Origin: Candidatus Latescibacterota bacterium
GTDB lineage: Bacteria > Latescibacterota > UBA2968 > UBA8231
DNA: 64,000 bases
Assembly (NCBI GenBank): GCA_965203175.1
Contig: OZ241867.1
Span: 864,001 to 928,000, forward strand
Direction of reading: 5' to 3'
The notes under the pieces are model-generated. The model was not told the DNA's origin. It did no database searches and saw only the letters and a list, made by a program, of their open reading frames with translations. Positions 1 through 64,000 of this stretch are shown piece by piece; the first letter of the stretch is position 1; every line of letters begins with the position of its first letter. The position numbers and the translations under genes were made by a program.

Positions 1-1
1 C

Positions 2-427
2 ACCGAATTTCCGGAAAAAGGCGCGCAGTTACCCATGGCCGGGCACAAAGGGTACGGATTGGCCGTGCTGGTAGAACTGCTGACGGCCACCCTTAGCGGA
101 GCGGCGATGATGAGCAGCGTCCAGAGCTGGGTCGCCGATACGGACGAGCCCTCGAACCAGGGTCATGCCTTTATCGCCATCGACGTCGGCGCAATGATGC
201 CGCTGGAGGAATTCCACGCCCGCATGGACGTCATGTGCAAAGAGATCAAGAGCGCTTCTCCAGCCAAAGGCGGGACCATCTTCCTGCCGGGCGAGATCGA
301 GTGGAACCAGCGGGAGCAAGCGCTAGCCGAAGGTATTGTCATGCCCGAGGACGTCTTGATCAGTCTGCGAGGACTGGCCGAAGACAGCGGCCTCGACCCC
401 GCGGATTTCAATCTGGACTTGGGCTGA
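2..427 (+). CDS. Ldh_2-family oxidoreductase (malate/L-lactate/ureidoglycolate dehydrogenase type), 5'-truncated by window edge
   Basis: GHKGYGLAVLVELLT and C-terminal LPGEIE motifs typical of Ldh_2; frame open from window start. Confidence 0.85.
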   Translation, partial: TEFPEKGAQLPMAGHKGYGLAVLVELLTATLSGAAMMSSVQSWVADTDEPSNQGHAFIAIDVGAMMPLEEFHARMDVMCKEIKSASPAKGGTIFLPGEIEWNQREQALAEGIVMPEDVLISLRGLAEDSGLDPADFNLDLG

Positions 428-436
428 GCAGCCACT

Positions 437-1831
437 TCATCCCTGCTCGAAGTACCTCGCCAACGCCCGCTCCGGCGGCCACAAGTCGAGTAGTTCGACA
501 GCCTCCGCCAGCGGCGTGCCGGCAAAGGACGCCTCCAACTCCTCCCGCGTGCGCCGCCGCGCCGGACGCTCGTCCAGATTGGCCACCTCGAACAGCACCT
601 GCGCATTGATCGCCGCGCACTCGCTCAGGCCCTGAGGATAGACCTTGTCCGCAGTATCGGCTCGGCTGTGGCCATAGAAGCGATCCTCGGGCCACACCGA
701 CTCCGTGCCCAGCCCCACGGTAGGCACGCCGTGGGCGAAGAACGGGAAGTGATCCGAACCCCAACTCGTCGTGCCGCAGGACGCGCCAAAGGGCTTTTCG
801 AGTCCATCCACGCGCACGCGACTCGCCACTGTCTCTAGGATCGGCAGCAGATCCTCTGCCCCAGCAATTCCCAACCCCGAGGGCCGGCCGCCAACGTCGT
901 TGTTGATCATCAGCCAAGTGTCGTCGAGTTCGCCAGCGTGGCAGTGCGTGTACGCCCAAGATCCGACTAATCCCGACTCCTCTACCCCAAAGGCCACGAA
1001 CCGCACCGTGCGCCGCAGATGCTCGCGGTGCACGGCGAGCGCGCGCGCCGCCTCGACCACGGCGACCACGCCCGCGGCGTTGTCAATAGCACCGGGACCC
1101 ACGTGCCAAGTGTCGTAATGACCGCCGCAAACCAATATCTCCTGCGGATACTCAGCTCCGGTCAACTCGCCGACCACGTTCCACGACTCCTTGGGCTCAA
1201 TGCGGCTGTCGAGCACCAACCGCAGCCGCACCGGTCCACGCCGCTGCTGCAGACGCTTGAGGTACTCGGCGTCTTCGAGACTAATCGAGGCCACCGGCAG
1301 GTCCCCGACCCGTTGGAAGCAACAGGTGCGGGCCGGCTGCAAGGCACCGGCGTAGTTGCGGTGCTCAAGCAGCGCCACCGCGCCGAAACGCGCTGCCAAG
1401 GGCGTCTTCAACTGGCGGGCAAAGGGGTAGTAGGGTGCCACCGCAATGCGGCCTCGCACCTCGTCGGCCCGCTGCGCCAGCTCCTCAGCGTCGCAGCGCT
1501 CAAGGAACACAACCTCCCCTTCCACTCCTTGCTCTGAAGTCGAAGGCGACAGCCCTCCACACCGGCAGGGGATCGAGCGTCCTGCCTCCGGTGCCACCAC
1601 GGTCAACTCCTCGCGCTGCGGCCGCCAAGCGCGGTACTCGAAAGGCTCCAAGCGGACGCGGTCAAGCCCATAGCGCTGAAAAGTCTCCATCAGGAAGTCC
1701 CGGGCCCGCACCTCCCCCTCGCTGCCAGCTACGCGCATGCCGATGTCGTCGGCCAGCACGAGCAGGTTTTCCCAAGCCTCGGACCGCGCCTCAGTCTCGG
1801 CGACGATTGCTTCTTCGATTTTGTTTTCCAT
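437..1831 (-). CDS. M28-family metallopeptidase with PA domain
   Basis: GGHYDTW, GAIDNAAG, FGVEESGLVGS, SDHFPF, HSRADT motifs; start moved to MENKIEE (ATG 1831) with GAGGT RBS. Confidence 0.9.
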   Translation of the reverse strand: MENKIEEAIVAETEARSEAWENLLVLADDIGMRVAGSEGEVRARDFLMETFQRYGLDRVRLEPFEYRAWRPQREELTVVAPEAGRSIPCRCGGLSPSTSEQGVEGEVVFLERCDAEELAQRADEVRGRIAVAPYYPFARQLKTPLAARFGAVALLEHRNYAGALQPARTCCFQRVGDLPVASISLEDAEYLKRLQQRRGPVRLRLVLDSRIEPKESWNVVGELTGAEYPQEILVCGGHYDTWHVGPGAIDNAAGVVAVVEAARALAVHREHLRRTVRFVAFGVEESGLVGSWAYTHCHAGELDDTWLMINNDVGGRPSGLGIAGAEDLLPILETVASRVRVDGLEKPFGASCGTTSWGSDHFPFFAHGVPTVGLGTESVWPEDRFYGHSRADTADKVYPQGLSECAAINAQVLFEVANLDERPARRRTREELEASFAGTPLAEAVELLDLWPPERALARYFEQG

Positions 1832-1838
1832 TGCTACC

Positions 1839-3317
1839 TCAAAGCCACCGCGACAACACCGTCTTCTGCCGCGTGTAGAACAGAATTCCCTCAGTCCCCT
1901 GTACGTGCAGGTCGCCAAAGAACGACTGGTCCCAGCCAGAAAACGAGAACAGGGCCATGGGAGCCGGTACGCCCACATTCACGCCAATCATCCCACACTC
2001 CACATCGCGCGTAAAGGTACGGGCCGCACCCCCATCGTGGGTGAAAATGGTCGCCGCATTGCCGTACGGGATGCGGTTGATCCAGTCAATCGCCTGGTCC
2101 AGCGTCTCGGGCCGCATCAGCCCCAAGACCGGGCCAAACAGCTCCTCCGCGAACAAGCCATGACCGGGAGTTACGCCATCGAGCAGGGTCGGCCCGACGT
2201 AGAAACCAGTGTCCGGCACGCCGTCGCGCCCGTCGCGCACCACAGCCAAGTCCGCCGAGGCAGCATCGGCGATGCGACCGACGAGGCGTTGTTGAGCGGC
2301 ACCGTCGATAACCGGCCCCATGTCCACATCGTCGCGCAAGGTGTCCCCCACCGTCATCGTATCCATGGCAGAGGCTAGCTGGTCGCGCAGGCCGTCACTG
2401 GCGTTGCCAATGCCCATCAGCAGGGAGCCAGCCATGCAGCGCTGGCCGGCACAGCCAAAGGCCGAGTGCATAACCGCGTTCAGCGCCGGATCTGCCGCGG
2501 CCGCCTCGCCGAACAGGCCGGATTCGACCGCGTCGGGCATGACGAGCAGTACGTTTTTGGCTCCGCCCGCCGCCTGACAGCGCTTGCCCGTCTGTCCGGT
2601 CAGCTCGTACACCCGACGCGCCACCGGCGACGAACCGACAAAGGAAATCGCCGCAATACCGGGGTGCCGACAGAGAGCTTCGACCACATCCCGACCGCCG
2701 TGCACCACGTTCAGCACCCCCGGCGGGAGCCCCGCCTCAATGAACAGTTCTGCCAAGTGGTTGGCCGTAAACGGCACCTTCTCGCTCGGCTTCAGCACAA
2801 AGCAGTTGCCGCAGGCGATGGCCAGCGGGTACATCCACATGGGCACCATGGCCGGAAAGTTAAACGGCGTGATGCCAGCGCACACACCCACCGGCTCGCG
2901 CGTGGCAGCGCCATCAATGCCAGCGGCCAGCTCCGGCAGCACCTCGCCCTTGGCCAACTGGCCGATACCGCAGGCGAGCTCGACGACCTCAATGCCTCGG
3001 CGCACATCGCCCCGCGCTTCCTCGCGGGTCTTGCCGTTCTCGCCGCAGAGAATCTCAGCCAGATGCTCGAACTGCTCCTCCAGCAGCTCGCGGTAGCGGA
3101 ACAAAACCCGCGCCCGTTCCGGTGCTGGCGTCGCCGACCAGCCCGCAAAGGCCCGGCTCGCCGCCTCCACCGCTAGATCGACTTCGACGCGGTCGCAATG
3201 CGGCGTGCGTCCGATCACTTCTCCAGTGGCGGGACGGTACACCGGCGTGTGGGCCTCGACTTCCGGCGTTATCCAGTGCTCGCCGATAAGAATGGGAATG
3301 GCGTCAGTTGGGGTCAT
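1839..3317 (-). CDS. mmsA: CoA-acylating methylmalonate-semialdehyde dehydrogenase
   Basis: GITPFNFPAMVPMW, LKPSEKVP, GGAKN, AFGCAGQRCMA, EELFGPV, GMIGVNVGVPAP, SFFGDLH. Confidence 0.93.
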   Translation of the reverse strand: MTPTDAIPILIGEHWITPEVEAHTPVYRPATGEVIGRTPHCDRVEVDLAVEAASRAFAGWSATPAPERARVLFRYRELLEEQFEHLAEILCGENGKTREEARGDVRRGIEVVELACGIGQLAKGEVLPELAAGIDGAATREPVGVCAGITPFNFPAMVPMWMYPLAIACGNCFVLKPSEKVPFTANHLAELFIEAGLPPGVLNVVHGGRDVVEALCRHPGIAAISFVGSSPVARRVYELTGQTGKRCQAAGGAKNVLLVMPDAVESGLFGEAAAADPALNAVMHSAFGCAGQRCMAGSLLMGIGNASDGLRDQLASAMDTMTVGDTLRDDVDMGPVIDGAAQQRLVGRIADAASADLAVVRDGRDGVPDTGFYVGPTLLDGVTPGHGLFAEELFGPVLGLMRPETLDQAIDWINRIPYGNAATIFTHDGGAARTFTRDVECGMIGVNVGVPAPMALFSFSGWDQSFFGDLHVQGTEGILFYTRQKTVLSRWL

Positions 3318-3412
3318 GGTTTGATCCTTTTTTGTCGGAATGTGGCCTTCTGGCGAAAGATAGCTGGAGCCATCGAGCCGTCAATGCTTGCAAGCCGTCC
3401 AAGAAATTTTAC

Positions 3413-3426
3413 CTTTACTAGTAAAG
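3413..3426. promoter_or_regulatory. Perfect 14-bp palindrome CTTTACTAGTAAAG, probable TA autoregulatory operator
   Basis: Seen directly in AT-rich leader about 50 bp upstream of the AbrB-type antitoxin, among TTTAC repeats. Confidence 0.6.
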
Positions 3427-3474
3427 AATACAAGGAACTTTACTTTCTTTACCTTTAACAAGGTCACTCTACTT

Positions 3475-3696
3475 ATGGCCCCGATCAAAATCAGCACGAT
3501 CTCATCCAAAGGCCAAACCACAGTTCCCGTAGCCATTCGCCGCACCCTTGATCTACATCCGGGGGACGCCATCGCCTATGAAGTAGAGGGCGATAAGGTC
3601 AGCATCCACAAAGCCGCGAAAATCGACTTGGAGTGGGCCAAGGCCCTCGAACAGACCCTGACGGAGTGGCAGGACGAGGAGGACGATGATCTGTAG
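3475..3696 (+). CDS. AbrB/MazE/SpoVT-family antitoxin
   Basis: STISSKGQTTVPVAIRRTLDLHPGD AbrB signature; acidic tail EWQDEEDD; overlaps toxin start. Confidence 0.88.
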   Translation: MAPIKISTISSKGQTTVPVAIRRTLDLHPGDAIAYEVEGDKVSIHKAAKIDLEWAKALEQTLTEWQDEEDDDL

Positions 3697-4021
3697 CCGT
3701 TTTGACATCGTCGAAGTGCCCTTTCCGTTTAGCGATCTGCCCCGTTCCAAACGTCGCAAGGCACTGGTCCTGTCCGACTCTGTTTTCAACCAGAAAAACG
3801 CCTCTAGTCTGCTCTTGATGATCACCAGCGCTACCCGCAGCGCTTGGCACCTCGATGTATCTCTCGCGCAGTGGAGCCAAGCGGGCTTGCGAAAACCCTG
3901 TCTTGCCCGGATGAAGCTATTCACGTTGGACAACGGACTCCTCCTCAGTAAAGTGGGGCACTTGACCAAGGATGACCAGCAGAGAGTAACTCAGGCGTTG
4001 CGAGCTGCAATACCCCACTGA
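3686..4021 (+). CDS. PemK/MazF-family type II toxin (endoribonuclease)
   Basis: FDIVEVPFPFSD-x4-KRRKALVLS, MITS, GLRKPC pattern; operonic with antitoxin. Confidence 0.9.
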   Translation: MICSRFDIVEVPFPFSDLPRSKRRKALVLSDSVFNQKNASSLLLMITSATRSAWHLDVSLAQWSQAGLRKPCLARMKLFTLDNGLLLSKVGHLTKDDQQRVTQALRAAIPH

Positions 4022-4090
4022 CTTCTTTACCAGCCGGCCATCGAGGCGGGGCGCGAATCCGGCTGTTAAAGACCGGACAAATCTGCTGGC

Positions 4091-5464
4091 TCAGCGCAGA
4101 ACCGCCAGCGTTTCTGCTGGATGGACGACGAATTCTCTTGGTTGGGTTTTAGCACTCCCCTGCTTGAGCCAAGTCCCTAGGATCGTCTCCCTTTCTCGGG
4201 CTTGGGGAAAGTTTGCCGCGCAGTAGCGCAAACGGTCGAAAACAGCGCCCTGATTCGGCCGCTCTTGCCATTTGACCTCGGCTAGCAACAGGGCCTCACC
4301 ATCGAGGGATTCAGCGACCAAGTCGATCTCCATTGGCTGCCCGTCCAAGCCGCGCCCCCACCATCGCTGTGCTGGTTTCCACCGGATGTTGCCAACGGGC
4401 AGGGCGGCAGTGGAGAGGCGGGCTAGATCCTCCCATATATCGGCGACATGCTGGGCAAAAGTGGTCCTAATAGCGCGGGCTACATCGTCGATTAAATCGC
4501 GTTCCAACAGCGACCGGTTGGGCTGGACATAGCGATACCAGAAGATCAGAAACGGGTCGTTCAGTTTGTATAGAGAGCGCCTAGTCGATTTGGTGGTCTC
4601 ACCAAAGGGCACTTCCCGCCGGATATAGCCCATTTCGATCAACTGGGCGAGGGGGCGGGTCAAATGACCTGCGGGCTTGCCCAGCCGCGCGCCGATTTCG
4701 CTGAGTCGATGGCAGCCATTGGCGATAAGCGACAGCAGGGAATTAGCCTGCACGGTGCTGCGCATATCGTCGAGCAACAAGCGCTCGGGTTCGCTGTGGA
4801 GGACGCCGTATTTATCGAGCACCAGTTCCTCAATGGCAGCTTGCAGGCCGGTGCAATCCCGGGCCAGTTCCCAGTAGCGCGGTACGCCGCCCCAAACCGC
4901 ATACTGTTCAATGGCTTCAGTGTCTTGGACCTCAAGGGCTTGCTGTATCCAAAAGGGGGCTAGCGGACGGATCGCCAGCACTTGATTCGCCCGTCCATAC
5001 AACGGCGCAGCAGGGTTGAGGATTAGGCCCTGCATCATCCCCTGGGACGAACCGCAGATGGCCAAGTGGATGCGGCGGGCGGGACCGTCGAGGAATTTTT
5101 GCACTAGGCTGGGTAATTCGGGTGAGATCTGCGCTAGATAGGGAAACTCGTCCAAGACCAAGCAAGTGCCTCGCTCGGCGCGGGCATCCAAAGTCTGGAG
5201 CAGAACCAGCCAAGACGGGTATTCGACCTCGTCAAAGCCTCGAATGCGCCGGGCCACTTCCCCGGCTAGCGTGCGGCGTTGCAGAGGGGCTTCGCGCTGG
5301 TCGGCCGCGTAGTAGATATCGCCCGGGCGAATCACCTGCTGCAAAAGAGTTGACTTGCCGCATCGACGCCGACCAAAGACCACGATAAAACCGGGCTCTT
5401 GGGCAGCGAGAGCCTTGGTCAGTCGATCAACTTCCCGCGTTCTGTCCAAAAAATCGAGGCGCAT
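4091..5464 (-). CDS. Archaeal-type AAA ATPase with wHTH and C-terminal PD-(D/E)xK nuclease-like (DUF234) domain
   Basis: FLDRTRE, Walker A GRRRCGKS, Walker B LVLDEFPYL, GGVPRYW, DPFLIFWYRYV, EIDLVA...LAEVKW. Confidence 0.88.
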   Translation of the reverse strand: MRLDFLDRTREVDRLTKALAAQEPGFIVVFGRRRCGKSTLLQQVIRPGDIYYAADQREAPLQRRTLAGEVARRIRGFDEVEYPSWLVLLQTLDARAERGTCLVLDEFPYLAQISPELPSLVQKFLDGPARRIHLAICGSSQGMMQGLILNPAAPLYGRANQVLAIRPLAPFWIQQALEVQDTEAIEQYAVWGGVPRYWELARDCTGLQAAIEELVLDKYGVLHSEPERLLLDDMRSTVQANSLLSLIANGCHRLSEIGARLGKPAGHLTRPLAQLIEMGYIRREVPFGETTKSTRRSLYKLNDPFLIFWYRYVQPNRSLLERDLIDDVARAIRTTFAQHVADIWEDLARLSTAALPVGNIRWKPAQRWWGRGLDGQPMEIDLVAESLDGEALLLAEVKWQERPNQGAVFDRLRYCAANFPQARERETILGTWLKQGSAKTQPREFVVHPAETLAVLR

Positions 5465-5478
5465 GGCATAGCTTCTTT

Positions 5479-5515
5479 ATTATGCTTCTCAAACATTATG
5501 TTTAAGGAACATAAT
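5479..5515. promoter_or_regulatory. Two overlapping palindromic sites ATTATGYT-N5-AACATWAT upstream of the ATPase
   Basis: 5479-5499 ATTATGCT-TCTCA-AACATTAT and 5495-5515 ATTATGTT-TAAGG-AACATAAT. Confidence 0.55.
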
Positions 5516-5596
5516 AAAACGTGGATAGAGGATCAAACTTGACGTAGCAGGAGACGTGAAACAGCTTTCGCACCAAGTCTAACGAGGAGACGAACG

Positions 5597-6520
5597 ATGA
5601 ATACGCATCCTACAACCCCGCAAATCCTCTCGGTCGAGAAGATTTGGGACCGCGGCCCCCACAACGCCTTCACCGATCTGGTGCGCTTCGCCGATCGGTG
5701 GTGGTGTACCTTCCGCGAGGCCCAAGATCACGGGCCGAGTATCGGCACCATACGCGTCATTTGCTCAGACGATGGCCACTCCTATGAGTCGGCAGCAGTC
5801 CTAGCAGAACAGGAGATAGACCTGCGCGATCCCAAGCTGTCGATCACCAGCGACGGACGCCTGATGCTGGTCGCCGGCGGCAGCCTGTACGCAGGTACCG
5901 AGTACGGCACCCGCGCGCCGCGCATTGCCTTTTCAGACGACGGCTACATCTGGACTACGCCGCAGAAAGTGCTGGCGGAAGACCACTGGCTGTGGCGCGT
6001 CACCTGGCACGAGGGAATCGCCTACAGCGTATCAAAGCTGGGTGAGGGCTCCTATCCGCGCCGGGGATTCCTCTACTCCAGCACCGACGGTCTCGACTGG
6101 CAGTGGATCACCGAGTTTTTCCTGCCCAACGACACGTGGACGGCCAGCGAGACCACGCTGCGCTTTATGCCTGACGGCACCATGATTGCCTTGGTGCGGC
6201 CCGACTGGATCGGCACCAGCCAGTCGCCGTACACAGACTGGCAGTGGACCCAAATCGACTACCCAATGGGAGGGCCTAATTTTATCCGCTGGTCGGACGG
6301 TGCCCTGTGGGCCAGTGCCCGCAGTCGGCATCCCGACGGCGGCGCAGCCACGGTCCTGGCGCGGATGACGCCGACCAGTTACGAGCCCGTGCTATGGCTA
6401 CCCAGCGGCGGCGACTGTAGCTACCCCGGCATGGTCGAACACGAGGGCCTGCTGTGGATGAGTTACTACTCGTCGCACGAAGGGAAAACCAGTATTTATC
6501 TGGCGCAGATCGCCGTCTAG
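5597..6520 (+). CDS. BNR/Asp-box sialidase-like beta-propeller protein
   Basis: HNAFTDL, SDDGHSY, SDDGYIW, STDGLDW Asp-boxes; GDCSYPG; YYSSHEG. Confidence 0.75.
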   Translation: MNTHPTTPQILSVEKIWDRGPHNAFTDLVRFADRWWCTFREAQDHGPSIGTIRVICSDDGHSYESAAVLAEQEIDLRDPKLSITSDGRLMLVAGGSLYAGTEYGTRAPRIAFSDDGYIWTTPQKVLAEDHWLWRVTWHEGIAYSVSKLGEGSYPRRGFLYSSTDGLDWQWITEFFLPNDTWTASETTLRFMPDGTMIALVRPDWIGTSQSPYTDWQWTQIDYPMGGPNFIRWSDGALWASARSRHPDGGAATVLARMTPTSYEPVLWLPSGGDCSYPGMVEHEGLLWMSYYSSHEGKTSIYLAQIAV

Positions 6521-6582
6521 GCCGCCGCTGACCCCGCGCGGCGTCTGTCGTATATTACCCAACCCATTAACCGCGAGAAGCC

Positions 6583-8319
6583 ATGCCCGACCAGACCGAC
6601 CCCATCCAATTCGAGGTCATTCGCAACGCCCTGCTCGAAGCCACCGAGGAGATGGCCATTGCCCTTCGGCGCAGCGCCTATTCGACCAACATCAAAACCC
6701 GCGCCGATTTCTCCTGCGCCTTTTTCGACCGCCAATTGCGACCCGTCGCCCAGGCCTTTACCCAGCCAGTGCACCTCGGCTCGCTGACAATCCTCACGCC
6801 CCGCGCAGTCGCCGAATACGGCCCTGAAAACTTGCAGGCCGGGGACGCGATCCTCGTCAACGACCCCTATCGCGGCGGAGTTCACCTCAATGACATCACG
6901 CTGATTTCGCCCGTCTATTGCGGCGCGGAACTCTTTGGCTATGTAGCCAATCTCGCCCATCACGTCGATGTCGGCGGCGGTGCGCCGGCCAGCATTGGAG
7001 CCTTCCAGCAGGTGTATCAGGAGGGCATCATCATCCCTCCGGTAAAGCTAGTGCACGGCGGAGAAATCTCAGCCGATGTCTTTGAGCTGGTCATCGCCCA
7101 GATCCGCTCCAAGCGCGAGACGCGCGGCGACTTTCGCGCCCAGGTAGCGGCTAATCATTCGGGGATTCGCCGGCTCAATGCCCTCGCCGAACAGGTGGGA
7201 TTGGCGCAGGCGTCTTTCTACATGGATCGGCTCATCGACTACACCAGAGAGCGGACGCTAGCCGAACTAGCCAAGTTGCCCAAGGGGGAGTTCACGGCCA
7301 CAGGCGTCGTCGATAACGACGGCTTTACCGACGAGCCAGTGCGGCTCCAAGTCCGCGTCGCTATCGACGACGAAGGGGTGCTCTTCGACCTGACGGGGTG
7401 CGATCCGCAGCGCCGGGCACCGGTCAATTCCACGTACTCTCAGACCTTTGCGGCTTGCGCCTATGTCCTCAAGTGCCTGATCGACCAAGACGTGCCGGTC
7501 AACGCCGGCTTCTACGAACAGGTGCGGCTCGTAGCTCCCGAGGGGACGGTCGTCAATTGCACGGCACCCTCGCCGGTAGTCGGGGGTTGGGAGACCCAAG
7601 TGCGGCTCTCCGATATCATTCTCAAGGCACTGCATCCGGCGCTGCCCCATAAGATACCGGCCGCAACCAAGGGGACGATGTGCCAAGTCGGCTTCGGCGG
7701 TACCGACCCGCGCACGGGGCAGCTTTATTCCTACTACGAGACCATGGCCGGCGGCTATGGGGGGCGCAGTACCAAGGACGGGCCAGACGCCGTGCAGTGC
7801 CACGGTCAAAACACCGAAAACGCGCCGATTGAGGAAATCGAAATCAACTACCCGCTGCGGATCGACCGCTATGAGCTGATAGAGGACTCAGAGGGGGCCG
7901 GACAGTATCGCGGCGGATTGGGGCTGCGGCGCGATTACCGATTTATCGATCACGAAGTGTCCTTTACCGTTCTGTCAGACCGAGACCGCTGGGGGCCGGA
8001 AGGGCTGGCTGGGGGTCAAGCCGGGGGCAAAGCGCGTTATATCCTCGACCCCAAAGGCCAGCACGTCGAGCTAGGGTCCAAAACGACGATTGCACTCGCG
8101 GCCGACACAGTCTTCAGCTACCGCACTTGCGGCGGCGGCGGCTATGGCCCACCCCATCAGCGCGATCCCCAAACGGTGGCCGAGGATGTGCGCGAGGGCA
8201 AGGTGAGCGCAGAGCGAGCGCGAGACGAGTACGGCGTAGTCATCGACAGCGCCACCGGGCAAGTCGATCAAGCGGCGACCGAGGTGCGGCGGCAGGAGAT
8301 GGCAGGCGATGGCCTATAG
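6583..8319 (+). CDS. hyuB: Hydantoinase B/oxoprolinase family subunit
   Basis: RSAYSTNIK-x2-ADFSCA, NDPYRGGVHLND, HHVDVGG, GGGGYGPP. Confidence 0.92.
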   Translation: MPDQTDPIQFEVIRNALLEATEEMAIALRRSAYSTNIKTRADFSCAFFDRQLRPVAQAFTQPVHLGSLTILTPRAVAEYGPENLQAGDAILVNDPYRGGVHLNDITLISPVYCGAELFGYVANLAHHVDVGGGAPASIGAFQQVYQEGIIIPPVKLVHGGEISADVFELVIAQIRSKRETRGDFRAQVAANHSGIRRLNALAEQVGLAQASFYMDRLIDYTRERTLAELAKLPKGEFTATGVVDNDGFTDEPVRLQVRVAIDDEGVLFDLTGCDPQRRAPVNSTYSQTFAACAYVLKCLIDQDVPVNAGFYEQVRLVAPEGTVVNCTAPSPVVGGWETQVRLSDIILKALHPALPHKIPAATKGTMCQVGFGGTDPRTGQLYSYYETMAGGYGGRSTKDGPDAVQCHGQNTENAPIEEIEINYPLRIDRYELIEDSEGAGQYRGGLGLRRDYRFIDHEVSFTVLSDRDRWGPEGLAGGQAGGKARYILDPKGQHVELGSKTTIALAADTVFSYRTCGGGGYGPPHQRDPQTVAEDVREGKVSAERARDEYGVVIDSATGQVDQAATEVRRQEMAGDGL

Positions 8320-10405
8320 ACTCGGCGTCGATATCGGCGGTACCTTTACCGACATCGCACTCATCGACGAAGCGACCGGGCAAATCTATACCGGCAAAGT
8401 CTCCTCAACCCCCCAAGACCCATCCGGCGGGTTCATGGAAGCCGTGCAGCGGCTGCTCGCCAAGCAGCAGATCGCCGCCCAAGACGTGGCCTACATCGTC
8501 CACGGCACCACAGTCGCCACCAACGCCATCATCGAAGGCAAGGTCGCGCCGACCGGCTTTATCACCACCGAGGGCTTCCGCGATATGCTGGAAATCGCCC
8601 GCCAGATTCGCCCCACCCTCTACGACTTGCAGTTTGAAAAACCCCGGCCGCTCGTACCGCGCCACCGCTGTTTCGGCGTGCCCGAGCGCCTCGACGCCAG
8701 CGGCGCAGAGCTGACACCGCTCGACGAAGACGCCCTGCGCCAAGTAGCCGGCAAGCTGCGCGACGAGGGCGTCGAATCCATCGCCGTCTGCTTTTTGCAC
8801 GCCTACGCCAATCCCGTCCACGAGCATCGGGCCGGAGAGATTCTCGCCGAAGTTTTCCCAGAGGCCGTCGTCTCGCTGTCCGCGGAAGTTGCACCCGAGT
8901 TCCGCGAGTACTTGCGGGCCAGCACGACCGTAATCAATAGCTGCATCCGCCCAGTGGTCGCGCGCTATTTGCAGCGGATCGAAGATCGGTTGGCACAGGC
9001 CGGTATCGCCGCTGAGCTGCTCGTAATGCAGAGCAGCGGCGGGGTGTACACCTTTGCGGCAGCGCGGCAAAAGCCAGTGTATATGGTCGAATCCGGTCCG
9101 GCCGCCGGGGTGATCGCCGCGGCGCATCTGGGACAGGCGCGGGGCTACGACCAAGTGATTTCCTTCGACATGGGCGGCACGACCGCCAAAGCCGGGCTGA
9201 TTCAGGGCGGTACGCCCAGCGTGACCAAGGACTACGAGGTCGGGACGACGGCGCAAACAGGCGTCGGGGCGACTCGCGGGGCCGGCTATCCAATCCGTAC
9301 ACCAGTAATCGACCTCGTAGAAATCGGCGCGGGTGGCGGGTCCATCGCCTGGGTAGATCCCGGCGGTATCCTCCGAGTCGGCCCTCAAAGCGCCGGGGCC
9401 GATCCCGGGCCGGTCTGCTATGGCCAAGGCGGGACGCAACCCACGGTCACCGACGCCAACCTCGTATTGGGACGGCTCAACCCAAGCTATTTCCTCGGCG
9501 GCGAAATCGCCCTCGACCCGGCGGCCGCGCAACGCGCCATTGAACAACACTGCGCCCAGCCGCTGGGCATGGACTTAGTCGAAGCTGCCCACGGCATCGT
9601 CGAGATTGCCAACACCGCCATGGTCAACGCCCTGCGGCTAGTCTCCGTCCAGCGCGGCTACGACCCGCGCGACTTCGCGCTGGTAGCTTTCGGCGGCGCT
9701 GGGCCAGCCCACGCCAACCGCCTCGCCGCCCTAACCGAGATTCCCGTGGCGATCATTCCCCAAAGTCCAGGTACAGCTTCAGCTCTAGGACTGTTGGTGA
9801 CGGACTTAAAACACGATTACGCGACCACGCTCATCCAGCGATTGGACCAAGTAGTTCCCCAAGCCTTGGAGCAGACCTTCCGCGAGTTAGAGGCGCAGGG
9901 GCGGGAAACGCTGGGGCGCGAGGGGATGGCCGAAGCGGCAATGGACTTCAGACGCCAAGTAGATCTGCGCTACGTTGGGCAAAGTCACGAGCTGACGCTG
10001 CCGTTGACAACCGAAGCCTTGGGCCCAGCGCAGCTAGCGCAGCTATTGGAACAGTTCCACCGCACGCACGATCGCGCCTATGGCTTTAGCGCGCCGGGCG
10101 AGGACGTCGAACTGGTCAGTGTGCGGCTCTCAGCCATCGGCCAGATCGCCAAACCCGCGCTAGCACCGCTGGCAAAGGCAACCGGAGAGGCGACGGCCAA
10201 AGGACAGCGCCCAGTGTATTTCGCCGAGAGCAAGGGATACGTCGATTGCCCGGTGTACGACCGCTATGCACTGGGAGCTGGTGCGGTAGTGCAAGGCCCG
10301 GCCATAGTCGAGGAAATCGATTCAACCACCGTCGTCCATCCCCAGTACCAAGTGCGCGTGGACGAGGTTGGTCAGATGGTGCTAACAGCGGCAGAAGCGC
10401 ATTAA
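8309..10405 (+). CDS. hyuA: Hydantoinase A/oxoprolinase family ATP-binding subunit
   Basis: GVDIGGTFTD, HGTTVATNA, ESGPAAG, DMGGTT, IGAGGGS, GPQSAGADPGP. Confidence 0.93.
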   Translation: MAYRLGVDIGGTFTDIALIDEATGQIYTGKVSSTPQDPSGGFMEAVQRLLAKQQIAAQDVAYIVHGTTVATNAIIEGKVAPTGFITTEGFRDMLEIARQIRPTLYDLQFEKPRPLVPRHRCFGVPERLDASGAELTPLDEDALRQVAGKLRDEGVESIAVCFLHAYANPVHEHRAGEILAEVFPEAVVSLSAEVAPEFREYLRASTTVINSCIRPVVARYLQRIEDRLAQAGIAAELLVMQSSGGVYTFAAARQKPVYMVESGPAAGVIAAAHLGQARGYDQVISFDMGGTTAKAGLIQGGTPSVTKDYEVGTTAQTGVGATRGAGYPIRTPVIDLVEIGAGGGSIAWVDPGGILRVGPQSAGADPGPVCYGQGGTQPTVTDANLVLGRLNPSYFLGGEIALDPAAAQRAIEQHCAQPLGMDLVEAAHGIVEIANTAMVNALRLVSVQRGYDPRDFALVAFGGAGPAHANRLAALTEIPVAIIPQSPGTASALGLLVTDLKHDYATTLIQRLDQVVPQALEQTFRELEAQGRETLGREGMAEAAMDFRRQVDLRYVGQSHELTLPLTTEALGPAQLAQLLEQFHRTHDRAYGFSAPGEDVELVSVRLSAIGQIAKPALAPLAKATGEATAKGQRPVYFAESKGYVDCPVYDRYALGAGAVVQGPAIVEEIDSTTVVHPQYQVRVDEVGQMVLTAAEAH

Positions 10406-10415
10406 AACACTACTA

Positions 10416-11420
10416 ATGACCTGGGGCCGAACATACCTGTGGATCGCCATACTGATCTTCGCCGCCGCCGCTTCAGTAGTGGCCCGCCTCGTCGAAATCG
10501 GCGAAGCAAACCTGATAGACGGCCGCAATCCCATCTCCTTTTGCAACCTGCTTTTCGCCGGCAATCTCGTAGCGGCACTAACCCTGTTCGCCCTCAATCA
10601 CCGGGAATGGTGCCCCATCCATCTGCGCGCCCTCTCGCGTCGGCAATGGCTGATCCAGACGGCCTTGGCCCTTACCTCCGGCGCGATAGCCCCGGCCATG
10701 ATGTTCACGGCCATCGCCCACACCTCCGTCACCAATATCGTCCTGATCGAGACCATAGAAATTCCCCTCGTCCTGTTGTTAGCTTGGCTGCTGTATCGAG
10801 AGAAATCGAACTGGACGGCCGTACTGGGGGCCTTGTGCGCCCTCGCCGGCGTGGCCACAACTCTCGTTCTGCAAATGGACGCGTCGCCAGAGAGCATGGC
10901 CGCAGCGCGGATGCAGGGCGGCGTGGGCTACGGTGAATTCTTTGCCGCCGCCGCTACTGTGCTGCTCGTCTGCGGTGCCGAGATCGGCCGCAAACAACTC
11001 CAGACCATCCCCTTGGGCATCTTCAGCGTCTTCCGCAACCTCGTCGGCGCGCTCTTCTTCCTCGGAATTGGCCTATACGTTTTCGGCCTTGCACACTTCG
11101 CCGACATCTTCTCCCCGCTGCTCTGGGGCTGGATGCTGCTGTACGGAGGGATCGTAGTGGCTTGCGGTCAGTTGGCGTGGTTTGCCGGCATCAAGCGCGT
11201 GCGCCCGGCCGACATTGCCACAGCGTCGTCCTTCTCGCCAGTGGCCGGCGTGCTCTTCGCCGGTCTCATCTTGGGCGAGGTGCCCATGCCCGCCCAGCTC
11301 ATCGGCGGCGGCATAATCCTCGCGGGCATTGCCATCGCCCTGTGGGGCGAACTGCGCGCCGACCGCCCGACGCGGCCACCTAAGACCGACGACAAGGCCA
11401 AAGCCTTCACCGGTGTCTGA
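10416..11420 (+). CDS. DMT/EamA-family transporter
   Basis: About ten hydrophobic segments in two EamA repeats; PVAGVLFAGLILGE. Confidence 0.85.
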   Translation: MTWGRTYLWIAILIFAAAASVVARLVEIGEANLIDGRNPISFCNLLFAGNLVAALTLFALNHREWCPIHLRALSRRQWLIQTALALTSGAIAPAMMFTAIAHTSVTNIVLIETIEIPLVLLLAWLLYREKSNWTAVLGALCALAGVATTLVLQMDASPESMAAARMQGGVGYGEFFAAAATVLLVCGAEIGRKQLQTIPLGIFSVFRNLVGALFFLGIGLYVFGLAHFADIFSPLLWGWMLLYGGIVVACGQLAWFAGIKRVRPADIATASSFSPVAGVLFAGLILGEVPMPAQLIGGGIILAGIAIALWGELRADRPTRPPKTDDKAKAFTGV

Positions 11421-11467
11421 TTAGCGGTTAGTGCCCGCACCAAGGTTGGGCTGGCACTAACCGCTAA
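11421..11467. terminator. 15-bp perfect inverted repeat between convergent genes (bidirectional terminator or REP-like)
   Basis: TTAGCGGTTAGTGCC (11421-11435) / GGCACTAACCGCTAA (11453-11467). Confidence 0.65.
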
Positions 11468-11493
11468 CCGCTAAACCGCTGTAAAACAGCTTC

Positions 11494-13266
11494 TCACTCG
11501 TCGAAGTAGGGATGCGCGGACACGGGCGCTTTGGGAATCTCGCCGCTCGGCGGCTTGAGCGTGATATCCTCGAACAGGACCATGCGAGGCGTGACGATAC
11601 TCACGGGGACTTCACTTCCCCGCCCGCCGTAAAAGGGCGAGGAGTTGCCCTCCGAGCGAAAGGGAACGGTGTTGACCGCGTGCGTCTTGGACACCTTCAC
11701 AATGTCCTTGAAGGTATAGAGGCCAATGCCCGCAAATTCCGCATTGCGCACTAACTCCTCGCGGCCGTCGAGATAGACTTTATAGACGAAGATCGCGTTT
11801 GCCAGCTTGTTTTCGTCGTCGGAAGAACCGGGAGAAAAGAAGATAACTTGGGAGTCGGAAGCCTTGTACGACGAGTTGGCAATGTGGGTGACGATGTAGC
11901 CGTACTGTTTCTTCTGCCGTTTGATCAGTTTGAAAAATTCCTTGCGGATGTTCTTTTCGCTCGAGCCCTTCTCCGCCTCAACCAAGATATTGCTGGGAGC
12001 AACGCCCGGACCGCGGCGACTGCCCGTGCTCTGGTCAATGCCGCGCACGGGCGTGCGCGTCGTCAGCAAGGTCTCCAACACGCCCTTCTGCACTAGGCGC
12101 ACCGGGCGCGCCGGCACGCCTTCGTCGTCAACCCGGTAGCCGCCCAACAAGGGCTGCTTTTTATACGCGTCCATGAGCGGCGCGGCGCGCACGCTGAGGA
12201 ATTCGGGCAGAACGCGCACGCCAATCTTGTCGAGGAAAGGGTTTTCCTTCTTCTGGGGATAGTAGCTTGCGTATCGCGGATTGTCGGACAACGCCCGGCG
12301 CGGCGCTAACACGTAGGGCACAAACCCCTGATTGAACAGCTCTGTGGCAGCTTGGCCCGAGAAGATCACGGGGCCGGTATAGCGCTCGACCAGCGGCGCT
12401 TGGCGCAACTGCTTCAGACGCTCGCCCATGGCATTGATCTGCGCGGCCAGCTCGTCGTCGCCGGGCAGGTCTTCCGGCGAACGGGCGTACACCGCGACGA
12501 AGTCCTCCAACGGCATACCGTCAGGAGCTTGGGTAGCGGCGACTGCGGTGAAGGTCAGCGACGAACTCGTGCGGGAAAAGGAAGAGCCTTCGCTGTTGAG
12601 GTAGCGGACCGAGGTGTTGGACCCGTTGAGACGGACCCGCGAAGTGTAGATGTCGGGCATCTCGCGGAACAGGTCCGAGAGCTGGCGCACTCGCTGGTCC
12701 AGCGCGTCGAGATCCAAGACGGCGGGCGCCATTTCGTCCACTTCAGTAGCGGGCTTCTCCCTGCTGAAATCGGGAATTTCCTCGGTGCGGGTTTTGTTCT
12801 GCAAGGTGGCGCGCTTCCTCGCCAAATCTTCGAGCGCCTTCTTGTAGGCACCGTCGGTGGCCAGCCAAATCTTGCGCCGCAACTCGTCGTAGTCATCTTC
12901 GAGGGGCAATTGCATGCTGCCCCCGTACATGCGCACCACGCCCGTACCGCCGAAGGAGAACGAGCGGAAGTTGGTGTTGTCGAGATCGTAGTCGCCGACT
13001 CGCACTTCGACGCTGAGTTCGCGCGAGTGCCCCTCGCCGCTGTTGAGCAGACTGCCGAAGGTCGCCGAACTGCCCTTGGACTTCACTTCGCTCACGAGGT
13101 AGGAAACAAAGTAGGGCTGCTCTAGGTCTTCGAGTTGGAGTTTCTGCATCGAGCGCGCCAATTCGTCGCGCAGGGCGCGCTGCAGAACGTCGTCTTCAGC
13201 GTGGACGGAGGAAAACGCTAGGAAAGTAGCAGTCGTCAGAATGTAGATAGAGAACCTTTTGCACAT
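11494..13266 (-). CDS. TldE/PmbA-like non-catalytic partner with N-terminal signal peptide
   Basis: Paralog of adjacent TldD (RVGDY-x2-DNT, YTGPVIFSG, DGREELVR), lacks HExxxH; start MCKRF (ATG 13266) with AGGAG RBS. Confidence 0.8.
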   Translation of the reverse strand: MCKRFSIYILTTATFLAFSSVHAEDDVLQRALRDELARSMQKLQLEDLEQPYFVSYLVSEVKSKGSSATFGSLLNSGEGHSRELSVEVRVGDYDLDNTNFRSFSFGGTGVVRMYGGSMQLPLEDDYDELRRKIWLATDGAYKKALEDLARKRATLQNKTRTEEIPDFSREKPATEVDEMAPAVLDLDALDQRVRQLSDLFREMPDIYTSRVRLNGSNTSVRYLNSEGSSFSRTSSSLTFTAVAATQAPDGMPLEDFVAVYARSPEDLPGDDELAAQINAMGERLKQLRQAPLVERYTGPVIFSGQAATELFNQGFVPYVLAPRRALSDNPRYASYYPQKKENPFLDKIGVRVLPEFLSVRAAPLMDAYKKQPLLGGYRVDDEGVPARPVRLVQKGVLETLLTTRTPVRGIDQSTGSRRGPGVAPSNILVEAEKGSSEKNIRKEFFKLIKRQKKQYGYIVTHIANSSYKASDSQVIFFSPGSSDDENKLANAIFVYKVYLDGREELVRNAEFAGIGLYTFKDIVKVSKTHAVNTVPFRSEGNSSPFYGGRGSEVPVSIVTPRMVLFEDITLKPPSGEIPKAPVSAHPYFDE

Positions 13267-13295
13267 GGTATAGCTCCTGCCGGATGGGAGAGGAC

Positions 13296-15086
13296 TCAAA
13301 GGAGGTCGTCCGCTTCTTCTTCAGCGGACTCGGGAAAAGGTGCTTCGAGGATGGGCCGGCGCTCTTGGGACTTATCCTTCTTCTGCACTTCAATCTGCGA
13401 GATGAAAATGCCAGGAGACACCGCAGCCACGGGCACGCCTCCCGACTCAGCGCCGCAGATCCCGTTGAACACATCGGGCTGATCGTCGCCCGCGGCGATC
13501 TGGCTAAAGGCGGTGAGCGGCGTACCGATCAAATCAACTCCGCGCACTAGTTCCTCGCGCCCATCGGTGTAAATTCGGTACACCATAATGGGCAGCACGT
13601 TGAAGGCGTTGGGTATGGTGCGGCCCGTGATGGTGAAGCCCCCCTGGATGTCCTCGAAGTAGAGACCGAATTCCTTGTCCTCCATGCGGCACTGTTCGAT
13701 GAGCATTTCCTTGAGCTGGTCCCGGGTCAGCGGCTCCGAGGTCTCGACGATGAGGTTGGACTGGCGCGCCACCGGGGTGTAGCCCGCCTGCTTGCGTCCG
13801 TGGCCGTTGGAGTTGGGAAAATTCTCGATCGGCGAGCGCGACATGAGAAAGCGGCGGAAAATCCCATTCTCAACCACGGCCACCCTCCGTCCCTTGACCC
13901 CCTGATTGTCGTATGCGTAGGCCCCCACCAGATCCTTGCCGGCGCTGCTCGTCTGGGTGGGGTCGAAATACACCGAGAAGGTCTCGGGCAGGACTTTCTC
14001 CCCTATTTTCTTCTTAAAGGTCTGGCCTTCGTCCTCGCGCTTCTGACGGTGGCCCTCGATGCGATGCCCGAAAATTTCGTGGAACAGGACGCCGCTGGCG
14101 CGGCCCGAGAGAATCGCTGGACCCGTGTAGGGAGCCACCACCGGGGCGTCGCGCAGAGCGTGCAAATCGGCGATCATGTCCTCCACCAAGACGAGGACCT
14201 CCTCGTCGCTGGGCAGGCCCTCTGGGGCAAAGGCCGAGAAGGATTCGTAGCGCGGCAACTCCATGCCGTCGTCGGCCTTGGTGAAGGCGTAGATGAACAG
14301 GCGGTAGAGCACCTGCGAGGTCTGGAGCTCGCTGCCCTCGCTGTTGACGTATTGGCGAGTCGAGATATTGGCCGAGAGGCTGGCCCTGGCTTCGTAGATG
14401 TCGCCGTATTGGGCGAAGGGGGCCGTATAGTTCTTGAGCTTGGCCTCCCACTCGGCGCGGGAGATGTCAAAGGAGGCGGGGGCTTCCACGTAGCGCTCGA
14501 CCGGCTCCTTGGAGAAATCGTCCGACTGGTCTTCCTCTTCCACCTTGACCTGGACGTTGGTCTTGACTGTGGTCAGTTGTTCGATGGCGCGCTTGTACTT
14601 TTTGTCGGTGTGGTACCACAGCACGCTGCGGATGGCGTCTGGATCGTCCTCAATGGGAATTTCGATCATCGAATAGCGGTCGGAGAAATTGCTAGGGCCG
14701 CCGCGCACCTGATGCGTATTGTCGAAGGCATAGTCTCCCACGCGCAGATCGATGTCGAGCTGGCGGCGGCGCGATTCATTGCTGTAGGTCAGCACCCCAA
14801 AGGAGGCGCTGACATTGACCCCTTCCGTCTCCGTGATTTCGTAGCTGAGATAGTAAGGCGGAACCGGCTGCTCCTTGAGCAAACCAAAGGAGCGGGTCAA
14901 TTCCTCCTGCATGGCCTGCAGCGTAGGACTAGGCGAGCCCTCCACAATAGCACCCTCAAATACGGCACGTCTGGCAGTCTCCTTGTCATATCCTTTCAGT
15001 GGGGAAGGGGTCTCAGCCCAAACGCCAGTCGCAGTGAACGCGGCGCAGACGAGGCCAAGGCATAGAAGTCTGGAAAGCGATCTCAT
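13296..15086 (-). CDS. tldD: TldD-family metalloprotease with N-terminal signal peptide
   Basis: FHEIFGHRIEG zinc motif, SNGHGR, GICGAESG; start MRSLSRLL (ATG 15086). Confidence 0.85.
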   Translation of the reverse strand: MRSLSRLLCLGLVCAAFTATGVWAETPSPLKGYDKETARRAVFEGAIVEGSPSPTLQAMQEELTRSFGLLKEQPVPPYYLSYEITETEGVNVSASFGVLTYSNESRRRQLDIDLRVGDYAFDNTHQVRGGPSNFSDRYSMIEIPIEDDPDAIRSVLWYHTDKKYKRAIEQLTTVKTNVQVKVEEEDQSDDFSKEPVERYVEAPASFDISRAEWEAKLKNYTAPFAQYGDIYEARASLSANISTRQYVNSEGSELQTSQVLYRLFIYAFTKADDGMELPRYESFSAFAPEGLPSDEEVLVLVEDMIADLHALRDAPVVAPYTGPAILSGRASGVLFHEIFGHRIEGHRQKREDEGQTFKKKIGEKVLPETFSVYFDPTQTSSAGKDLVGAYAYDNQGVKGRRVAVVENGIFRRFLMSRSPIENFPNSNGHGRKQAGYTPVARQSNLIVETSEPLTRDQLKEMLIEQCRMEDKEFGLYFEDIQGGFTITGRTIPNAFNVLPIMVYRIYTDGREELVRGVDLIGTPLTAFSQIAAGDDQPDVFNGICGAESGGVPVAAVSPGIFISQIEVQKKDKSQERRPILEAPFPESAEEEADDLL

Positions 15087-15368
15087 TGGCGTACCTCTCT
15101 TTGGTTTAGCGCAGAAACTTTCTGCACGTTGGCAACTTCGCCGATCATAAGTAGGGATGAAATAAGAAGGTAAGAAGATACAGGGATGTACGCGCCCATT
15201 TCGAACGGTTGATGGGAAGGTTTCGGGTGGCATCAGTAGGTCGGGAGTCTGTCCTACAAAGACCTTTCCATCTAGGACCAGACTCCTTGTGGGAATGCGA
15301 GTTCCCTTGGCCATTGTCTCCCAATCCCGCTCCCAACCGCTTAGACGACGTGATACGCGGGCGAGATG

Positions 15369-15998
15369 CTACACCCGCTCGGCCTGGGGTTCGGCCGCTC
15401 CGTGGGTGTGATCCCACAAATGTCCTCGCCGCTTCTGGCCTTCTAGCGTCGTTTCAAAGTACACCCCTCGCACCGACTCATGCACCAACGGCATATCGTG
15501 ATGATGCCCCATGCCCGTAGCAAGGCAGTCGCCCGGCTTCATTTCGTACGCCTTGCCCTCGGAAACGGCGCGAGCCTGACCTTCCAAGATGATCCAATAC
15601 TCGTCGCAGTCGTGAAAGTGGCTATCGAAATTGGTCCATTTCTCGTACGGGACCGGATCGCCCTTATCCTCGGGCTGAGGGCTGTTGTCCATGTTGAAGA
15701 TCCCCGAGCCACCCGTCTCCGCTCCCCAGCGTCCGCAAAAGCGCACCAGCGTAGCCGCCTCTTCTACCTCCAATACTTCAAAAGTCCCCGGACCGACCAA
15801 ATCCAGATTGGCACCCGTGGCAGCTTCCACCTCCTCAGCACCCACCTGCAGCCGGCAACTTCCCCTTCCCACAATTAGTTTCTCCACCTTGCTACGACGC
15901 GCAAAGCAGTGTTCATCGCCTGCGTCGAGCCGCATGACCTCAAAGTGCTCCAACTCGCACCAATCGGGGTACTGGTCTTCACTTCTGAACATCGGCAT
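15369..15998 (-). CDS. Cupin-domain protein (bicupin-like)
   Basis: HFHDCDEYWIILEG ... MKPGD ... GHHHD cupin motifs. Confidence 0.75.
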   Translation of the reverse strand: MPMFRSEDQYPDWCELEHFEVMRLDAGDEHCFARRSKVEKLIVGRGSCRLQVGAEEVEAATGANLDLVGPGTFEVLEVEEAATLVRFCGRWGAETGGSGIFNMDNSPQPEDKGDPVPYEKWTNFDSHFHDCDEYWIILEGQARAVSEGKAYEMKPGDCLATGMGHHHDMPLVHESVRGVYFETTLEGQKRRGHLWDHTHGAAEPQAERV

Positions 15999-16069
15999 AA
16001 CTTTCTTCCTTCTCTCCGTGTTTAAAAGGTTTTAGAGTATTATGTCGCATATAACATTGGGGAGAACGG

Positions 16070-17308
16070 ATGACTAGGCAACCACGCTACCAGACGCGGC
16101 CCTTCCAAACATCAGCGCCACAGGACCTCGGCTTTGCACCCGCATTGAGCGACCGGCTCGACTCAGCCGTGCAGAGCTTCATTGACGCCCAGCAGCTCGC
16201 CGGCGCGGTCATCATCGTCGCTCGGCGCGGTGCAGCAGCCTACTTCGAGGCTCGCGGCAGGAGGGATGTCGAGGCCGACGCGCCCATGAGCAAGGACACC
16301 ATCTTCCGCATCTATTCGATGACCAAGGCGGTCGGCAGCGTGGCCGCAATGATGCTCTGCGAAGAAGGCAAACTACAGCTCGACGCCCCAGTCTCGGACT
16401 ACCTTCTCGAACTGCAGGAGATGCAGGTGGCCTCCAACCCAGCGGCTGGAGAGCGCACCCCAGTAGCTGCAAAACGGAGGATGACCGTCCGCGATCTACT
16501 GCGGCATACCTCCGGCCTGCCCGGCAACGTCGCCGTCGATACGCTCTACCGCGAGGCCGGATTACCTCCCCTGAGTGAGTGCGACCTGCGAGAAATAGTA
16601 GCCCACCTCAACCGCGTCCAACTCCTATTTCACCCCGGAACGCAGTGGTACTACAGCATTGCGGCCGACATCGTCGGGCGGCTCGTGGAAGTGGCTTCGG
16701 GCCGCCTGTTCGACGAATTCCTCGCCGAGCGGATTTTTCGACCGCTGGGCATGGAAGACACCGGATTCCACGTCCCAGCGGACAAACTCGATCGGTTTGC
16801 AGCCATGTACGGCCCGCACTCCGCCGGCGGCCTCCAAGCCATTGACGCCCCGCAGGGTGGCACCGCGACCAAGTGGAGCTTTCAAGAGCGGCCCAAGTTC
16901 CTCTCCTGCGGCGGCGGACTGGTCTCCACCGGTGCCGACTACCTGCGCTTTTGCCTGATGCTGGCGGGCAAGGGCGCACTGGCTGGACAACGGCTGCTGC
17001 AAGCAGATACGGTCGAACTAATGACCCGCAACCAGTTGCCCATGTCGCTGATACCCCTCAAAAAGCAACCGCAGGAACGCTACCAAGGGCTGGGCTTTGG
17101 GTTGGGCTTTTCCATCCGAGTGCAGCCGTCCGATTGGGTGCCAGCCTCGCAGATCGGCGAATACGGCTGGATCGGCGGAGCCAGCACCGAGTTTTGGATT
17201 GCGCCGCAGTCAGAATTGGTGGTAATCACCCTCGCCCAATACATGCCCTTCTCCGACCTCAGCCGAGTCGTCAAACAGATCGTGTACGATTCCCTCGAAG
17301 AGGACTAA
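16070..17308 (+). CDS. Serine hydrolase, beta-lactamase class C family
   Basis: FRIYSMTK (SxxK), LLRHTSG, PGTQWYYS, IFRPLGMEDTGF, YGWIGGAST. Confidence 0.92.
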   Translation: MTRQPRYQTRPFQTSAPQDLGFAPALSDRLDSAVQSFIDAQQLAGAVIIVARRGAAAYFEARGRRDVEADAPMSKDTIFRIYSMTKAVGSVAAMMLCEEGKLQLDAPVSDYLLELQEMQVASNPAAGERTPVAAKRRMTVRDLLRHTSGLPGNVAVDTLYREAGLPPLSECDLREIVAHLNRVQLLFHPGTQWYYSIAADIVGRLVEVASGRLFDEFLAERIFRPLGMEDTGFHVPADKLDRFAAMYGPHSAGGLQAIDAPQGGTATKWSFQERPKFLSCGGGLVSTGADYLRFCLMLAGKGALAGQRLLQADTVELMTRNQLPMSLIPLKKQPQERYQGLGFGLGFSIRVQPSDWVPASQIGEYGWIGGASTEFWIAPQSELVVITLAQYMPFSDLSRVVKQIVYDSLEED

Positions 17309-17515
17309 GACGCGTCGAAGACGATCGACCGAGAACCCATTCCCGATTTTCGCATGGTCCTCAAATCGGGATTGCAGCAGCCGGTGCGATGGAACAGTCA
17401 GGAATGGGTCGAACACCGGGATGGAGCCATTCGGATTCGCATCAATTTTGCCGGAATCCGCCCCGAAGATCCAAAGCTGTACGCGATTTACGTGACGAGC
17501 CAAGGACTGACTTGA
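17309..17515 (+). pseudogene. C-terminal remnant of an unrelated protein, in frame after the hydrolase stop codon
   Basis: Stop-free frame translating DREPIPDFRMVLKSGLQQPVRW...IRIRINFAGIRPEDPKLYAIYV; looks protein-like; not in supplied ORF track. Confidence 0.5.
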
Positions 17516-17588
17516 CGAGCATCGGACCAGCGCCTTTTTTGGGCCGCTATTGATTCAAACATCAACTGACACTTAGGATGCACAAAAC

Positions 17589-18389
17589 ATGAACGTTGCA
17601 GAAACCCTTTTTCACCTCGAGCTGCACGGATGGTGTCTCATCGAAAACGTCATCCCCGCAGCGGAAGTCAACGAGGTGCGGCAAAGTATCGAAACCACCG
17701 CGGCCGAGTACGCTCGTCCAGAGGCCGACGACATCAACATCCCCGACGTCCTTAATGTCAACCAATCTTTTGCCCCGTACCTAGCCCACGCGGCGATTCT
17801 GGAACCGCTGCGCGCCTTGTGGGGTCCCTACGTGCGCATGCGCACGGCCAAGGGGTTTATCTCCAAGCCGGGCTGCCAAGGCGGCAGCCTGCACGCGGAC
17901 GGTCCCTACATCCAATCGGCTCCCTTGCGGATGAACGCGCCGTATCAGGACTTCATCGCCAAGGTCACGGCAGTGTGGATGCTGTCGCCGTTTACCAAAG
18001 AAAACGGCGGGACCTTGCTGGTGCCAGGCAGCCATCGCGCAGACAACAATCGCACCGGCGGCCTCGACCTACCCATTCCCCACCCCAGCCAAATACAGGC
18101 CACTGGCCCGGCCGGCAGCGTGGCGCTGTTCGACGCCCGCACTTGGCACGGCAGCGGCACCAACAACAGCGACGAGGATCGAGTGGGGTTGGTTATGGCG
18201 TATTTCCCCTGGTGGTTGGCCCAAGACCCGGCCATGCCACCGGACACGCCCGAGCGCCAGCGTCTCACCGAGGAAACGGGCTTGAGCGACGAGCAACTCG
18301 GGGCGGGCACCGCCCTGTTGCCCATAGAAGTCTATCGCGCATTGCCCGAAGACGTGAAGCCCCTACTGCGCCATTGGGTGCGGCCCTAA
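17589..18389 (+). CDS. Phytanoyl-CoA dioxygenase (PhyH) family Fe(II)/2OG enzyme
   Basis: LHADG (HxD), NGGTLLVPGSH, FDARTWHG, distal R. Confidence 0.88.
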   Translation: MNVAETLFHLELHGWCLIENVIPAAEVNEVRQSIETTAAEYARPEADDINIPDVLNVNQSFAPYLAHAAILEPLRALWGPYVRMRTAKGFISKPGCQGGSLHADGPYIQSAPLRMNAPYQDFIAKVTAVWMLSPFTKENGGTLLVPGSHRADNNRTGGLDLPIPHPSQIQATGPAGSVALFDARTWHGSGTNNSDEDRVGLVMAYFPWWLAQDPAMPPDTPERQRLTEETGLSDEQLGAGTALLPIEVYRALPEDVKPLLRHWVRP

Positions 18390-18409
18390 TCCAAGGGTAT
18401 GAATATGTG

Positions 18410-19138
18410 ATGAATCAACGGGATTACAATGCTGTTGTCAGGCGCGTGGAAGCGGTGTCTGGTATTGATGTGCAGACATTGGGCGAGGTTGAAGGTTTGC
18501 CGATTCTGTGTGTGTCTGCTGGTAGGGGAGACGCGCCTGTTGTTTATATCAATGGAGGGACGCACGGCGATGAACCAGCTGGTGTGGAGGCCGCGCTCGT
18601 TTTTTTGCAGGGCAGATGGGAGCGCTGGGCTGATAGGGTGCGTTTTGAGGTTATTCCGTGTTTGTGTCCGTGGAGCTATGTTCACAATGCCCGGCTCAAT
18701 GCACAGGATGTCGATGTGAATTGGGCGTTTTTGCGCGATGATGTGCCCGAGATTGAGATTTTGAAGGTTTTTTTGGCGGGAAGAGTTTTTTCAGGTGTGA
18801 TCGATTTGCACGAGGATTGGGAGAGTCCGGGATTTTATCTGTACGAGATGTTTGGAGACCGGGGATCTCTGGGACGGGAGATGGTGAAGCAGGTGGCACG
18901 GGTTTGTCCGATTAACGAGAGTGCCGAGATTGAGGGCGAGGTTGCGGTCAATGGGGTGATCCATCCCAATATGGAGGTGGCAAGGCGGAAGTACGGGGAG
19001 GGCATACCTATCGCTTTGTTCCAGCGAGGACATACGGGGCATCTGGTGACGTCAGAAACCCCGACGGCGCAGCCGATGGATGTACGCGTTGCGGCGCATC
19101 TGGCAGCTATTGAGGTGATGGTGGAGGCTAGTGTTTAA
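18410..19138 (+). CDS. M14-family metallocarboxypeptidase / succinylglutamate desuccinylase-like
   Basis: GGTHGDEPAG, RLNAQDVDVNWAF, IDLHED, TSETP; start MNQRDY. Confidence 0.82.
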   Translation: MNQRDYNAVVRRVEAVSGIDVQTLGEVEGLPILCVSAGRGDAPVVYINGGTHGDEPAGVEAALVFLQGRWERWADRVRFEVIPCLCPWSYVHNARLNAQDVDVNWAFLRDDVPEIEILKVFLAGRVFSGVIDLHEDWESPGFYLYEMFGDRGSLGREMVKQVARVCPINESAEIEGEVAVNGVIHPNMEVARRKYGEGIPIALFQRGHTGHLVTSETPTAQPMDVRVAAHLAAIEVMVEASV

Positions 19139-19147
19139 ATCAATTCG

Positions 19148-21067
19148 CTACATATGTGTCAGCACGCGCCCCTTTTCCGCAGTCAGCGCATAGATCGCGC
19201 CCCATACCCCCGAGACAGAAACCTCGCCCAAAATCAACCCTAAAAAAAACGGCTTGGCGTTCTGGAACAGGCGCACGCCGCCAAAGCGCAGGATGACCAG
19301 CTTCAACAGCCAAGCAATCAGCGCCGAGAACCAGATCTGACTCGTCAGCCAACCCACGGCAATAGCAAAGCCGATCGGGTGAAAGGGCCACCAAAACCAC
19401 CGGTGCTGCGCCCACATTAAAAAACCCTCCACAGCAGCGCCGATCCCCTTGAAGAGCCAGCCGCGCATGTCGGCCTCGGGCATGTTGAGAATGGTCGGGC
19501 CGATGTAGGGCCAGCCGTGGGCACCGGCCCAATTGATCAGCGACAGATTTATCGCTCCGTGGGTATAGGCCAGTTTCAAGGTCATGTAGGCCGCAGCCAA
19601 AAGGCTGCACACCAGCGCCAGCATCAGGCCCCAAAACAGCCGCGTCTTGGGGCCAGGGACCAGCTCGGCGAGTTTGAGGCCATTGGCGCAGGCGACCATT
19701 GGCGAGGTGCGCGATTCGCCCTGCCAGATAAAGGTGAAATTGAGGGCGACCAAGCCCTTGGCCCCGAGGACCGAAGTGCCCAAACCCGAAATGATGAAGT
19801 ACGCCGGAACAATGGGGCTGCGGGCGGTGGCCACGCCGCCGGTAGCCACCACGCGCGCGACCAAGATGAAGAACAGCAAGCTGACGACGAGCAGAACCGG
19901 AAGCACCGCAATCGGCACCCCTGAACGCCAGAGCCACACGGCGACGAAGAGCAGGCTGCCCAAAAAGCCGAGCAAGGCCGTGCGGTAGCGAAGCAACTCC
20001 TCGCTGTCATCGACGCCACCGCGCGGGGCCCAGAGCTTGCGCCAGACCTCTTTGAGATGAGGCCGGGCGGTCCACAGTCCAAAAAGCACCAACACAATGA
20101 CCGCGCCGGTGGCTTGATGGGTTAGGTCGGCTGGCTGCGAGGACTCGTACGCGCTCAGGCGCTCGGTGCTGGCAATGCCGAGCGTCTTGAAGACCCCTTC
20201 TTCCATCTTGGAGAACACGTAGAAGAACCAAATGCTGAACGTGATCTCGAGATTGACCAAGTAGAAGAAGCCGACCCAAGCCAAGTTGAGTGCAACCGGC
20301 AGGTGCAAGGTATGGTTTAAAAAGGAAAACCGGCCTCTAGGGTTGTACTCGGGCACGATGGGGAAGTAGTGGTTGAGAGCATTGAGACTGAGCAGGATAC
20401 AGGGCACGGCAAACCCCAGCCACATCCGCTGATCCTTAAAGAAAGGAGCCACGCGCATCTGGGCGTCCTTCTCAATCATATTCTGCGGCAGTTGGACCAT
20501 CGGATAGGTCAGCCGCTCGTGCTCCGACCACTGGCGGTGGAGGATGGCGCTCATGCAAATCAGCATGAAGCTCATGGCCACGATCAACGCCAGCCAGTAG
20601 GCCATCGGCTCCACCCAGACGCCCCATGGGATGGACTCACCCTTTGGCAGGCCCTCGTAGTAATTCTTGATGGCCTCGAAGTCCTGCGGCGCAATCCACG
20701 AAGGGATAAAGTCGTAGAACAGCTCGGCGTAGTTGTTTTCCGGGGTGGCGTAGTAGAAGGGATAGACAATGGTGCCAATCAGGAAGAACATCAGGCCCCA
20801 AGTCGGCACCGTGACCGCCATCATCAACATGCAGTAAATCAGGACCAGATCGGCTTTGGACAGGGCGAAGTGGCGACCGAGCAGAGCTACGAATCCATTG
20901 ACGGCAAAGGTCAGGACAAAAAAGAAAAAGAGGGCACCCGGCGAAGAGGGATTGAAGCCGACCCAGTAGTAATTGAACACGACCCCGTACGGCGCGAGCA
21001 GGCCCACCGCTAGGGAGAGGGCTAGGCCGGTTAGCAGTCCCTTGATGCTGAAAAGCGATTTGGGCAT
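19148..21067 (-). CDS. Polytopic membrane protein, DUF6785/DUF6784-like (putative transporter)
   Basis: Many TM segments; QWSEHERLTYP, WWPFHPIGF, RFGG, KPFFLGLILGE motifs. Confidence 0.75.
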   Translation of the reverse strand: MPKSLFSIKGLLTGLALSLAVGLLAPYGVVFNYYWVGFNPSSPGALFFFFVLTFAVNGFVALLGRHFALSKADLVLIYCMLMMAVTVPTWGLMFFLIGTIVYPFYYATPENNYAELFYDFIPSWIAPQDFEAIKNYYEGLPKGESIPWGVWVEPMAYWLALIVAMSFMLICMSAILHRQWSEHERLTYPMVQLPQNMIEKDAQMRVAPFFKDQRMWLGFAVPCILLSLNALNHYFPIVPEYNPRGRFSFLNHTLHLPVALNLAWVGFFYLVNLEITFSIWFFYVFSKMEEGVFKTLGIASTERLSAYESSQPADLTHQATGAVIVLVLFGLWTARPHLKEVWRKLWAPRGGVDDSEELLRYRTALLGFLGSLLFVAVWLWRSGVPIAVLPVLLVVSLLFFILVARVVATGGVATARSPIVPAYFIISGLGTSVLGAKGLVALNFTFIWQGESRTSPMVACANGLKLAELVPGPKTRLFWGLMLALVCSLLAAAYMTLKLAYTHGAINLSLINWAGAHGWPYIGPTILNMPEADMRGWLFKGIGAAVEGFLMWAQHRWFWWPFHPIGFAIAVGWLTSQIWFSALIAWLLKLVILRFGGVRLFQNAKPFFLGLILGEVSVSGVWGAIYALTAEKGRVLTHM

Positions 21068-21096
21068 GTGTGGGCCGACGAGTTCCGTCGATGATC

Positions 21097-21882
21097 CTAC
21101 CCAGCGGCCGAGGCAGCCAAAAGCCCCCCATCCACCGGCAAAGACGCCCCGGTAATGCAGCCGGCGGCCGGCGAGCAGAGGAAGACCACGGCCCGGCCAA
21201 TGTCTTCGGGGGTTCCCGGACGACGCAGGGGAACTATGTTGTGGAGCCGTTCTTCAATAACGCCCAAGGCCGGAGGCGGTTCATTGAAGACGTGATTGGT
21301 ATCCATGTATCCGGGCATGATGGCGTTGCAGCGGATTCCGTGTTCGCCCAAGTCAACGGCCATGCTTTCGGTCAGGCGCAAGACGCCGGCTTTGGCGGCC
21401 CCGTACGCCGTGTCGTTCTTCCACGCCCGGCGTCCGTGCACCGAAGAGGTGCTGACGATAGCCCCTCCGTTACCCTGCGCCACCATGGCGCGCGCCGCTT
21501 GCTGTGAACACAGGAAAAATCCCTTGAGACCCACGTCGAGATTTTGGTCCCAATTCTCCTCGCTGAGTTCGAGGAAGGGCTCGCCCTTACCGCCGTAGGG
21601 GTTGTTGACCAAGATGTCAATGCGGCCGAACCGTTCGAGAAAGGCCGCGAACATCGCCTCGACTTGAGCACTATCAGAAATGTCGCCTTGAAAAAACTCG
21701 GCCTCACGGCCCATGGCGCGGATCAGATCCAGGGTTTTGCCGGCATCGTCGTCCTCATGCAGGTCGTTGATCCCCACGTCGCAGCCAGCCTCGGCTAAAG
21801 ACAAGGCAATGCCGCGGCCGATGCGGCGCTTGCCGCCGGTGACAAAGGCTTTCTTTCCACTTAGCAAATATGGGTCGGACAT
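21097..21882 (-). CDS. SDR-family NAD(P)-dependent oxidoreductase
   Basis: VTGGKRRIG, DILVNN, YGAAKAG (YxxxK), IRCNAIMPG, VDGG. Confidence 0.9.
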   Translation of the reverse strand: MSDPYLLSGKKAFVTGGKRRIGRGIALSLAEAGCDVGINDLHEDDDAGKTLDLIRAMGREAEFFQGDISDSAQVEAMFAAFLERFGRIDILVNNPYGGKGEPFLELSEENWDQNLDVGLKGFFLCSQQAARAMVAQGNGGAIVSTSSVHGRRAWKNDTAYGAAKAGVLRLTESMAVDLGEHGIRCNAIMPGYMDTNHVFNEPPPALGVIEERLHNIVPLRRPGTPEDIGRAVVFLCSPAAGCITGASLPVDGGLLAASAAG

Positions 21883-21897
21883 AGTGTGCTCCTTGAG

Positions 21898-22632
21898 TTA
21901 AACGATCTCGGGGTGTTCGTGAATCGAGGGGGTAGCCATGATGCGCTTTTGGCGTTCGGTCAGCTCGCCGTACTCTTCGAGGTTGTAAAAATCCTTAGCC
22001 CACGTCGAGTAGCCGGGGCTGTACTTGTAGAGCAACGTGCGGCGCTGGTGCTCGGCGCGCCACGGCATGGTGCCGTGGATGAGGGCCTCGGTAAAGAACA
22101 GCGCATCCCCGGCCTTGGCCGTCGGTTGAACCACGTAATGCGCGCCGCGCTCAAAGTGCCTGACGTCTTGGGGCAGGTTGCGAGGGTAATTGGTCTTGTG
22201 ACTGCCCGGCACGCAGGCAAAACCGCCGTCGCCCTCATTGGCATCGGCGAGAAAAAAGGTCACCACGCTCAGGCCATTGCGCATCTGACCGTCGCGGTAG
22301 CTGAACCAGTGGTCGGTATCTTGGCTAGGGCCGCCGTGGAGACCGCCACGGGTGGCGCCGCGGTCCATGATGATGGCGTAGTCGTGGTCGATGCGGACCT
22401 TGGGGCCGATGAGTTCGACCAAGTAGGGCAGAATTTTGGGGTGGTCGATCAGGTCTTTGGTGGCTTGGCCCCAGCCACTGACCTTGTTCAGGTCGTTGCG
22501 GGGGTGGTTGTCCCAGCCATCGATGTACCGGTCCATCAGCGCGTTGAGATCGTCCAGTTCCTGCGGGCTGAGGACGTCTTTGATGACCAGATAACCCTCT
22601 AAATCGAAGATAAATTTTTCTTCCTCAGTCAT
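21898..22632 (-). CDS. PhyH-family Fe(II)/2OG enzyme with HxG variant motif
   Basis: FDLEGYL, LHGG in place of HxD, GGFACVPGSHK, FTEALIHG; start MTEEEK (ATG 22632). Confidence 0.85.
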   Translation of the reverse strand: MTEEEKFIFDLEGYLVIKDVLSPQELDDLNALMDRYIDGWDNHPRNDLNKVSGWGQATKDLIDHPKILPYLVELIGPKVRIDHDYAIIMDRGATRGGLHGGPSQDTDHWFSYRDGQMRNGLSVVTFFLADANEGDGGFACVPGSHKTNYPRNLPQDVRHFERGAHYVVQPTAKAGDALFFTEALIHGTMPWRAEHQRRTLLYKYSPGYSTWAKDFYNLEEYGELTERQKRIMATPSIHEHPEIV

Positions 22633-22645
22633 GGTGTGCTCCTTT

Positions 22646-24193
22646 CTATTCCGCGTAGATATCCTGCATCTGATAGGCGTCGAGCGAGAGCAGTTCGGCG
22701 CTCTGGCCCTGCGCGCGCAACGAGACCCCGACACTGTCGGCGCGGTCGGGGTAGACCCGCGCAGCCACGCATTGCTGGCCGTTGGCAAAGACCTCGACGA
22801 CGCTCTTATCGACAAAAACCCGCAGCTTGAGCCTTTCGCCCGGAGTGAGGATGACTGGAGCGGTCTCCGGAGCGCGGGAGAGCACGTCGGGCGCGACAGA
22901 AGAATACGAGGTGTCGAGCGAAATCAGACTCTGGTGATGGTCGCTGCCAAAGACGCGGTCTCTGAAGCCCCGATTTTTAAAAAAGGCAATGCGCGTGTAC
23001 TCTTCCTTGCCGGGAGCGCGCAGGACATTGAGCTCGACCATCGGCGCGTCTTGCGGATCGATTTCAGCGACGATTTCCACGGCGTTGCCTTGGACTGTAT
23101 CGAGGACGAGCTCTTCGTTGGCGGCGAGGGTAGTTTTGCCGACGCGCTGATGGTCCCGCCGGAGCGACTCAAGGTCGCCGGCCGGCTCCATGGCCAGATC
23201 GTCGCCGACCACGGTCAGCCGGCGGGGCAAGGTCATAATCTGGTTCCAATTCTTGGTCGGTTTGCCGGGGTTCATGTTGAAGATGACCAAGACGCCGCCT
23301 TGGCCGTCGGGAGTCGCCGAAGGGGCGTGAACGCCCGAGGGCGCGGCCGCGCCAAAGTTGAATTTGGCACCGTAGGTCACGACGAACTTGTCGCGCTCGG
23401 TGTCGTAGTCGCCGAGCAGGTACTGGCCGCCGCTTCTATGGCTAAAGAAGAGGAGGATGTGGCGGTCGCCAATCGGCCAGAAATAGGGACAGGCTCCGTC
23501 GTCACCAACTAGCGTGTACCCGTCATCCTCCGCGAAGGGGTGGAGATACTCCCAGTGTTCGAGATCGCTCGACCTGAAGAGGAAATTGGCGCGCACGGGC
23601 TTGCCAGCCGGGCCTTCGGGTTTGGTACCCGCCGACAGCGAGTAGTACGCGTCGCCCTGCTTCCAGATGCAGGGATCGAAGACTCGGTAGGGCACGTCGG
23701 CGCGGATGGGGATCACGGCCTTGTTGGCGACCTTTTCCCAGTTGAGCAATAGCGGGTCCGAAGAAGTGGCGACCATGTTGCCGACCTCAGTGCCGTGGTA
23801 CATGGCAATGACGCGGTCCTCCTCGACCAGCGTGGCACCTGAAAAGCAGCAGCGCTCCGGGTTTGGATAGATGCAGTACGGCAGGTCGCGCCAGTGGACG
23901 AGATCGTCGCTTATGGCGTGGCCCCAGTGCTGGCGAGTGTCCTCCGGTGGGTAGGCTTGGTAGAAGAGATGATAGCGGCCCTGCCAGAAGCACAGTCCGT
24001 TGGGGTCGTTGAGATTGGCCTCGGGATTGATGTAGTGGTAGATGGGACGGTGTGGATCGCCGGCGTACGAGCGGCGCGCTTCGAGCATGCGCTGCATCAG
24101 CGGGTTGGTAGCTATGGCCTCCTCTTGTTCGGCCAAGGTGTCGGGAAAGGTGTAGTAGGGAACCTTTGACGTGTAGTCGGGCGCGGCGGTCAT
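22646..24193 (-). CDS. Glycoside hydrolase family 32 protein
   Basis: LNDPNG, HLFYQ, HWGHA, FSG, FDP, C-terminal LRVFVDKSVVEVF. Confidence 0.9.
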   Translation of the reverse strand: MTAAPDYTSKVPYYTFPDTLAEQEEAIATNPLMQRMLEARRSYAGDPHRPIYHYINPEANLNDPNGLCFWQGRYHLFYQAYPPEDTRQHWGHAISDDLVHWRDLPYCIYPNPERCCFSGATLVEEDRVIAMYHGTEVGNMVATSSDPLLLNWEKVANKAVIPIRADVPYRVFDPCIWKQGDAYYSLSAGTKPEGPAGKPVRANFLFRSSDLEHWEYLHPFAEDDGYTLVGDDGACPYFWPIGDRHILLFFSHRSGGQYLLGDYDTERDKFVVTYGAKFNFGAAAPSGVHAPSATPDGQGGVLVIFNMNPGKPTKNWNQIMTLPRRLTVVGDDLAMEPAGDLESLRRDHQRVGKTTLAANEELVLDTVQGNAVEIVAEIDPQDAPMVELNVLRAPGKEEYTRIAFFKNRGFRDRVFGSDHHQSLISLDTSYSSVAPDVLSRAPETAPVILTPGERLKLRVFVDKSVVEVFANGQQCVAARVYPDRADSVGVSLRAQGQSAELLSLDAYQMQDIYAE

Positions 24194-24418
24194 GGAATCC
24201 TCCAGTTTGATGAGTGATCGTTAGGGCGGCGAGAAAGTATAGGTCTTGCGCGGGCGTCAATCCAGTCTTGGGCAGAAGACAACGCGCCGCTGCCCGTGCA
24301 GTGCGGTTTGACAATCACCGTGCGAATGCGCTCTATTCCCTTAGATCAACGCGTTGAGTCAGTTAATTGTTTGGAATCAGTGGCTAATCGCGCCATTGCA
24401 AAAAGGAGCAAATCTTTT

Positions 24419-25081
24419 ATGGTCAAACCTGAAGTACTAGCAGCCTTTAAGGAATTCGACTCGCCGACGATTTTCAACGCCATCGTCTTAAAGTGCGGCC
24501 TGCCCAACGAAGAGTACACCGACCACCGAATCCACTATCTGCTACCGGAATTGGGACCAGTCATCGGCTATGCAGTGACCGCGGAAGTAACGACCAACGA
24601 CCCGGACTCCGTAGCAGTCCCTTGGGAAGGGTATTACGAAGCAATCGACGCCACGGAAGGACCCGTGTTCGCGGTGATGAAGGACGTGGACTCGCGTCCC
24701 GGACGCGGAGCCAGTTTTGGCGACGGCATGGCGCGGCTGCACCAGCGGCTAGGCGCGGTGGGGGCCGTTGTCGATGGAACGGTGCGCGATTTGGAGGGAA
24801 TCCGCCGGGTCGGGCTGCCGATCTTCGCCTGGGGGACGGTGCCAGGGCACGGCGTATTCAACGCGACGCGAGTCAACGCGCCAATTACCGTAGGGTCGGT
24901 GCGGATTCGGCCGGGGGACCTGATCTTCGGTGACGGCGACGGCTGCGTGCGAATTCCCCTAGAGCACGCCGAGGAAGTGTTGGAATTGGCCGCAGAAGTG
25001 CGGGACAAGGAAGCGAAAATTTTCGCCCTGTACGATTCAGACGACTTTTCTCTTGACAAGTGGCGAGAGTCGCGCAAGTAG
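24419..25081 (+). CDS. RraA / HMG-aldolase-like family protein
   Basis: GAVVDGTVRD, IRPGDLIFGDGDGCV; ATG 24419 with AAGGAG RBS. Confidence 0.85.
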   Translation: MVKPEVLAAFKEFDSPTIFNAIVLKCGLPNEEYTDHRIHYLLPELGPVIGYAVTAEVTTNDPDSVAVPWEGYYEAIDATEGPVFAVMKDVDSRPGRGASFGDGMARLHQRLGAVGAVVDGTVRDLEGIRRVGLPIFAWGTVPGHGVFNATRVNAPITVGSVRIRPGDLIFGDGDGCVRIPLEHAEEVLELAAEVRDKEAKIFALYDSDDFSLDKWRESRK

Positions 25082-25105
25082 CATCGCCGCCCAAAGGAGG
25101 ACACT

Positions 25106-25981
25106 ATGGAGACCACCACCGTAAAAATTGATCCCAAAGAAGAAATCGGCTTTATGACGGTCGATGAAACCGATTTTGCCGCTTTCTCCTTGAGCCAGCA
25201 GATCCGCCATCTCGAAATGGAAGGCTACGTGCTCATGCCGGATGTGCTCGACGCCGAGCACATTGCAGCGCTGAAGGCCGAGCTAAAAGACCTGCCGATG
25301 GGGCAAAAGGACTACAGCGAGGCCCAAACCTTCCACCACGAGCCCCAGTGCACAAGTCGGTTGGTAGCCGAGTTGATCGGCTATCCGCCGATCGCGGAAT
25401 TCCTCCAAGCGCTCATGGGGCCAGACATCGTCTTTACGCACGGGCTTTTTACCCGTACCCTCTCCGGCTCGCCGGGCATTTCAATGCACACCGACGGCCA
25501 GCCATTCGGCTCGTCGATCTTTGGCTTCGAAGGCTCTTCGCCGCGCCTTTTGCGGGTGCTCTACTACCTCGACGACCTGTCGCCCGAGCGCGCGCCCTTC
25601 CGGCTCATCCCGCGCTCCCATCTGTCGTTCCACGCCCAAGCCAACCCGTACGTGCGCTATGTCTCGCACCCGCAGGAAATCACGCTCTGTGCCAAGGCTG
25701 GTTCAGTCGTCATGATACCCGCCCTCCTCTTCCACGGCACCCATCCCAACAGGGACTTGGCCCCTCGGGAACTGATCCAGTTTGGCTACCGGCCGGCTTG
25801 GGCGGGGCCGGTTCAGCCGATGGACGATTGGGACTCGGAATGGGTGGAGAACGCGCCAGCCGTGGCCAAACCTTTTCTCCAAAGCCGCAACACCACCGGC
25901 AAGGAGTGGAAACAGGTCCACAAACCCCAAGGCATGCAGCACGACGCACCGGGCATCAATCCAGACCGTTGGGGGGACTAA
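25106..25981 (+). CDS. PhyH-family Fe(II)/2OG dioxygenase
   Basis: EGYVLMPDVL, MHTDG (HxD), LIPRSH, FHGTHPN, distal R. Confidence 0.85.
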   Translation: METTTVKIDPKEEIGFMTVDETDFAAFSLSQQIRHLEMEGYVLMPDVLDAEHIAALKAELKDLPMGQKDYSEAQTFHHEPQCTSRLVAELIGYPPIAEFLQALMGPDIVFTHGLFTRTLSGSPGISMHTDGQPFGSSIFGFEGSSPRLLRVLYYLDDLSPERAPFRLIPRSHLSFHAQANPYVRYVSHPQEITLCAKAGSVVMIPALLFHGTHPNRDLAPRELIQFGYRPAWAGPVQPMDDWDSEWVENAPAVAKPFLQSRNTTGKEWKQVHKPQGMQHDAPGINPDRWGD

Positions 25982-25983
25982 TC

Positions 25984-26721
25984 GTGAAACTAGCTGAACT
26001 CACTTGGCCCGGTCTAGAGCAGGTATCCAGAGACGACACGGTAGTCGTATATCCCATCGCGGCGTTTGAGCAGCACGGGCCGCATCTGCCGTTTATAACG
26101 GACACCGCCGAGGTCGCCGCCATCGTCGATCGCCTCGACGCGGAGATTCCCGGTCAGGTCCTCTGTCTCCCGGCGCAGTGGCTGGGTTATTCCCCGCACC
26201 ACCTGCGGTTCAAGGGCACGATAACAGCCCAATCAGAGACCCACATCAACATGATCGTCGATACCGTCAGCAGCATGGTCCACGCCGACTTCGACAAAAT
26301 CCTCATCGTCAACGGCCACGGCGGCAATGTTCCCAATATGAACGTCTCCCTCCAGCGCCTGATGGAGAAGTGCCCCGACGCGAGAATCTATGGCACCTCT
26401 TGGTTTGCCTACGACGAACTGGGCGAGATCAGGGAGGCAGGGCCTCACGGTTGGGGACACGCGGGCGAGATGGAGACTTCGGTGATGATGGCCTTGCATC
26501 CCGAGTGGGTCAAAGCAGATCGCCTGCAAAAGGACGGCCACCCGCCGCAGTCCGAACGCGCCGGCCAAGTCTCCCGCTACCGCTGGATCCACCAATCGAC
26601 CGACCAAGGCACCTACGGCGATCCCACCTATGGGTCCGCGGAAAAGGGAGAGCGCTTCATCCGCGCCGCGGTCGAGGTGTTGGTCCGCATCGTCGAGGAC
26701 ATAAAGAAAGGTCACTTGTAA
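25984..26721 (+). CDS. Creatininase-family amidohydrolase
   Basis: EQHGPHLP-x2-TD, SPHH, NGHGGN, HAGEMETS; GTG start. Confidence 0.9.
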   Translation: MKLAELTWPGLEQVSRDDTVVVYPIAAFEQHGPHLPFITDTAEVAAIVDRLDAEIPGQVLCLPAQWLGYSPHHLRFKGTITAQSETHINMIVDTVSSMVHADFDKILIVNGHGGNVPNMNVSLQRLMEKCPDARIYGTSWFAYDELGEIREAGPHGWGHAGEMETSVMMALHPEWVKADRLQKDGHPPQSERAGQVSRYRWIHQSTDQGTYGDPTYGSAEKGERFIRAAVEVLVRIVEDIKKGHL

Positions 26722-26795
26722 GTCCGTGAATACAACTTGCCCAGCCAGCGCAAAATTGCGACAGTAAGGTTAGCTTTTTTAGAGGAGGACATGCC

Positions 26796-34925: not shown

Positions 34926-35702
34926 CTAGTACCCCAAGTCGGCGCGAACGCGCGCCATCTGTTGGCAGCCAGCCGCGAGAAACGGCTCGTCGCCACCAGC
35001 GAGAATCAGCGAAAAGCCGTCGTCTATGGCGCGTTGGATTGACTGCGGGTCGCCAGCCGGGCGATAGACCCCAATACCAGCGGGCTTACCAGCGCGGCGA
35101 GCGGCCGCGGCCAACTCGGCCTGAGCATCTTGGAAAACAGACCCCTCGTAGTCAAAGGGCACCCCCAGCGAGATGGACAGATCGACCGGGCCGATGACGA
35201 ACGTATCGACGCCCTCGACGGCAAGAATCTCGTCTATATTGGCGACCGCCTCGGCCGTCTCAATCAACGCGATGAATATCACCAAGTCGTTTATCTCCGC
35301 GAAGTACTCGTCAGTGCGCAACCCGTATTGGGCCGCTCGATGCGGTCCGAAACCGCGAATGCCAACCGGCGGATAGCGGCAGGCGCGCGCGCCTTCTGCG
35401 GCTTGGGCAGCGGTGTTGACGAACGGAGCGAGAATGCCCAGCGCGCCCATGTCGAGGTAGAGGCGGATCTGCTCTTCGTCGATGCGCGGCAGGCGGACGA
35501 TGGGCGTGGCCGGGGTATTGCCGATGGCCTGCAATTGCGCCTGTATGCCAGTGGGGGTTTGCGGCGCGTGTTCCGAGTCGATGACGAGAAAGTCAAAGCC
35601 CGAGTGGCCGCAGAGTTCGGCAATGGCCGGAGAGCCAAAGCGGAGCTGGGTACCAAAAGCGGGTTTGCCCGCGGCGAATTGATCTTTAATGCGATTGTGC
35701 AT
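34926..35702 (-). CDS. HpcH/HpaI-family aldolase
   Basis: GFDFLVIDSEH, LDMGA, YPPVGIRG, IETAEAV, IGPVDLS. Confidence 0.9.
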   Translation of the reverse strand: MHNRIKDQFAAGKPAFGTQLRFGSPAIAELCGHSGFDFLVIDSEHAPQTPTGIQAQLQAIGNTPATPIVRLPRIDEEQIRLYLDMGALGILAPFVNTAAQAAEGARACRYPPVGIRGFGPHRAAQYGLRTDEYFAEINDLVIFIALIETAEAVANIDEILAVEGVDTFVIGPVDLSISLGVPFDYEGSVFQDAQAELAAAARRAGKPAGIGVYRPAGDPQSIQRAIDDGFSLILAGGDEPFLAAGCQQMARVRADLGY

Positions 35703-35762
35703 GTAGTCTCCTAACAAACGTTACATACCATCCTGCCTATGTGCTAAGCACTGTCCTTACCT

Positions 35763-35788
35763 ATCATGCTGAGCGCAAGCGAAGCATC
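35763..35788. repeat. REP-like hairpin ATCATGCTGAGCGCAAGCGAAGCATC
   Basis: ATGCT/AGCAT stem; resembles the widespread GTCATCCTGAGCGAAGCGAAGGATC-type intergenic repeat; single copy in window. Confidence 0.45.
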
Positions 35789-35816
35789 CCATACCCGTAA
35801 CATCAATTCTTAATTC

Positions 35817-37712
35817 TTAATTCCACGGCAGAGCGTACGAGGGCTTATTGACGAAACGCTCCATCCCCAAGTCGAGCCGAATCGCCGATCCAGGCTGGAG
35901 GCAGACGGTGAAGTGGCGACCCTGTACGGCGACCGTTTTGTCCTCCAGTTGCCCCTGAACGTTCTGCTGATATTGGGTGGCATGCGAGTGTCCCGCACCG
36001 GCTTCCTCAGCCGAGAGGGGCCGGCGCTGCTGATAGGCAACGCGGGTGAAGCTGTGCTCGCCAAAAGCGCCGGCCTGCAGCAATACCTCGCGCTCTTCCG
36101 TCGGGTGCAGATTGACCAAGTGCAGGACAGCCCGCTCATCTGCCAGCGATTCCACCAAGGCGGCCACGTCTAACGGCAAGCCCGGGCGGCGGCGTTGCGG
36201 GTCGAAGTAGCGCAGGCGAGCCATGAGCAGGCCGCCGTTGTACATGAAGAGCGGGGCACCCATCGTCAGTTGCACCAAACCCTCGACAGTGATGGGATTG
36301 CGCACCTGCAGGTATGCATCGCTGTACGTAGCAGGATCTTGCTGATCGTCGCGCATGAAGGCCAAGCGCTGATATACTTGCGCGTGGTTGTGCCGCAGAA
36401 TGTCCACCGGGTAGTCCGGGTATTCGCCTTCGAGATACGCGGTCCAAGCAGCTTCGTGGCCGCCGCCGTGCTTGGAAAAGTGCGAGCTTACCTGCCGCCA
36501 GTTGTCGCTGTCGTAGTTGCGCTGCTGTTTGAGCCGCGCCAAGTCCTCTTGCTGCATGCTCATGTACCAGAGGTGGGTCGTGGGATGGGCCTGCATGGGG
36601 CTGTACCCGTCCCAGCCTTTGTCGTGGTAGAAGTGCGGCGCGTACAGCGTCTGCCCTCTCATTTCTCCCTGCTGCATCAGCACGTCGATTTGCGAGCGCG
36701 GAAAGTCCATGTAGCGCAAATCGCCGGAGAGCAAGGCCGCGTTTTCCGCAGCCGCAATGCAGGCGTCGCTCAGGTGGTGCCAGCCGTGCGGCCACGTCCA
36801 GCCGTAGTACCCGCCGTACCACTTGCCGTCGATGTATTCGCCGATCTGCCCCGACAGGCCAACGTTGTCGGGCAGGATGCCGTTGTTTTGCCGGGTGCGC
36901 TCGATCCACGCGTTGGTGTATTCCTCGACCCAGGCTCGGTACTTGTCGTCGCCGCTGCACAGGTAGGCGTTGGTCACCATGCTAGTAGCGGCGAGGTTGC
37001 AGGCCACATCGCCGCGGCTCATGCGCTCGACGAGGGTTTGGCCCATCTTCTCTTCCATGCCCGGCTTTTGCAAATCCTCGACCGTCTCAATGCCGGGAAT
37101 GTCGTGAAAGGGCAAAGGCCAAGGTTTCCACTGGGCGTAGCGATAGACCGTGTAGTGCTTTTCAAAATTGCGGTGCGCCGGTCCCATGCTGCCATTGTGA
37201 GCGCAGCGGATGAGCTTTTTCTCCGCGTCGTAGTTGGGGGCCTCGGGGTCTTCGTTGAGATAAAAGCCCGCATAGCGCTTGGCGCGCTCGACGTTCTTTT
37301 CGGTCGGATCGGCGAGGCACAGCAAATAGAAAAACAAGTACCCCTCGCCTTGGTGCATCCAGTCGTAGCCTTGCTCGTATTCTTTGACGATCATGGGATG
37401 GCCGTGGCCGGTATCGTAGCGGGTGAACTGCCGGGTGATGCCCTCCCAAGTGCGGTGGGAATATTCGAGCATGTGATCGCCGCCGCCCATCAAGTAAAAA
37501 AGCGGCCAGTTGTGGAAGCTCTCGTACGCGTCGTCGAGGCCATCGATGCTGCTGAAGTCCTCTGTGGGCGGCCACAGCACCGAACCGTCCGGGCGCACGT
37601 AGCGCTCCATGAGCGGATGGACGGAGGCGTCCATCAGGTCGATTAGGCTGCGCTCGAGAACGGCCCATTGGGGCGGCTCGACAAACGGTATGTTCCCTTC
37701 GATTCTTACCAC
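35817..37712 (-). CDS. Conserved hypothetical cytoplasmic enzyme (Trp/Tyr-rich, possible alpha/alpha-toroid glycoside hydrolase or lyase)
   Basis: 631 aa, host-like codon usage; DDAYESFHNWP, DWMHQGEG, WYGGYYGWTWPHG, RYFDPQRRRPGLP. Confidence 0.7.
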   Translation of the reverse strand: MVRIEGNIPFVEPPQWAVLERSLIDLMDASVHPLMERYVRPDGSVLWPPTEDFSSIDGLDDAYESFHNWPLFYLMGGGDHMLEYSHRTWEGITRQFTRYDTGHGHPMIVKEYEQGYDWMHQGEGYLFFYLLCLADPTEKNVERAKRYAGFYLNEDPEAPNYDAEKKLIRCAHNGSMGPAHRNFEKHYTVYRYAQWKPWPLPFHDIPGIETVEDLQKPGMEEKMGQTLVERMSRGDVACNLAATSMVTNAYLCSGDDKYRAWVEEYTNAWIERTRQNNGILPDNVGLSGQIGEYIDGKWYGGYYGWTWPHGWHHLSDACIAAAENAALLSGDLRYMDFPRSQIDVLMQQGEMRGQTLYAPHFYHDKGWDGYSPMQAHPTTHLWYMSMQQEDLARLKQQRNYDSDNWRQVSSHFSKHGGGHEAAWTAYLEGEYPDYPVDILRHNHAQVYQRLAFMRDDQQDPATYSDAYLQVRNPITVEGLVQLTMGAPLFMYNGGLLMARLRYFDPQRRRPGLPLDVAALVESLADERAVLHLVNLHPTEEREVLLQAGAFGEHSFTRVAYQQRRPLSAEEAGAGHSHATQYQQNVQGQLEDKTVAVQGRHFTVCLQPGSAIRLDLGMERFVNKPSYALPWN

Positions 37713-37722
37713 TTTAGCCTCC

Positions 37723-39402
37723 TCATGTGTTGCGGACGAGGGCCTCTACCTGTGCGCGGAAGACCTCGATTTGCGCCGCGTACTCGTGGCGCAATTGGAT
37801 GATGAATTGCCCAAAGAGCCGCTCCTGCTTTTGTCGGCGCACCAGTGCCCGAGCGCGGCGCTCGGCCTGTGCAAAGGGCCTCGGTGCGGCGTTGATCGTC
37901 GAATCGAGCAAGCGGAAAATGGCGTAGTACGGGCCGCTGATCGGCTCGGAGCTCAGCACCTCGGCGGCAGTAACCTCCAAGGCAATCGGACCGATGAGTG
38001 CGCCGACTTTTTGCCCTTGTGCCGCCTCAAAGAGTGGTACGAACTGCTGCTTCTCCCAAGGATGCAGATGAAACTCGCCTTGGTGGGCTTTGCCGCGGCG
38101 GCGCAGGGTGTGCTCCGCGGCCAGCGCGCCCAAGTCGCCGCCGCGCTCCACTTCCTCGCGCAATGCGAGCGCCTCCTCCTCTGTGCGAACTAAAATTTCC
38201 TGTACGCCGATCGATTCGAGGGGGCGGAAAAGGTTGGGATGGCGGTCGTAGAACGCTTGGGCTTCTTCGCGGCTGGCGAAGACGCCATCGACCACGTCCC
38301 GGCGCATGGCCACCAGCAAGTTCGATAGCTGCCGCTCTTGGAACCAAGCGACCACTGCTTCTTCGCGATCAACGCCCGCCGTGTACGCGCCGGCCAAGAG
38401 CAGCGCGCGCGGCTCGACGATGTCTCGGACGAACCAGTCGAACTGCTCGGGCGCGTCCTCTGGAAAGCCAACGCCTAGTTCGCGGGCAAAATCGAGCAGA
38501 TCGCCGATGGTAAATGTGCCGCTCTCGTGCTCGTAGATCGGCTGCTCGCGCTCCTCTGCAGAAAACGCCTTGGCACCCTGCCCAATGCGCCCGCGCACGC
38601 GCTCCAAGGCTTGGTCGTGAACCACAAAGTCGAGTTCCTGCCGCAAGCGAGCCGACAGCGCCTGTACGGCCGGCGGCAGCTTCTCCTTGAGTAGCTCGGC
38701 CTCGATGACCGACTGCACGACCGAGAGCTTGACCGGCGCTTCGGCTGTTATCTCGTACACGCCGAACTGGTCGTTGAAGAGCACCGGCTCCGAGAACTGA
38801 CCCGGTGCCAACGGAAAGACCTTCTCCTGCAAGATGCGTGGGTACAGCTCGTCCTTGATCAGGTAGCGGCCCTCCTCTAGCTGGGTCGCGTCGAGCAGGT
38901 TGTGGCTAGCCCATGTGTCGAAATCGTCGCCGCCCTCCAAGGCCGCCTTGATCGCTCGCGCCTCTTCTATTGTGGCAACTACGATGCGCCGCACTTGCAC
39001 GGCGCGGTCGCGGCCTGTCTCTCGCTGGTGGGCCAGCATTTCCTCTTGCGTGTGGACGATCTTGTCGTACACCTCTAGCTGCAAAAAGCGGCGCAAGACG
39101 CGGTCGTTATGCAGCTTGTCCATCTTGCGGCGGAAGTCGGCGCGCTGGTCGAGGCCCCGCTTTTTGGCCTCCAGGACCATGAGCTCCTTGTCGATTATGG
39201 TCTGCAGGTAGTCGAAATAGGCATCCGCACCCGTCTTCTTGCTCCGCAGATCGGGATGTAGCCTTTCTTCAAACTCCAGCAATTGAGGGGCGTCGATTTC
39301 CACCTCGCCGACTCGGGCCACCACCAAGTCCTCGGTGGGGGTGCCGCAGCTCCAGCAAACGAGGAGCCACAGCCAATATACCGCGTGCTTCGATCTACTC
39401 AC
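37723..39402 (-). CDS. PpiC/SurA-type peptidyl-prolyl isomerase-like lipoprotein with two rotamase domains
   Basis: Lipobox-like VCWSC; VVARVG, LQTIIDKELMVLEAKKRGLD, RRIVVATIEEA, EILVRTEEEA, FSEPV; probable GTG start overlapping upstream stop. Confidence 0.78.
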   Translation of the reverse strand: MSRSKHAVYWLWLLVCWSCGTPTEDLVVARVGEVEIDAPQLLEFEERLHPDLRSKKTGADAYFDYLQTIIDKELMVLEAKKRGLDQRADFRRKMDKLHNDRVLRRFLQLEVYDKIVHTQEEMLAHQRETGRDRAVQVRRIVVATIEEARAIKAALEGGDDFDTWASHNLLDATQLEEGRYLIKDELYPRILQEKVFPLAPGQFSEPVLFNDQFGVYEITAEAPVKLSVVQSVIEAELLKEKLPPAVQALSARLRQELDFVVHDQALERVRGRIGQGAKAFSAEEREQPIYEHESGTFTIGDLLDFARELGVGFPEDAPEQFDWFVRDIVEPRALLLAGAYTAGVDREEAVVAWFQERQLSNLLVAMRRDVVDGVFASREEAQAFYDRHPNLFRPLESIGVQEILVRTEEEALALREEVERGGDLGALAAEHTLRRRGKAHQGEFHLHPWEKQQFVPLFEAAQGQKVGALIGPIALEVTAAEVLSSEPISGPYYAIFRLLDSTINAAPRPFAQAERRARALVRRQKQERLFGQFIIQLRHEYAAQIEVFRAQVEALVRNT

Positions 39403-42253
39403 TAAGTCCTGCTTGCACTGTGACAAAAGTCAATCCACTGGTTTCGATGCGAGCCTTCTCCTCCGCGAGCTCTATTCGCCGCTTGTCAATGCGCAGCCCC
39501 ACTTGGGACATGAGCTTATAGCCCAAGTACGAAGTTGTATTGGACAATTGCACGGCAAAGGACGTCTCGTTGTAATCCCCGGTGGTATCACCTGCGTTGA
39601 CGGTGGCCTCGTCCACGACCATGTCGCGGAAACGCAAGTACTCCGTGCCGAACTGTACGACCGACCGTTTCATAAAGGGCACCTTTACCAATACCGAGGC
39701 CAGCGCGCTCCAATCGCGGCGCTCGGCCGTGGGGGTACCTAGCTGGCGCTCAATATTGAACGGAGTATCGTCCATGAACAACTCGTGCTTGAGGCGCGGC
39801 AGCGCGGTTATGCGGCCTAGATGCAGTGGGTACTCGGCCTTGTTGATCAGCCCCAAGCGCCGCGCATTGCGTTGCAAGGAACGGCCATCGCGGTCAACGG
39901 CATCTTCTCGCCGTTGCTGCATGAATTCATACAGCAGCTTGCTCTCGCTCTGGAGGCCAGCGCGGCCGCGGCGCTCAGCGCCTATCCACAGCTTGTTGAC
40001 CAAGGCATCGCCCATGCCCAGTGGATCGCGGATGGCGATCATGCCGCCGGGGGAATTGCTCGAGCGGCCGAGCACGGGGCGCAGTTGAATCCACTGCACC
40101 AAGTCTTCGGCGATCGCATCGGCAGCCCACTTGAACGAATTATACGCCGTCAGCGTGCCCAATCCGGCAAAGCTCTGTTCGTACGCCAGCAGGGCATAGT
40201 ACGTGCGGTTGCGCGCACCCGTCGTCGGCTTGCGCTCCCACACCTGCCCAGTCGTCAGCTTGAGTTCGGGCCGGAGCTCCGCGCTGAGATAGGCGTTGTA
40301 CCCACGCCGGTCGCGCTTGTAGGGGTAGTCGGGCTCTTCGTCGTTTTCAAAGCGGTCGCCCCAGCCATTGTTGTTCAAATCGAGGGCAAAGAGATACTCG
40401 GGGCGATCGACATTGTAGCGGAGAAAAGGCTCTTCGTAGTCGGGCAAGAAATTGGGACGCTCGCGCAGGTCGTTTTGATTGAAGTCGGAAATAAAGTCGT
40501 TGTTCTCGTCGAGGCCGGGGAAGACCGCGTCGTCGGCAAAACCCTCAAAGGTGCGCGCGCGGCCCTGGCGCTGCTCACCGATGCGGCCGTCGTCAAAGCG
40601 GCGCTTTTGGTCGTTGATGCGGTCGTTGTCGTCGTTGTCATCGACAAAGTCGTACACGTGTCGCGACCGCGCTTCGTCGTCGTTGGACCAATCCACCCGG
40701 CCGCCGCTATCGACAAAGCGCGGGCTCGTGTCGTACTCGGCGTCTAGGCCGAATGCCTCGCCAAAAAAGTAAAACGGCGCAAAGCGGCGAGAGACATTGA
40801 CCATCCAGCCGAGGGCCGCGCGATCCCCGCCAATGCCCGAGGACGCCTTGTGCGTATCCCGTGTCCGCGTCGGGTACTGGGTGAACTGGTGGTTGACGTT
40901 GAATTCGCCGTACACGCGGAAGCCAACCCAATCGTCGGCCTGAAGCGTCAGCCCGGCCACCTGCGTCGCCGTCGGCAGTCCGTAGTCAAAGACTACCGTC
41001 CGCTGGTTGGAGTTGTCCCAGACGTTGCCCTCGGCCCGGGCGACCGTGCGAAACTGCGGCTGCTCGCCGCTGGGACTGTTGTCGGTCTGGCGGTTGGACG
41101 TGACCTCTACCTTGTAGTCGTTGCCCAACACCAAACGGAAGCGCACCCGGCTGATTTGGTTGACCAAGTCCGCGCTCGGCACTACAGATTCTAGATCCGC
41201 GACCGCTGGATCTTCGTCAGAAAACACGTATTCAAGCAAGATCTGGCTCGCCTCGCCCCGGCCCTCGGCCGTCAGAAAACCGCCCCGCTCGATTCCACCG
41301 ACGATGCGCGGCGCAAAGCCAATCTCGCTGCCAATCAGCAGGGTGTCGCGGTCGCCGATCCGCGTCTCAATCTCAATATCGCTGCCAAAAAGCACGGCTC
41401 CACCGCCCTCGTCTTCGGGCGAATCGTCGGTCAGCCGCACCACGATGCGGTCGATGCGTCCGTCTAGCTGGCCGCTCGTCAGCTTGCCCTTGAGCGGGTG
41501 GCCCTCAAAGCGGTCGGAAGCCGTCCGGCCGTTGTGCGCGTTGAGAAAGGTGCCGCCGATCCGCGTCGTAGCGCCCAAGTCCAAGACCACGCGCCCGCCG
41601 ATGAGGTTGGTGAAATTGTCCTCTGTCACGGGAAAGGGGTCCGTGCGGAACAGCGGCAGGTTGATCCGCGACATCAGCACGGTGGCCGTCAGGCGGTCGG
41701 CCGCGTAGTTGAACATAACCCCATTGTACGCGGTCTTGCGAAAGGTCATGGGCGTCAGCATGGCGAAGATCTCGTCGCCGATGAGCACTGAGAAGTAGTG
41801 CTGGCCCTTGGTGTCGCCGGCAATGACCAAGTTGCGGAACCACGAGCCGTATTGGCCGGCCTGCAAAATGCCCGAACCGCCCGAGCCGGTCGGCTGGACC
41901 TGACGCCAGTCGTAGATCAACCAGCCCTTGTTCAAGAAGCGCCCGTAGAGGTCGTAGAAGTACCCACCCTCCAACCCCGGATCGAGGTAGCGCCGATAGG
42001 AGTCCCGCGCGTAGTTAGTGTAGGCCCACTGGCGACGGTACTCGCCGGCAATTTCCTGCGGCAGATACCACTTCTGCAACGAGGGATAGACGGCCTCCAT
42101 GCGCAGTCCCGTGCCGGCCGAATAGTAGATCGGCTGGCCCGTTTCGATGCGGCCCAAGCGGCTGCCGTAATCCTCGCGCTGGGCGCTGAGCGGCGCGGCC
42201 CCAAGCAGCGCGACCCAGCAGAGAGCGCCGACGCGGCGCAAGCTGGCGTTCAT
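39395..42253 (-). CDS. Large secreted hypothetical protein, putative outer-membrane beta-barrel with Asp-rich block (paralog B)
   Basis: Signal peptide; many amphipathic beta-strand segments; DENNDFISDFNQND, DLNNNGWGDRFEND; colinear with 42258-45014. Confidence 0.7.
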   Translation of the reverse strand: MNASLRRVGALCWVALLGAAPLSAQREDYGSRLGRIETGQPIYYSAGTGLRMEAVYPSLQKWYLPQEIAGEYRRQWAYTNYARDSYRRYLDPGLEGGYFYDLYGRFLNKGWLIYDWRQVQPTGSGGSGILQAGQYGSWFRNLVIAGDTKGQHYFSVLIGDEIFAMLTPMTFRKTAYNGVMFNYAADRLTATVLMSRINLPLFRTDPFPVTEDNFTNLIGGRVVLDLGATTRIGGTFLNAHNGRTASDRFEGHPLKGKLTSGQLDGRIDRIVVRLTDDSPEDEGGGAVLFGSDIEIETRIGDRDTLLIGSEIGFAPRIVGGIERGGFLTAEGRGEASQILLEYVFSDEDPAVADLESVVPSADLVNQISRVRFRLVLGNDYKVEVTSNRQTDNSPSGEQPQFRTVARAEGNVWDNSNQRTVVFDYGLPTATQVAGLTLQADDWVGFRVYGEFNVNHQFTQYPTRTRDTHKASSGIGGDRAALGWMVNVSRRFAPFYFFGEAFGLDAEYDTSPRFVDSGGRVDWSNDDEARSRHVYDFVDDNDDNDRINDQKRRFDDGRIGEQRQGRARTFEGFADDAVFPGLDENNDFISDFNQNDLRERPNFLPDYEEPFLRYNVDRPEYLFALDLNNNGWGDRFENDEEPDYPYKRDRRGYNAYLSAELRPELKLTTGQVWERKPTTGARNRTYYALLAYEQSFAGLGTLTAYNSFKWAADAIAEDLVQWIQLRPVLGRSSNSPGGMIAIRDPLGMGDALVNKLWIGAERRGRAGLQSESKLLYEFMQQRREDAVDRDGRSLQRNARRLGLINKAEYPLHLGRITALPRLKHELFMDDTPFNIERQLGTPTAERRDWSALASVLVKVPFMKRSVVQFGTEYLRFRDMVVDEATVNAGDTTGDYNETSFAVQLSNTTSYLGYKLMSQVGLRIDKRRIELAEEKARIETSGLTFVTVQAGLSE

Positions 42254-42257
42254 GCCG

Positions 42258-45014
42258 CTACTCCAGCCCCGCGTACACGGTTATGAAGCTGGTGCTAAAG
42301 GCGCTGACTTCATTGGTCCGCTCCAAGTCTTCGCTGCCAATAATCACCCGCTCCTCCCACAAGCGCGTATAGCTAAAGCCAAACTGCGTCGTCAGCCGGT
42401 AGCCCAAGTAGGAACCAGCGCTGGACCATTGCAGGGCCAACACCAAGTTGCGGAAATCGCCCGTAGGCCCAGCCGGGCCGTTGGCGAGCTGTTCGTCCTC
42501 GTCGAGGACCAAGTCCCGGAACAGGGAAAACTCAACGCCCGTTTCTACCAGCGACTGGCTCAATAGCGGATGGCTCAGCAGCACGATACCCGTGCCGACC
42601 CACTCTTTGCGGTCCTCAGCGCGCGCTTCGAGCGCTGTCTGGTTGAGATACTCGCTCTTGACCTTGGGCTGCAACTTGAAGCCAGCCAAGCCAAAGGTGT
42701 AATCCGCTTTGTTGATCAACCCAATCAAGTGGCTGCCTTGGTTGAGCGCCGGGCCTTTGACGCGGCTTTTGAACGCGCTGCCCTGCTGCCAAAAGCGCTC
42801 GTACTTGAACTTGTTGATCGCATTTAGGTTGTCGAGCGGCTGGTAGTCGAGTTGCAAATAGGTCGTGTTGATCCACGTGTCCCGCGCCGGCAGAATGTCG
42901 CGCACCAGCGCGAGCGAGTTGACTTCGAGGTGCGGCGTCATCTCGCGCCGGTCATCGGCGATATCGTCTTCCACGCGCCGCAGCATCTCAAAGGCCCGCA
43001 ACCGGCCCCACGTGAAGTCGCGGTCGTAAGTCAGCAGACCATACGCGGCGCGGTTGCGCCCGTCGGAAGCCATACTCTCTTCGCTCAGCCTGCCCAACGT
43101 CAGCCGCGTGTGCGGGTCAAGAAAAATGCCGGCGTACAGGTTGTAGCCCCGGCGATCGACCTTGTAGGGGTAGTCGGGTAAGTCGTCGTTTTCAAAGCGG
43201 TCGATCCAACCATTGTTGTTCAGGTCGATGCCGAACAAAAACTCCGGGCGATCAGCCGCATAGCGGAAGAAGGGTTCTTCGTAGTCCGGGATGCGGTTGT
43301 TGAGGATGCGATTGTCGTTTTGGTTGAAGTCGGAGACAAAGTCGTTGTTCTCGTCCCACCCCGGGAAGACGGCCACATCGCCGCCGCCCTGCGAAAAGCG
43401 GAACCAATCGGCCGAGCGGTCTTGGTCGTCGTTGTCGTCGACCAACTCGTACAGGGACGTGCGCGGATTGTCGTAGGTAATGTCCCCGCCGTCGTCCACG
43501 ATAAACGAACTCGTCGAGTAATCCGGGTCCATGCTGTACGCCTCGCCGAAAAAGTAAAACGGCGCGGCCACCTTTGAGGCGTTGATCATCCAAGCCTCGG
43601 CGTCGCGGGCGTGCGTGGCCAGCGAGCGATCGGCTGCTTGGCGCGCTGGGTTGGGGTACTGGCTGTACGCGCGGCTGACGTCGAATTCCGCGTATAGGTC
43701 CACGCCCTTGATATCCGTGGCTTCTACAGTGAAGCCGTAGATCAAGCGGGACGATGGCAAGCCATAGTCGAAGACGACCCGCTGCTGATTGGAATTGTCC
43801 TGCACATTGCCCTCGGCGCTGAGGATGTCGAACAACGCCGGGGACTGATCTTCAACGTCCTGGCCCGTCAGCGGCAAGACCGGCAGCGCGCGGCTGCCCG
43901 TCTGCCGGTCGGACCAAACCTGCACCTTGTAGTCATTGGCCAAGACTAAGTCGAACTGCACGGCGACGAGTTCCGAGGGACGCGGGCCGGTATAGGCGAT
44001 ATCCGTGAAGTCGTAGTTGATGACGATCTTCTCGTCGCCATCGGCCGCCAAGGCCCCTTCCTTGGGTGCCCCGCCCGAGACCACGGGCCACCGCGCCGGA
44101 TCGGAGACCACGTCGCGGAGCCTAAATTGCTCGCGCTCCCCCGTCTCTGGATCCTCGCTCGTCAAGAGGATGTCGTGCGAAAACAAGGTCGCTCCACCCC
44201 GACCGTCCTCGGGCGAGTCGTCGCTGAGGACCAGGGCAAGGCCCGAGACCGGCAGGCTGCCCTGATTGGCCGCGAGGGTGCCGACGAAGGGGTTGCGCTC
44301 AAACGCATCGGCCACCGTGGTGGAGTTGCGCGCATTGACTAAATTGGCCCCCACGGCCACGAAATCGCCGATCTGCACTACGGCGCGGCCAGCCATCAGG
44401 TTGGTGGCATTGGAGATGCCAGTGGGGGCGGTGGGCGTGCTGCCGATGACCGGGCGGCTCACCCGCGAAAAGAGCAGGGTGCCCTCGTACTTGTCCGCGG
44501 CAAAGTCCATCTGCACGCCGCTGAAGGCCGGCTTGGAGAAGGTGAGCGGGGTCAGGGTCGTGCGGATTCGATCGCCCACTGTGATTGCATAATAGAACTG
44601 CCCCTGCGAGTCCGAGCTAATGGTGACCGCATTGAACCAGTTGTTAAAGCGCGGATCCTTGAAGATGGACGAACCAAATTGCACGGGTTGGTTCTGGGTC
44701 CAGTCGTAGATGAGCCAGCCGCGCGTCAAGTAGTTGCCGTACAGGTCGTAGAACGGAGAGCCTTCAATCGTGGTGCTGACGTAGCGCTCGTACGCGTCGC
44801 GCGCGTAGTTGGTGTACTGCCACTGCTGCCAACCGTAGTCGGCAAACAACTCCTGCGGCACGTACCAGCGCTTGATCGTTGGATCCAAGGCGTCGAAGAG
44901 CACGCCCGGCCCTCGCGGTTCATAGGTGATGTCCGCGCCCCAGCGCCGGCCTTGGGCATGGGCACCTATCGCCGCGATGAGCAAGGCGGCGAGTATCCAC
45001 CGTAGGTCTCGCAT
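42258..45014 (-). CDS. Large secreted hypothetical protein, putative outer-membrane beta-barrel with Asp-rich block (paralog A)
   Basis: Signal peptide ending AHA; DENNDFVSDFNQND, DLNNNGWIDRFEND; terminal strand FITVYAGL. Confidence 0.7.
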   Translation of the reverse strand: MRDLRWILAALLIAAIGAHAQGRRWGADITYEPRGPGVLFDALDPTIKRWYVPQELFADYGWQQWQYTNYARDAYERYVSTTIEGSPFYDLYGNYLTRGWLIYDWTQNQPVQFGSSIFKDPRFNNWFNAVTISSDSQGQFYYAITVGDRIRTTLTPLTFSKPAFSGVQMDFAADKYEGTLLFSRVSRPVIGSTPTAPTGISNATNLMAGRAVVQIGDFVAVGANLVNARNSTTVADAFERNPFVGTLAANQGSLPVSGLALVLSDDSPEDGRGGATLFSHDILLTSEDPETGEREQFRLRDVVSDPARWPVVSGGAPKEGALAADGDEKIVINYDFTDIAYTGPRPSELVAVQFDLVLANDYKVQVWSDRQTGSRALPVLPLTGQDVEDQSPALFDILSAEGNVQDNSNQQRVVFDYGLPSSRLIYGFTVEATDIKGVDLYAEFDVSRAYSQYPNPARQAADRSLATHARDAEAWMINASKVAAPFYFFGEAYSMDPDYSTSSFIVDDGGDITYDNPRTSLYELVDDNDDQDRSADWFRFSQGGGDVAVFPGWDENNDFVSDFNQNDNRILNNRIPDYEEPFFRYAADRPEFLFGIDLNNNGWIDRFENDDLPDYPYKVDRRGYNLYAGIFLDPHTRLTLGRLSEESMASDGRNRAAYGLLTYDRDFTWGRLRAFEMLRRVEDDIADDRREMTPHLEVNSLALVRDILPARDTWINTTYLQLDYQPLDNLNAINKFKYERFWQQGSAFKSRVKGPALNQGSHLIGLINKADYTFGLAGFKLQPKVKSEYLNQTALEARAEDRKEWVGTGIVLLSHPLLSQSLVETGVEFSLFRDLVLDEDEQLANGPAGPTGDFRNLVLALQWSSAGSYLGYRLTTQFGFSYTRLWEERVIIGSEDLERTNEVSAFSTSFITVYAGLE

Positions 45015-45028
45015 TAGACCCTCCCTAA

Positions 45029-47194
45029 TCAGTACACTAATTCGACAACTCTAACTGCGCTTTCGCCGCCTGTATCGCTGGCTAGCGTTACGCGCACTAA
45101 GTAAATGCCCGGCGGCAGCGCGTTCCCGTTCGCATCCGCGCCGTCCCAAGGCATGGCGTACGAACCGCCGCCCTGGAGGCCGGAAAATAGCTGGCGCACC
45201 CGGCGTCCGGCCAAATCGACGATGTCCACATCAACCGGGGACGGGCTGACCAAACGGCTCAGATCGTAGTACACCTGCGTCGCATCGTTGATTCCATCGC
45301 CGTTGGGGCTGAAGGGCCGGGGATCGGCCCGCACGTTGATCAGCAAGGCGCTGCCGCCGGCTAGTGGCACATCCACCGAAAGGCCCCGGTTCGTCTCCGT
45401 GCCAACCGCCACAATATCGTCGTCGCCGGGAGCCAGCGCGGCCACGTTGCCAGCGACGACCTCCTGCCCCACATCTCCCTCGTCGCTGTTGAAAGCAAAA
45501 CCGGCGAACTTGGTGCCGTAGCGCAACACGCGGCTGCGAAAGCGAATTTTGAGCTGGGCCGTCCGCCCGGTCGCCAGTTCGCTTTCGGCAATGAGGGGAA
45601 AGCGCACGCGAAAGCGGCGCGCATCGACCGACTCAATGGCAAAGCGTCCGGTCTCGTCCGTAGCTGGCAGCGCGGCAAGATCAGCCATTGAAAAATCCGC
45701 GGCCTCAACTTGGCCATCGGCGTCGATGACTTCAATGGAGTCAATGACCTCTACTCGCACCGGCGTGACGATCTCAAAACCGTCAAAGCCCGTATCTACG
45801 TCTGGCCGGATGGACGTGGGCATCACCGCATAGACGAAATCCACCGGCTTGCCCAAATCGACCTGCCGCGGAAAGATCTCTCCGAGAATCTGCGCGGCCG
45901 GCGGCGGCGAGGCCACGGTAAAGGCCAGTGGGCCGATGCCTGTGGCCGCCTCCAAATCCTCGCTGAGAAAATCGATGCGAAACTGTATGTACCGCCTCGG
46001 CCCAGGCGAGACAATCGGCACGCCCAATTGGCTATCCTCGATCTCTGCCTCGGTCAACTGGGTCCCCAGTTCGTAGGGCGAGGACCACGGGCTCCAAGCG
46101 TCTAAGTCGGCGACCACATTGCCCCGCTCGGCACCCAAGCCCTTGTAGTCGTCCGACGACAGCGAGATGGCGTTGCGCTCCTCCAGCGGCAGCGCACCAA
46201 AGAGCGCACGCGCACGCGCTAAGTCGGCTTGGTCGAGATTGACCTCGCCGTCCTCAGTCGCAACCGTGGCATTCTTTTTCCACGGCACCTCGACTTGGAC
46301 CCCCTCGAAGAAGAAGCGCCGGGTATAGACTAAAGGGGTGTCGTCCAAGCCGGTGCGGGTGCGCACGCGCGCGTTGGCGAAACCAGCCGGGCCGACGCTT
46401 TCCTCCACCCAGCGAATGGTCCCCCACAAGCCCAAATCTGGGCCGAGGTCGAATATGTTGGATATGTATTCAGCCGTGGGCACGAAGCCCGTGCCAAAGA
46501 CGCGGAACTCGGCGATTTCAAAACCGTTGCTGGTGCGCGACTGCAAGCGGATGAAGCGCACAAATTGCGGGGGAATGCTCAAATCGACTAGCGCGTCTTG
46601 GTTGGCGGCATTCAACCGAAACGAACGCCATTCCGGGCCGCCCGCGCCTTGCGTCTCCTCGCTGCCGTCGTTGAAAAACAGCTCGTAGCCGCGGATGAAG
46701 TCCTCTTGGAACGGGTCTGCGGGAAAATCCGGGTGGCCATTGCGCGGGAAGAACTGGACGCGATTGACCCCAAAGCGAGCGCCTAGGTCGAAGTCCATGG
46801 CCATGCCGCGAATGACGGCCACGTTCTTGCGCTCCAATGCCGTTTCGCCGTCGCCGTCGATCATCGTCTCTAGCTGCGACTCAATGCCCGCTTCGAGAAC
46901 CGTCGGCGAGGTGACCGAACCGCCGCGCCCGAGTATGCCGAGCGCTAGATTGGTGCCTTCGACGATGTTCTGCGGAAAAATCCAACCCTCTCGCCCCTCG
47001 GGATCGAAATCGATCACGCCGCCCGGGGTGTTGCCGCTCTCGACCGCTCTGGCCCCGGTCGGAAAAATCGCCTGTATCTGGCCGCCGCCGTCTTGCCAAG
47101 ACGATCCGCTCGCGCCGCCGATGGCAATGCTCCGCGTCTCGGCTGTGCCTTGCAGCGCCGCTAACAACATCAGCGCGATCGGCAACCAGTACAT
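45029..47194 (-). CDS. Secreted protein with discoidin-like region and C-terminal FlgD-Ig/T9SS-B-like domain
   Basis: MIDGD...DFDLG...RFIRL...EIAEFRVFG; FSPNGDGIND...DLAGRRVR...WDGAD...PGIY; start MYWLP (ATG 47194) with GGAGG RBS. Confidence 0.78.
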   Translation of the reverse strand: MYWLPIALMLLAALQGTAETRSIAIGGASGSSWQDGGGQIQAIFPTGARAVESGNTPGGVIDFDPEGREGWIFPQNIVEGTNLALGILGRGGSVTSPTVLEAGIESQLETMIDGDGETALERKNVAVIRGMAMDFDLGARFGVNRVQFFPRNGHPDFPADPFQEDFIRGYELFFNDGSEETQGAGGPEWRSFRLNAANQDALVDLSIPPQFVRFIRLQSRTSNGFEIAEFRVFGTGFVPTAEYISNIFDLGPDLGLWGTIRWVEESVGPAGFANARVRTRTGLDDTPLVYTRRFFFEGVQVEVPWKKNATVATEDGEVNLDQADLARARALFGALPLEERNAISLSSDDYKGLGAERGNVVADLDAWSPWSSPYELGTQLTEAEIEDSQLGVPIVSPGPRRYIQFRIDFLSEDLEAATGIGPLAFTVASPPPAAQILGEIFPRQVDLGKPVDFVYAVMPTSIRPDVDTGFDGFEIVTPVRVEVIDSIEVIDADGQVEAADFSMADLAALPATDETGRFAIESVDARRFRVRFPLIAESELATGRTAQLKIRFRSRVLRYGTKFAGFAFNSDEGDVGQEVVAGNVAALAPGDDDIVAVGTETNRGLSVDVPLAGGSALLINVRADPRPFSPNGDGINDATQVYYDLSRLVSPSPVDVDIVDLAGRRVRQLFSGLQGGGSYAMPWDGADANGNALPPGIYLVRVTLASDTGGESAVRVVELVY

Positions 47195-47205
47195 CGCAAC
47201 CTCCC

Positions 47206-49698
47206 TCAATACACCACGTGAACGAGGCGGTGCCGCGCGGTGCGCTCCACGCGCGAGTCGTCGTTGGGCACCACTTCTACCTCTAGCAGATACAGTCCGG
47301 GGACGACCAATACGCCGGATTGATCCTCGCACGACCAGCGCAGGGCGTACTCGCCGCTGATCAAGGGCCGCGTCTCCTGCCAGTGCCGCACCATCCGGCC
47401 GGCTAGGTCGTAAATCCGCACGTGGAGCGGCTGGGTGCCAGTCAGCTTAGTGACCGCGAATGAGAATGCCAACTCGTCGTTGATCCCATCTCCATTCGGC
47501 GTCGCGACCCCACTGCCAATGCTCAGGTCGCCCAGCACGTGGCGGCCGCCTTCTGGGCCTACCAACAGCATCCCCTGCCCGGTCGCCAACTCCGTTGCAT
47601 CCGCTGGGTCAACCCGCTGCCAAGAATCTTCAAGGGCCGAATGCCCCAACGACGCCTTGAACACGGCACCGGGCAAGTAGAGGGCGGTGGCGAATTGCAC
47701 CTCAATCAGATCGGCTGCGGACGGGGCGACGACCTCGCTCAACCGCACCCACAAAGAGTCTGGAGCAGTCGCCACTACTTCTGCTGAGGCCACTAGTTCC
47801 GCACTGTCCCATTGGGCTTCGCGCCCCAGCCGCAGGCCCCGGAACTCCAGTGCCATGTTATCCGGTGCCCTTATCTGCACCTCGTCAAACCCCGCGCTCT
47901 GCGCAGCGAAACGCGGTTTGATGAAAAGCGAGAGCTCCTGCTCCTTGCCCAACGCGCCTACGACGCCGGGTTCGATCTCGCCTAAGAGCTGCCTAGCCAG
48001 CGGCTCGACGAAGTTGAGCCGAATGGAGCGCAGCTCGGCCGCGCGGTGTGGGTCGTCCGAGACCAAGCGGGCCTTGAGTTCCAGAAATTGGCGCGGGCTC
48101 GGAGAAGTAATCGCCGCGCCCGACGTCTCGTAGGGCAAGCTCCACGCGCTCCAGTCGCCTCCGGGGACTTCCGTCGTGTCGACCGGCCCCTTGCTGAAAA
48201 AGCCCAAGCCAGCGTATGCCTCGGCCGACACTTCGGCACCGCCGCTGTTGAAATAGCGATACTCTTCGACCAGCTCGCTGCCCGTGCGCGTCTGAATTTC
48301 GATAAAAGTTCCTAAATCGGCATCTCCATCCCACTCAACCGAGACCAAGTTTTTCGAGCCGCCCAAGCGGATGAGCGGCGAAACCAACTCGACTTCCGGC
48401 TGGAAACCCTCGCCGTAGAACTGCACTTCGCGCGGCTTGAACTGACCGCCTCCCCAGAACAAAATCCGCGCATAGCGCGTCCGCGTCGGCGCGAACGTAT
48501 CCACGTCGTACACGTCTCCGGTATAGTGGCCAGACGTGGCGCGGTTGCGCCGCGCGGCCTGCGTCGTCCACACCAGCGAGCCGTCCGCAGCTAGCGAGCC
48601 GTCCGAAGTCTGCAAGTCGTAATTGGGAAAGCGGCTGCGCTGGCGGTCGTAGTAAATCTGGTGCCGGTCGATCCAGAAGGAAGATCCTAAATCGAAGAAT
48701 AACTCCCGTATCTCGTCGGTGCTGGTAAAGGCCAAGGACGTCTCGAAGATGCCGTCGAAGAAGGCCGTCGCGGGCGCGTTGTCCAAGAAGGTGAGCAGCG
48801 CGACGCCTCTGCGCTCCACCAAGCCCAGCGAGATGTTTTCCCCGAGCGTCTGAACCTCCAGTTCGGCCAGCCGCGGCCGCTCGCGGCGATAGCGGCGGAT
48901 CTCACCGCGCAACGCAGAGTCAACCACCTCGTACGTGGCCTCGCTCACCTGCACTTGGCCCGCGCCGGCCTTTTTGTAAAAATCCACTGCGCCTTGATCC
49001 GCAGCCGCTAGCTGGTCGTATTGTTCAGCCGACACCTCGGCGGCTCGCGTGCTATCCGTGTCGGTGATCGTCAGGCGCACGAAGCGGATGTAGTCGCTCA
49101 CCATGCGCCCTTCTCTGTCAAGGCGCGAGGGGCTCAGCTCGATTTCAAATTCTCGCTGATCCTTGTTCGACTTCAAGGTGCGGAAGACTTGGTTGAATCT
49201 GCGCTGGCCTTTGGTAACCTCGGCTCCGTCCGAGGTCAAAACCACGAATTGCAGGAAGGGGTCGCCTATATCCTCGCCGACGAATGTAAGTCGGATATGG
49301 GTGGCCGCCACCAGCCGCCCCAAATCGACCTCAAACCACCATTGGCGCAATGGACTTGCCGGATCGGGTTCCCAATAGGTGCTCAAGTCCCCGTCGAAAA
49401 GGTGGGCCAGATCTGCGGCCCGAGTGCCCGCACTGAGGGCGTCGCGCAGGGTCGCGTCGTCCGATCCCGTGCCGCGCTTGATAAACGCCGCGATGTCCGA
49501 CGTTGCCAGTGTGTTCTTGGGCACAAAGTGGGGACGCACGACCCCGGTCTCGTCGATGTCGAGCGTACCGCCGGGAAAAGTCCACTGCTGCCAGTGCGCC
49601 TGCCGATCGACGACGACCTTGTTCTCGGCGATGGTATGGCCCTGTCCCCAGGCGGCGACAACCCCCAACACACTCAGTAACAACGCAGCATTCAACAT
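47206..49698 (-). CDS. Secreted protein with two discoidin-like regions and C-terminal FlgD-Ig/T9SS-B-like domain
   Basis: LFDGDLSTYW...EVDLG; FFDGIFET...FFDLG; TPNGDGIND...YDLAGRMVR...PGLY. Confidence 0.78.
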   Translation of the reverse strand: MLNAALLLSVLGVVAAWGQGHTIAENKVVVDRQAHWQQWTFPGGTLDIDETGVVRPHFVPKNTLATSDIAAFIKRGTGSDDATLRDALSAGTRAADLAHLFDGDLSTYWEPDPASPLRQWWFEVDLGRLVAATHIRLTFVGEDIGDPFLQFVVLTSDGAEVTKGQRRFNQVFRTLKSNKDQREFEIELSPSRLDREGRMVSDYIRFVRLTITDTDSTRAAEVSAEQYDQLAAADQGAVDFYKKAGAGQVQVSEATYEVVDSALRGEIRRYRRERPRLAELEVQTLGENISLGLVERRGVALLTFLDNAPATAFFDGIFETSLAFTSTDEIRELFFDLGSSFWIDRHQIYYDRQRSRFPNYDLQTSDGSLAADGSLVWTTQAARRNRATSGHYTGDVYDVDTFAPTRTRYARILFWGGGQFKPREVQFYGEGFQPEVELVSPLIRLGGSKNLVSVEWDGDADLGTFIEIQTRTGSELVEEYRYFNSGGAEVSAEAYAGLGFFSKGPVDTTEVPGGDWSAWSLPYETSGAAITSPSPRQFLELKARLVSDDPHRAAELRSIRLNFVEPLARQLLGEIEPGVVGALGKEQELSLFIKPRFAAQSAGFDEVQIRAPDNMALEFRGLRLGREAQWDSAELVASAEVVATAPDSLWVRLSEVVAPSAADLIEVQFATALYLPGAVFKASLGHSALEDSWQRVDPADATELATGQGMLLVGPEGGRHVLGDLSIGSGVATPNGDGINDELAFSFAVTKLTGTQPLHVRIYDLAGRMVRHWQETRPLISGEYALRWSCEDQSGVLVVPGLYLLEVEVVPNDDSRVERTARHRLVHVVY

Positions 49699-49710
49699 GG
49701 CCCCTGCTCC

Positions 49711-51660
49711 TCAATAGGCGACGGCAATGGGCCGCATTTGCACTTGGCGCTTCCCACCGCTCTCGACCTCGACTTGGCAGATGTACAGACCGGGGGCCAC
49801 CTGCTGGCCGGCCTCGTCTCGCCCGTCCCACTGATGCGGATGCCGTCCCGCGACATCGACGTCTGCGTACACGCGCCGCACTAAGCGGCCGCTCAAATCC
49901 CGCACCAGCACCTCCACCGGCACCGGCTCGGTCACCTTGAGCAGTTCGTAGGCGATCTCCACTTGGTCGTTGATCTGGTCGCCGTTGGGCGTAAACGCCT
50001 CGGTGCTCAGAGACACAGCTCCTAAGACCTTATTGTCTAGGGTCATCGCCTGCACCAAAAGTTGGTTGCCATCTACCAGCTCGTTGGCCTCGCCAGCGGC
50101 CACGATCTGCCCGATCTCCCCCGGCGCTGTACTGTCGATCACCCGGCCTTCAAAAATTGCACCAAAGCGGAAAATTTCCGCGCGCACATCCACTTCGAGT
50201 AGCTCGCCACTGCGCTCGACATCCAACCGTGGGAAACCCAAAACTACGCCGGCCTCCTCGGCCACGGCGCTGAAATCCGCCACGGATTCACCACTGAGGC
50301 GCACGGCCTCTACGTCGACGATCCGGCCGCCGACCAAGCGCAGGTCCAACCCGTCAAACCCTTGGTCGCCGGGTTCAATCGTCGGGCGCACTGCATAGGT
50401 AAACGTGCGTTCCTCAGCCACTGCCGCTTGCCAAGGATCGATCTCGCCGACTAAGCCGGTCACCAAGCGCGGGGAAACGGCGAATTCGAGATAGCCGAGC
50501 TGGCCGCCGGCTTGGCCGAAGGAGCTGAATGCTATCCTGAACTGCACGTAGCGGTGGGAGCGCGTCGCCCGCAGCGCCACGCCCGCGCTGTCGGCGAATT
50601 CGTACGGCGACGACCACAGCTCCCATTGGGCGGTGTCGTCGGTGATGGCTCCGCGCATGATCGGCCCCAAGCGGCCATAGGTTTTGCGGGTCAGCAGCTT
50701 GCCGTCCTCGCCGAAGGGCACCTGTTCGTCGCCCCGGAAGGTATTGCGCCAGTACACCAGCGGCGTCTCGTCGCCGCCAGCGCGGGAGCGGATCTCCACT
50801 TGCGCCCCTTCGTCCTGCCGCCCTCCCCAGCGCACCCAGCCCAAATTGGCGAATTCGCCTATATCGAGAACATTGGACTGGTACGAGGCCGAGCCTTGGA
50901 AACCGCCGCCGTACACCTCCAACTCAGCTAGGTCCCATATCTTATCTTGGGGCATCACGTGAATCATCAAATAGCGGATCGGCGTTCCGTCTAGCTCGAT
51001 GTCGAGCTGCGGATTTTTGTTTTCCAAAATTTCCGCGACCACCTTTAGCTCAATGCCCTTCTTGCTGTCGGCCTCTCTCAGCGACCGATTGAGCGCACTC
51101 GCTCCAACGAATTCAATCTGATCAACGCCGCCCCCGGCATCGGTCTGCGCGGCGACGATGACGTGGGCGACAGAGCGTTCGCTGCCCACCTTTGGGACGA
51201 AGCGGACCAACCGCGTCGCAAAGTCGCCGCCGAGATCAAAAAAAAGAGCCGTGCCGCGGAAGGTATGGGCGTGTTCCCGCGGACGGGTCTCCAAGAAAAA
51301 CGTCTCCAGGTCCCCGTCGATCACCAAGCTCAGTTCGTCGCCGACATCTTCAAAACCATTGTACGCGCCGTGCTGAAAATTGCCGCTGACCCCGCTCAGG
51401 GTCGTCGCCATATTATCGCTCTCGTTGTAGAAAAACGGCGTGATCTGCTCGGTGAGCGCGAGCCCAAAGCTCTCGCCGCCTAAGTTCTTGTCTAAGTCGG
51501 CCCAGCTCAACTGGCGAAATTCAGCACCGGCGTCCACCTCAGCCGGAGGCGGCAGACTCTCGCCGCCGATGCGATAGACGACCAAGGCCGCGCTCGGCTG
51601 GACGCCGAGCAAAGCCAACAGGGCCGCGACGAGCCATGTCGTGCGCTGCAATTTTTTCAC
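49711..51660 (-). CDS. Secreted protein with discoidin-like region and C-terminal FlgD-Ig/T9SS-B-like domain
   Basis: Signal peptide; VIDGDLET...FFDLGG; FTPNGDQIND...DLSGRLVR...WDGRD...PGLY; GTG start with GGAGG RBS. Confidence 0.78.
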   Translation of the reverse strand: MKKLQRTTWLVAALLALLGVQPSAALVVYRIGGESLPPPAEVDAGAEFRQLSWADLDKNLGGESFGLALTEQITPFFYNESDNMATTLSGVSGNFQHGAYNGFEDVGDELSLVIDGDLETFFLETRPREHAHTFRGTALFFDLGGDFATRLVRFVPKVGSERSVAHVIVAAQTDAGGGVDQIEFVGASALNRSLREADSKKGIELKVVAEILENKNPQLDIELDGTPIRYLMIHVMPQDKIWDLAELEVYGGGFQGSASYQSNVLDIGEFANLGWVRWGGRQDEGAQVEIRSRAGGDETPLVYWRNTFRGDEQVPFGEDGKLLTRKTYGRLGPIMRGAITDDTAQWELWSSPYEFADSAGVALRATRSHRYVQFRIAFSSFGQAGGQLGYLEFAVSPRLVTGLVGEIDPWQAAVAEERTFTYAVRPTIEPGDQGFDGLDLRLVGGRIVDVEAVRLSGESVADFSAVAEEAGVVLGFPRLDVERSGELLEVDVRAEIFRFGAIFEGRVIDSTAPGEIGQIVAAGEANELVDGNQLLVQAMTLDNKVLGAVSLSTEAFTPNGDQINDQVEIAYELLKVTEPVPVEVLVRDLSGRLVRRVYADVDVAGRHPHQWDGRDEAGQQVAPGLYICQVEVESGGKRQVQMRPIAVAY

Positions 51661-51675
51661 AATGGCACCTCCAAG

Positions 51676-51715
51676 AAGAAGAGGGGATGGGACTAGCCCA
51701 TCCCCCCTCGTTCTT
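51676..51715 (-). terminator. GC-rich intra-operon hairpin (terminator/attenuator or mRNA-stabilising stem)
   Basis: GGGGATGGG (51683-51691) / CCCATCCCC (51697-51705), extendable with AAGAA/TTCTT. Confidence 0.6.
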
Positions 51716-51735
51716 GCATCCTAAATACTGCCCGC

Positions 51736-52680
51736 TTACTGGACGAAAGCAGACTTGATGCGACCCCAGCTATTCTCCTCGACCGCAGTCTCGATCGCGC
51801 TAAAATCGACGCGCGGATCAAGGGGTGCCAGCAGGAAATCCGTGGCCGAAGCCGTGGTTTTCCACACGTCGCTGGCGCCCGACAGAGACCACTGGCCAGA
51901 GTGCTCGGCATCCTGGCCGACGCCGCCGTCAGCACCGGCTACATCGCTGTCGAAGACCGCCCAGCCCAAGCCGGTGATCTCGCCCTCGTTGTAGTCGTGG
52001 ATGACGCTGCCTTCCGGGTCGTTGAAGAGAAAATCATCCCAGGCTTGGCGTCGCACCTCGATAAAGGCCGTGGCCTCGCCACCGCCGATTTCGCCGTCCA
52101 AGCGGAAGCCGTGGTCAGCGTAGGGCAGCTCGTCGTGCCACTGCGCTTGGGTCATCCAAAACCACGACCAGCTCTCCTGGCCGTCGGGGCCGAGATTCGG
52201 GAAGCGGGTGTGGTAGGACTGCGACCAGCGGCCTTGGGCCAAGGCGCGCTCTTCCTCGTTCTCTATGTCGGCAGTGCCGAAGCGCATCTGATCGCCGCTG
52301 TGGTCGCCATCGACGTGCATTTCCCAGCTATCGTCGCCGCCGGCCACGCCGCCTTGGGCGTCGCGATCGTAGAAGTCGTCAAAGCGCTCCATCATGAAAT
52401 AGAGACTGTTGGTCGATTCGCTCCAGCCGACGATAGTGCGGAAGTTCAAATCGCCGAACTCGGCCGGCTTTTCGCCATTGAACGCGGTGTGATCGGCAAA
52501 GGTAATCAAGTAGTCCTCGGGGACGATCGACCATTCGGACAGATCGCCGTCCAGCGTGGGCTCAAGGCCCGCCGGCCACTGGAAAGCCGTGCGCACAGCG
52601 CCCTCGGGCACGTGCGCCGTAGCCGGAGCAACGACGGCCACGCACAGGGCCAGTGCGAAGAAAACAGTGATTTTTTTCAA
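51736..52680 (-). CDS. Secreted CBM9/DOMON-like sugar-binding protein with C-terminal SWGRIK motif
   Basis: Signal peptide ending ATA; PTLDGDLSEW, VGWS, DDSWEMHVDGDHSG, FDSD; ends TAVEENSWGRIKSAF; TTG start spaced correctly from AAGGAGG. Confidence 0.7.
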   Translation of the reverse strand: MKKITVFFALALCVAVVAPATAHVPEGAVRTAFQWPAGLEPTLDGDLSEWSIVPEDYLITFADHTAFNGEKPAEFGDLNFRTIVGWSESTNSLYFMMERFDDFYDRDAQGGVAGGDDSWEMHVDGDHSGDQMRFGTADIENEEERALAQGRWSQSYHTRFPNLGPDGQESWSWFWMTQAQWHDELPYADHGFRLDGEIGGGEATAFIEVRRQAWDDFLFNDPEGSVIHDYNEGEITGLGWAVFDSDVAGADGGVGQDAEHSGQWSLSGASDVWKTTASATDFLLAPLDPRVDFSAIETAVEENSWGRIKSAFVQ

Positions 52681-52806
52681 AATCATCCTCCTTGGTTTTA
52701 GGATAACGCCCGCTACAGTGGGGCATATTAGGAGCTTATTATAAAACAAACGCTTCCGTTTTACTACTCTTAATCTTCGGCAATGACCTCCTTTCTCGGT
52801 TGTAAC

Positions 52807-54330
52807 CTATTGGGGTGTTTGCAAACGCTCAATGCGGCTCTGAGCCGCCGCCAGTACCTTCTCATCGCCGCGCCAGTGCCGGACAAAGGCCCCGTACGCG
52901 AGGCGCGCCGCCGCGGCCTCGCCCTGTTTTTCGTAGGCTTGTCCCAGCGCGTAGTGGGAGCGCGCATGCGTGGAATCGCGCCGCACGACCTCCTCGAACT
53001 GGGCGATGGCCTCCGCCAAGGACTCGCGCCGGGCCAAGGCCATGCCCAATCCGTAGTACGCGTCGCGCAGCTCAGCGTCGCAGGCAAGGGCGGCCCGATA
53101 GGCGCTGATGGCTTTTTCCAAGTCGCCCTGCAGGGCATAGACATTGCCCAAGGCATTGTGCGCCTTGGCGTAGCAGGCGTCGATGTCCAAGGCGCGGGAA
53201 AACGCGGCCTCGGCCTCGGCCCAACGCTGCTTTTGCGCGTGGGCAAAGCCCATGGTAAAGTGCGCTTCGGGCGCACGTCGACCACGCGGCTCGTGCGCCG
53301 CAATTTTGCCGGCCAAGTGCGCGGCGCGTTCGACATCGCCCTGCCGCAGGTGGATTTGCACCACCGCGGCCAGCGCGTCAACGTGCTCGGGCTCGCGGCT
53401 GAGCACTTCCTTATACGTGCTCAGCGCGTCGGCGTATTGCCCCAGGCGCATCTGCGCTCGGCCCAGCGCCAACCGCGCCTCCACATCGCCGGGCTCCCTC
53501 TCCAACACCTTTTCCAAGGTCTCTTCCCGCTCTGACAAGTCGAGCAAACCCTCTAGGCGCGCGAGCATGGCTTCGGCTTCGTCGTAGCGGCCTTGGGCCG
53601 AGTACAAATTCGCCAAGTCGTGGTACGCCTCGCCGTAGTTGGCGTCGAGCGCCACGGCCCGGTTGAGCGCCTGCGCTGCTTCGTCGTAGCGCTTCTCGTT
53701 CAGGTAGAGCCGTCCCATGTCCCGCCAGATCTCTTTGCGCTTTGGTGCCAACTCGGCCGCTTCTAGCAAAACCTCTTCCGCGCGCGCATTGCGGCCCTGC
53801 TGGCTATAGAGCAACGCTAGGGCTTGCCGCGCTTCCACGTCTTTTGGCGCGATGTAAAGCGCCCTCAGTAGGGCCTCTTCGGCGCGCTCGTATTGCCCTT
53901 GCTCCTTGTGCAAGAAGGCCAACAAGCGATACGAGCTAGGCGATTGAGGATCAAAGCGCAGCGCGGTTTCCGCCGCCTCTACGGCCTGCGGATAGCGGCC
54001 TGCTTCGAGGTGGGCGATAGCCAAGTTGTGATAGGAGGGAATATACGTCGAATCCAGCGCAATGGCTCGCGCAAAGTGCTCGGCCGCCGCCGTACTCTTG
54101 CGCTGCAAATGCGCCAAGCCTAGGTAAAAGTGCGCGTCGCGGGACAGCGAATCGCGACTCACGGCCTCTTGGTACACGGCCGCGGCTTGGTCGTACTGCC
54201 CCTGATCCAAATAGGCCCTCCCCACCGCGAGCAGTGAATCGTCTGCTGACGGCTCTTGCCGCACTTCGCCGCATCCCCCGATTGAGAGGAGGACGAGAAA
54301 GGCGATGCGATCTACGGGCGAGCGGGACAT
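52807..54330 (-). CDS. Tetratricopeptide-repeat lipoprotein
   Basis: Lipobox LSIGGC; many TPR units (AHFYLGLAH, AHNALGNVY, AYYGLGMAL). Confidence 0.9.
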   Translation of the reverse strand: MSRSPVDRIAFLVLLSIGGCGEVRQEPSADDSLLAVGRAYLDQGQYDQAAAVYQEAVSRDSLSRDAHFYLGLAHLQRKSTAAAEHFARAIALDSTYIPSYHNLAIAHLEAGRYPQAVEAAETALRFDPQSPSSYRLLAFLHKEQGQYERAEEALLRALYIAPKDVEARQALALLYSQQGRNARAEEVLLEAAELAPKRKEIWRDMGRLYLNEKRYDEAAQALNRAVALDANYGEAYHDLANLYSAQGRYDEAEAMLARLEGLLDLSEREETLEKVLEREPGDVEARLALGRAQMRLGQYADALSTYKEVLSREPEHVDALAAVVQIHLRQGDVERAAHLAGKIAAHEPRGRRAPEAHFTMGFAHAQKQRWAEAEAAFSRALDIDACYAKAHNALGNVYALQGDLEKAISAYRAALACDAELRDAYYGLGMALARRESLAEAIAQFEEVVRRDSTHARSHYALGQAYEKQGEAAAARLAYGAFVRHWRGDEKVLAAAQSRIERLQTPQ

Positions 54331-54422
54331 ATCGTAGATTCTCTCCGGAACCAGAACGGCGACTAAAAATGTTGCAAGTGCTTGTTGTTAAAGTAATATA
54401 GATTAAAATTTGAATATACAAT

Positions 54423-55628
54423 ATGTATTTAGATCCTAAGTCAAGAACGAAAGTGCTTCGCAATTTGGCGTTTTTCGACCGGGCGGCAGCCCATCTTTTC
54501 GCACTCTGCTTTCTCTCTGTAGGCTGCGATCCTCCGCCCCCACAACCCCAAGCGGACGCCGCGTACCACGTCTATCCGGGCGACAGCATCCAAACAGCCC
54601 TCGAAGCGGCAGCCCGCGACTCAATCCACAAGACCGTCAAGGTCCACGCGGGAACCTACCGGCCGCAGCAAGCCGGCCAAGCGATGCTCTTTTTCGCAGC
54701 CCGCCACGACGGCATCACGCTCGAAGCAGTGGGACGCGTAGTGCTGACGGCCGCTCACCCCGAGCGAGCCGACCCCGACGCGGCGAGTTACCCAGCTATC
54801 GTCAACCACGTGGTCTTTTTCGGCGACGGCATCTCCCAGCGCACCGTCCTGCGCGGTTTCACCATCACCGGCGCCAACAACTTCGCCAGCCGCAGCGAAG
54901 GCCCCGAGCCAATCCAGCCGGACTCTTCCAACGGCGTACGCTGGGAAAAGGGACTGTTTTTCTACGCCGACGGCGGCGGCATCAAGGTATTTGGCCGTTC
55001 CTATCCAACCCTCGAAGGGTTAGAACTCCACGACAACTACGCCAGCCCCTGCGGCGGCGGCATCTCCATTGAGCATAGGGGGTTCGACAACGCGACCGTG
55101 CTGATCAAAGACTCCGTCTTCCGCAACAATAGCTGCCAAATCACCGGCGCGGCCGTCGATGTGCTGCCCGGCAGCGCGGCCGTACTCGACAACTGCCTCT
55201 TCGTCGGCAATGTCGCCAATCTCGGTCCCGACTACGTGGGCCGCCGTGGCGGCGTCGAATACAACAAGGCGCACGGCTCGGGTGCGTTGACAGTCTTTCC
55301 CGGCGCGCGCGTCGAAGTGCGCAACTGCACCTTCACGGACAACTGGAACGGCGTTGACGACAAAGGGCGCGGTAGTTCATACCGCAATACCATCTTCTGG
55401 ATGAACGTGCGCGGCGGCGGCATTGCCCCCGGCAGCCGCTACGAAGTCGATTTACTCGACAGTCGCCGTTTCAGCGGCTGCTTTATCCGCGGCCAAATCG
55501 ACGACCTACGCGGCACCTTGGACCCAGAGCGCAATGTGCTCCAAGCACCGGATCCGCAATTCGACGAGCACTACCGACCCCGAGCCTCTGCCTACTCCGG
55601 AGTGGGCTACCGACCGCCGGAGGAATAG
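54423..55628 (+). CDS. Right-handed beta-helix (pectin-lyase-like) lipoprotein
   Basis: PGDSIQTALEAA, VHAGTY, LRGFTITG, GGGI repeats, NCLFVGN, NCTFTDN; lipobox FLSVGC; start uncertain (GTG 54453 possible). Confidence 0.75.
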   Translation: MYLDPKSRTKVLRNLAFFDRAAAHLFALCFLSVGCDPPPPQPQADAAYHVYPGDSIQTALEAAARDSIHKTVKVHAGTYRPQQAGQAMLFFAARHDGITLEAVGRVVLTAAHPERADPDAASYPAIVNHVVFFGDGISQRTVLRGFTITGANNFASRSEGPEPIQPDSSNGVRWEKGLFFYADGGGIKVFGRSYPTLEGLELHDNYASPCGGGISIEHRGFDNATVLIKDSVFRNNSCQITGAAVDVLPGSAAVLDNCLFVGNVANLGPDYVGRRGGVEYNKAHGSGALTVFPGARVEVRNCTFTDNWNGVDDKGRGSSYRNTIFWMNVRGGGIAPGSRYEVDLLDSRRFSGCFIRGQIDDLRGTLDPERNVLQAPDPQFDEHYRPRASAYSGVGYRPPEE

Positions 55629-55643
55629 ATTATCATTCCACCT

Positions 55644-57851
55644 ATGCTGAAACTGCTCTCTACTCTCGCCGTCCTCTCGCTGGCGTCACCGCATCACACC
55701 GAGGCACAGGGTGCCGCTGCGATCCGCCAACAACGGCTCGAACTGGACCGCACGGTCTGGTCCGACGAGCGTCGCGCCCAGCAATACGAGGCCGTCTTTG
55801 TCGCCTTATGGGATCGACTGCGCGCCGCCCAAGAGGCGCGGCCGGTGCTGGCCGCCTTTCCCTTTGACCAACTGCTACTCGGCTCTCCGCAGGATAGCGT
55901 CAAGCACGACTGGGACATCGTCGAAACGCACTATGGCGACCCGCCGCGCACGCTTGACCAGGGGCAGTGGTCGGCCTTACTCAAACAATGGGAAGAAGAG
56001 GGCCTCGTTCTCGAACAATCCGAATGGCACCACAAGCAATTCATCCCTGCCAAGGACGGCCCCCCCCGCTCTTTAATAGACCTAAAACTACACGTTAAAA
56101 ACGACAATAAACGTCTAATCATCAGCGGCGACCTGTCCGTCACTTGGAGTGAGCAGCAAGACGAGGCCGGGCACTACATCCCCGCCACCATCGATGCCTC
56201 AAATCTGACGCTGACCGAACGGCACGGCACACCCGCTTTTACCTCTTCAGCCGTCTTGGCGGACGACACCGCGCTCTCGCCTCTCATCGCCGCCGACCTC
56301 GACGGCGACGGTCTCGACGACTTGCTCGCACTCGGTGCCAACTTGCTCTACCGCAACCAAGGTGGACGCTTTGCGCCTGAGCCGCTTTTGGCGTATCCAC
56401 CTCCGGTCGGTCGCATCGAAGTAGCACTCCTAGCCGACTTCACCGGCGATGGCGCACCCGACCTAATCGTCGGCGGCCCCGGGCAATTGCTGGGCCTCTA
56501 CGAGAGCGGCAAGAGCTTCGACCAACCCGGCTTGGCCATTGCGACTCGGCCCCTGCAATACCCCGAAGCCATGAGCGCGGGCGACATAGACGGCGACGGC
56601 GACCTCGACCTGTGGGTTGGCCAGTACCGGCTGCCCTACCGCGAGGGCCAGATGCCCACGCCGTACTACGACGCCAACGACGGCTATCCCGCGTACTTGC
56701 TGAGCAACGACGGACGTGGACGCTTCACCGACATCACAGCCCGCGCGGGCCTCGAAGCCAAGCGCAAGCGGCGCACCTACAGCGGCTCCTTGGCCGATCT
56801 CGACGGCGACGACGACCTCGACCTGCTGGTCGTCAGCGACTTCGCCGGCATCGACCTGTACTACAACGACGGCACCGGCACCTTTGCCGATGTCACCTCC
56901 CGCACCGTCAGCGAGGCATCGACCTTTGGCATGTCCCACGTCTTTGGCGACTACAACGCCGACGGCCGCCTCGACATGTACGTAGTGGGCATGAGTTCGA
57001 CCACGGCGCGCCGCCTCGACTACCTCAATCTCGGGCGCGAAGAGTACCCCGAGCACCACCAACAGCGCCGGGCCATGGGCTTTGGCAACCGGCTTTACCT
57101 CGGGCGCGAAGACGCCCAGTTCAGCATCGCCCCAAGCACGGAACATGTGGCGCGCACCGGGTGGTCTTGGGGCGTGGCCTCCGCGGACTTCGACAACGAC
57201 GGCGACGACGAAATCTACGTGGCCAACGGCCACCTCAGCGGCGAAACCGCCCAAGACTACTGCACCACCTTCTGGACGCACGACATCTACACCGGCGGCT
57301 CGGAACCCGACCCGCAAATAGCCGAATTTTTCGACGAGGCGATTGCGGAATGGCACAACGCGGGCATCTCGTGGAACGGCTTTGAGCACAACAAGCTCTA
57401 CCTAAGCGGAGAGGGCCGCTCCTTCGTCGAAATCGGCTATCTGATGGACGTGGCTTTTGAATTCGATGCACGCACCGTACTCGACATGGACATCGACGCC
57501 GACGGCCGCATGGACCTATTAGTCAGCGAGTGGTCCGGTACCCCGCGCCGCGAGCGAGTCCACGTCTTGCGCAATGTCTGGCCTGGCGACAACAACTGGC
57601 TCGGCGTGCGCCTCCAAGGCACCGCCGGCACCTCTCCCATCGGCGCACGCATCACCCTGCGCTCGTCCCAAGGCACCAAGACGCAGTGGGTCTATACCGG
57701 CGAATCCTTCGACGCCCAGCGCTCACCCACCCGCCTTTTCGGCTTGGGCCCAGTCGAACAAGTCGAAGCCGTCGAAGTACAGTGGCCCGATGGGAAGGTC
57801 ACCACTCTATCCGATCCACAGATAAACCGCTACCACGAACTGACGCCCTGA
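55644..57851 (+). CDS. CRTAC1-like FG-GAP repeat / ASPIC-UnbV protein with extra N-terminal domain
   Basis: Repeated DxDGDGxxDL motifs, GWSWG, C-terminal IGARITL...FGLG...VEVQWPDG. Confidence 0.88.
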   Translation: MLKLLSTLAVLSLASPHHTEAQGAAAIRQQRLELDRTVWSDERRAQQYEAVFVALWDRLRAAQEARPVLAAFPFDQLLLGSPQDSVKHDWDIVETHYGDPPRTLDQGQWSALLKQWEEEGLVLEQSEWHHKQFIPAKDGPPRSLIDLKLHVKNDNKRLIISGDLSVTWSEQQDEAGHYIPATIDASNLTLTERHGTPAFTSSAVLADDTALSPLIAADLDGDGLDDLLALGANLLYRNQGGRFAPEPLLAYPPPVGRIEVALLADFTGDGAPDLIVGGPGQLLGLYESGKSFDQPGLAIATRPLQYPEAMSAGDIDGDGDLDLWVGQYRLPYREGQMPTPYYDANDGYPAYLLSNDGRGRFTDITARAGLEAKRKRRTYSGSLADLDGDDDLDLLVVSDFAGIDLYYNDGTGTFADVTSRTVSEASTFGMSHVFGDYNADGRLDMYVVGMSSTTARRLDYLNLGREEYPEHHQQRRAMGFGNRLYLGREDAQFSIAPSTEHVARTGWSWGVASADFDNDGDDEIYVANGHLSGETAQDYCTTFWTHDIYTGGSEPDPQIAEFFDEAIAEWHNAGISWNGFEHNKLYLSGEGRSFVEIGYLMDVAFEFDARTVLDMDIDADGRMDLLVSEWSGTPRRERVHVLRNVWPGDNNWLGVRLQGTAGTSPIGARITLRSSQGTKTQWVYTGESFDAQRSPTRLFGLGPVEQVEAVEVQWPDGKVTTLSDPQINRYHELTP

Positions 57852-57855
57852 AAGC

Positions 57856-59751
57856 ATGCGCTACGCTACCCGCTTCAACGGCATCCCCCTGTCTGTCACC
57901 CTCGCAGCGGACCCAGCGTTGGACGACCAGCAAATCGACGCCCCCGGCACCTATGCGGATTACCACTACGAGTACTCCTGCACCGAAACGCCGCTCGGCC
58001 CCAAAAGTCTGCTGCTGAAATTGCAATTGCGCCGGGTGGATGGCAGCCCATTCAAAGTCTCCGCGTTCAAAGCAGAAACCGCAGTCCCCGGCTTGGACCT
58101 ACACCGCGTCTTCGTGCCCGTGCTACACGAGGCCATCGGCAAACGCGACCTAATCAGCCTGCCTTGGGGTGTCGAGGAGCGCACCTTCACCTCTTGGTCC
58201 TTTCCCTTCGTCGCCGCGTTAAACCGCTTTGACCAAAACCGCTTCTGCATGGGCTTTATGGACCACGTCCATGCGGCGGATACCCGTCATAGCTGCTACG
58301 ACGAAGACGCCAACATGTCCTTGCAGCGCCTCTTCGATCCCGCTCCCCGCGAGACGAACGTCTGGGAAGAGACGCTCTACGTGTCCTGTGAGGACCGCCC
58401 CATCTTCGACGAGGTGCGCGCCTTCTCGCGCGCCTACGACGAACTGCACAAAGTCGCCCTGCCGCCAGCGCCGCCCTCGGTGTGGGAGCCGGTCTGGTGC
58501 TCTTGGTACGGCATCAAAAACGATGTCGATGCCGACTATATCCGCTCTATGGTGCCCCTGCTCAAAGAATGGGGCATCGGCAATATCATCGTCGATGCAG
58601 GCTGGTTCAAAGGCGACGGCTTCGACCCCGACACCGGCCACTACGTTCCCGACGCAAGCAAATTCCCCGACCTCAAGGGCCTCGTCGCAGAGGTTCAATC
58701 CCAGGGCTTGACCATCCTGCTGTGGTGCGCGCCGCTGTTCAATATCAGCGATCTGGCCGACGTGCCCTTCATCCAAAAGCACCGTTTCCGGGCCAGAGAC
58801 TCTGACGACGCGAACAACTTCCTCTGTCCCCGCTGCCCTGCGGTGCGCCAATACGCCTATCGCACAGTCAAACACCTGATGCAGACCTACGGCTGCAACG
58901 GCCTCAAGATCGACTTCATCGACCCACTGCGAGACCGCGCCAGCCTGCCCTGCACCACCGACCACGAGCACGATATCGCCGACTACGGCGAGGCTGTCCA
59001 CGATCTGCTCCAAGGCATCTACCAAGCCGCCACGCAAGTGCGCGCCGACGCCCTGCTCGAATACCGCATGAACTACTCAACCCTCGTCACCCGGCCCTTT
59101 GCCACCAGCCACCGCGCCCAAGACGCGCCCTTCGACCCCGACCACATCCGCCGCATGTGTACTCGGCTCAAAAGCTATATCCTCAACCCAGAAGCTGGCC
59201 GCGAGGGCAACGTGGCCGTACACACGGACCCAGCCTATTGGCTACCCGAGGAAAGTCCTGAGAACGTCGCCCGCTTTATGGCCAGCCTCGTCACAAGTGC
59301 CGTGCCCATGCTGTCGATGGATTTGCGCGCTTTGCCCGCAGAGCACCAGCGCATCACCCGCGCTTGGCTCGCCTTTTATCGCCAGCACTGCGACTTGTTG
59401 CTCTTCGGCCACCAGCAACTCCTCAGCGCCGATTCGCACCACTCGCTCTTTTCCCTGCACCTCGGCGACGAAGCCCTCTGGGGCGCTTTTACCCCTACCT
59501 TCCCCGGCGTACTCACAGTACCATCGGAGAATATCCGCCGTATGTGGATCCTCAACGGCGGTGCCCAAAAACGCCTCTATACCCGTCTAGAAGGCGTCGA
59601 AGGCGAATGCCTCCAAGTCCAGGTTTACGACCGTGGGCTAGAAAAGTCCGCCATCCTCAAATTACCAATGGAAGACCGTACCGTTATCCTAGATCTTCCG
59701 GTGGAAATCGGTGGTGCCCTTGAACTACAGTCAGGTAGTGCATGTCTCTAA
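57856..59751 (+). CDS. Glycoside hydrolase family 36-like (alpha-galactosidase-type)
   Basis: PVWCSWY, IIVDAGWF, KFPDLKGL, LLWCAP, GLKIDF. Confidence 0.82.
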   Translation: MRYATRFNGIPLSVTLAADPALDDQQIDAPGTYADYHYEYSCTETPLGPKSLLLKLQLRRVDGSPFKVSAFKAETAVPGLDLHRVFVPVLHEAIGKRDLISLPWGVEERTFTSWSFPFVAALNRFDQNRFCMGFMDHVHAADTRHSCYDEDANMSLQRLFDPAPRETNVWEETLYVSCEDRPIFDEVRAFSRAYDELHKVALPPAPPSVWEPVWCSWYGIKNDVDADYIRSMVPLLKEWGIGNIIVDAGWFKGDGFDPDTGHYVPDASKFPDLKGLVAEVQSQGLTILLWCAPLFNISDLADVPFIQKHRFRARDSDDANNFLCPRCPAVRQYAYRTVKHLMQTYGCNGLKIDFIDPLRDRASLPCTTDHEHDIADYGEAVHDLLQGIYQAATQVRADALLEYRMNYSTLVTRPFATSHRAQDAPFDPDHIRRMCTRLKSYILNPEAGREGNVAVHTDPAYWLPEESPENVARFMASLVTSAVPMLSMDLRALPAEHQRITRAWLAFYRQHCDLLLFGHQQLLSADSHHSLFSLHLGDEALWGAFTPTFPGVLTVPSENIRRMWILNGGAQKRLYTRLEGVEGECLQVQVYDRGLEKSAILKLPMEDRTVILDLPVEIGGALELQSGSACL

Positions 59752-61661
59752 TTCTAATTCTCTTGTCTTTGTCGGCAGCGATCCAAATAAACGCAGCCAA
59801 TCCACCCACTGCTGTCGGCGTCCCCCCAGAAGTGCTGGATCCCCCTTGGCTGGAGACCCGTCGCCACGCCCAAGTAGCCGCAGCCGCAGACTATGCGGTC
59901 TTCTGCGATTTCAGCTTCACCGACCGCCAGCCCACAAGCGGCATTGCCTTCCACCACCGCATCGTCGATGACTCAGGGCGACACTACCGGCCCAATCATT
60001 ACGATCACGGCAATGGAATTGCCTTGGCGGATGTCGATGGCGACGGGCGCACAGACCTCTACTTCGTCAACCAAACCGGGCCGAACGGGCTGTGGCGCAA
60101 CGCGGGCGACGGCCAATTCACCGACATCACCGAGCAGGGCGGCGTGGCACTTGTAGACCGCATCGGCGTGACCGCTTCCTTCGCCGACCTAGACAACGAC
60201 GGAGCACCCGACCTATACGTCACCAACGTGCGCGTGGGCAATGTCCTCTTCCACAACCAAGGCGACGGGCGCTTTGCGGATATCTCGCAAGCGTCTGGCC
60301 TCGACCACCAAGGACATTCTTCGGCGGCCCTCTTCTTCGACTACGACCGCGACGGACAACTCGACCTCTTTTTGACCAATGTTGGGCAGTACACCGAGCG
60401 CGGCGATCCAATCGCGGTTGTCGGCTTTGCGCCCGAGGAGCAACCAGAGCAGCACCACTACTACGTCGGCTTCAAAGACGCCTTTGCCGGACACCTCAAG
60501 CCCGAGCGCACCGAGCAAAGTCTGCTCTTCCGCAATCTGGGCGACAATCGCTTTGTCGATGTGACCGAAGAGGTTGGAATCAAGGCCGATGGTTGGTCCG
60601 GCGACGCAATGCCGCTGGACGCCAACGAAGACGGCTGGCCAGACCTGTACGTGCTGAACATGCAGGGGCACGACCAATACTACGAAAACGACCAAGGCCA
60701 GCGCTTTATCGACAAGAGCCTAACGGTCTTCCCGCGCACGCCATGGGGGGCCATGTCGGCCCAAATTCTCGACTTTGACAACGACGGCCACCAAGACCTC
60801 TACATCACCGACATGCACTCGGACATGAGCGAAGACATCGAGCCAGAGCGCGAAAAACTCAAATCGCGCATGCAGTGGACCGAGAGCTTTCTTCGCTCGG
60901 GCGGGCGCAGCATCTACGGCAACGCCTTTTACCACCGCCAAGCCGACGGCACGTACGCCGAAATTTCCGACTCTATCGGCGCGGAAAATTACTGGCCTTG
61001 GGGACTGAGCGCGGGCGACCTCAACGCCGACGGGTACGAAGATGTCTTTATCACCGCCAGCATGAACTACGCCTTCCGCTACGCAGTCAACTCCCTGTTG
61101 CTCAACAGCCGCGGCAAGGGCTTCCTCGACGCTGAATTTGCCCTTGGCGTTGAGCCGCGACGCGAGGGACGCACGGCCATGCCGTGGTTTGCCTTAGATT
61201 GCGCTGGAGAGTACGCAACCCATCCCGACTGCGAGGGGCGCAGCGGCCCTCACGTCTTCTGGGGTGCGCTGGGATCGCGCGCGTCGGCACTGGCGGACTT
61301 GGACGACGACGGCGACCTAGACATCGTCACCAACGAGTTCAATGCGCCGCCACTGCTGTTAATCAGCGATCTGAGCGACCAAAAAGCGGATCTCAACTTT
61401 CTCAAGCTCCGCCTGATAGGCACCCGCTCTAACCGCGATGGCCTCGGCGCAGTAGTCAGCGTCCACACCCGTACCCGAACCTACACCCGAGTACACGACG
61501 GCAAGTCCGGTTATCTCTCGCAGAGCCTCTTACCGCTCTACTTCGGACTCGGGCCGGCCAACACCGTCGAGCGCATCGAGGTGCAGTGGCCCTCTGGCAC
61601 CGCGCAGACCGTCGCCGGTCCCATCGAGAGCAATCAGCTCGTCGAAATCAAGGAGCCGTAG
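59742..61661 (+). CDS. CRTAC1-like FG-GAP repeat / ASPIC-UnbV protein
   Basis: DVDGDGRTDLYF, DYDRDGQLDLF, SNRDGLGAVV, SGYLSQS...YFGLG...VQWPSG. Confidence 0.9.
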   Translation: MSLILILLSLSAAIQINAANPPTAVGVPPEVLDPPWLETRRHAQVAAAADYAVFCDFSFTDRQPTSGIAFHHRIVDDSGRHYRPNHYDHGNGIALADVDGDGRTDLYFVNQTGPNGLWRNAGDGQFTDITEQGGVALVDRIGVTASFADLDNDGAPDLYVTNVRVGNVLFHNQGDGRFADISQASGLDHQGHSSAALFFDYDRDGQLDLFLTNVGQYTERGDPIAVVGFAPEEQPEQHHYYVGFKDAFAGHLKPERTEQSLLFRNLGDNRFVDVTEEVGIKADGWSGDAMPLDANEDGWPDLYVLNMQGHDQYYENDQGQRFIDKSLTVFPRTPWGAMSAQILDFDNDGHQDLYITDMHSDMSEDIEPEREKLKSRMQWTESFLRSGGRSIYGNAFYHRQADGTYAEISDSIGAENYWPWGLSAGDLNADGYEDVFITASMNYAFRYAVNSLLLNSRGKGFLDAEFALGVEPRREGRTAMPWFALDCAGEYATHPDCEGRSGPHVFWGALGSRASALADLDDDGDLDIVTNEFNAPPLLLISDLSDQKADLNFLKLRLIGTRSNRDGLGAVVSVHTRTRTYTRVHDGKSGYLSQSLLPLYFGLGPANTVERIEVQWPSGTAQTVAGPIESNQLVEIKEP

Positions 61662-64000
61662 CGCGTCCGCGCAGTTGTTTGAGTCCGCGCAGTGCGCCGC
61701 GCTCTCCAGGGTCTATTTCCCGCGCCCGCGCAAAGTCCACTGCCGCTCGCTCCCCATCCTTTTCGAGCAGGGCAATCGTCCCGAGCACAGTATGCCGCCG
61801 GGCGGCCAAGCGCCGTTCGAGTGCTTCGACAAGCTCTGTGGGAATATCTGCCGAGAGGTACAGTCGCGGATTGACGACTAGGTGCTCAACCAAGCTCTTG
61901 AGCACGGGTAGGCCGCCGCTGGTGCCTCGGCGGCGGCGGTCGGTAAAGCTGATGTAGGGGCGGTCGTCCGTATTGATCGGCCCGCTGCCCGCGTAGGCGG
62001 CTAGCTCCTTTTCTCCCAAGACCAAGGCACTCAAAAAAGAGGGCGGATCGCCCAAATCCACCGAGCGCAAATTCGCCCGCACTGTCGGCTGCCCGAGCTT
62101 GTGCTCAAGTGCATCGTAGTCTATGTGCAGTGTGCCCGGCGTGCCCAGCAGGATCGAGTACTGGTGGGTCAACCACAGCGAAGCGTGCGGATACACGGCC
62201 CGGAAGGTCCGCAGAATCATCTTGTAGTCTTCCACCGACAGCCCGTGCAGCGGCAACCACTGCGCGACTAGCCCGTCCGGGCCGACGCGGCCGCGGCAGA
62301 GCCGGTAGAACTCCTCCGTATAGAGCACCCAACTATCGGCCGTGCCCGGATGCGTGGCGTCGCAGATGATGGCGTCGTATTGCCGCTGCGTGCGCAGCAC
62401 GTGGTTGCGACCGTCTTCGGCGACCAGTTCGATGGGCGCTTGGTCGAGGCGCGTGGCGATCTGGCGGTTGTAGCGGGCAAAATAGGGCGCGGCTCGCGGG
62501 ACGCCCGGCACCAACTCGGCACAATCGAGACGCTCCGGCTCGTGCAATTCGGCTGCGGACAGGGTGATGCCGCCGCCAAAAGCAATGACCAGCACTTCGG
62601 CTGGGTCGGGATGTAAAATCAGCGGCAAGTGCCCCAGCAAGCGGAAGGTCTGCAGCGAAGCATAGTCAGTGGGGACCTCGCCGCCGCCGTTGACCTTGAG
62701 AATCCGCACGCCGTCCTGTTTCTGGTGGACCGAGACCGTGGCACCAGCGCCCTCGTCCCAGTAGAGCAAGCGGCTTTTTGGCTCCGACCAGTGGAACAAC
62801 TCGACGAAGAGGCCGGCCGGCAAGAGCAGCATCAAGACCAGCCCCAGCGCCAAGCCACCGACCGTGCGCACGGCCTTTCTACGCAACTGCGCCGCCGGGT
62901 CCAGTGCCAAAATCACCGCGCCGACGGCGATATTAACCCACGCCAACACCTGGATGCTCCGATAGGTGCCCAGCATAGGCAGCAGCACAAACCCGGCGAC
63001 CAGTGCGCCGGCAATGGCTCCCAGCGTATTGGCGGCGTACACGGTGCCGACGCCGCGCCCTAGCTGCTCAATGCGCGGGATGCACGCCTTAGCCGCAATG
63101 GGAAAGAGCAACCCCATCAGCAGCGTCGCCGGGAGCATCACGACGAACGCAGCGACGAACAGCTTGGACAGATGGCCTTCCCACGAGAGCGCGCCGCCCC
63201 ACGCCTCGACGATATAGGGTATGCTGCCAAAAGCGGCAATCGAGCTTAGGCCGCACAATCCGATGAGCAGTTCCACCGCGCCAAAGGCAGCCAGCGGCGT
63301 GCGCCAGCGATCGATCAAGCGCGCCCCGAGCGCGGCCCCACCAGCCAACCCCAACAGGAAGGCGACGAGGATCGTGCTCAGGGTTTGGGCGGTGGCACTT
63401 TGCAGGAGCATCGCCAAAAGCCGCGTCCACAGCACCTCGTAGCCGAGGGCCACAAACCCCGAGAGCGCAAATCCCCCCAGGACCAACCGGCCCTCTAACG
63501 TGGTGGGCACCGCATCTCGTCCTACGCCCGGCTGCTCCTGCTGGCCATCGCGGCTCCAGCGATAGGCGACCAAGGCGATGAGCAGATTGCCCGCCGCCGC
63601 CGCGTACGTGGTGCCGCTGACGCCCAGATATTCAAGCGCGAAAAAGGCCGCCACCGCGCATCCTGCGGCCGCGCCTAGCGTATTGGCCGCATACAGGCGT
63701 CCCATATCCCCGCCGACTCGCTCCAAGCGATGCGCCACGGCCTTGCTCAGCGTCGGCAGGGTGGCGCCCATGAGGGTAGTCGGCACCAGCAGCAGCGCGA
63801 ACGCGAGCACCAAGCGGACGAGCACAAAGGCTCCGTCTATTCCCTGCAAAGAGCCGTATAGCGCCGTGTACACCTCGTCTAAGCCCGTGAGCAAAAGCGG
63901 GAATACCAGAGCGAAGACGCCTATCCCCAATTCCAACAGCGCGTAGAGCCGCAGGCCGTTGCCCCGGCGATCGGCCACCCGCCCGCACCAATAACTGCCC
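61648..64000 (-). CDS. Fused MFS-like membrane domain / spermidine-synthase-like methyltransferase domain, 5'-truncated by window edge
   Basis: LMGATLP, YAANTLGA (twice), VLVIAFGGGIT, EDGRNHV, YDAIICD, LYTEEFY, QWLPLH; frame open to window end. Confidence 0.88.
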   Translation of the reverse strand, partial: GSYWCGRVADRRGNGLRLYALLELGIGVFALVFPLLLTGLDEVYTALYGSLQGIDGAFVLVRLVLAFALLLVPTTLMGATLPTLSKAVAHRLERVGGDMGRLYAANTLGAAAGCAVAAFFALEYLGVSGTTYAAAAGNLLIALVAYRWSRDGQQEQPGVGRDAVPTTLEGRLVLGGFALSGFVALGYEVLWTRLLAMLLQSATAQTLSTILVAFLLGLAGGAALGARLIDRWRTPLAAFGAVELLIGLCGLSSIAAFGSIPYIVEAWGGALSWEGHLSKLFVAAFVVMLPATLLMGLLFPIAAKACIPRIEQLGRGVGTVYAANTLGAIAGALVAGFVLLPMLGTYRSIQVLAWVNIAVGAVILALDPAAQLRRKAVRTVGGLALGLVLMLLLPAGLFVELFHWSEPKSRLLYWDEGAGATVSVHQKQDGVRILKVNGGGEVPTDYASLQTFRLLGHLPLILHPDPAEVLVIAFGGGITLSAAELHEPERLDCAELVPGVPRAAPYFARYNRQIATRLDQAPIELVAEDGRNHVLRTQRQYDAIICDATHPGTADSWVLYTEEFYRLCRGRVGPDGLVAQWLPLHGLSVEDYKMILRTFRAVYPHASLWLTHQYSILLGTPGTLHIDYDALEHKLGQPTVRANLRSVDLGDPPSFLSALVLGEKELAAYAGSGPINTDDRPYISFTDRRRRGTSGGLPVLKSLVEHLVVNPRLYLSADIPTELVEALERRLAARRHTVLGTIALLEKDGERAAVDFARAREIDPGERGALRGLKQLRGRATAP

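Follow-up and report, generated by a model that had tools for sequence, protein, structure and literature searches.

Type-B T9SS cargo with its PorP/SprF barrels, and the SusC/SusD PULs and utilisomes of the Bacteroidota, are among the described systems closest to the locus reported here. Two publications describe type-B T9SS substrates of Flavobacterium as genetically linked to PorP/SprF shuttles (PMC12618676) and type-B proteins as anchored by binding to PorP-like barrels (PMC9143113). We analysed a window of 64,000 nucleotides (the whole stretch of DNA under study) from the genome of a Latescibacterota bacterium, in which one locus represents one of about 40 diverged copies of a phylum-specific outer-membrane module. 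No published description of this module was found in the literature, and it matches no described family, as the first-pass annotation had suspected. The scale is the main result: a single uncultured bacterium carries an undescribed module repeated about 40-fold.

Eight co-directional minus-strand genes, g1 to g8, make up the locus (35817-52749; Table 1). A gene for a TPR lipoprotein lies immediately upstream; the first-pass annotation had let the gene set begin at g1 and omitted this co-directional gene. The coordinates agree with its description of a single strand with short gaps or overlaps after the first gene (4-14 bp and one 32-bp overlap), the spacing being 75 bp between g1 and g2, 12 bp between g2 and g3, ~11 bp between g3 and g4, 14 bp between g4 and g5, 4 bp between g5 and g6 and 10 bp between g7 and g8, with g6 and g7 overlapping by 32 bp. 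A signal-peptide-like stretch, MYWLPIALMLLAAL, recognised by eye, suggested the start of g4. The hairpin between g1 and g2, with a 9-bp stem including 7 G-C pairs in a consensus scan only, might act as an attenuator or stabilise the RNA. In the RNA libraries of four studies, contigs of 95-99% identity match parts of g4, g5 and g6 and span the g1-g2 junction, a weak sign of expression of the locus, though DNA carry-over may explain them.

Table 1. Features of the locus and its surroundings (positions in the window).
Feature	Position	Strand	Description
g1	51736-52749 (longest ORF)	-	probable start Met at 52686, giving 316 aa including signal peptide
g2	49711-51660	-	649 aa; secreted all-beta protein with T9SS-type C-terminal tail (g2 class)
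g3	47206-49698	-	830 aa; secreted; tandem discoidin/CBM32-like jelly rolls, Ig-like domains and T9SS-type tail (g3 class)
g4	45029-47332 (ORF)	-	secreted all-beta protein with T9SS-type tail; probable start Met at 47194
g5	42258-45014	-	918 aa; first giant outer-membrane beta-barrel (predicted), undescribed family
g6	39395-42253	-	952 aa; second giant outer-membrane beta-barrel (predicted), paralog of g5
g7	37723-39426	-	567 aa; double-parvulin (SurA/PrsA-like) PPIase, probably lipoprotein
g8	35817-37712	-	631 aa, without signal peptide, DUF8034-like; neighbour outside the module
TPR-repeat lipoprotein	52807-54330	-	first co-directional gene upstream of g1
Hairpin	51683-51705	.	G+C-rich, perfect; in the 75-bp g1-g2 spacer
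HpcH/HpaI-type aldolase and D-2-hydroxyacid dehydrogenase	33935-35717	-	co-directional, downstream (Pfam)
Beta-helix protein, two FG-GAP/ASPIC (CRTAC1-like) proteins, GH31/melibiase-like protein	54423-61661	+	divergent neighbours (Pfam)
DUF6785+DUF6784 polytopic membrane protein	19148-21067	-	15 kb off, beside a GH32 gene (Pfam)

Throughout the 6.58-Mb genome, 62 barrel paralogs were found in 40 loci, which together amount to 632,072 bp or 9.6% of the genome. A tailed protein is encoded within eight genes at all 40 loci and three or more at 38; a PPIase is present at 34, a g1-type protein at 33 and a DUF6785 protein at 25. Of the 168 strong members of the tailed family, 127 lie inside barrel zones, which account for 14% of the genes. 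The pairing is close: 43 of the 48 barrels without a preceding barrel have a same-strand gene for a tailed protein directly upstream. The g4 class is the one directly upstream of the first barrel, and of the 146 barrels at 79 related loci taken from other genomes, 67 follow a same-strand g4-type gene and 58 follow another barrel. The gene set was found again in all 79 of these loci. Recurrence at 40 loci of its own genome and at 79/79 related ones, which was the check proposed for a recurring gene order, places the gene set far beyond chance, and we regard it as almost certainly a real functional module. The barrel family is present in 70 of the 121 genomes sampled from the phylum and in 40 out of 40 from the family of the window; the supposed lineage specificity holds for the phylum and not for a narrower lineage. 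The 40-fold repetition was absent from the first-pass annotation.

The giant proteins g5 and g6, initially read as two paralogous beta-rich proteins of ~930 aa, share 37% identity over 977 columns. Neither has a Pfam match even at E<=5 or an NCBIfam or PDB sequence-family match, and judged by sequence comparison their family is one that matches no described family. The AF2 model of g5 contains a long-stranded barrel (residues ~140-916); the conserved N-terminal ~120 residues (15-138) and an Asp/Asn-rich segment have pLDDT <50 and count as unmodelled, and the lumen of the modelled barrel could be closed. Structure searches with Foldseek and VIA returned generic outer-membrane barrels only (LptD, SlpA, MtrB and Omp85 barrels; Z <=13.9), with LptD as top Foldseek match at low TM and the longest alignments to MtrB (400 residues), SlpA (365) and LptD (353-357). 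In VIA, Z was 10.3 for BT1762 (356 residues aligned) and 9.9-10.1 for BtuB/FyuA, values that porins reach equally well. On these models, g5/g6-type proteins are very probably outer-membrane barrels, as had been proposed. The most conserved segment of the family is N-terminal (residues 41-100), and an inserted beta-rich region is present in addition to the Asp/Asn-rich segment. At loci with two barrels, the tree separates the first barrels from the second ones as clades (10/10 each); g5 groups in the first-barrel clade (10/10) and g6 in the second-barrel clade (10/10, support 0.999), and the two barrels are therefore considered non-redundant. The PorP/SprF model PF11751 (273 positions) was absent from g5 and g6 at E<=5, and a genome-wide search with the PorP model gave no match, but the control was likewise silent. 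The Deinococcus SlpA barrel model SlpA_C (PF21620; cut-off 35 bits) had no match in g5 or g6 and scored weakly (16.7-30.2 bits) in 5 of 18 distant family members.

Pfam at E<=5 recognised neither a plug domain nor a TonB box nor any signature of TonB-dependent receptors (PF07715, PF00593) in g5 or g6, a TonB box not being judgeable by eye, and of the 30 PF00593 pieces listed genome-wide none coincides with a position of the barrel family; an energised import step is consequently without support. These pieces correspond to ~27 TonB-dependent receptors, compared to the 62 barrels. SusD/RagB (PF07980 and relatives) was absent from g1 to g8 and from the TPR protein, in line with the original reading of the locus as lacking SusC/SusD. 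The genome is essentially devoid of SusD, with one partial match, containing a stop codon, elsewhere than the module locus, and so is the sampled phylum, with at most one partial match per genome in 21 of 121 genomes. A motor might still act on the barrels if ExbB/ExbD-type proton motors drove movement or active transport through an unrecognised TonB-like link. This idea derives from a distant barrel subfamily (~30% identity) in this genome, which seems to work with such motors. Its loci contain a TPR protein of ~1085 aa and two to three barrels; ExbB-ExbD-ExbD occurs in both of the subfamily flanks scanned, DUF4159 in one and a double rotamase in one, and the conserved residues 41-100 sit where a motor-coupling element would be. 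However, the motor-linked loci fall into a clade of their own (support 1.0), a scan of the window and of 20 cassette loci showed no ExbB/ExbD, and neither plug nor TonB box was recognised in the barrels, and we consider this explanation very improbable.

The three tailed proteins g2, g3 and g4 are 25-28% identical to each other over 424-745 columns (E 1e-26 to 2e-51), g2 and g4 being paralogous only to the C-terminal two thirds of g3. They had been described as paralogous discoidin proteins with a PNGDGIND-type C-terminal domain. Paralogy and tail motif were borne out, with P9, N10 and D12 invariant in 28 aligned tails, whereas Pfam found the discoidin domain in g3 only (F5_F8_type_C_2, PF22633, 35.0 bits; F5_F8_type_C, PF00754, 29.9 bits; both over cut-off) and not in g2 or g4, both of which match FlgD_ig (40.2 and 39.9 bits; cut-off 27). 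A signal peptide of g2 was seen by eye. Foldseek matches of the AF2 model of g3 (pLDDT 83) include factor Va C domains, neuropilin b1b2, the CBM32 of ZmpB, F-lectin and Ig-domain chains (E 1e-7 to 6e-9; TM over the whole chain is low), consistent with a modelled discoidin fold. Discoidin domains bind lipid and protein ligands as well as sugars, and we favour glycans as the ligand class by a narrow preference only.

In the window, all three tails score below the CHU_C cut-off of 27 (PF13585; 23.2, 17.1 and 21.6 bits for g2, g3 and g4), the type-B model TIGR04131 was not listed for any of them at E<=0.01, and the type-A model TIGR04183 (Por_Secre_tail; cut-off 23) was listed for g4 alone, at an insufficient 19.9 bits. 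Among 55 paralogous tails, 32 reached or exceeded the CHU_C cut-off, 12 remained below and 11 were unlisted, and the analogy to type-B cargo and PorP barrels drawn at the outset is apt in this respect. The g2 tail aligns with the end of the PorU model, and the tails resemble the tail of PorU itself. The genome search for T9SS core genes suggested with that analogy revealed SprA (TIGR04189; 490 bits, 618 with neighbouring pieces; over cut-off) and PorU (NF033707; 632.5 bits, cut-off 420). Adjoining PorU is a PorV-like gene that scores 147.5 bits where the cut-off is 250; the GldL and GldM (PorL/PorM) models had no match in the genome, but their controls were silent too. We take the tailed proteins to be probable T9SS cargo that would leave the cell by this route.

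For g1, a secreted mature protein of ~295 aa is predicted, whose mature N-terminus would be a conserved His, possibly forming a metal site of the histidine-brace type; the motif DxDHSGG and a C-terminal TAVExxSWGxIK were also recognised. The CBM9 assignment originally given to g1 was not borne out by Pfam or NCBIfam, in which no family was found; CBM9_1 (PF06452) matched 0 of 26 family members at E<=0.1. The only lead to a possibly CBM9-like fold comes from ESM Atlas look-alike clusters (score 0.97, CBM9_1 in 13-100% of cluster members). Of 44 g1 paralogs in the genome, 35 lie near barrels; for g7 the count is 35 of 41. The double rotamase reported for g7 was recovered, two stretches matching Rotamase_2 (57 bits; cut-off 27) and Rotamase scoring 23.8 bits (cut-off 21.7); NCBIfam equivalogs all stayed below cut-off. 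Most g7 paralogs carry a canonical lipobox and that of the window copy is atypical (LLVCWSCG), so g7 is probably a lipoprotein. The upstream TPR protein (TPR_2, 193.6 bits, and many further TPR models in Pfam), with LLSIGGC as lipobox by eye, belongs to a family of 32 members, 22 of them near barrels. For g8, no Pfam, NCBIfam or PDB match was obtained, and ESM Atlas gave a score of 0.98 to DUF8034 clusters. The gene had been counted into the module as an unknown cytoplasmic enzyme; since just one of its 10 paralogs in the genome lies near a barrel, it is placed outside, and among the related loci a g8-type gene follows g7 only in the close relatives L021-L028.

Random positions fall within 10 genes of a barrel in 22% of cases. 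By comparison, 30 of the 53 DUF6785 copies and 41 of the 60 FG-GAP/ASPIC copies do so, and GDSL esterases (6/6), FGE-sulfatase (7/12) and ABC permeases (5/9) are enriched near barrels as well; these enrichments hint at a connection with uptake and catabolism. The DUF6785+DUF6784 protein of the window matches these models with 406 and 100 bits and has at least 10 hydrophobic segments, and at locus L002 the paralogous operon runs past the PPIase into a DUF6785 gene. We know of no function for DUF6785/6784; the protein could be an envelope-biogenesis enzyme instead of a permease. Downstream of g8, the aldolase (HpcH_HpaI, 119 bits) and the dehydrogenase (2-Hacid_dh_C, 168 bits) are possible catabolic cargo. 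GH5+CBM4_9, a sulfatase, UxuA and sugar oxidoreductases occur in locus flanks, and the 68 proteins in the flanks of 20 loci included one GH5, one GH108 of lysozyme type and one sulfatase, with 24 lacking any family; in most of these loci no regulator was seen in the scan. With so few recognisable glycoside hydrolases, the term PUL analogue used at first describes a likeness of layout, and a corresponding function is something we infer.

The PMT_2+TPR family (GT-C-type), with 14 of 15 members at barrel loci, suits glycosylation of surface proteins equally with uptake. Barrels, TPR lipoprotein, PMT_2+TPR enzymes and DUF6785/6784 might thus serve export or envelope biogenesis by secreting or attaching a glycoconjugate or by glycosylating surface proteins. 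Such a device would be akin to the exopolysaccharide exporters combining TPR and barrel (AlgK/AlgE, PgaA, BcsC), and the window TPR protein has sub-threshold similarity to the TPR regions of PgaA and BcsC. The proximity of 22 of 32 TPR proteins to barrels, LptD, an LPS exporter, as low-TM leader of the Foldseek list, and the weak SlpA_C matches (best 30.2 bits against 35) fit this idea. Nevertheless, neither the window nor the set of 68 flank proteins showed a polysaccharide synthase, Wzx/Wzy or GT2, the TPR similarity is generic, forty distinct exporters are hard to justify, and the lectin-like cargo is left unaccounted for; we judge export improbable.

We propose instead, with a probability of roughly 0.45 for the reading as a whole, that lectin-like proteins delivered by T9SS dock on cognate giant barrels to form complexes for substrate capture and possibly import. 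The tailed proteins would remain held at the surface on the barrel or barrels encoded next to them, here the non-redundant pair g5 and g6, with the secreted g1 protein as accessory; the TPR lipoprotein and the dedicated double-parvulin lipoprotein foldase would aid assembly. A physical complex of barrel and cargo, whose stoichiometry we can only suppose, appears reasonably probable. The ~40 diverged copies would each be devoted to a ligand of their own, with glycans as the most likely class. The barrel would probably also hand the ligand or its fragments to the periplasm, where catabolic enzymes and the polytopic membrane proteins encoded close by (DUF6785/6784, ABC, MFS) might take over, though passage through the barrel is a tentative element that we rate below even odds. 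A third, so far unrecognised architecture for capture and import, built from a lectin-like trio, g1, one or two giant barrels and a private lipoprotein foldase in ~40 substrate-specific copies, is at present doubtful. If it were true, Latescibacterota would possess an outer-membrane capture and import route beside TonB-dependent SusCD systems and simple porins, and its substrate-specific copies would fill about a tenth of the genome.

Alternatively, the giant barrels may be anchors only, enlarged counterparts of PorP/SprF shuttles that hold type-B-like T9SS cargo as a variable adhesin or lectin coat without transport, serving surface variation or attachment, be it to particles, hosts or other cells. 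The strict adjacency of cargo and barrel genes, resembling that of Flavobacterium, the binding of type-B proteins to PorP-like barrels described in the publication cited above, and the CHU_C scores of the 32 paralogs argue for such a coat, as do the scarcity of hydrolases in the flanks, the missing plug and TonB signatures and the finding that none of the 55 tailed paralogs has an enzyme domain. However, the barrels are ~3 times as long as the PorP_SprF model that they fail to match, which is bigger than an anchor requires; the surroundings of the loci are enriched in polytopic membrane proteins, ABC permeases and catabolic genes; and the fixed set at each locus, three cargo classes with g1, resembles one defined complex and not an array of independent adhesins. 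We consider a pure anchor rather unlikely and retain capture by docked lectin-like proteins as the preferred reading.

Compared with known systems, the module shares size class and barrel architecture with LptD, MtrB, the FimD/PapC ushers and Deinococcus SlpA; there is no sequence relationship, TM is 0.15-0.26, the gene context differs, and Z is no higher than for small porins or Omp85 barrels. With the SprA-PorV-PPI translocon it has in common a barrel, a tailed substrate and a peptidyl-prolyl isomerase, and PDB 8gl8 and 8gl6 are among the Foldseek matches. This match is generic, however (TM 0.22-0.23, query-normalised), the genome has its own SprA, and the PPIase of the module is a parvulin lipoprotein in 41 copies. 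Like SusC/SusD PULs and utilisomes, it comprises dozens of diverged loci with a barrel and surface proteins of carbohydrate-binding type, with membrane transporters and some catabolic genes close by. It differs in lacking a TonB-dependent receptor, plug or SusD signature, in surface proteins with T9SS tails instead of lipoprotein signals, and in loci with few glycoside hydrolases and mostly no regulator seen, import being conjectural here. The resemblance to type-B cargo and PorP/SprF barrels (SprB-SprF; PG1035-PorP-PorE) lies in a gene for a PNGDG/CHU_C-like tailed protein adjoining that of an outer-membrane barrel, in many diverged pairs per genome and in the presence of SprA and PorU. In contrast to these systems, the host is outside the Bacteroidota, the tails in the window score below the CHU_C cut-off, and the barrel, at ~920-950 aa and without a PF11751 match, has extra N-terminal, beta-rich and Asp/Asn-rich segments and is often one of two non-redundant barrels, combined with three fixed cargo classes, g1 and a private PPIase.

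The genes g1 to g8 form a compact train on the minus strand, in which the spacer between g1 and g2 measures 75 bp, all later gaps are 4-14 bp, and g6 and g7 overlap by 32 bp. In the Pfam analysis, g2 and g4 end in a FlgD_ig domain (40.2 and 39.9 bits, cut-off 27) and both match CHU_C slightly below its cut-off; g3 matches F5/8-type-C models (35.0 and 29.9 bits), and g7 contains two parvulin domains. No Pfam family was assigned to g1, g5, g6 and g8, and none of the eight proteins exceeded an NCBIfam cut-off; the tails of g2-g4 aligned to the last ~90 positions of the NCBIfam PorU model. The proteins g2, g3 and g4 are paralogous (25-28% identity), as are g5 and g6 (37% identity). A relaxed Pfam scan (E ≤ 5) of g5, g6, g8, a 252-aa family found near the barrels and two DUF6785 proteins yielded nothing further, and searches against PDB sequences gave PpiC alone for g7 (18.7 bits) and no match for g8 or a DUF6785 protein.

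Genes of the train, with window coordinates and features of the encoded N-termini
Gene	Position	Strand	Remark
TPR lipoprotein gene	52807-54330	-	first of the train
g1	51736-52686 (from likely start)	-	signal peptide by eye
g2	49711-51660	-	signal peptide by eye
g3	47206-49698	-	signal peptide by eye
g4	45029-47194 (from likely start)	-	signal peptide by eye
g5	42258-45014	-	signal peptide by eye
g6	39395-42253	-	signal peptide by eye
g7	37723-39426	-	lipoprotein-like N-terminus
g8	35817-37712	-	without signal peptide

Coordinates, Pfam domains and paralogy bear out the description of the gene train in the first-pass annotation, with four corrections. The train does not start at g1, as the upstream TPR gene belongs to it. 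Discoidin domains had been ascribed to all three paralogs g2-g4; this holds for g3, and in g2 and g4 Pfam sees none. The CBM9 identity proposed for g1 can be kept only as an ESM-Atlas lead, and g8 has to be removed from the module components since only one of its ten paralogs is located near a barrel.

The g1-g2 spacer, the sole long one of the operon, contains a perfect G+C-rich hairpin with a 9-bp stem (51683-51705), which, judged by its sequence, is a possible attenuator or processing site. Scanning for sigma-70-like promoters yielded one site, fewer than in shuffled sequences (mean 4.1). Parts of g6, g5 and g4 are represented in contigs assembled from RNA libraries of four studies (95-99% identity to the window), and one contig of 2118 nt spans g1 and g2. 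In the four runs g7, g8 and g3 were largely thinly covered or uncovered, and such contigs cannot demonstrate absence. They fit expression or, alternatively, DNA carry-over, and tell neither level nor strand.

The tailed proteins g2-g4 are the presumed cargo. The model of g3 (pLDDT 83) is all-beta, and Foldseek matched it to factor Va C domains, neuropilin b1b2, CBM32 modules, F-lectin and galactose oxidase, and further to chains of Ig-like domains and PorU. Alignment of 28 tails demonstrated strong conservation of the motif FTPNGDGxND ... WDGxD ... PPGxY, with an invariant final Tyr. Among 55 tailed paralogs from 20 loci analyzed with Pfam, CHU_C, the family of type-B T9SS tails, reached its cut-off in 32, remained below it in 12 and was unlisted in 11; F5/8-type-C was listed in 18 and an enzyme domain in none. 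As regards a secretion route, SprA and PorU exceeded their cut-offs in the genome and a PorV-like gene adjoins PorU, while the searches for GldL, GldM and PorP/SprF gave no match here and none in the control genomes either.

The AF2 model of the giant barrel g5 (pLDDT 67) consists of at least 22 long antiparallel strands over residues ~140-916 and an inserted beta-rich region, residues 15-138 and 527-613 being left unmodelled. Foldseek returned outer-membrane barrels exclusively (LptD, SlpA, MtrB, ushers, SprA, porins and TonB-dependent receptors; TM 0.15-0.26). An independent all-against-all structural search aligned Omp85-type barrels over ~250-280 residues (Z 13-14) and MtrB, SlpA and LptD over 350-400 residues. 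Among PDB sequences, the barrel profile had no match (best E 0.62). Because both structural searches point to outer-membrane barrels, g5 is, as modelled, a large transmembrane barrel and falls into no recognisable family. Conservation among 40 barrel paralogs is strongest at residues 41-100 and 521-620, corresponding to the two unmodelled segments. The second of these segments (g5 residues ~521-620, about 43155-43454) and its counterpart in g6 are rich in Asp and Asn, with loops DLNNNGWIDRFE that appear similar to EF-hand calcium sites.

A more distant barrel subfamily (~30% identity) is present in the same genome at 2792466-2812000, 5632179-5650904, 6152039-6175000 and 6511322-6526567 (G000:C1). 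Its loci carry two or three barrels, which fall into position-specific clades, together with a TPR protein of ~1085 aa. Of the two flanks scanned, both contained ExbB-ExbD-ExbD, one DUF4159 and one a double rotamase. These loci resemble an envelope machine that is linked to a motor and akin to the cassette barrels. That the module itself is an ExbBD-energised machine finds its argument in this subfamily and is very improbable.

The secreted accessory protein g1 had no match among PDB sequences either (profile, best E 0.19). Its family shows a conserved His at the predicted mature N-terminus, directly after a signal peptide ending in AxA (24 of 28 aligned paralogs of this genome; 21 of 26 in the g1-family alignment A4), and a second, nearly invariant His in DxDHSGG ~105 residues further on. 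Histidine-brace copper proteins, LPMOs among them, are characterised by a His at the N-terminus. At the extreme C-terminus, g1 (51736-51790) and its paralogs share TAVExxSWGxIK(A/S)xF, in which E303, W307, G308 and K311 are nearly invariant in A4; this motif might serve as a sorting or docking signal.

The genome is one contig of 6.58 Mb (completeness 93%, contamination 6.5%), of which the window covers bases 864001-928000, and g5 matched 76 pieces in it. A crude ORF set of 5121 proteins contained 62 barrel paralogs at 40 loci, with one barrel at 21 loci, two at 16 and three at 3. This is the largest barrel family of the genome, compared with about 27 TonB-dependent receptors. All 40 loci encode a tailed protein of the g2/g3/g4 family no more than 8 genes from the barrels, and 38 encode three or more; in the same zones, parvulin lipoproteins were found at 34 loci, g1-type proteins at 33, DUF6785 proteins at 25 and FG-GAP/ASPIC proteins at 23, and a g8-type gene at the window's locus only. 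Conversely, the barrel zones contain 14% of the genes and 127 of the 168 strong tailed-family members. The labelled module stretches amount to 632,072 bp, and with 40 copies covering 9.6% of its length the genome is evidently organised around the module.

Gene order is conserved as well. This genome has 48 barrel genes that do not follow another barrel gene, and for 43 of them the immediate upstream neighbour is a same-strand gene for a tailed protein; for 146 barrels from 79 loci of other genomes the same-strand upstream neighbour was of g4 type 67 times and another barrel 58 times. The exact order of the window, 1-2-3-4-B-B-P-8 (B, barrel; P, parvulin lipoprotein), recurred in five of eight loci with a barrel at least 93% identical (L021-L028). 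Loci with 60-66% barrel identity mostly read 1-2-3-4-B-B-P, g8 never following P directly, and some of them run on into a DUF6785 gene, as does the paralogous locus L002 of this genome. In a tree of 62 barrels, the first barrels of ten two-barrel loci form one clade (support 0.83) and the second barrels its sister clade (support 0.999), so that the pair arose once and both members were kept.

All homologs of g5 are annotated as hypothetical proteins without a Pfam domain and derive from Latescibacterota-type MAGs. Of the 121 genomes sampled from the phylum, 70 were positive with the barrel profile, including all 40 of the window's family; four other families, sampled with 29, 13, 5 and 2 genomes, gave no match. 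In a library of 1.84 billion cluster representatives, 963 matched with E ≤ 0.001, and 341 reached E ≤ 1e-30. Between 19 and 27 barrel matches each were obtained for four MAGs (L076, L049, L036 and L081) labelled Gemmatimonas phototrophica, Gemmatimonadota, Planctomycetota and, in one case, only "uncultured bacterium". At least the Gemmatimonas and Gemmatimonadota labels are probably wrong, since L076, L049 and L036, one of which is the "uncultured bacterium", have contig coordinates in common with sampled genomes that belong to the window's family.

Pfam analysis of 68 flank proteins from 20 loci identified seven polytopic DUF6785+DUF6784 proteins, five FG-GAP/ASPIC proteins, three GDSL esterases, two PhyH proteins, one GH5+CBM4_9 protein and one sulfatase, besides sugar-acid and oxidoreductase genes and parts of ABC and MFS transporters; 24 of the 68 had no Pfam family. 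The DUF6785+DUF6784 proteins (~640 aa, at least 10 hydrophobic segments, 53 copies) are concentrated near barrel loci, sometimes in the same operon: for 30 of 53 DUF6785 and 41 of 60 ASPIC genes a barrel is no more than 10 genes away, compared with 22% for random positions. A full-text literature search retrieved no paper on DUF6785. Clustering of 346 unlabelled zone proteins, searched against all 5121 crude ORFs, showed further families enriched near barrels, namely TPR proteins (22/32), GDSL (6/6), FGE-sulfatase (7/12), ABC permeases (5/9) and a fused MFS/spermidine-synthase family (5/7). The 252-aa family (16/17; e.g., G000:C1:6170420-6171178, L101) matches neither Pfam nor NCBIfam. GT-C-type PMT_2/TMTC-like glycosyltransferases fused to TPR repeats were near barrel loci in 14 of 15 cases (e.g., G000:C1:5703303-5705108, L102, and 6084081-6085826, L109). 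Their concentration hints that the surface proteins are glycosylated; that glycoconjugate export or surface glycosylation is the role of the module appears improbable.

In the window, an HpcH-type aldolase and a 2-hydroxyacid dehydrogenase are encoded downstream of g8, and the opposite flank of the operon carries genes for a beta-helix protein, two ASPIC proteins and a GH31-like protein. A DUF6785 gene (19148-21067) lies beside a GH32 gene 15 kb from the operon, and positions 61648-63978 encode a member of the seven-member fused MFS/spermidine-synthase-type family (NF037959, 113 bits). The stretch 28001-32000, with a G+C content of 0.48-0.50 compared with ~0.60 elsewhere and a papain-family Peptidase_C1 gene at 29048-29899, may be foreign DNA. 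SusD was represented by one partial match with a stop codon in this genome and by one partial match each in 21 of 121 genomes of the phylum. Complementarity between barrel and SusD gave no signal in the 121 genomes, SusD being scarce also in families without the barrel.

Taken as a whole, we regard the module as a capture device that probably also imports, at a probability of roughly 45%, and favour this reading because several of its features recall polysaccharide utilisation loci. Import by itself is more tentative, weakened by the lack of a plug or TonB signature, the few recognisable hydrolases and DUF6785 being without known function. The main rival, a coat of adhesins for which the barrels act as anchors only, is rather unlikely; if it held, the module would still be the dominant surface feature of the cells. 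A capture or import machine would give the FCB group a way of foraging for glycans that does not depend on SusCD. It would also show that pairing of type IX secretion cargo with a cognate barrel exists outside Bacteroidota, and would assign names and roles to several large families of unknown function, namely the barrel (963 clusters at 50% identity), g1, DUF6785/6784 and the parvulin lipoproteins.

Latescibacterota occur widely and are uncultured. A 2015 genome analysis of the phylum assumes that polymer breakdown products enter via non-specific porins, and "discoidin" and "dockerin" do not occur in its text (PMC4454575). A description of the module was not found in the full-text literature on the outer membrane, polysaccharide utilization loci or type IX secretion of Latescibacteria/Latescibacterota. 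Among the matches listed, type B CTD plus PorP retrieved Bacteroidota work only, and combinations of Latescibacter, discoidin, FlgD, beta-barrel and T9SS no "Latescibacter".

The gene layout strongly argues for a defined outer-membrane complex, because cargo with type-B-like tails is encoded directly beside a barrel, in three fixed cargo classes, with a private foldase and in many diverged copies. The nearest described logic is that of type-B T9SS cargo held by cognate PorP/SprF barrels (PMC12618676, PMC9143113). Unlike in those systems, the barrel is of a different, much larger family and often present as a non-redundant pair. The module is reminiscent of polysaccharide utilisation loci in that it exists in many copies, includes lectin-type domains and has membrane and catabolic genes co-localised with it.
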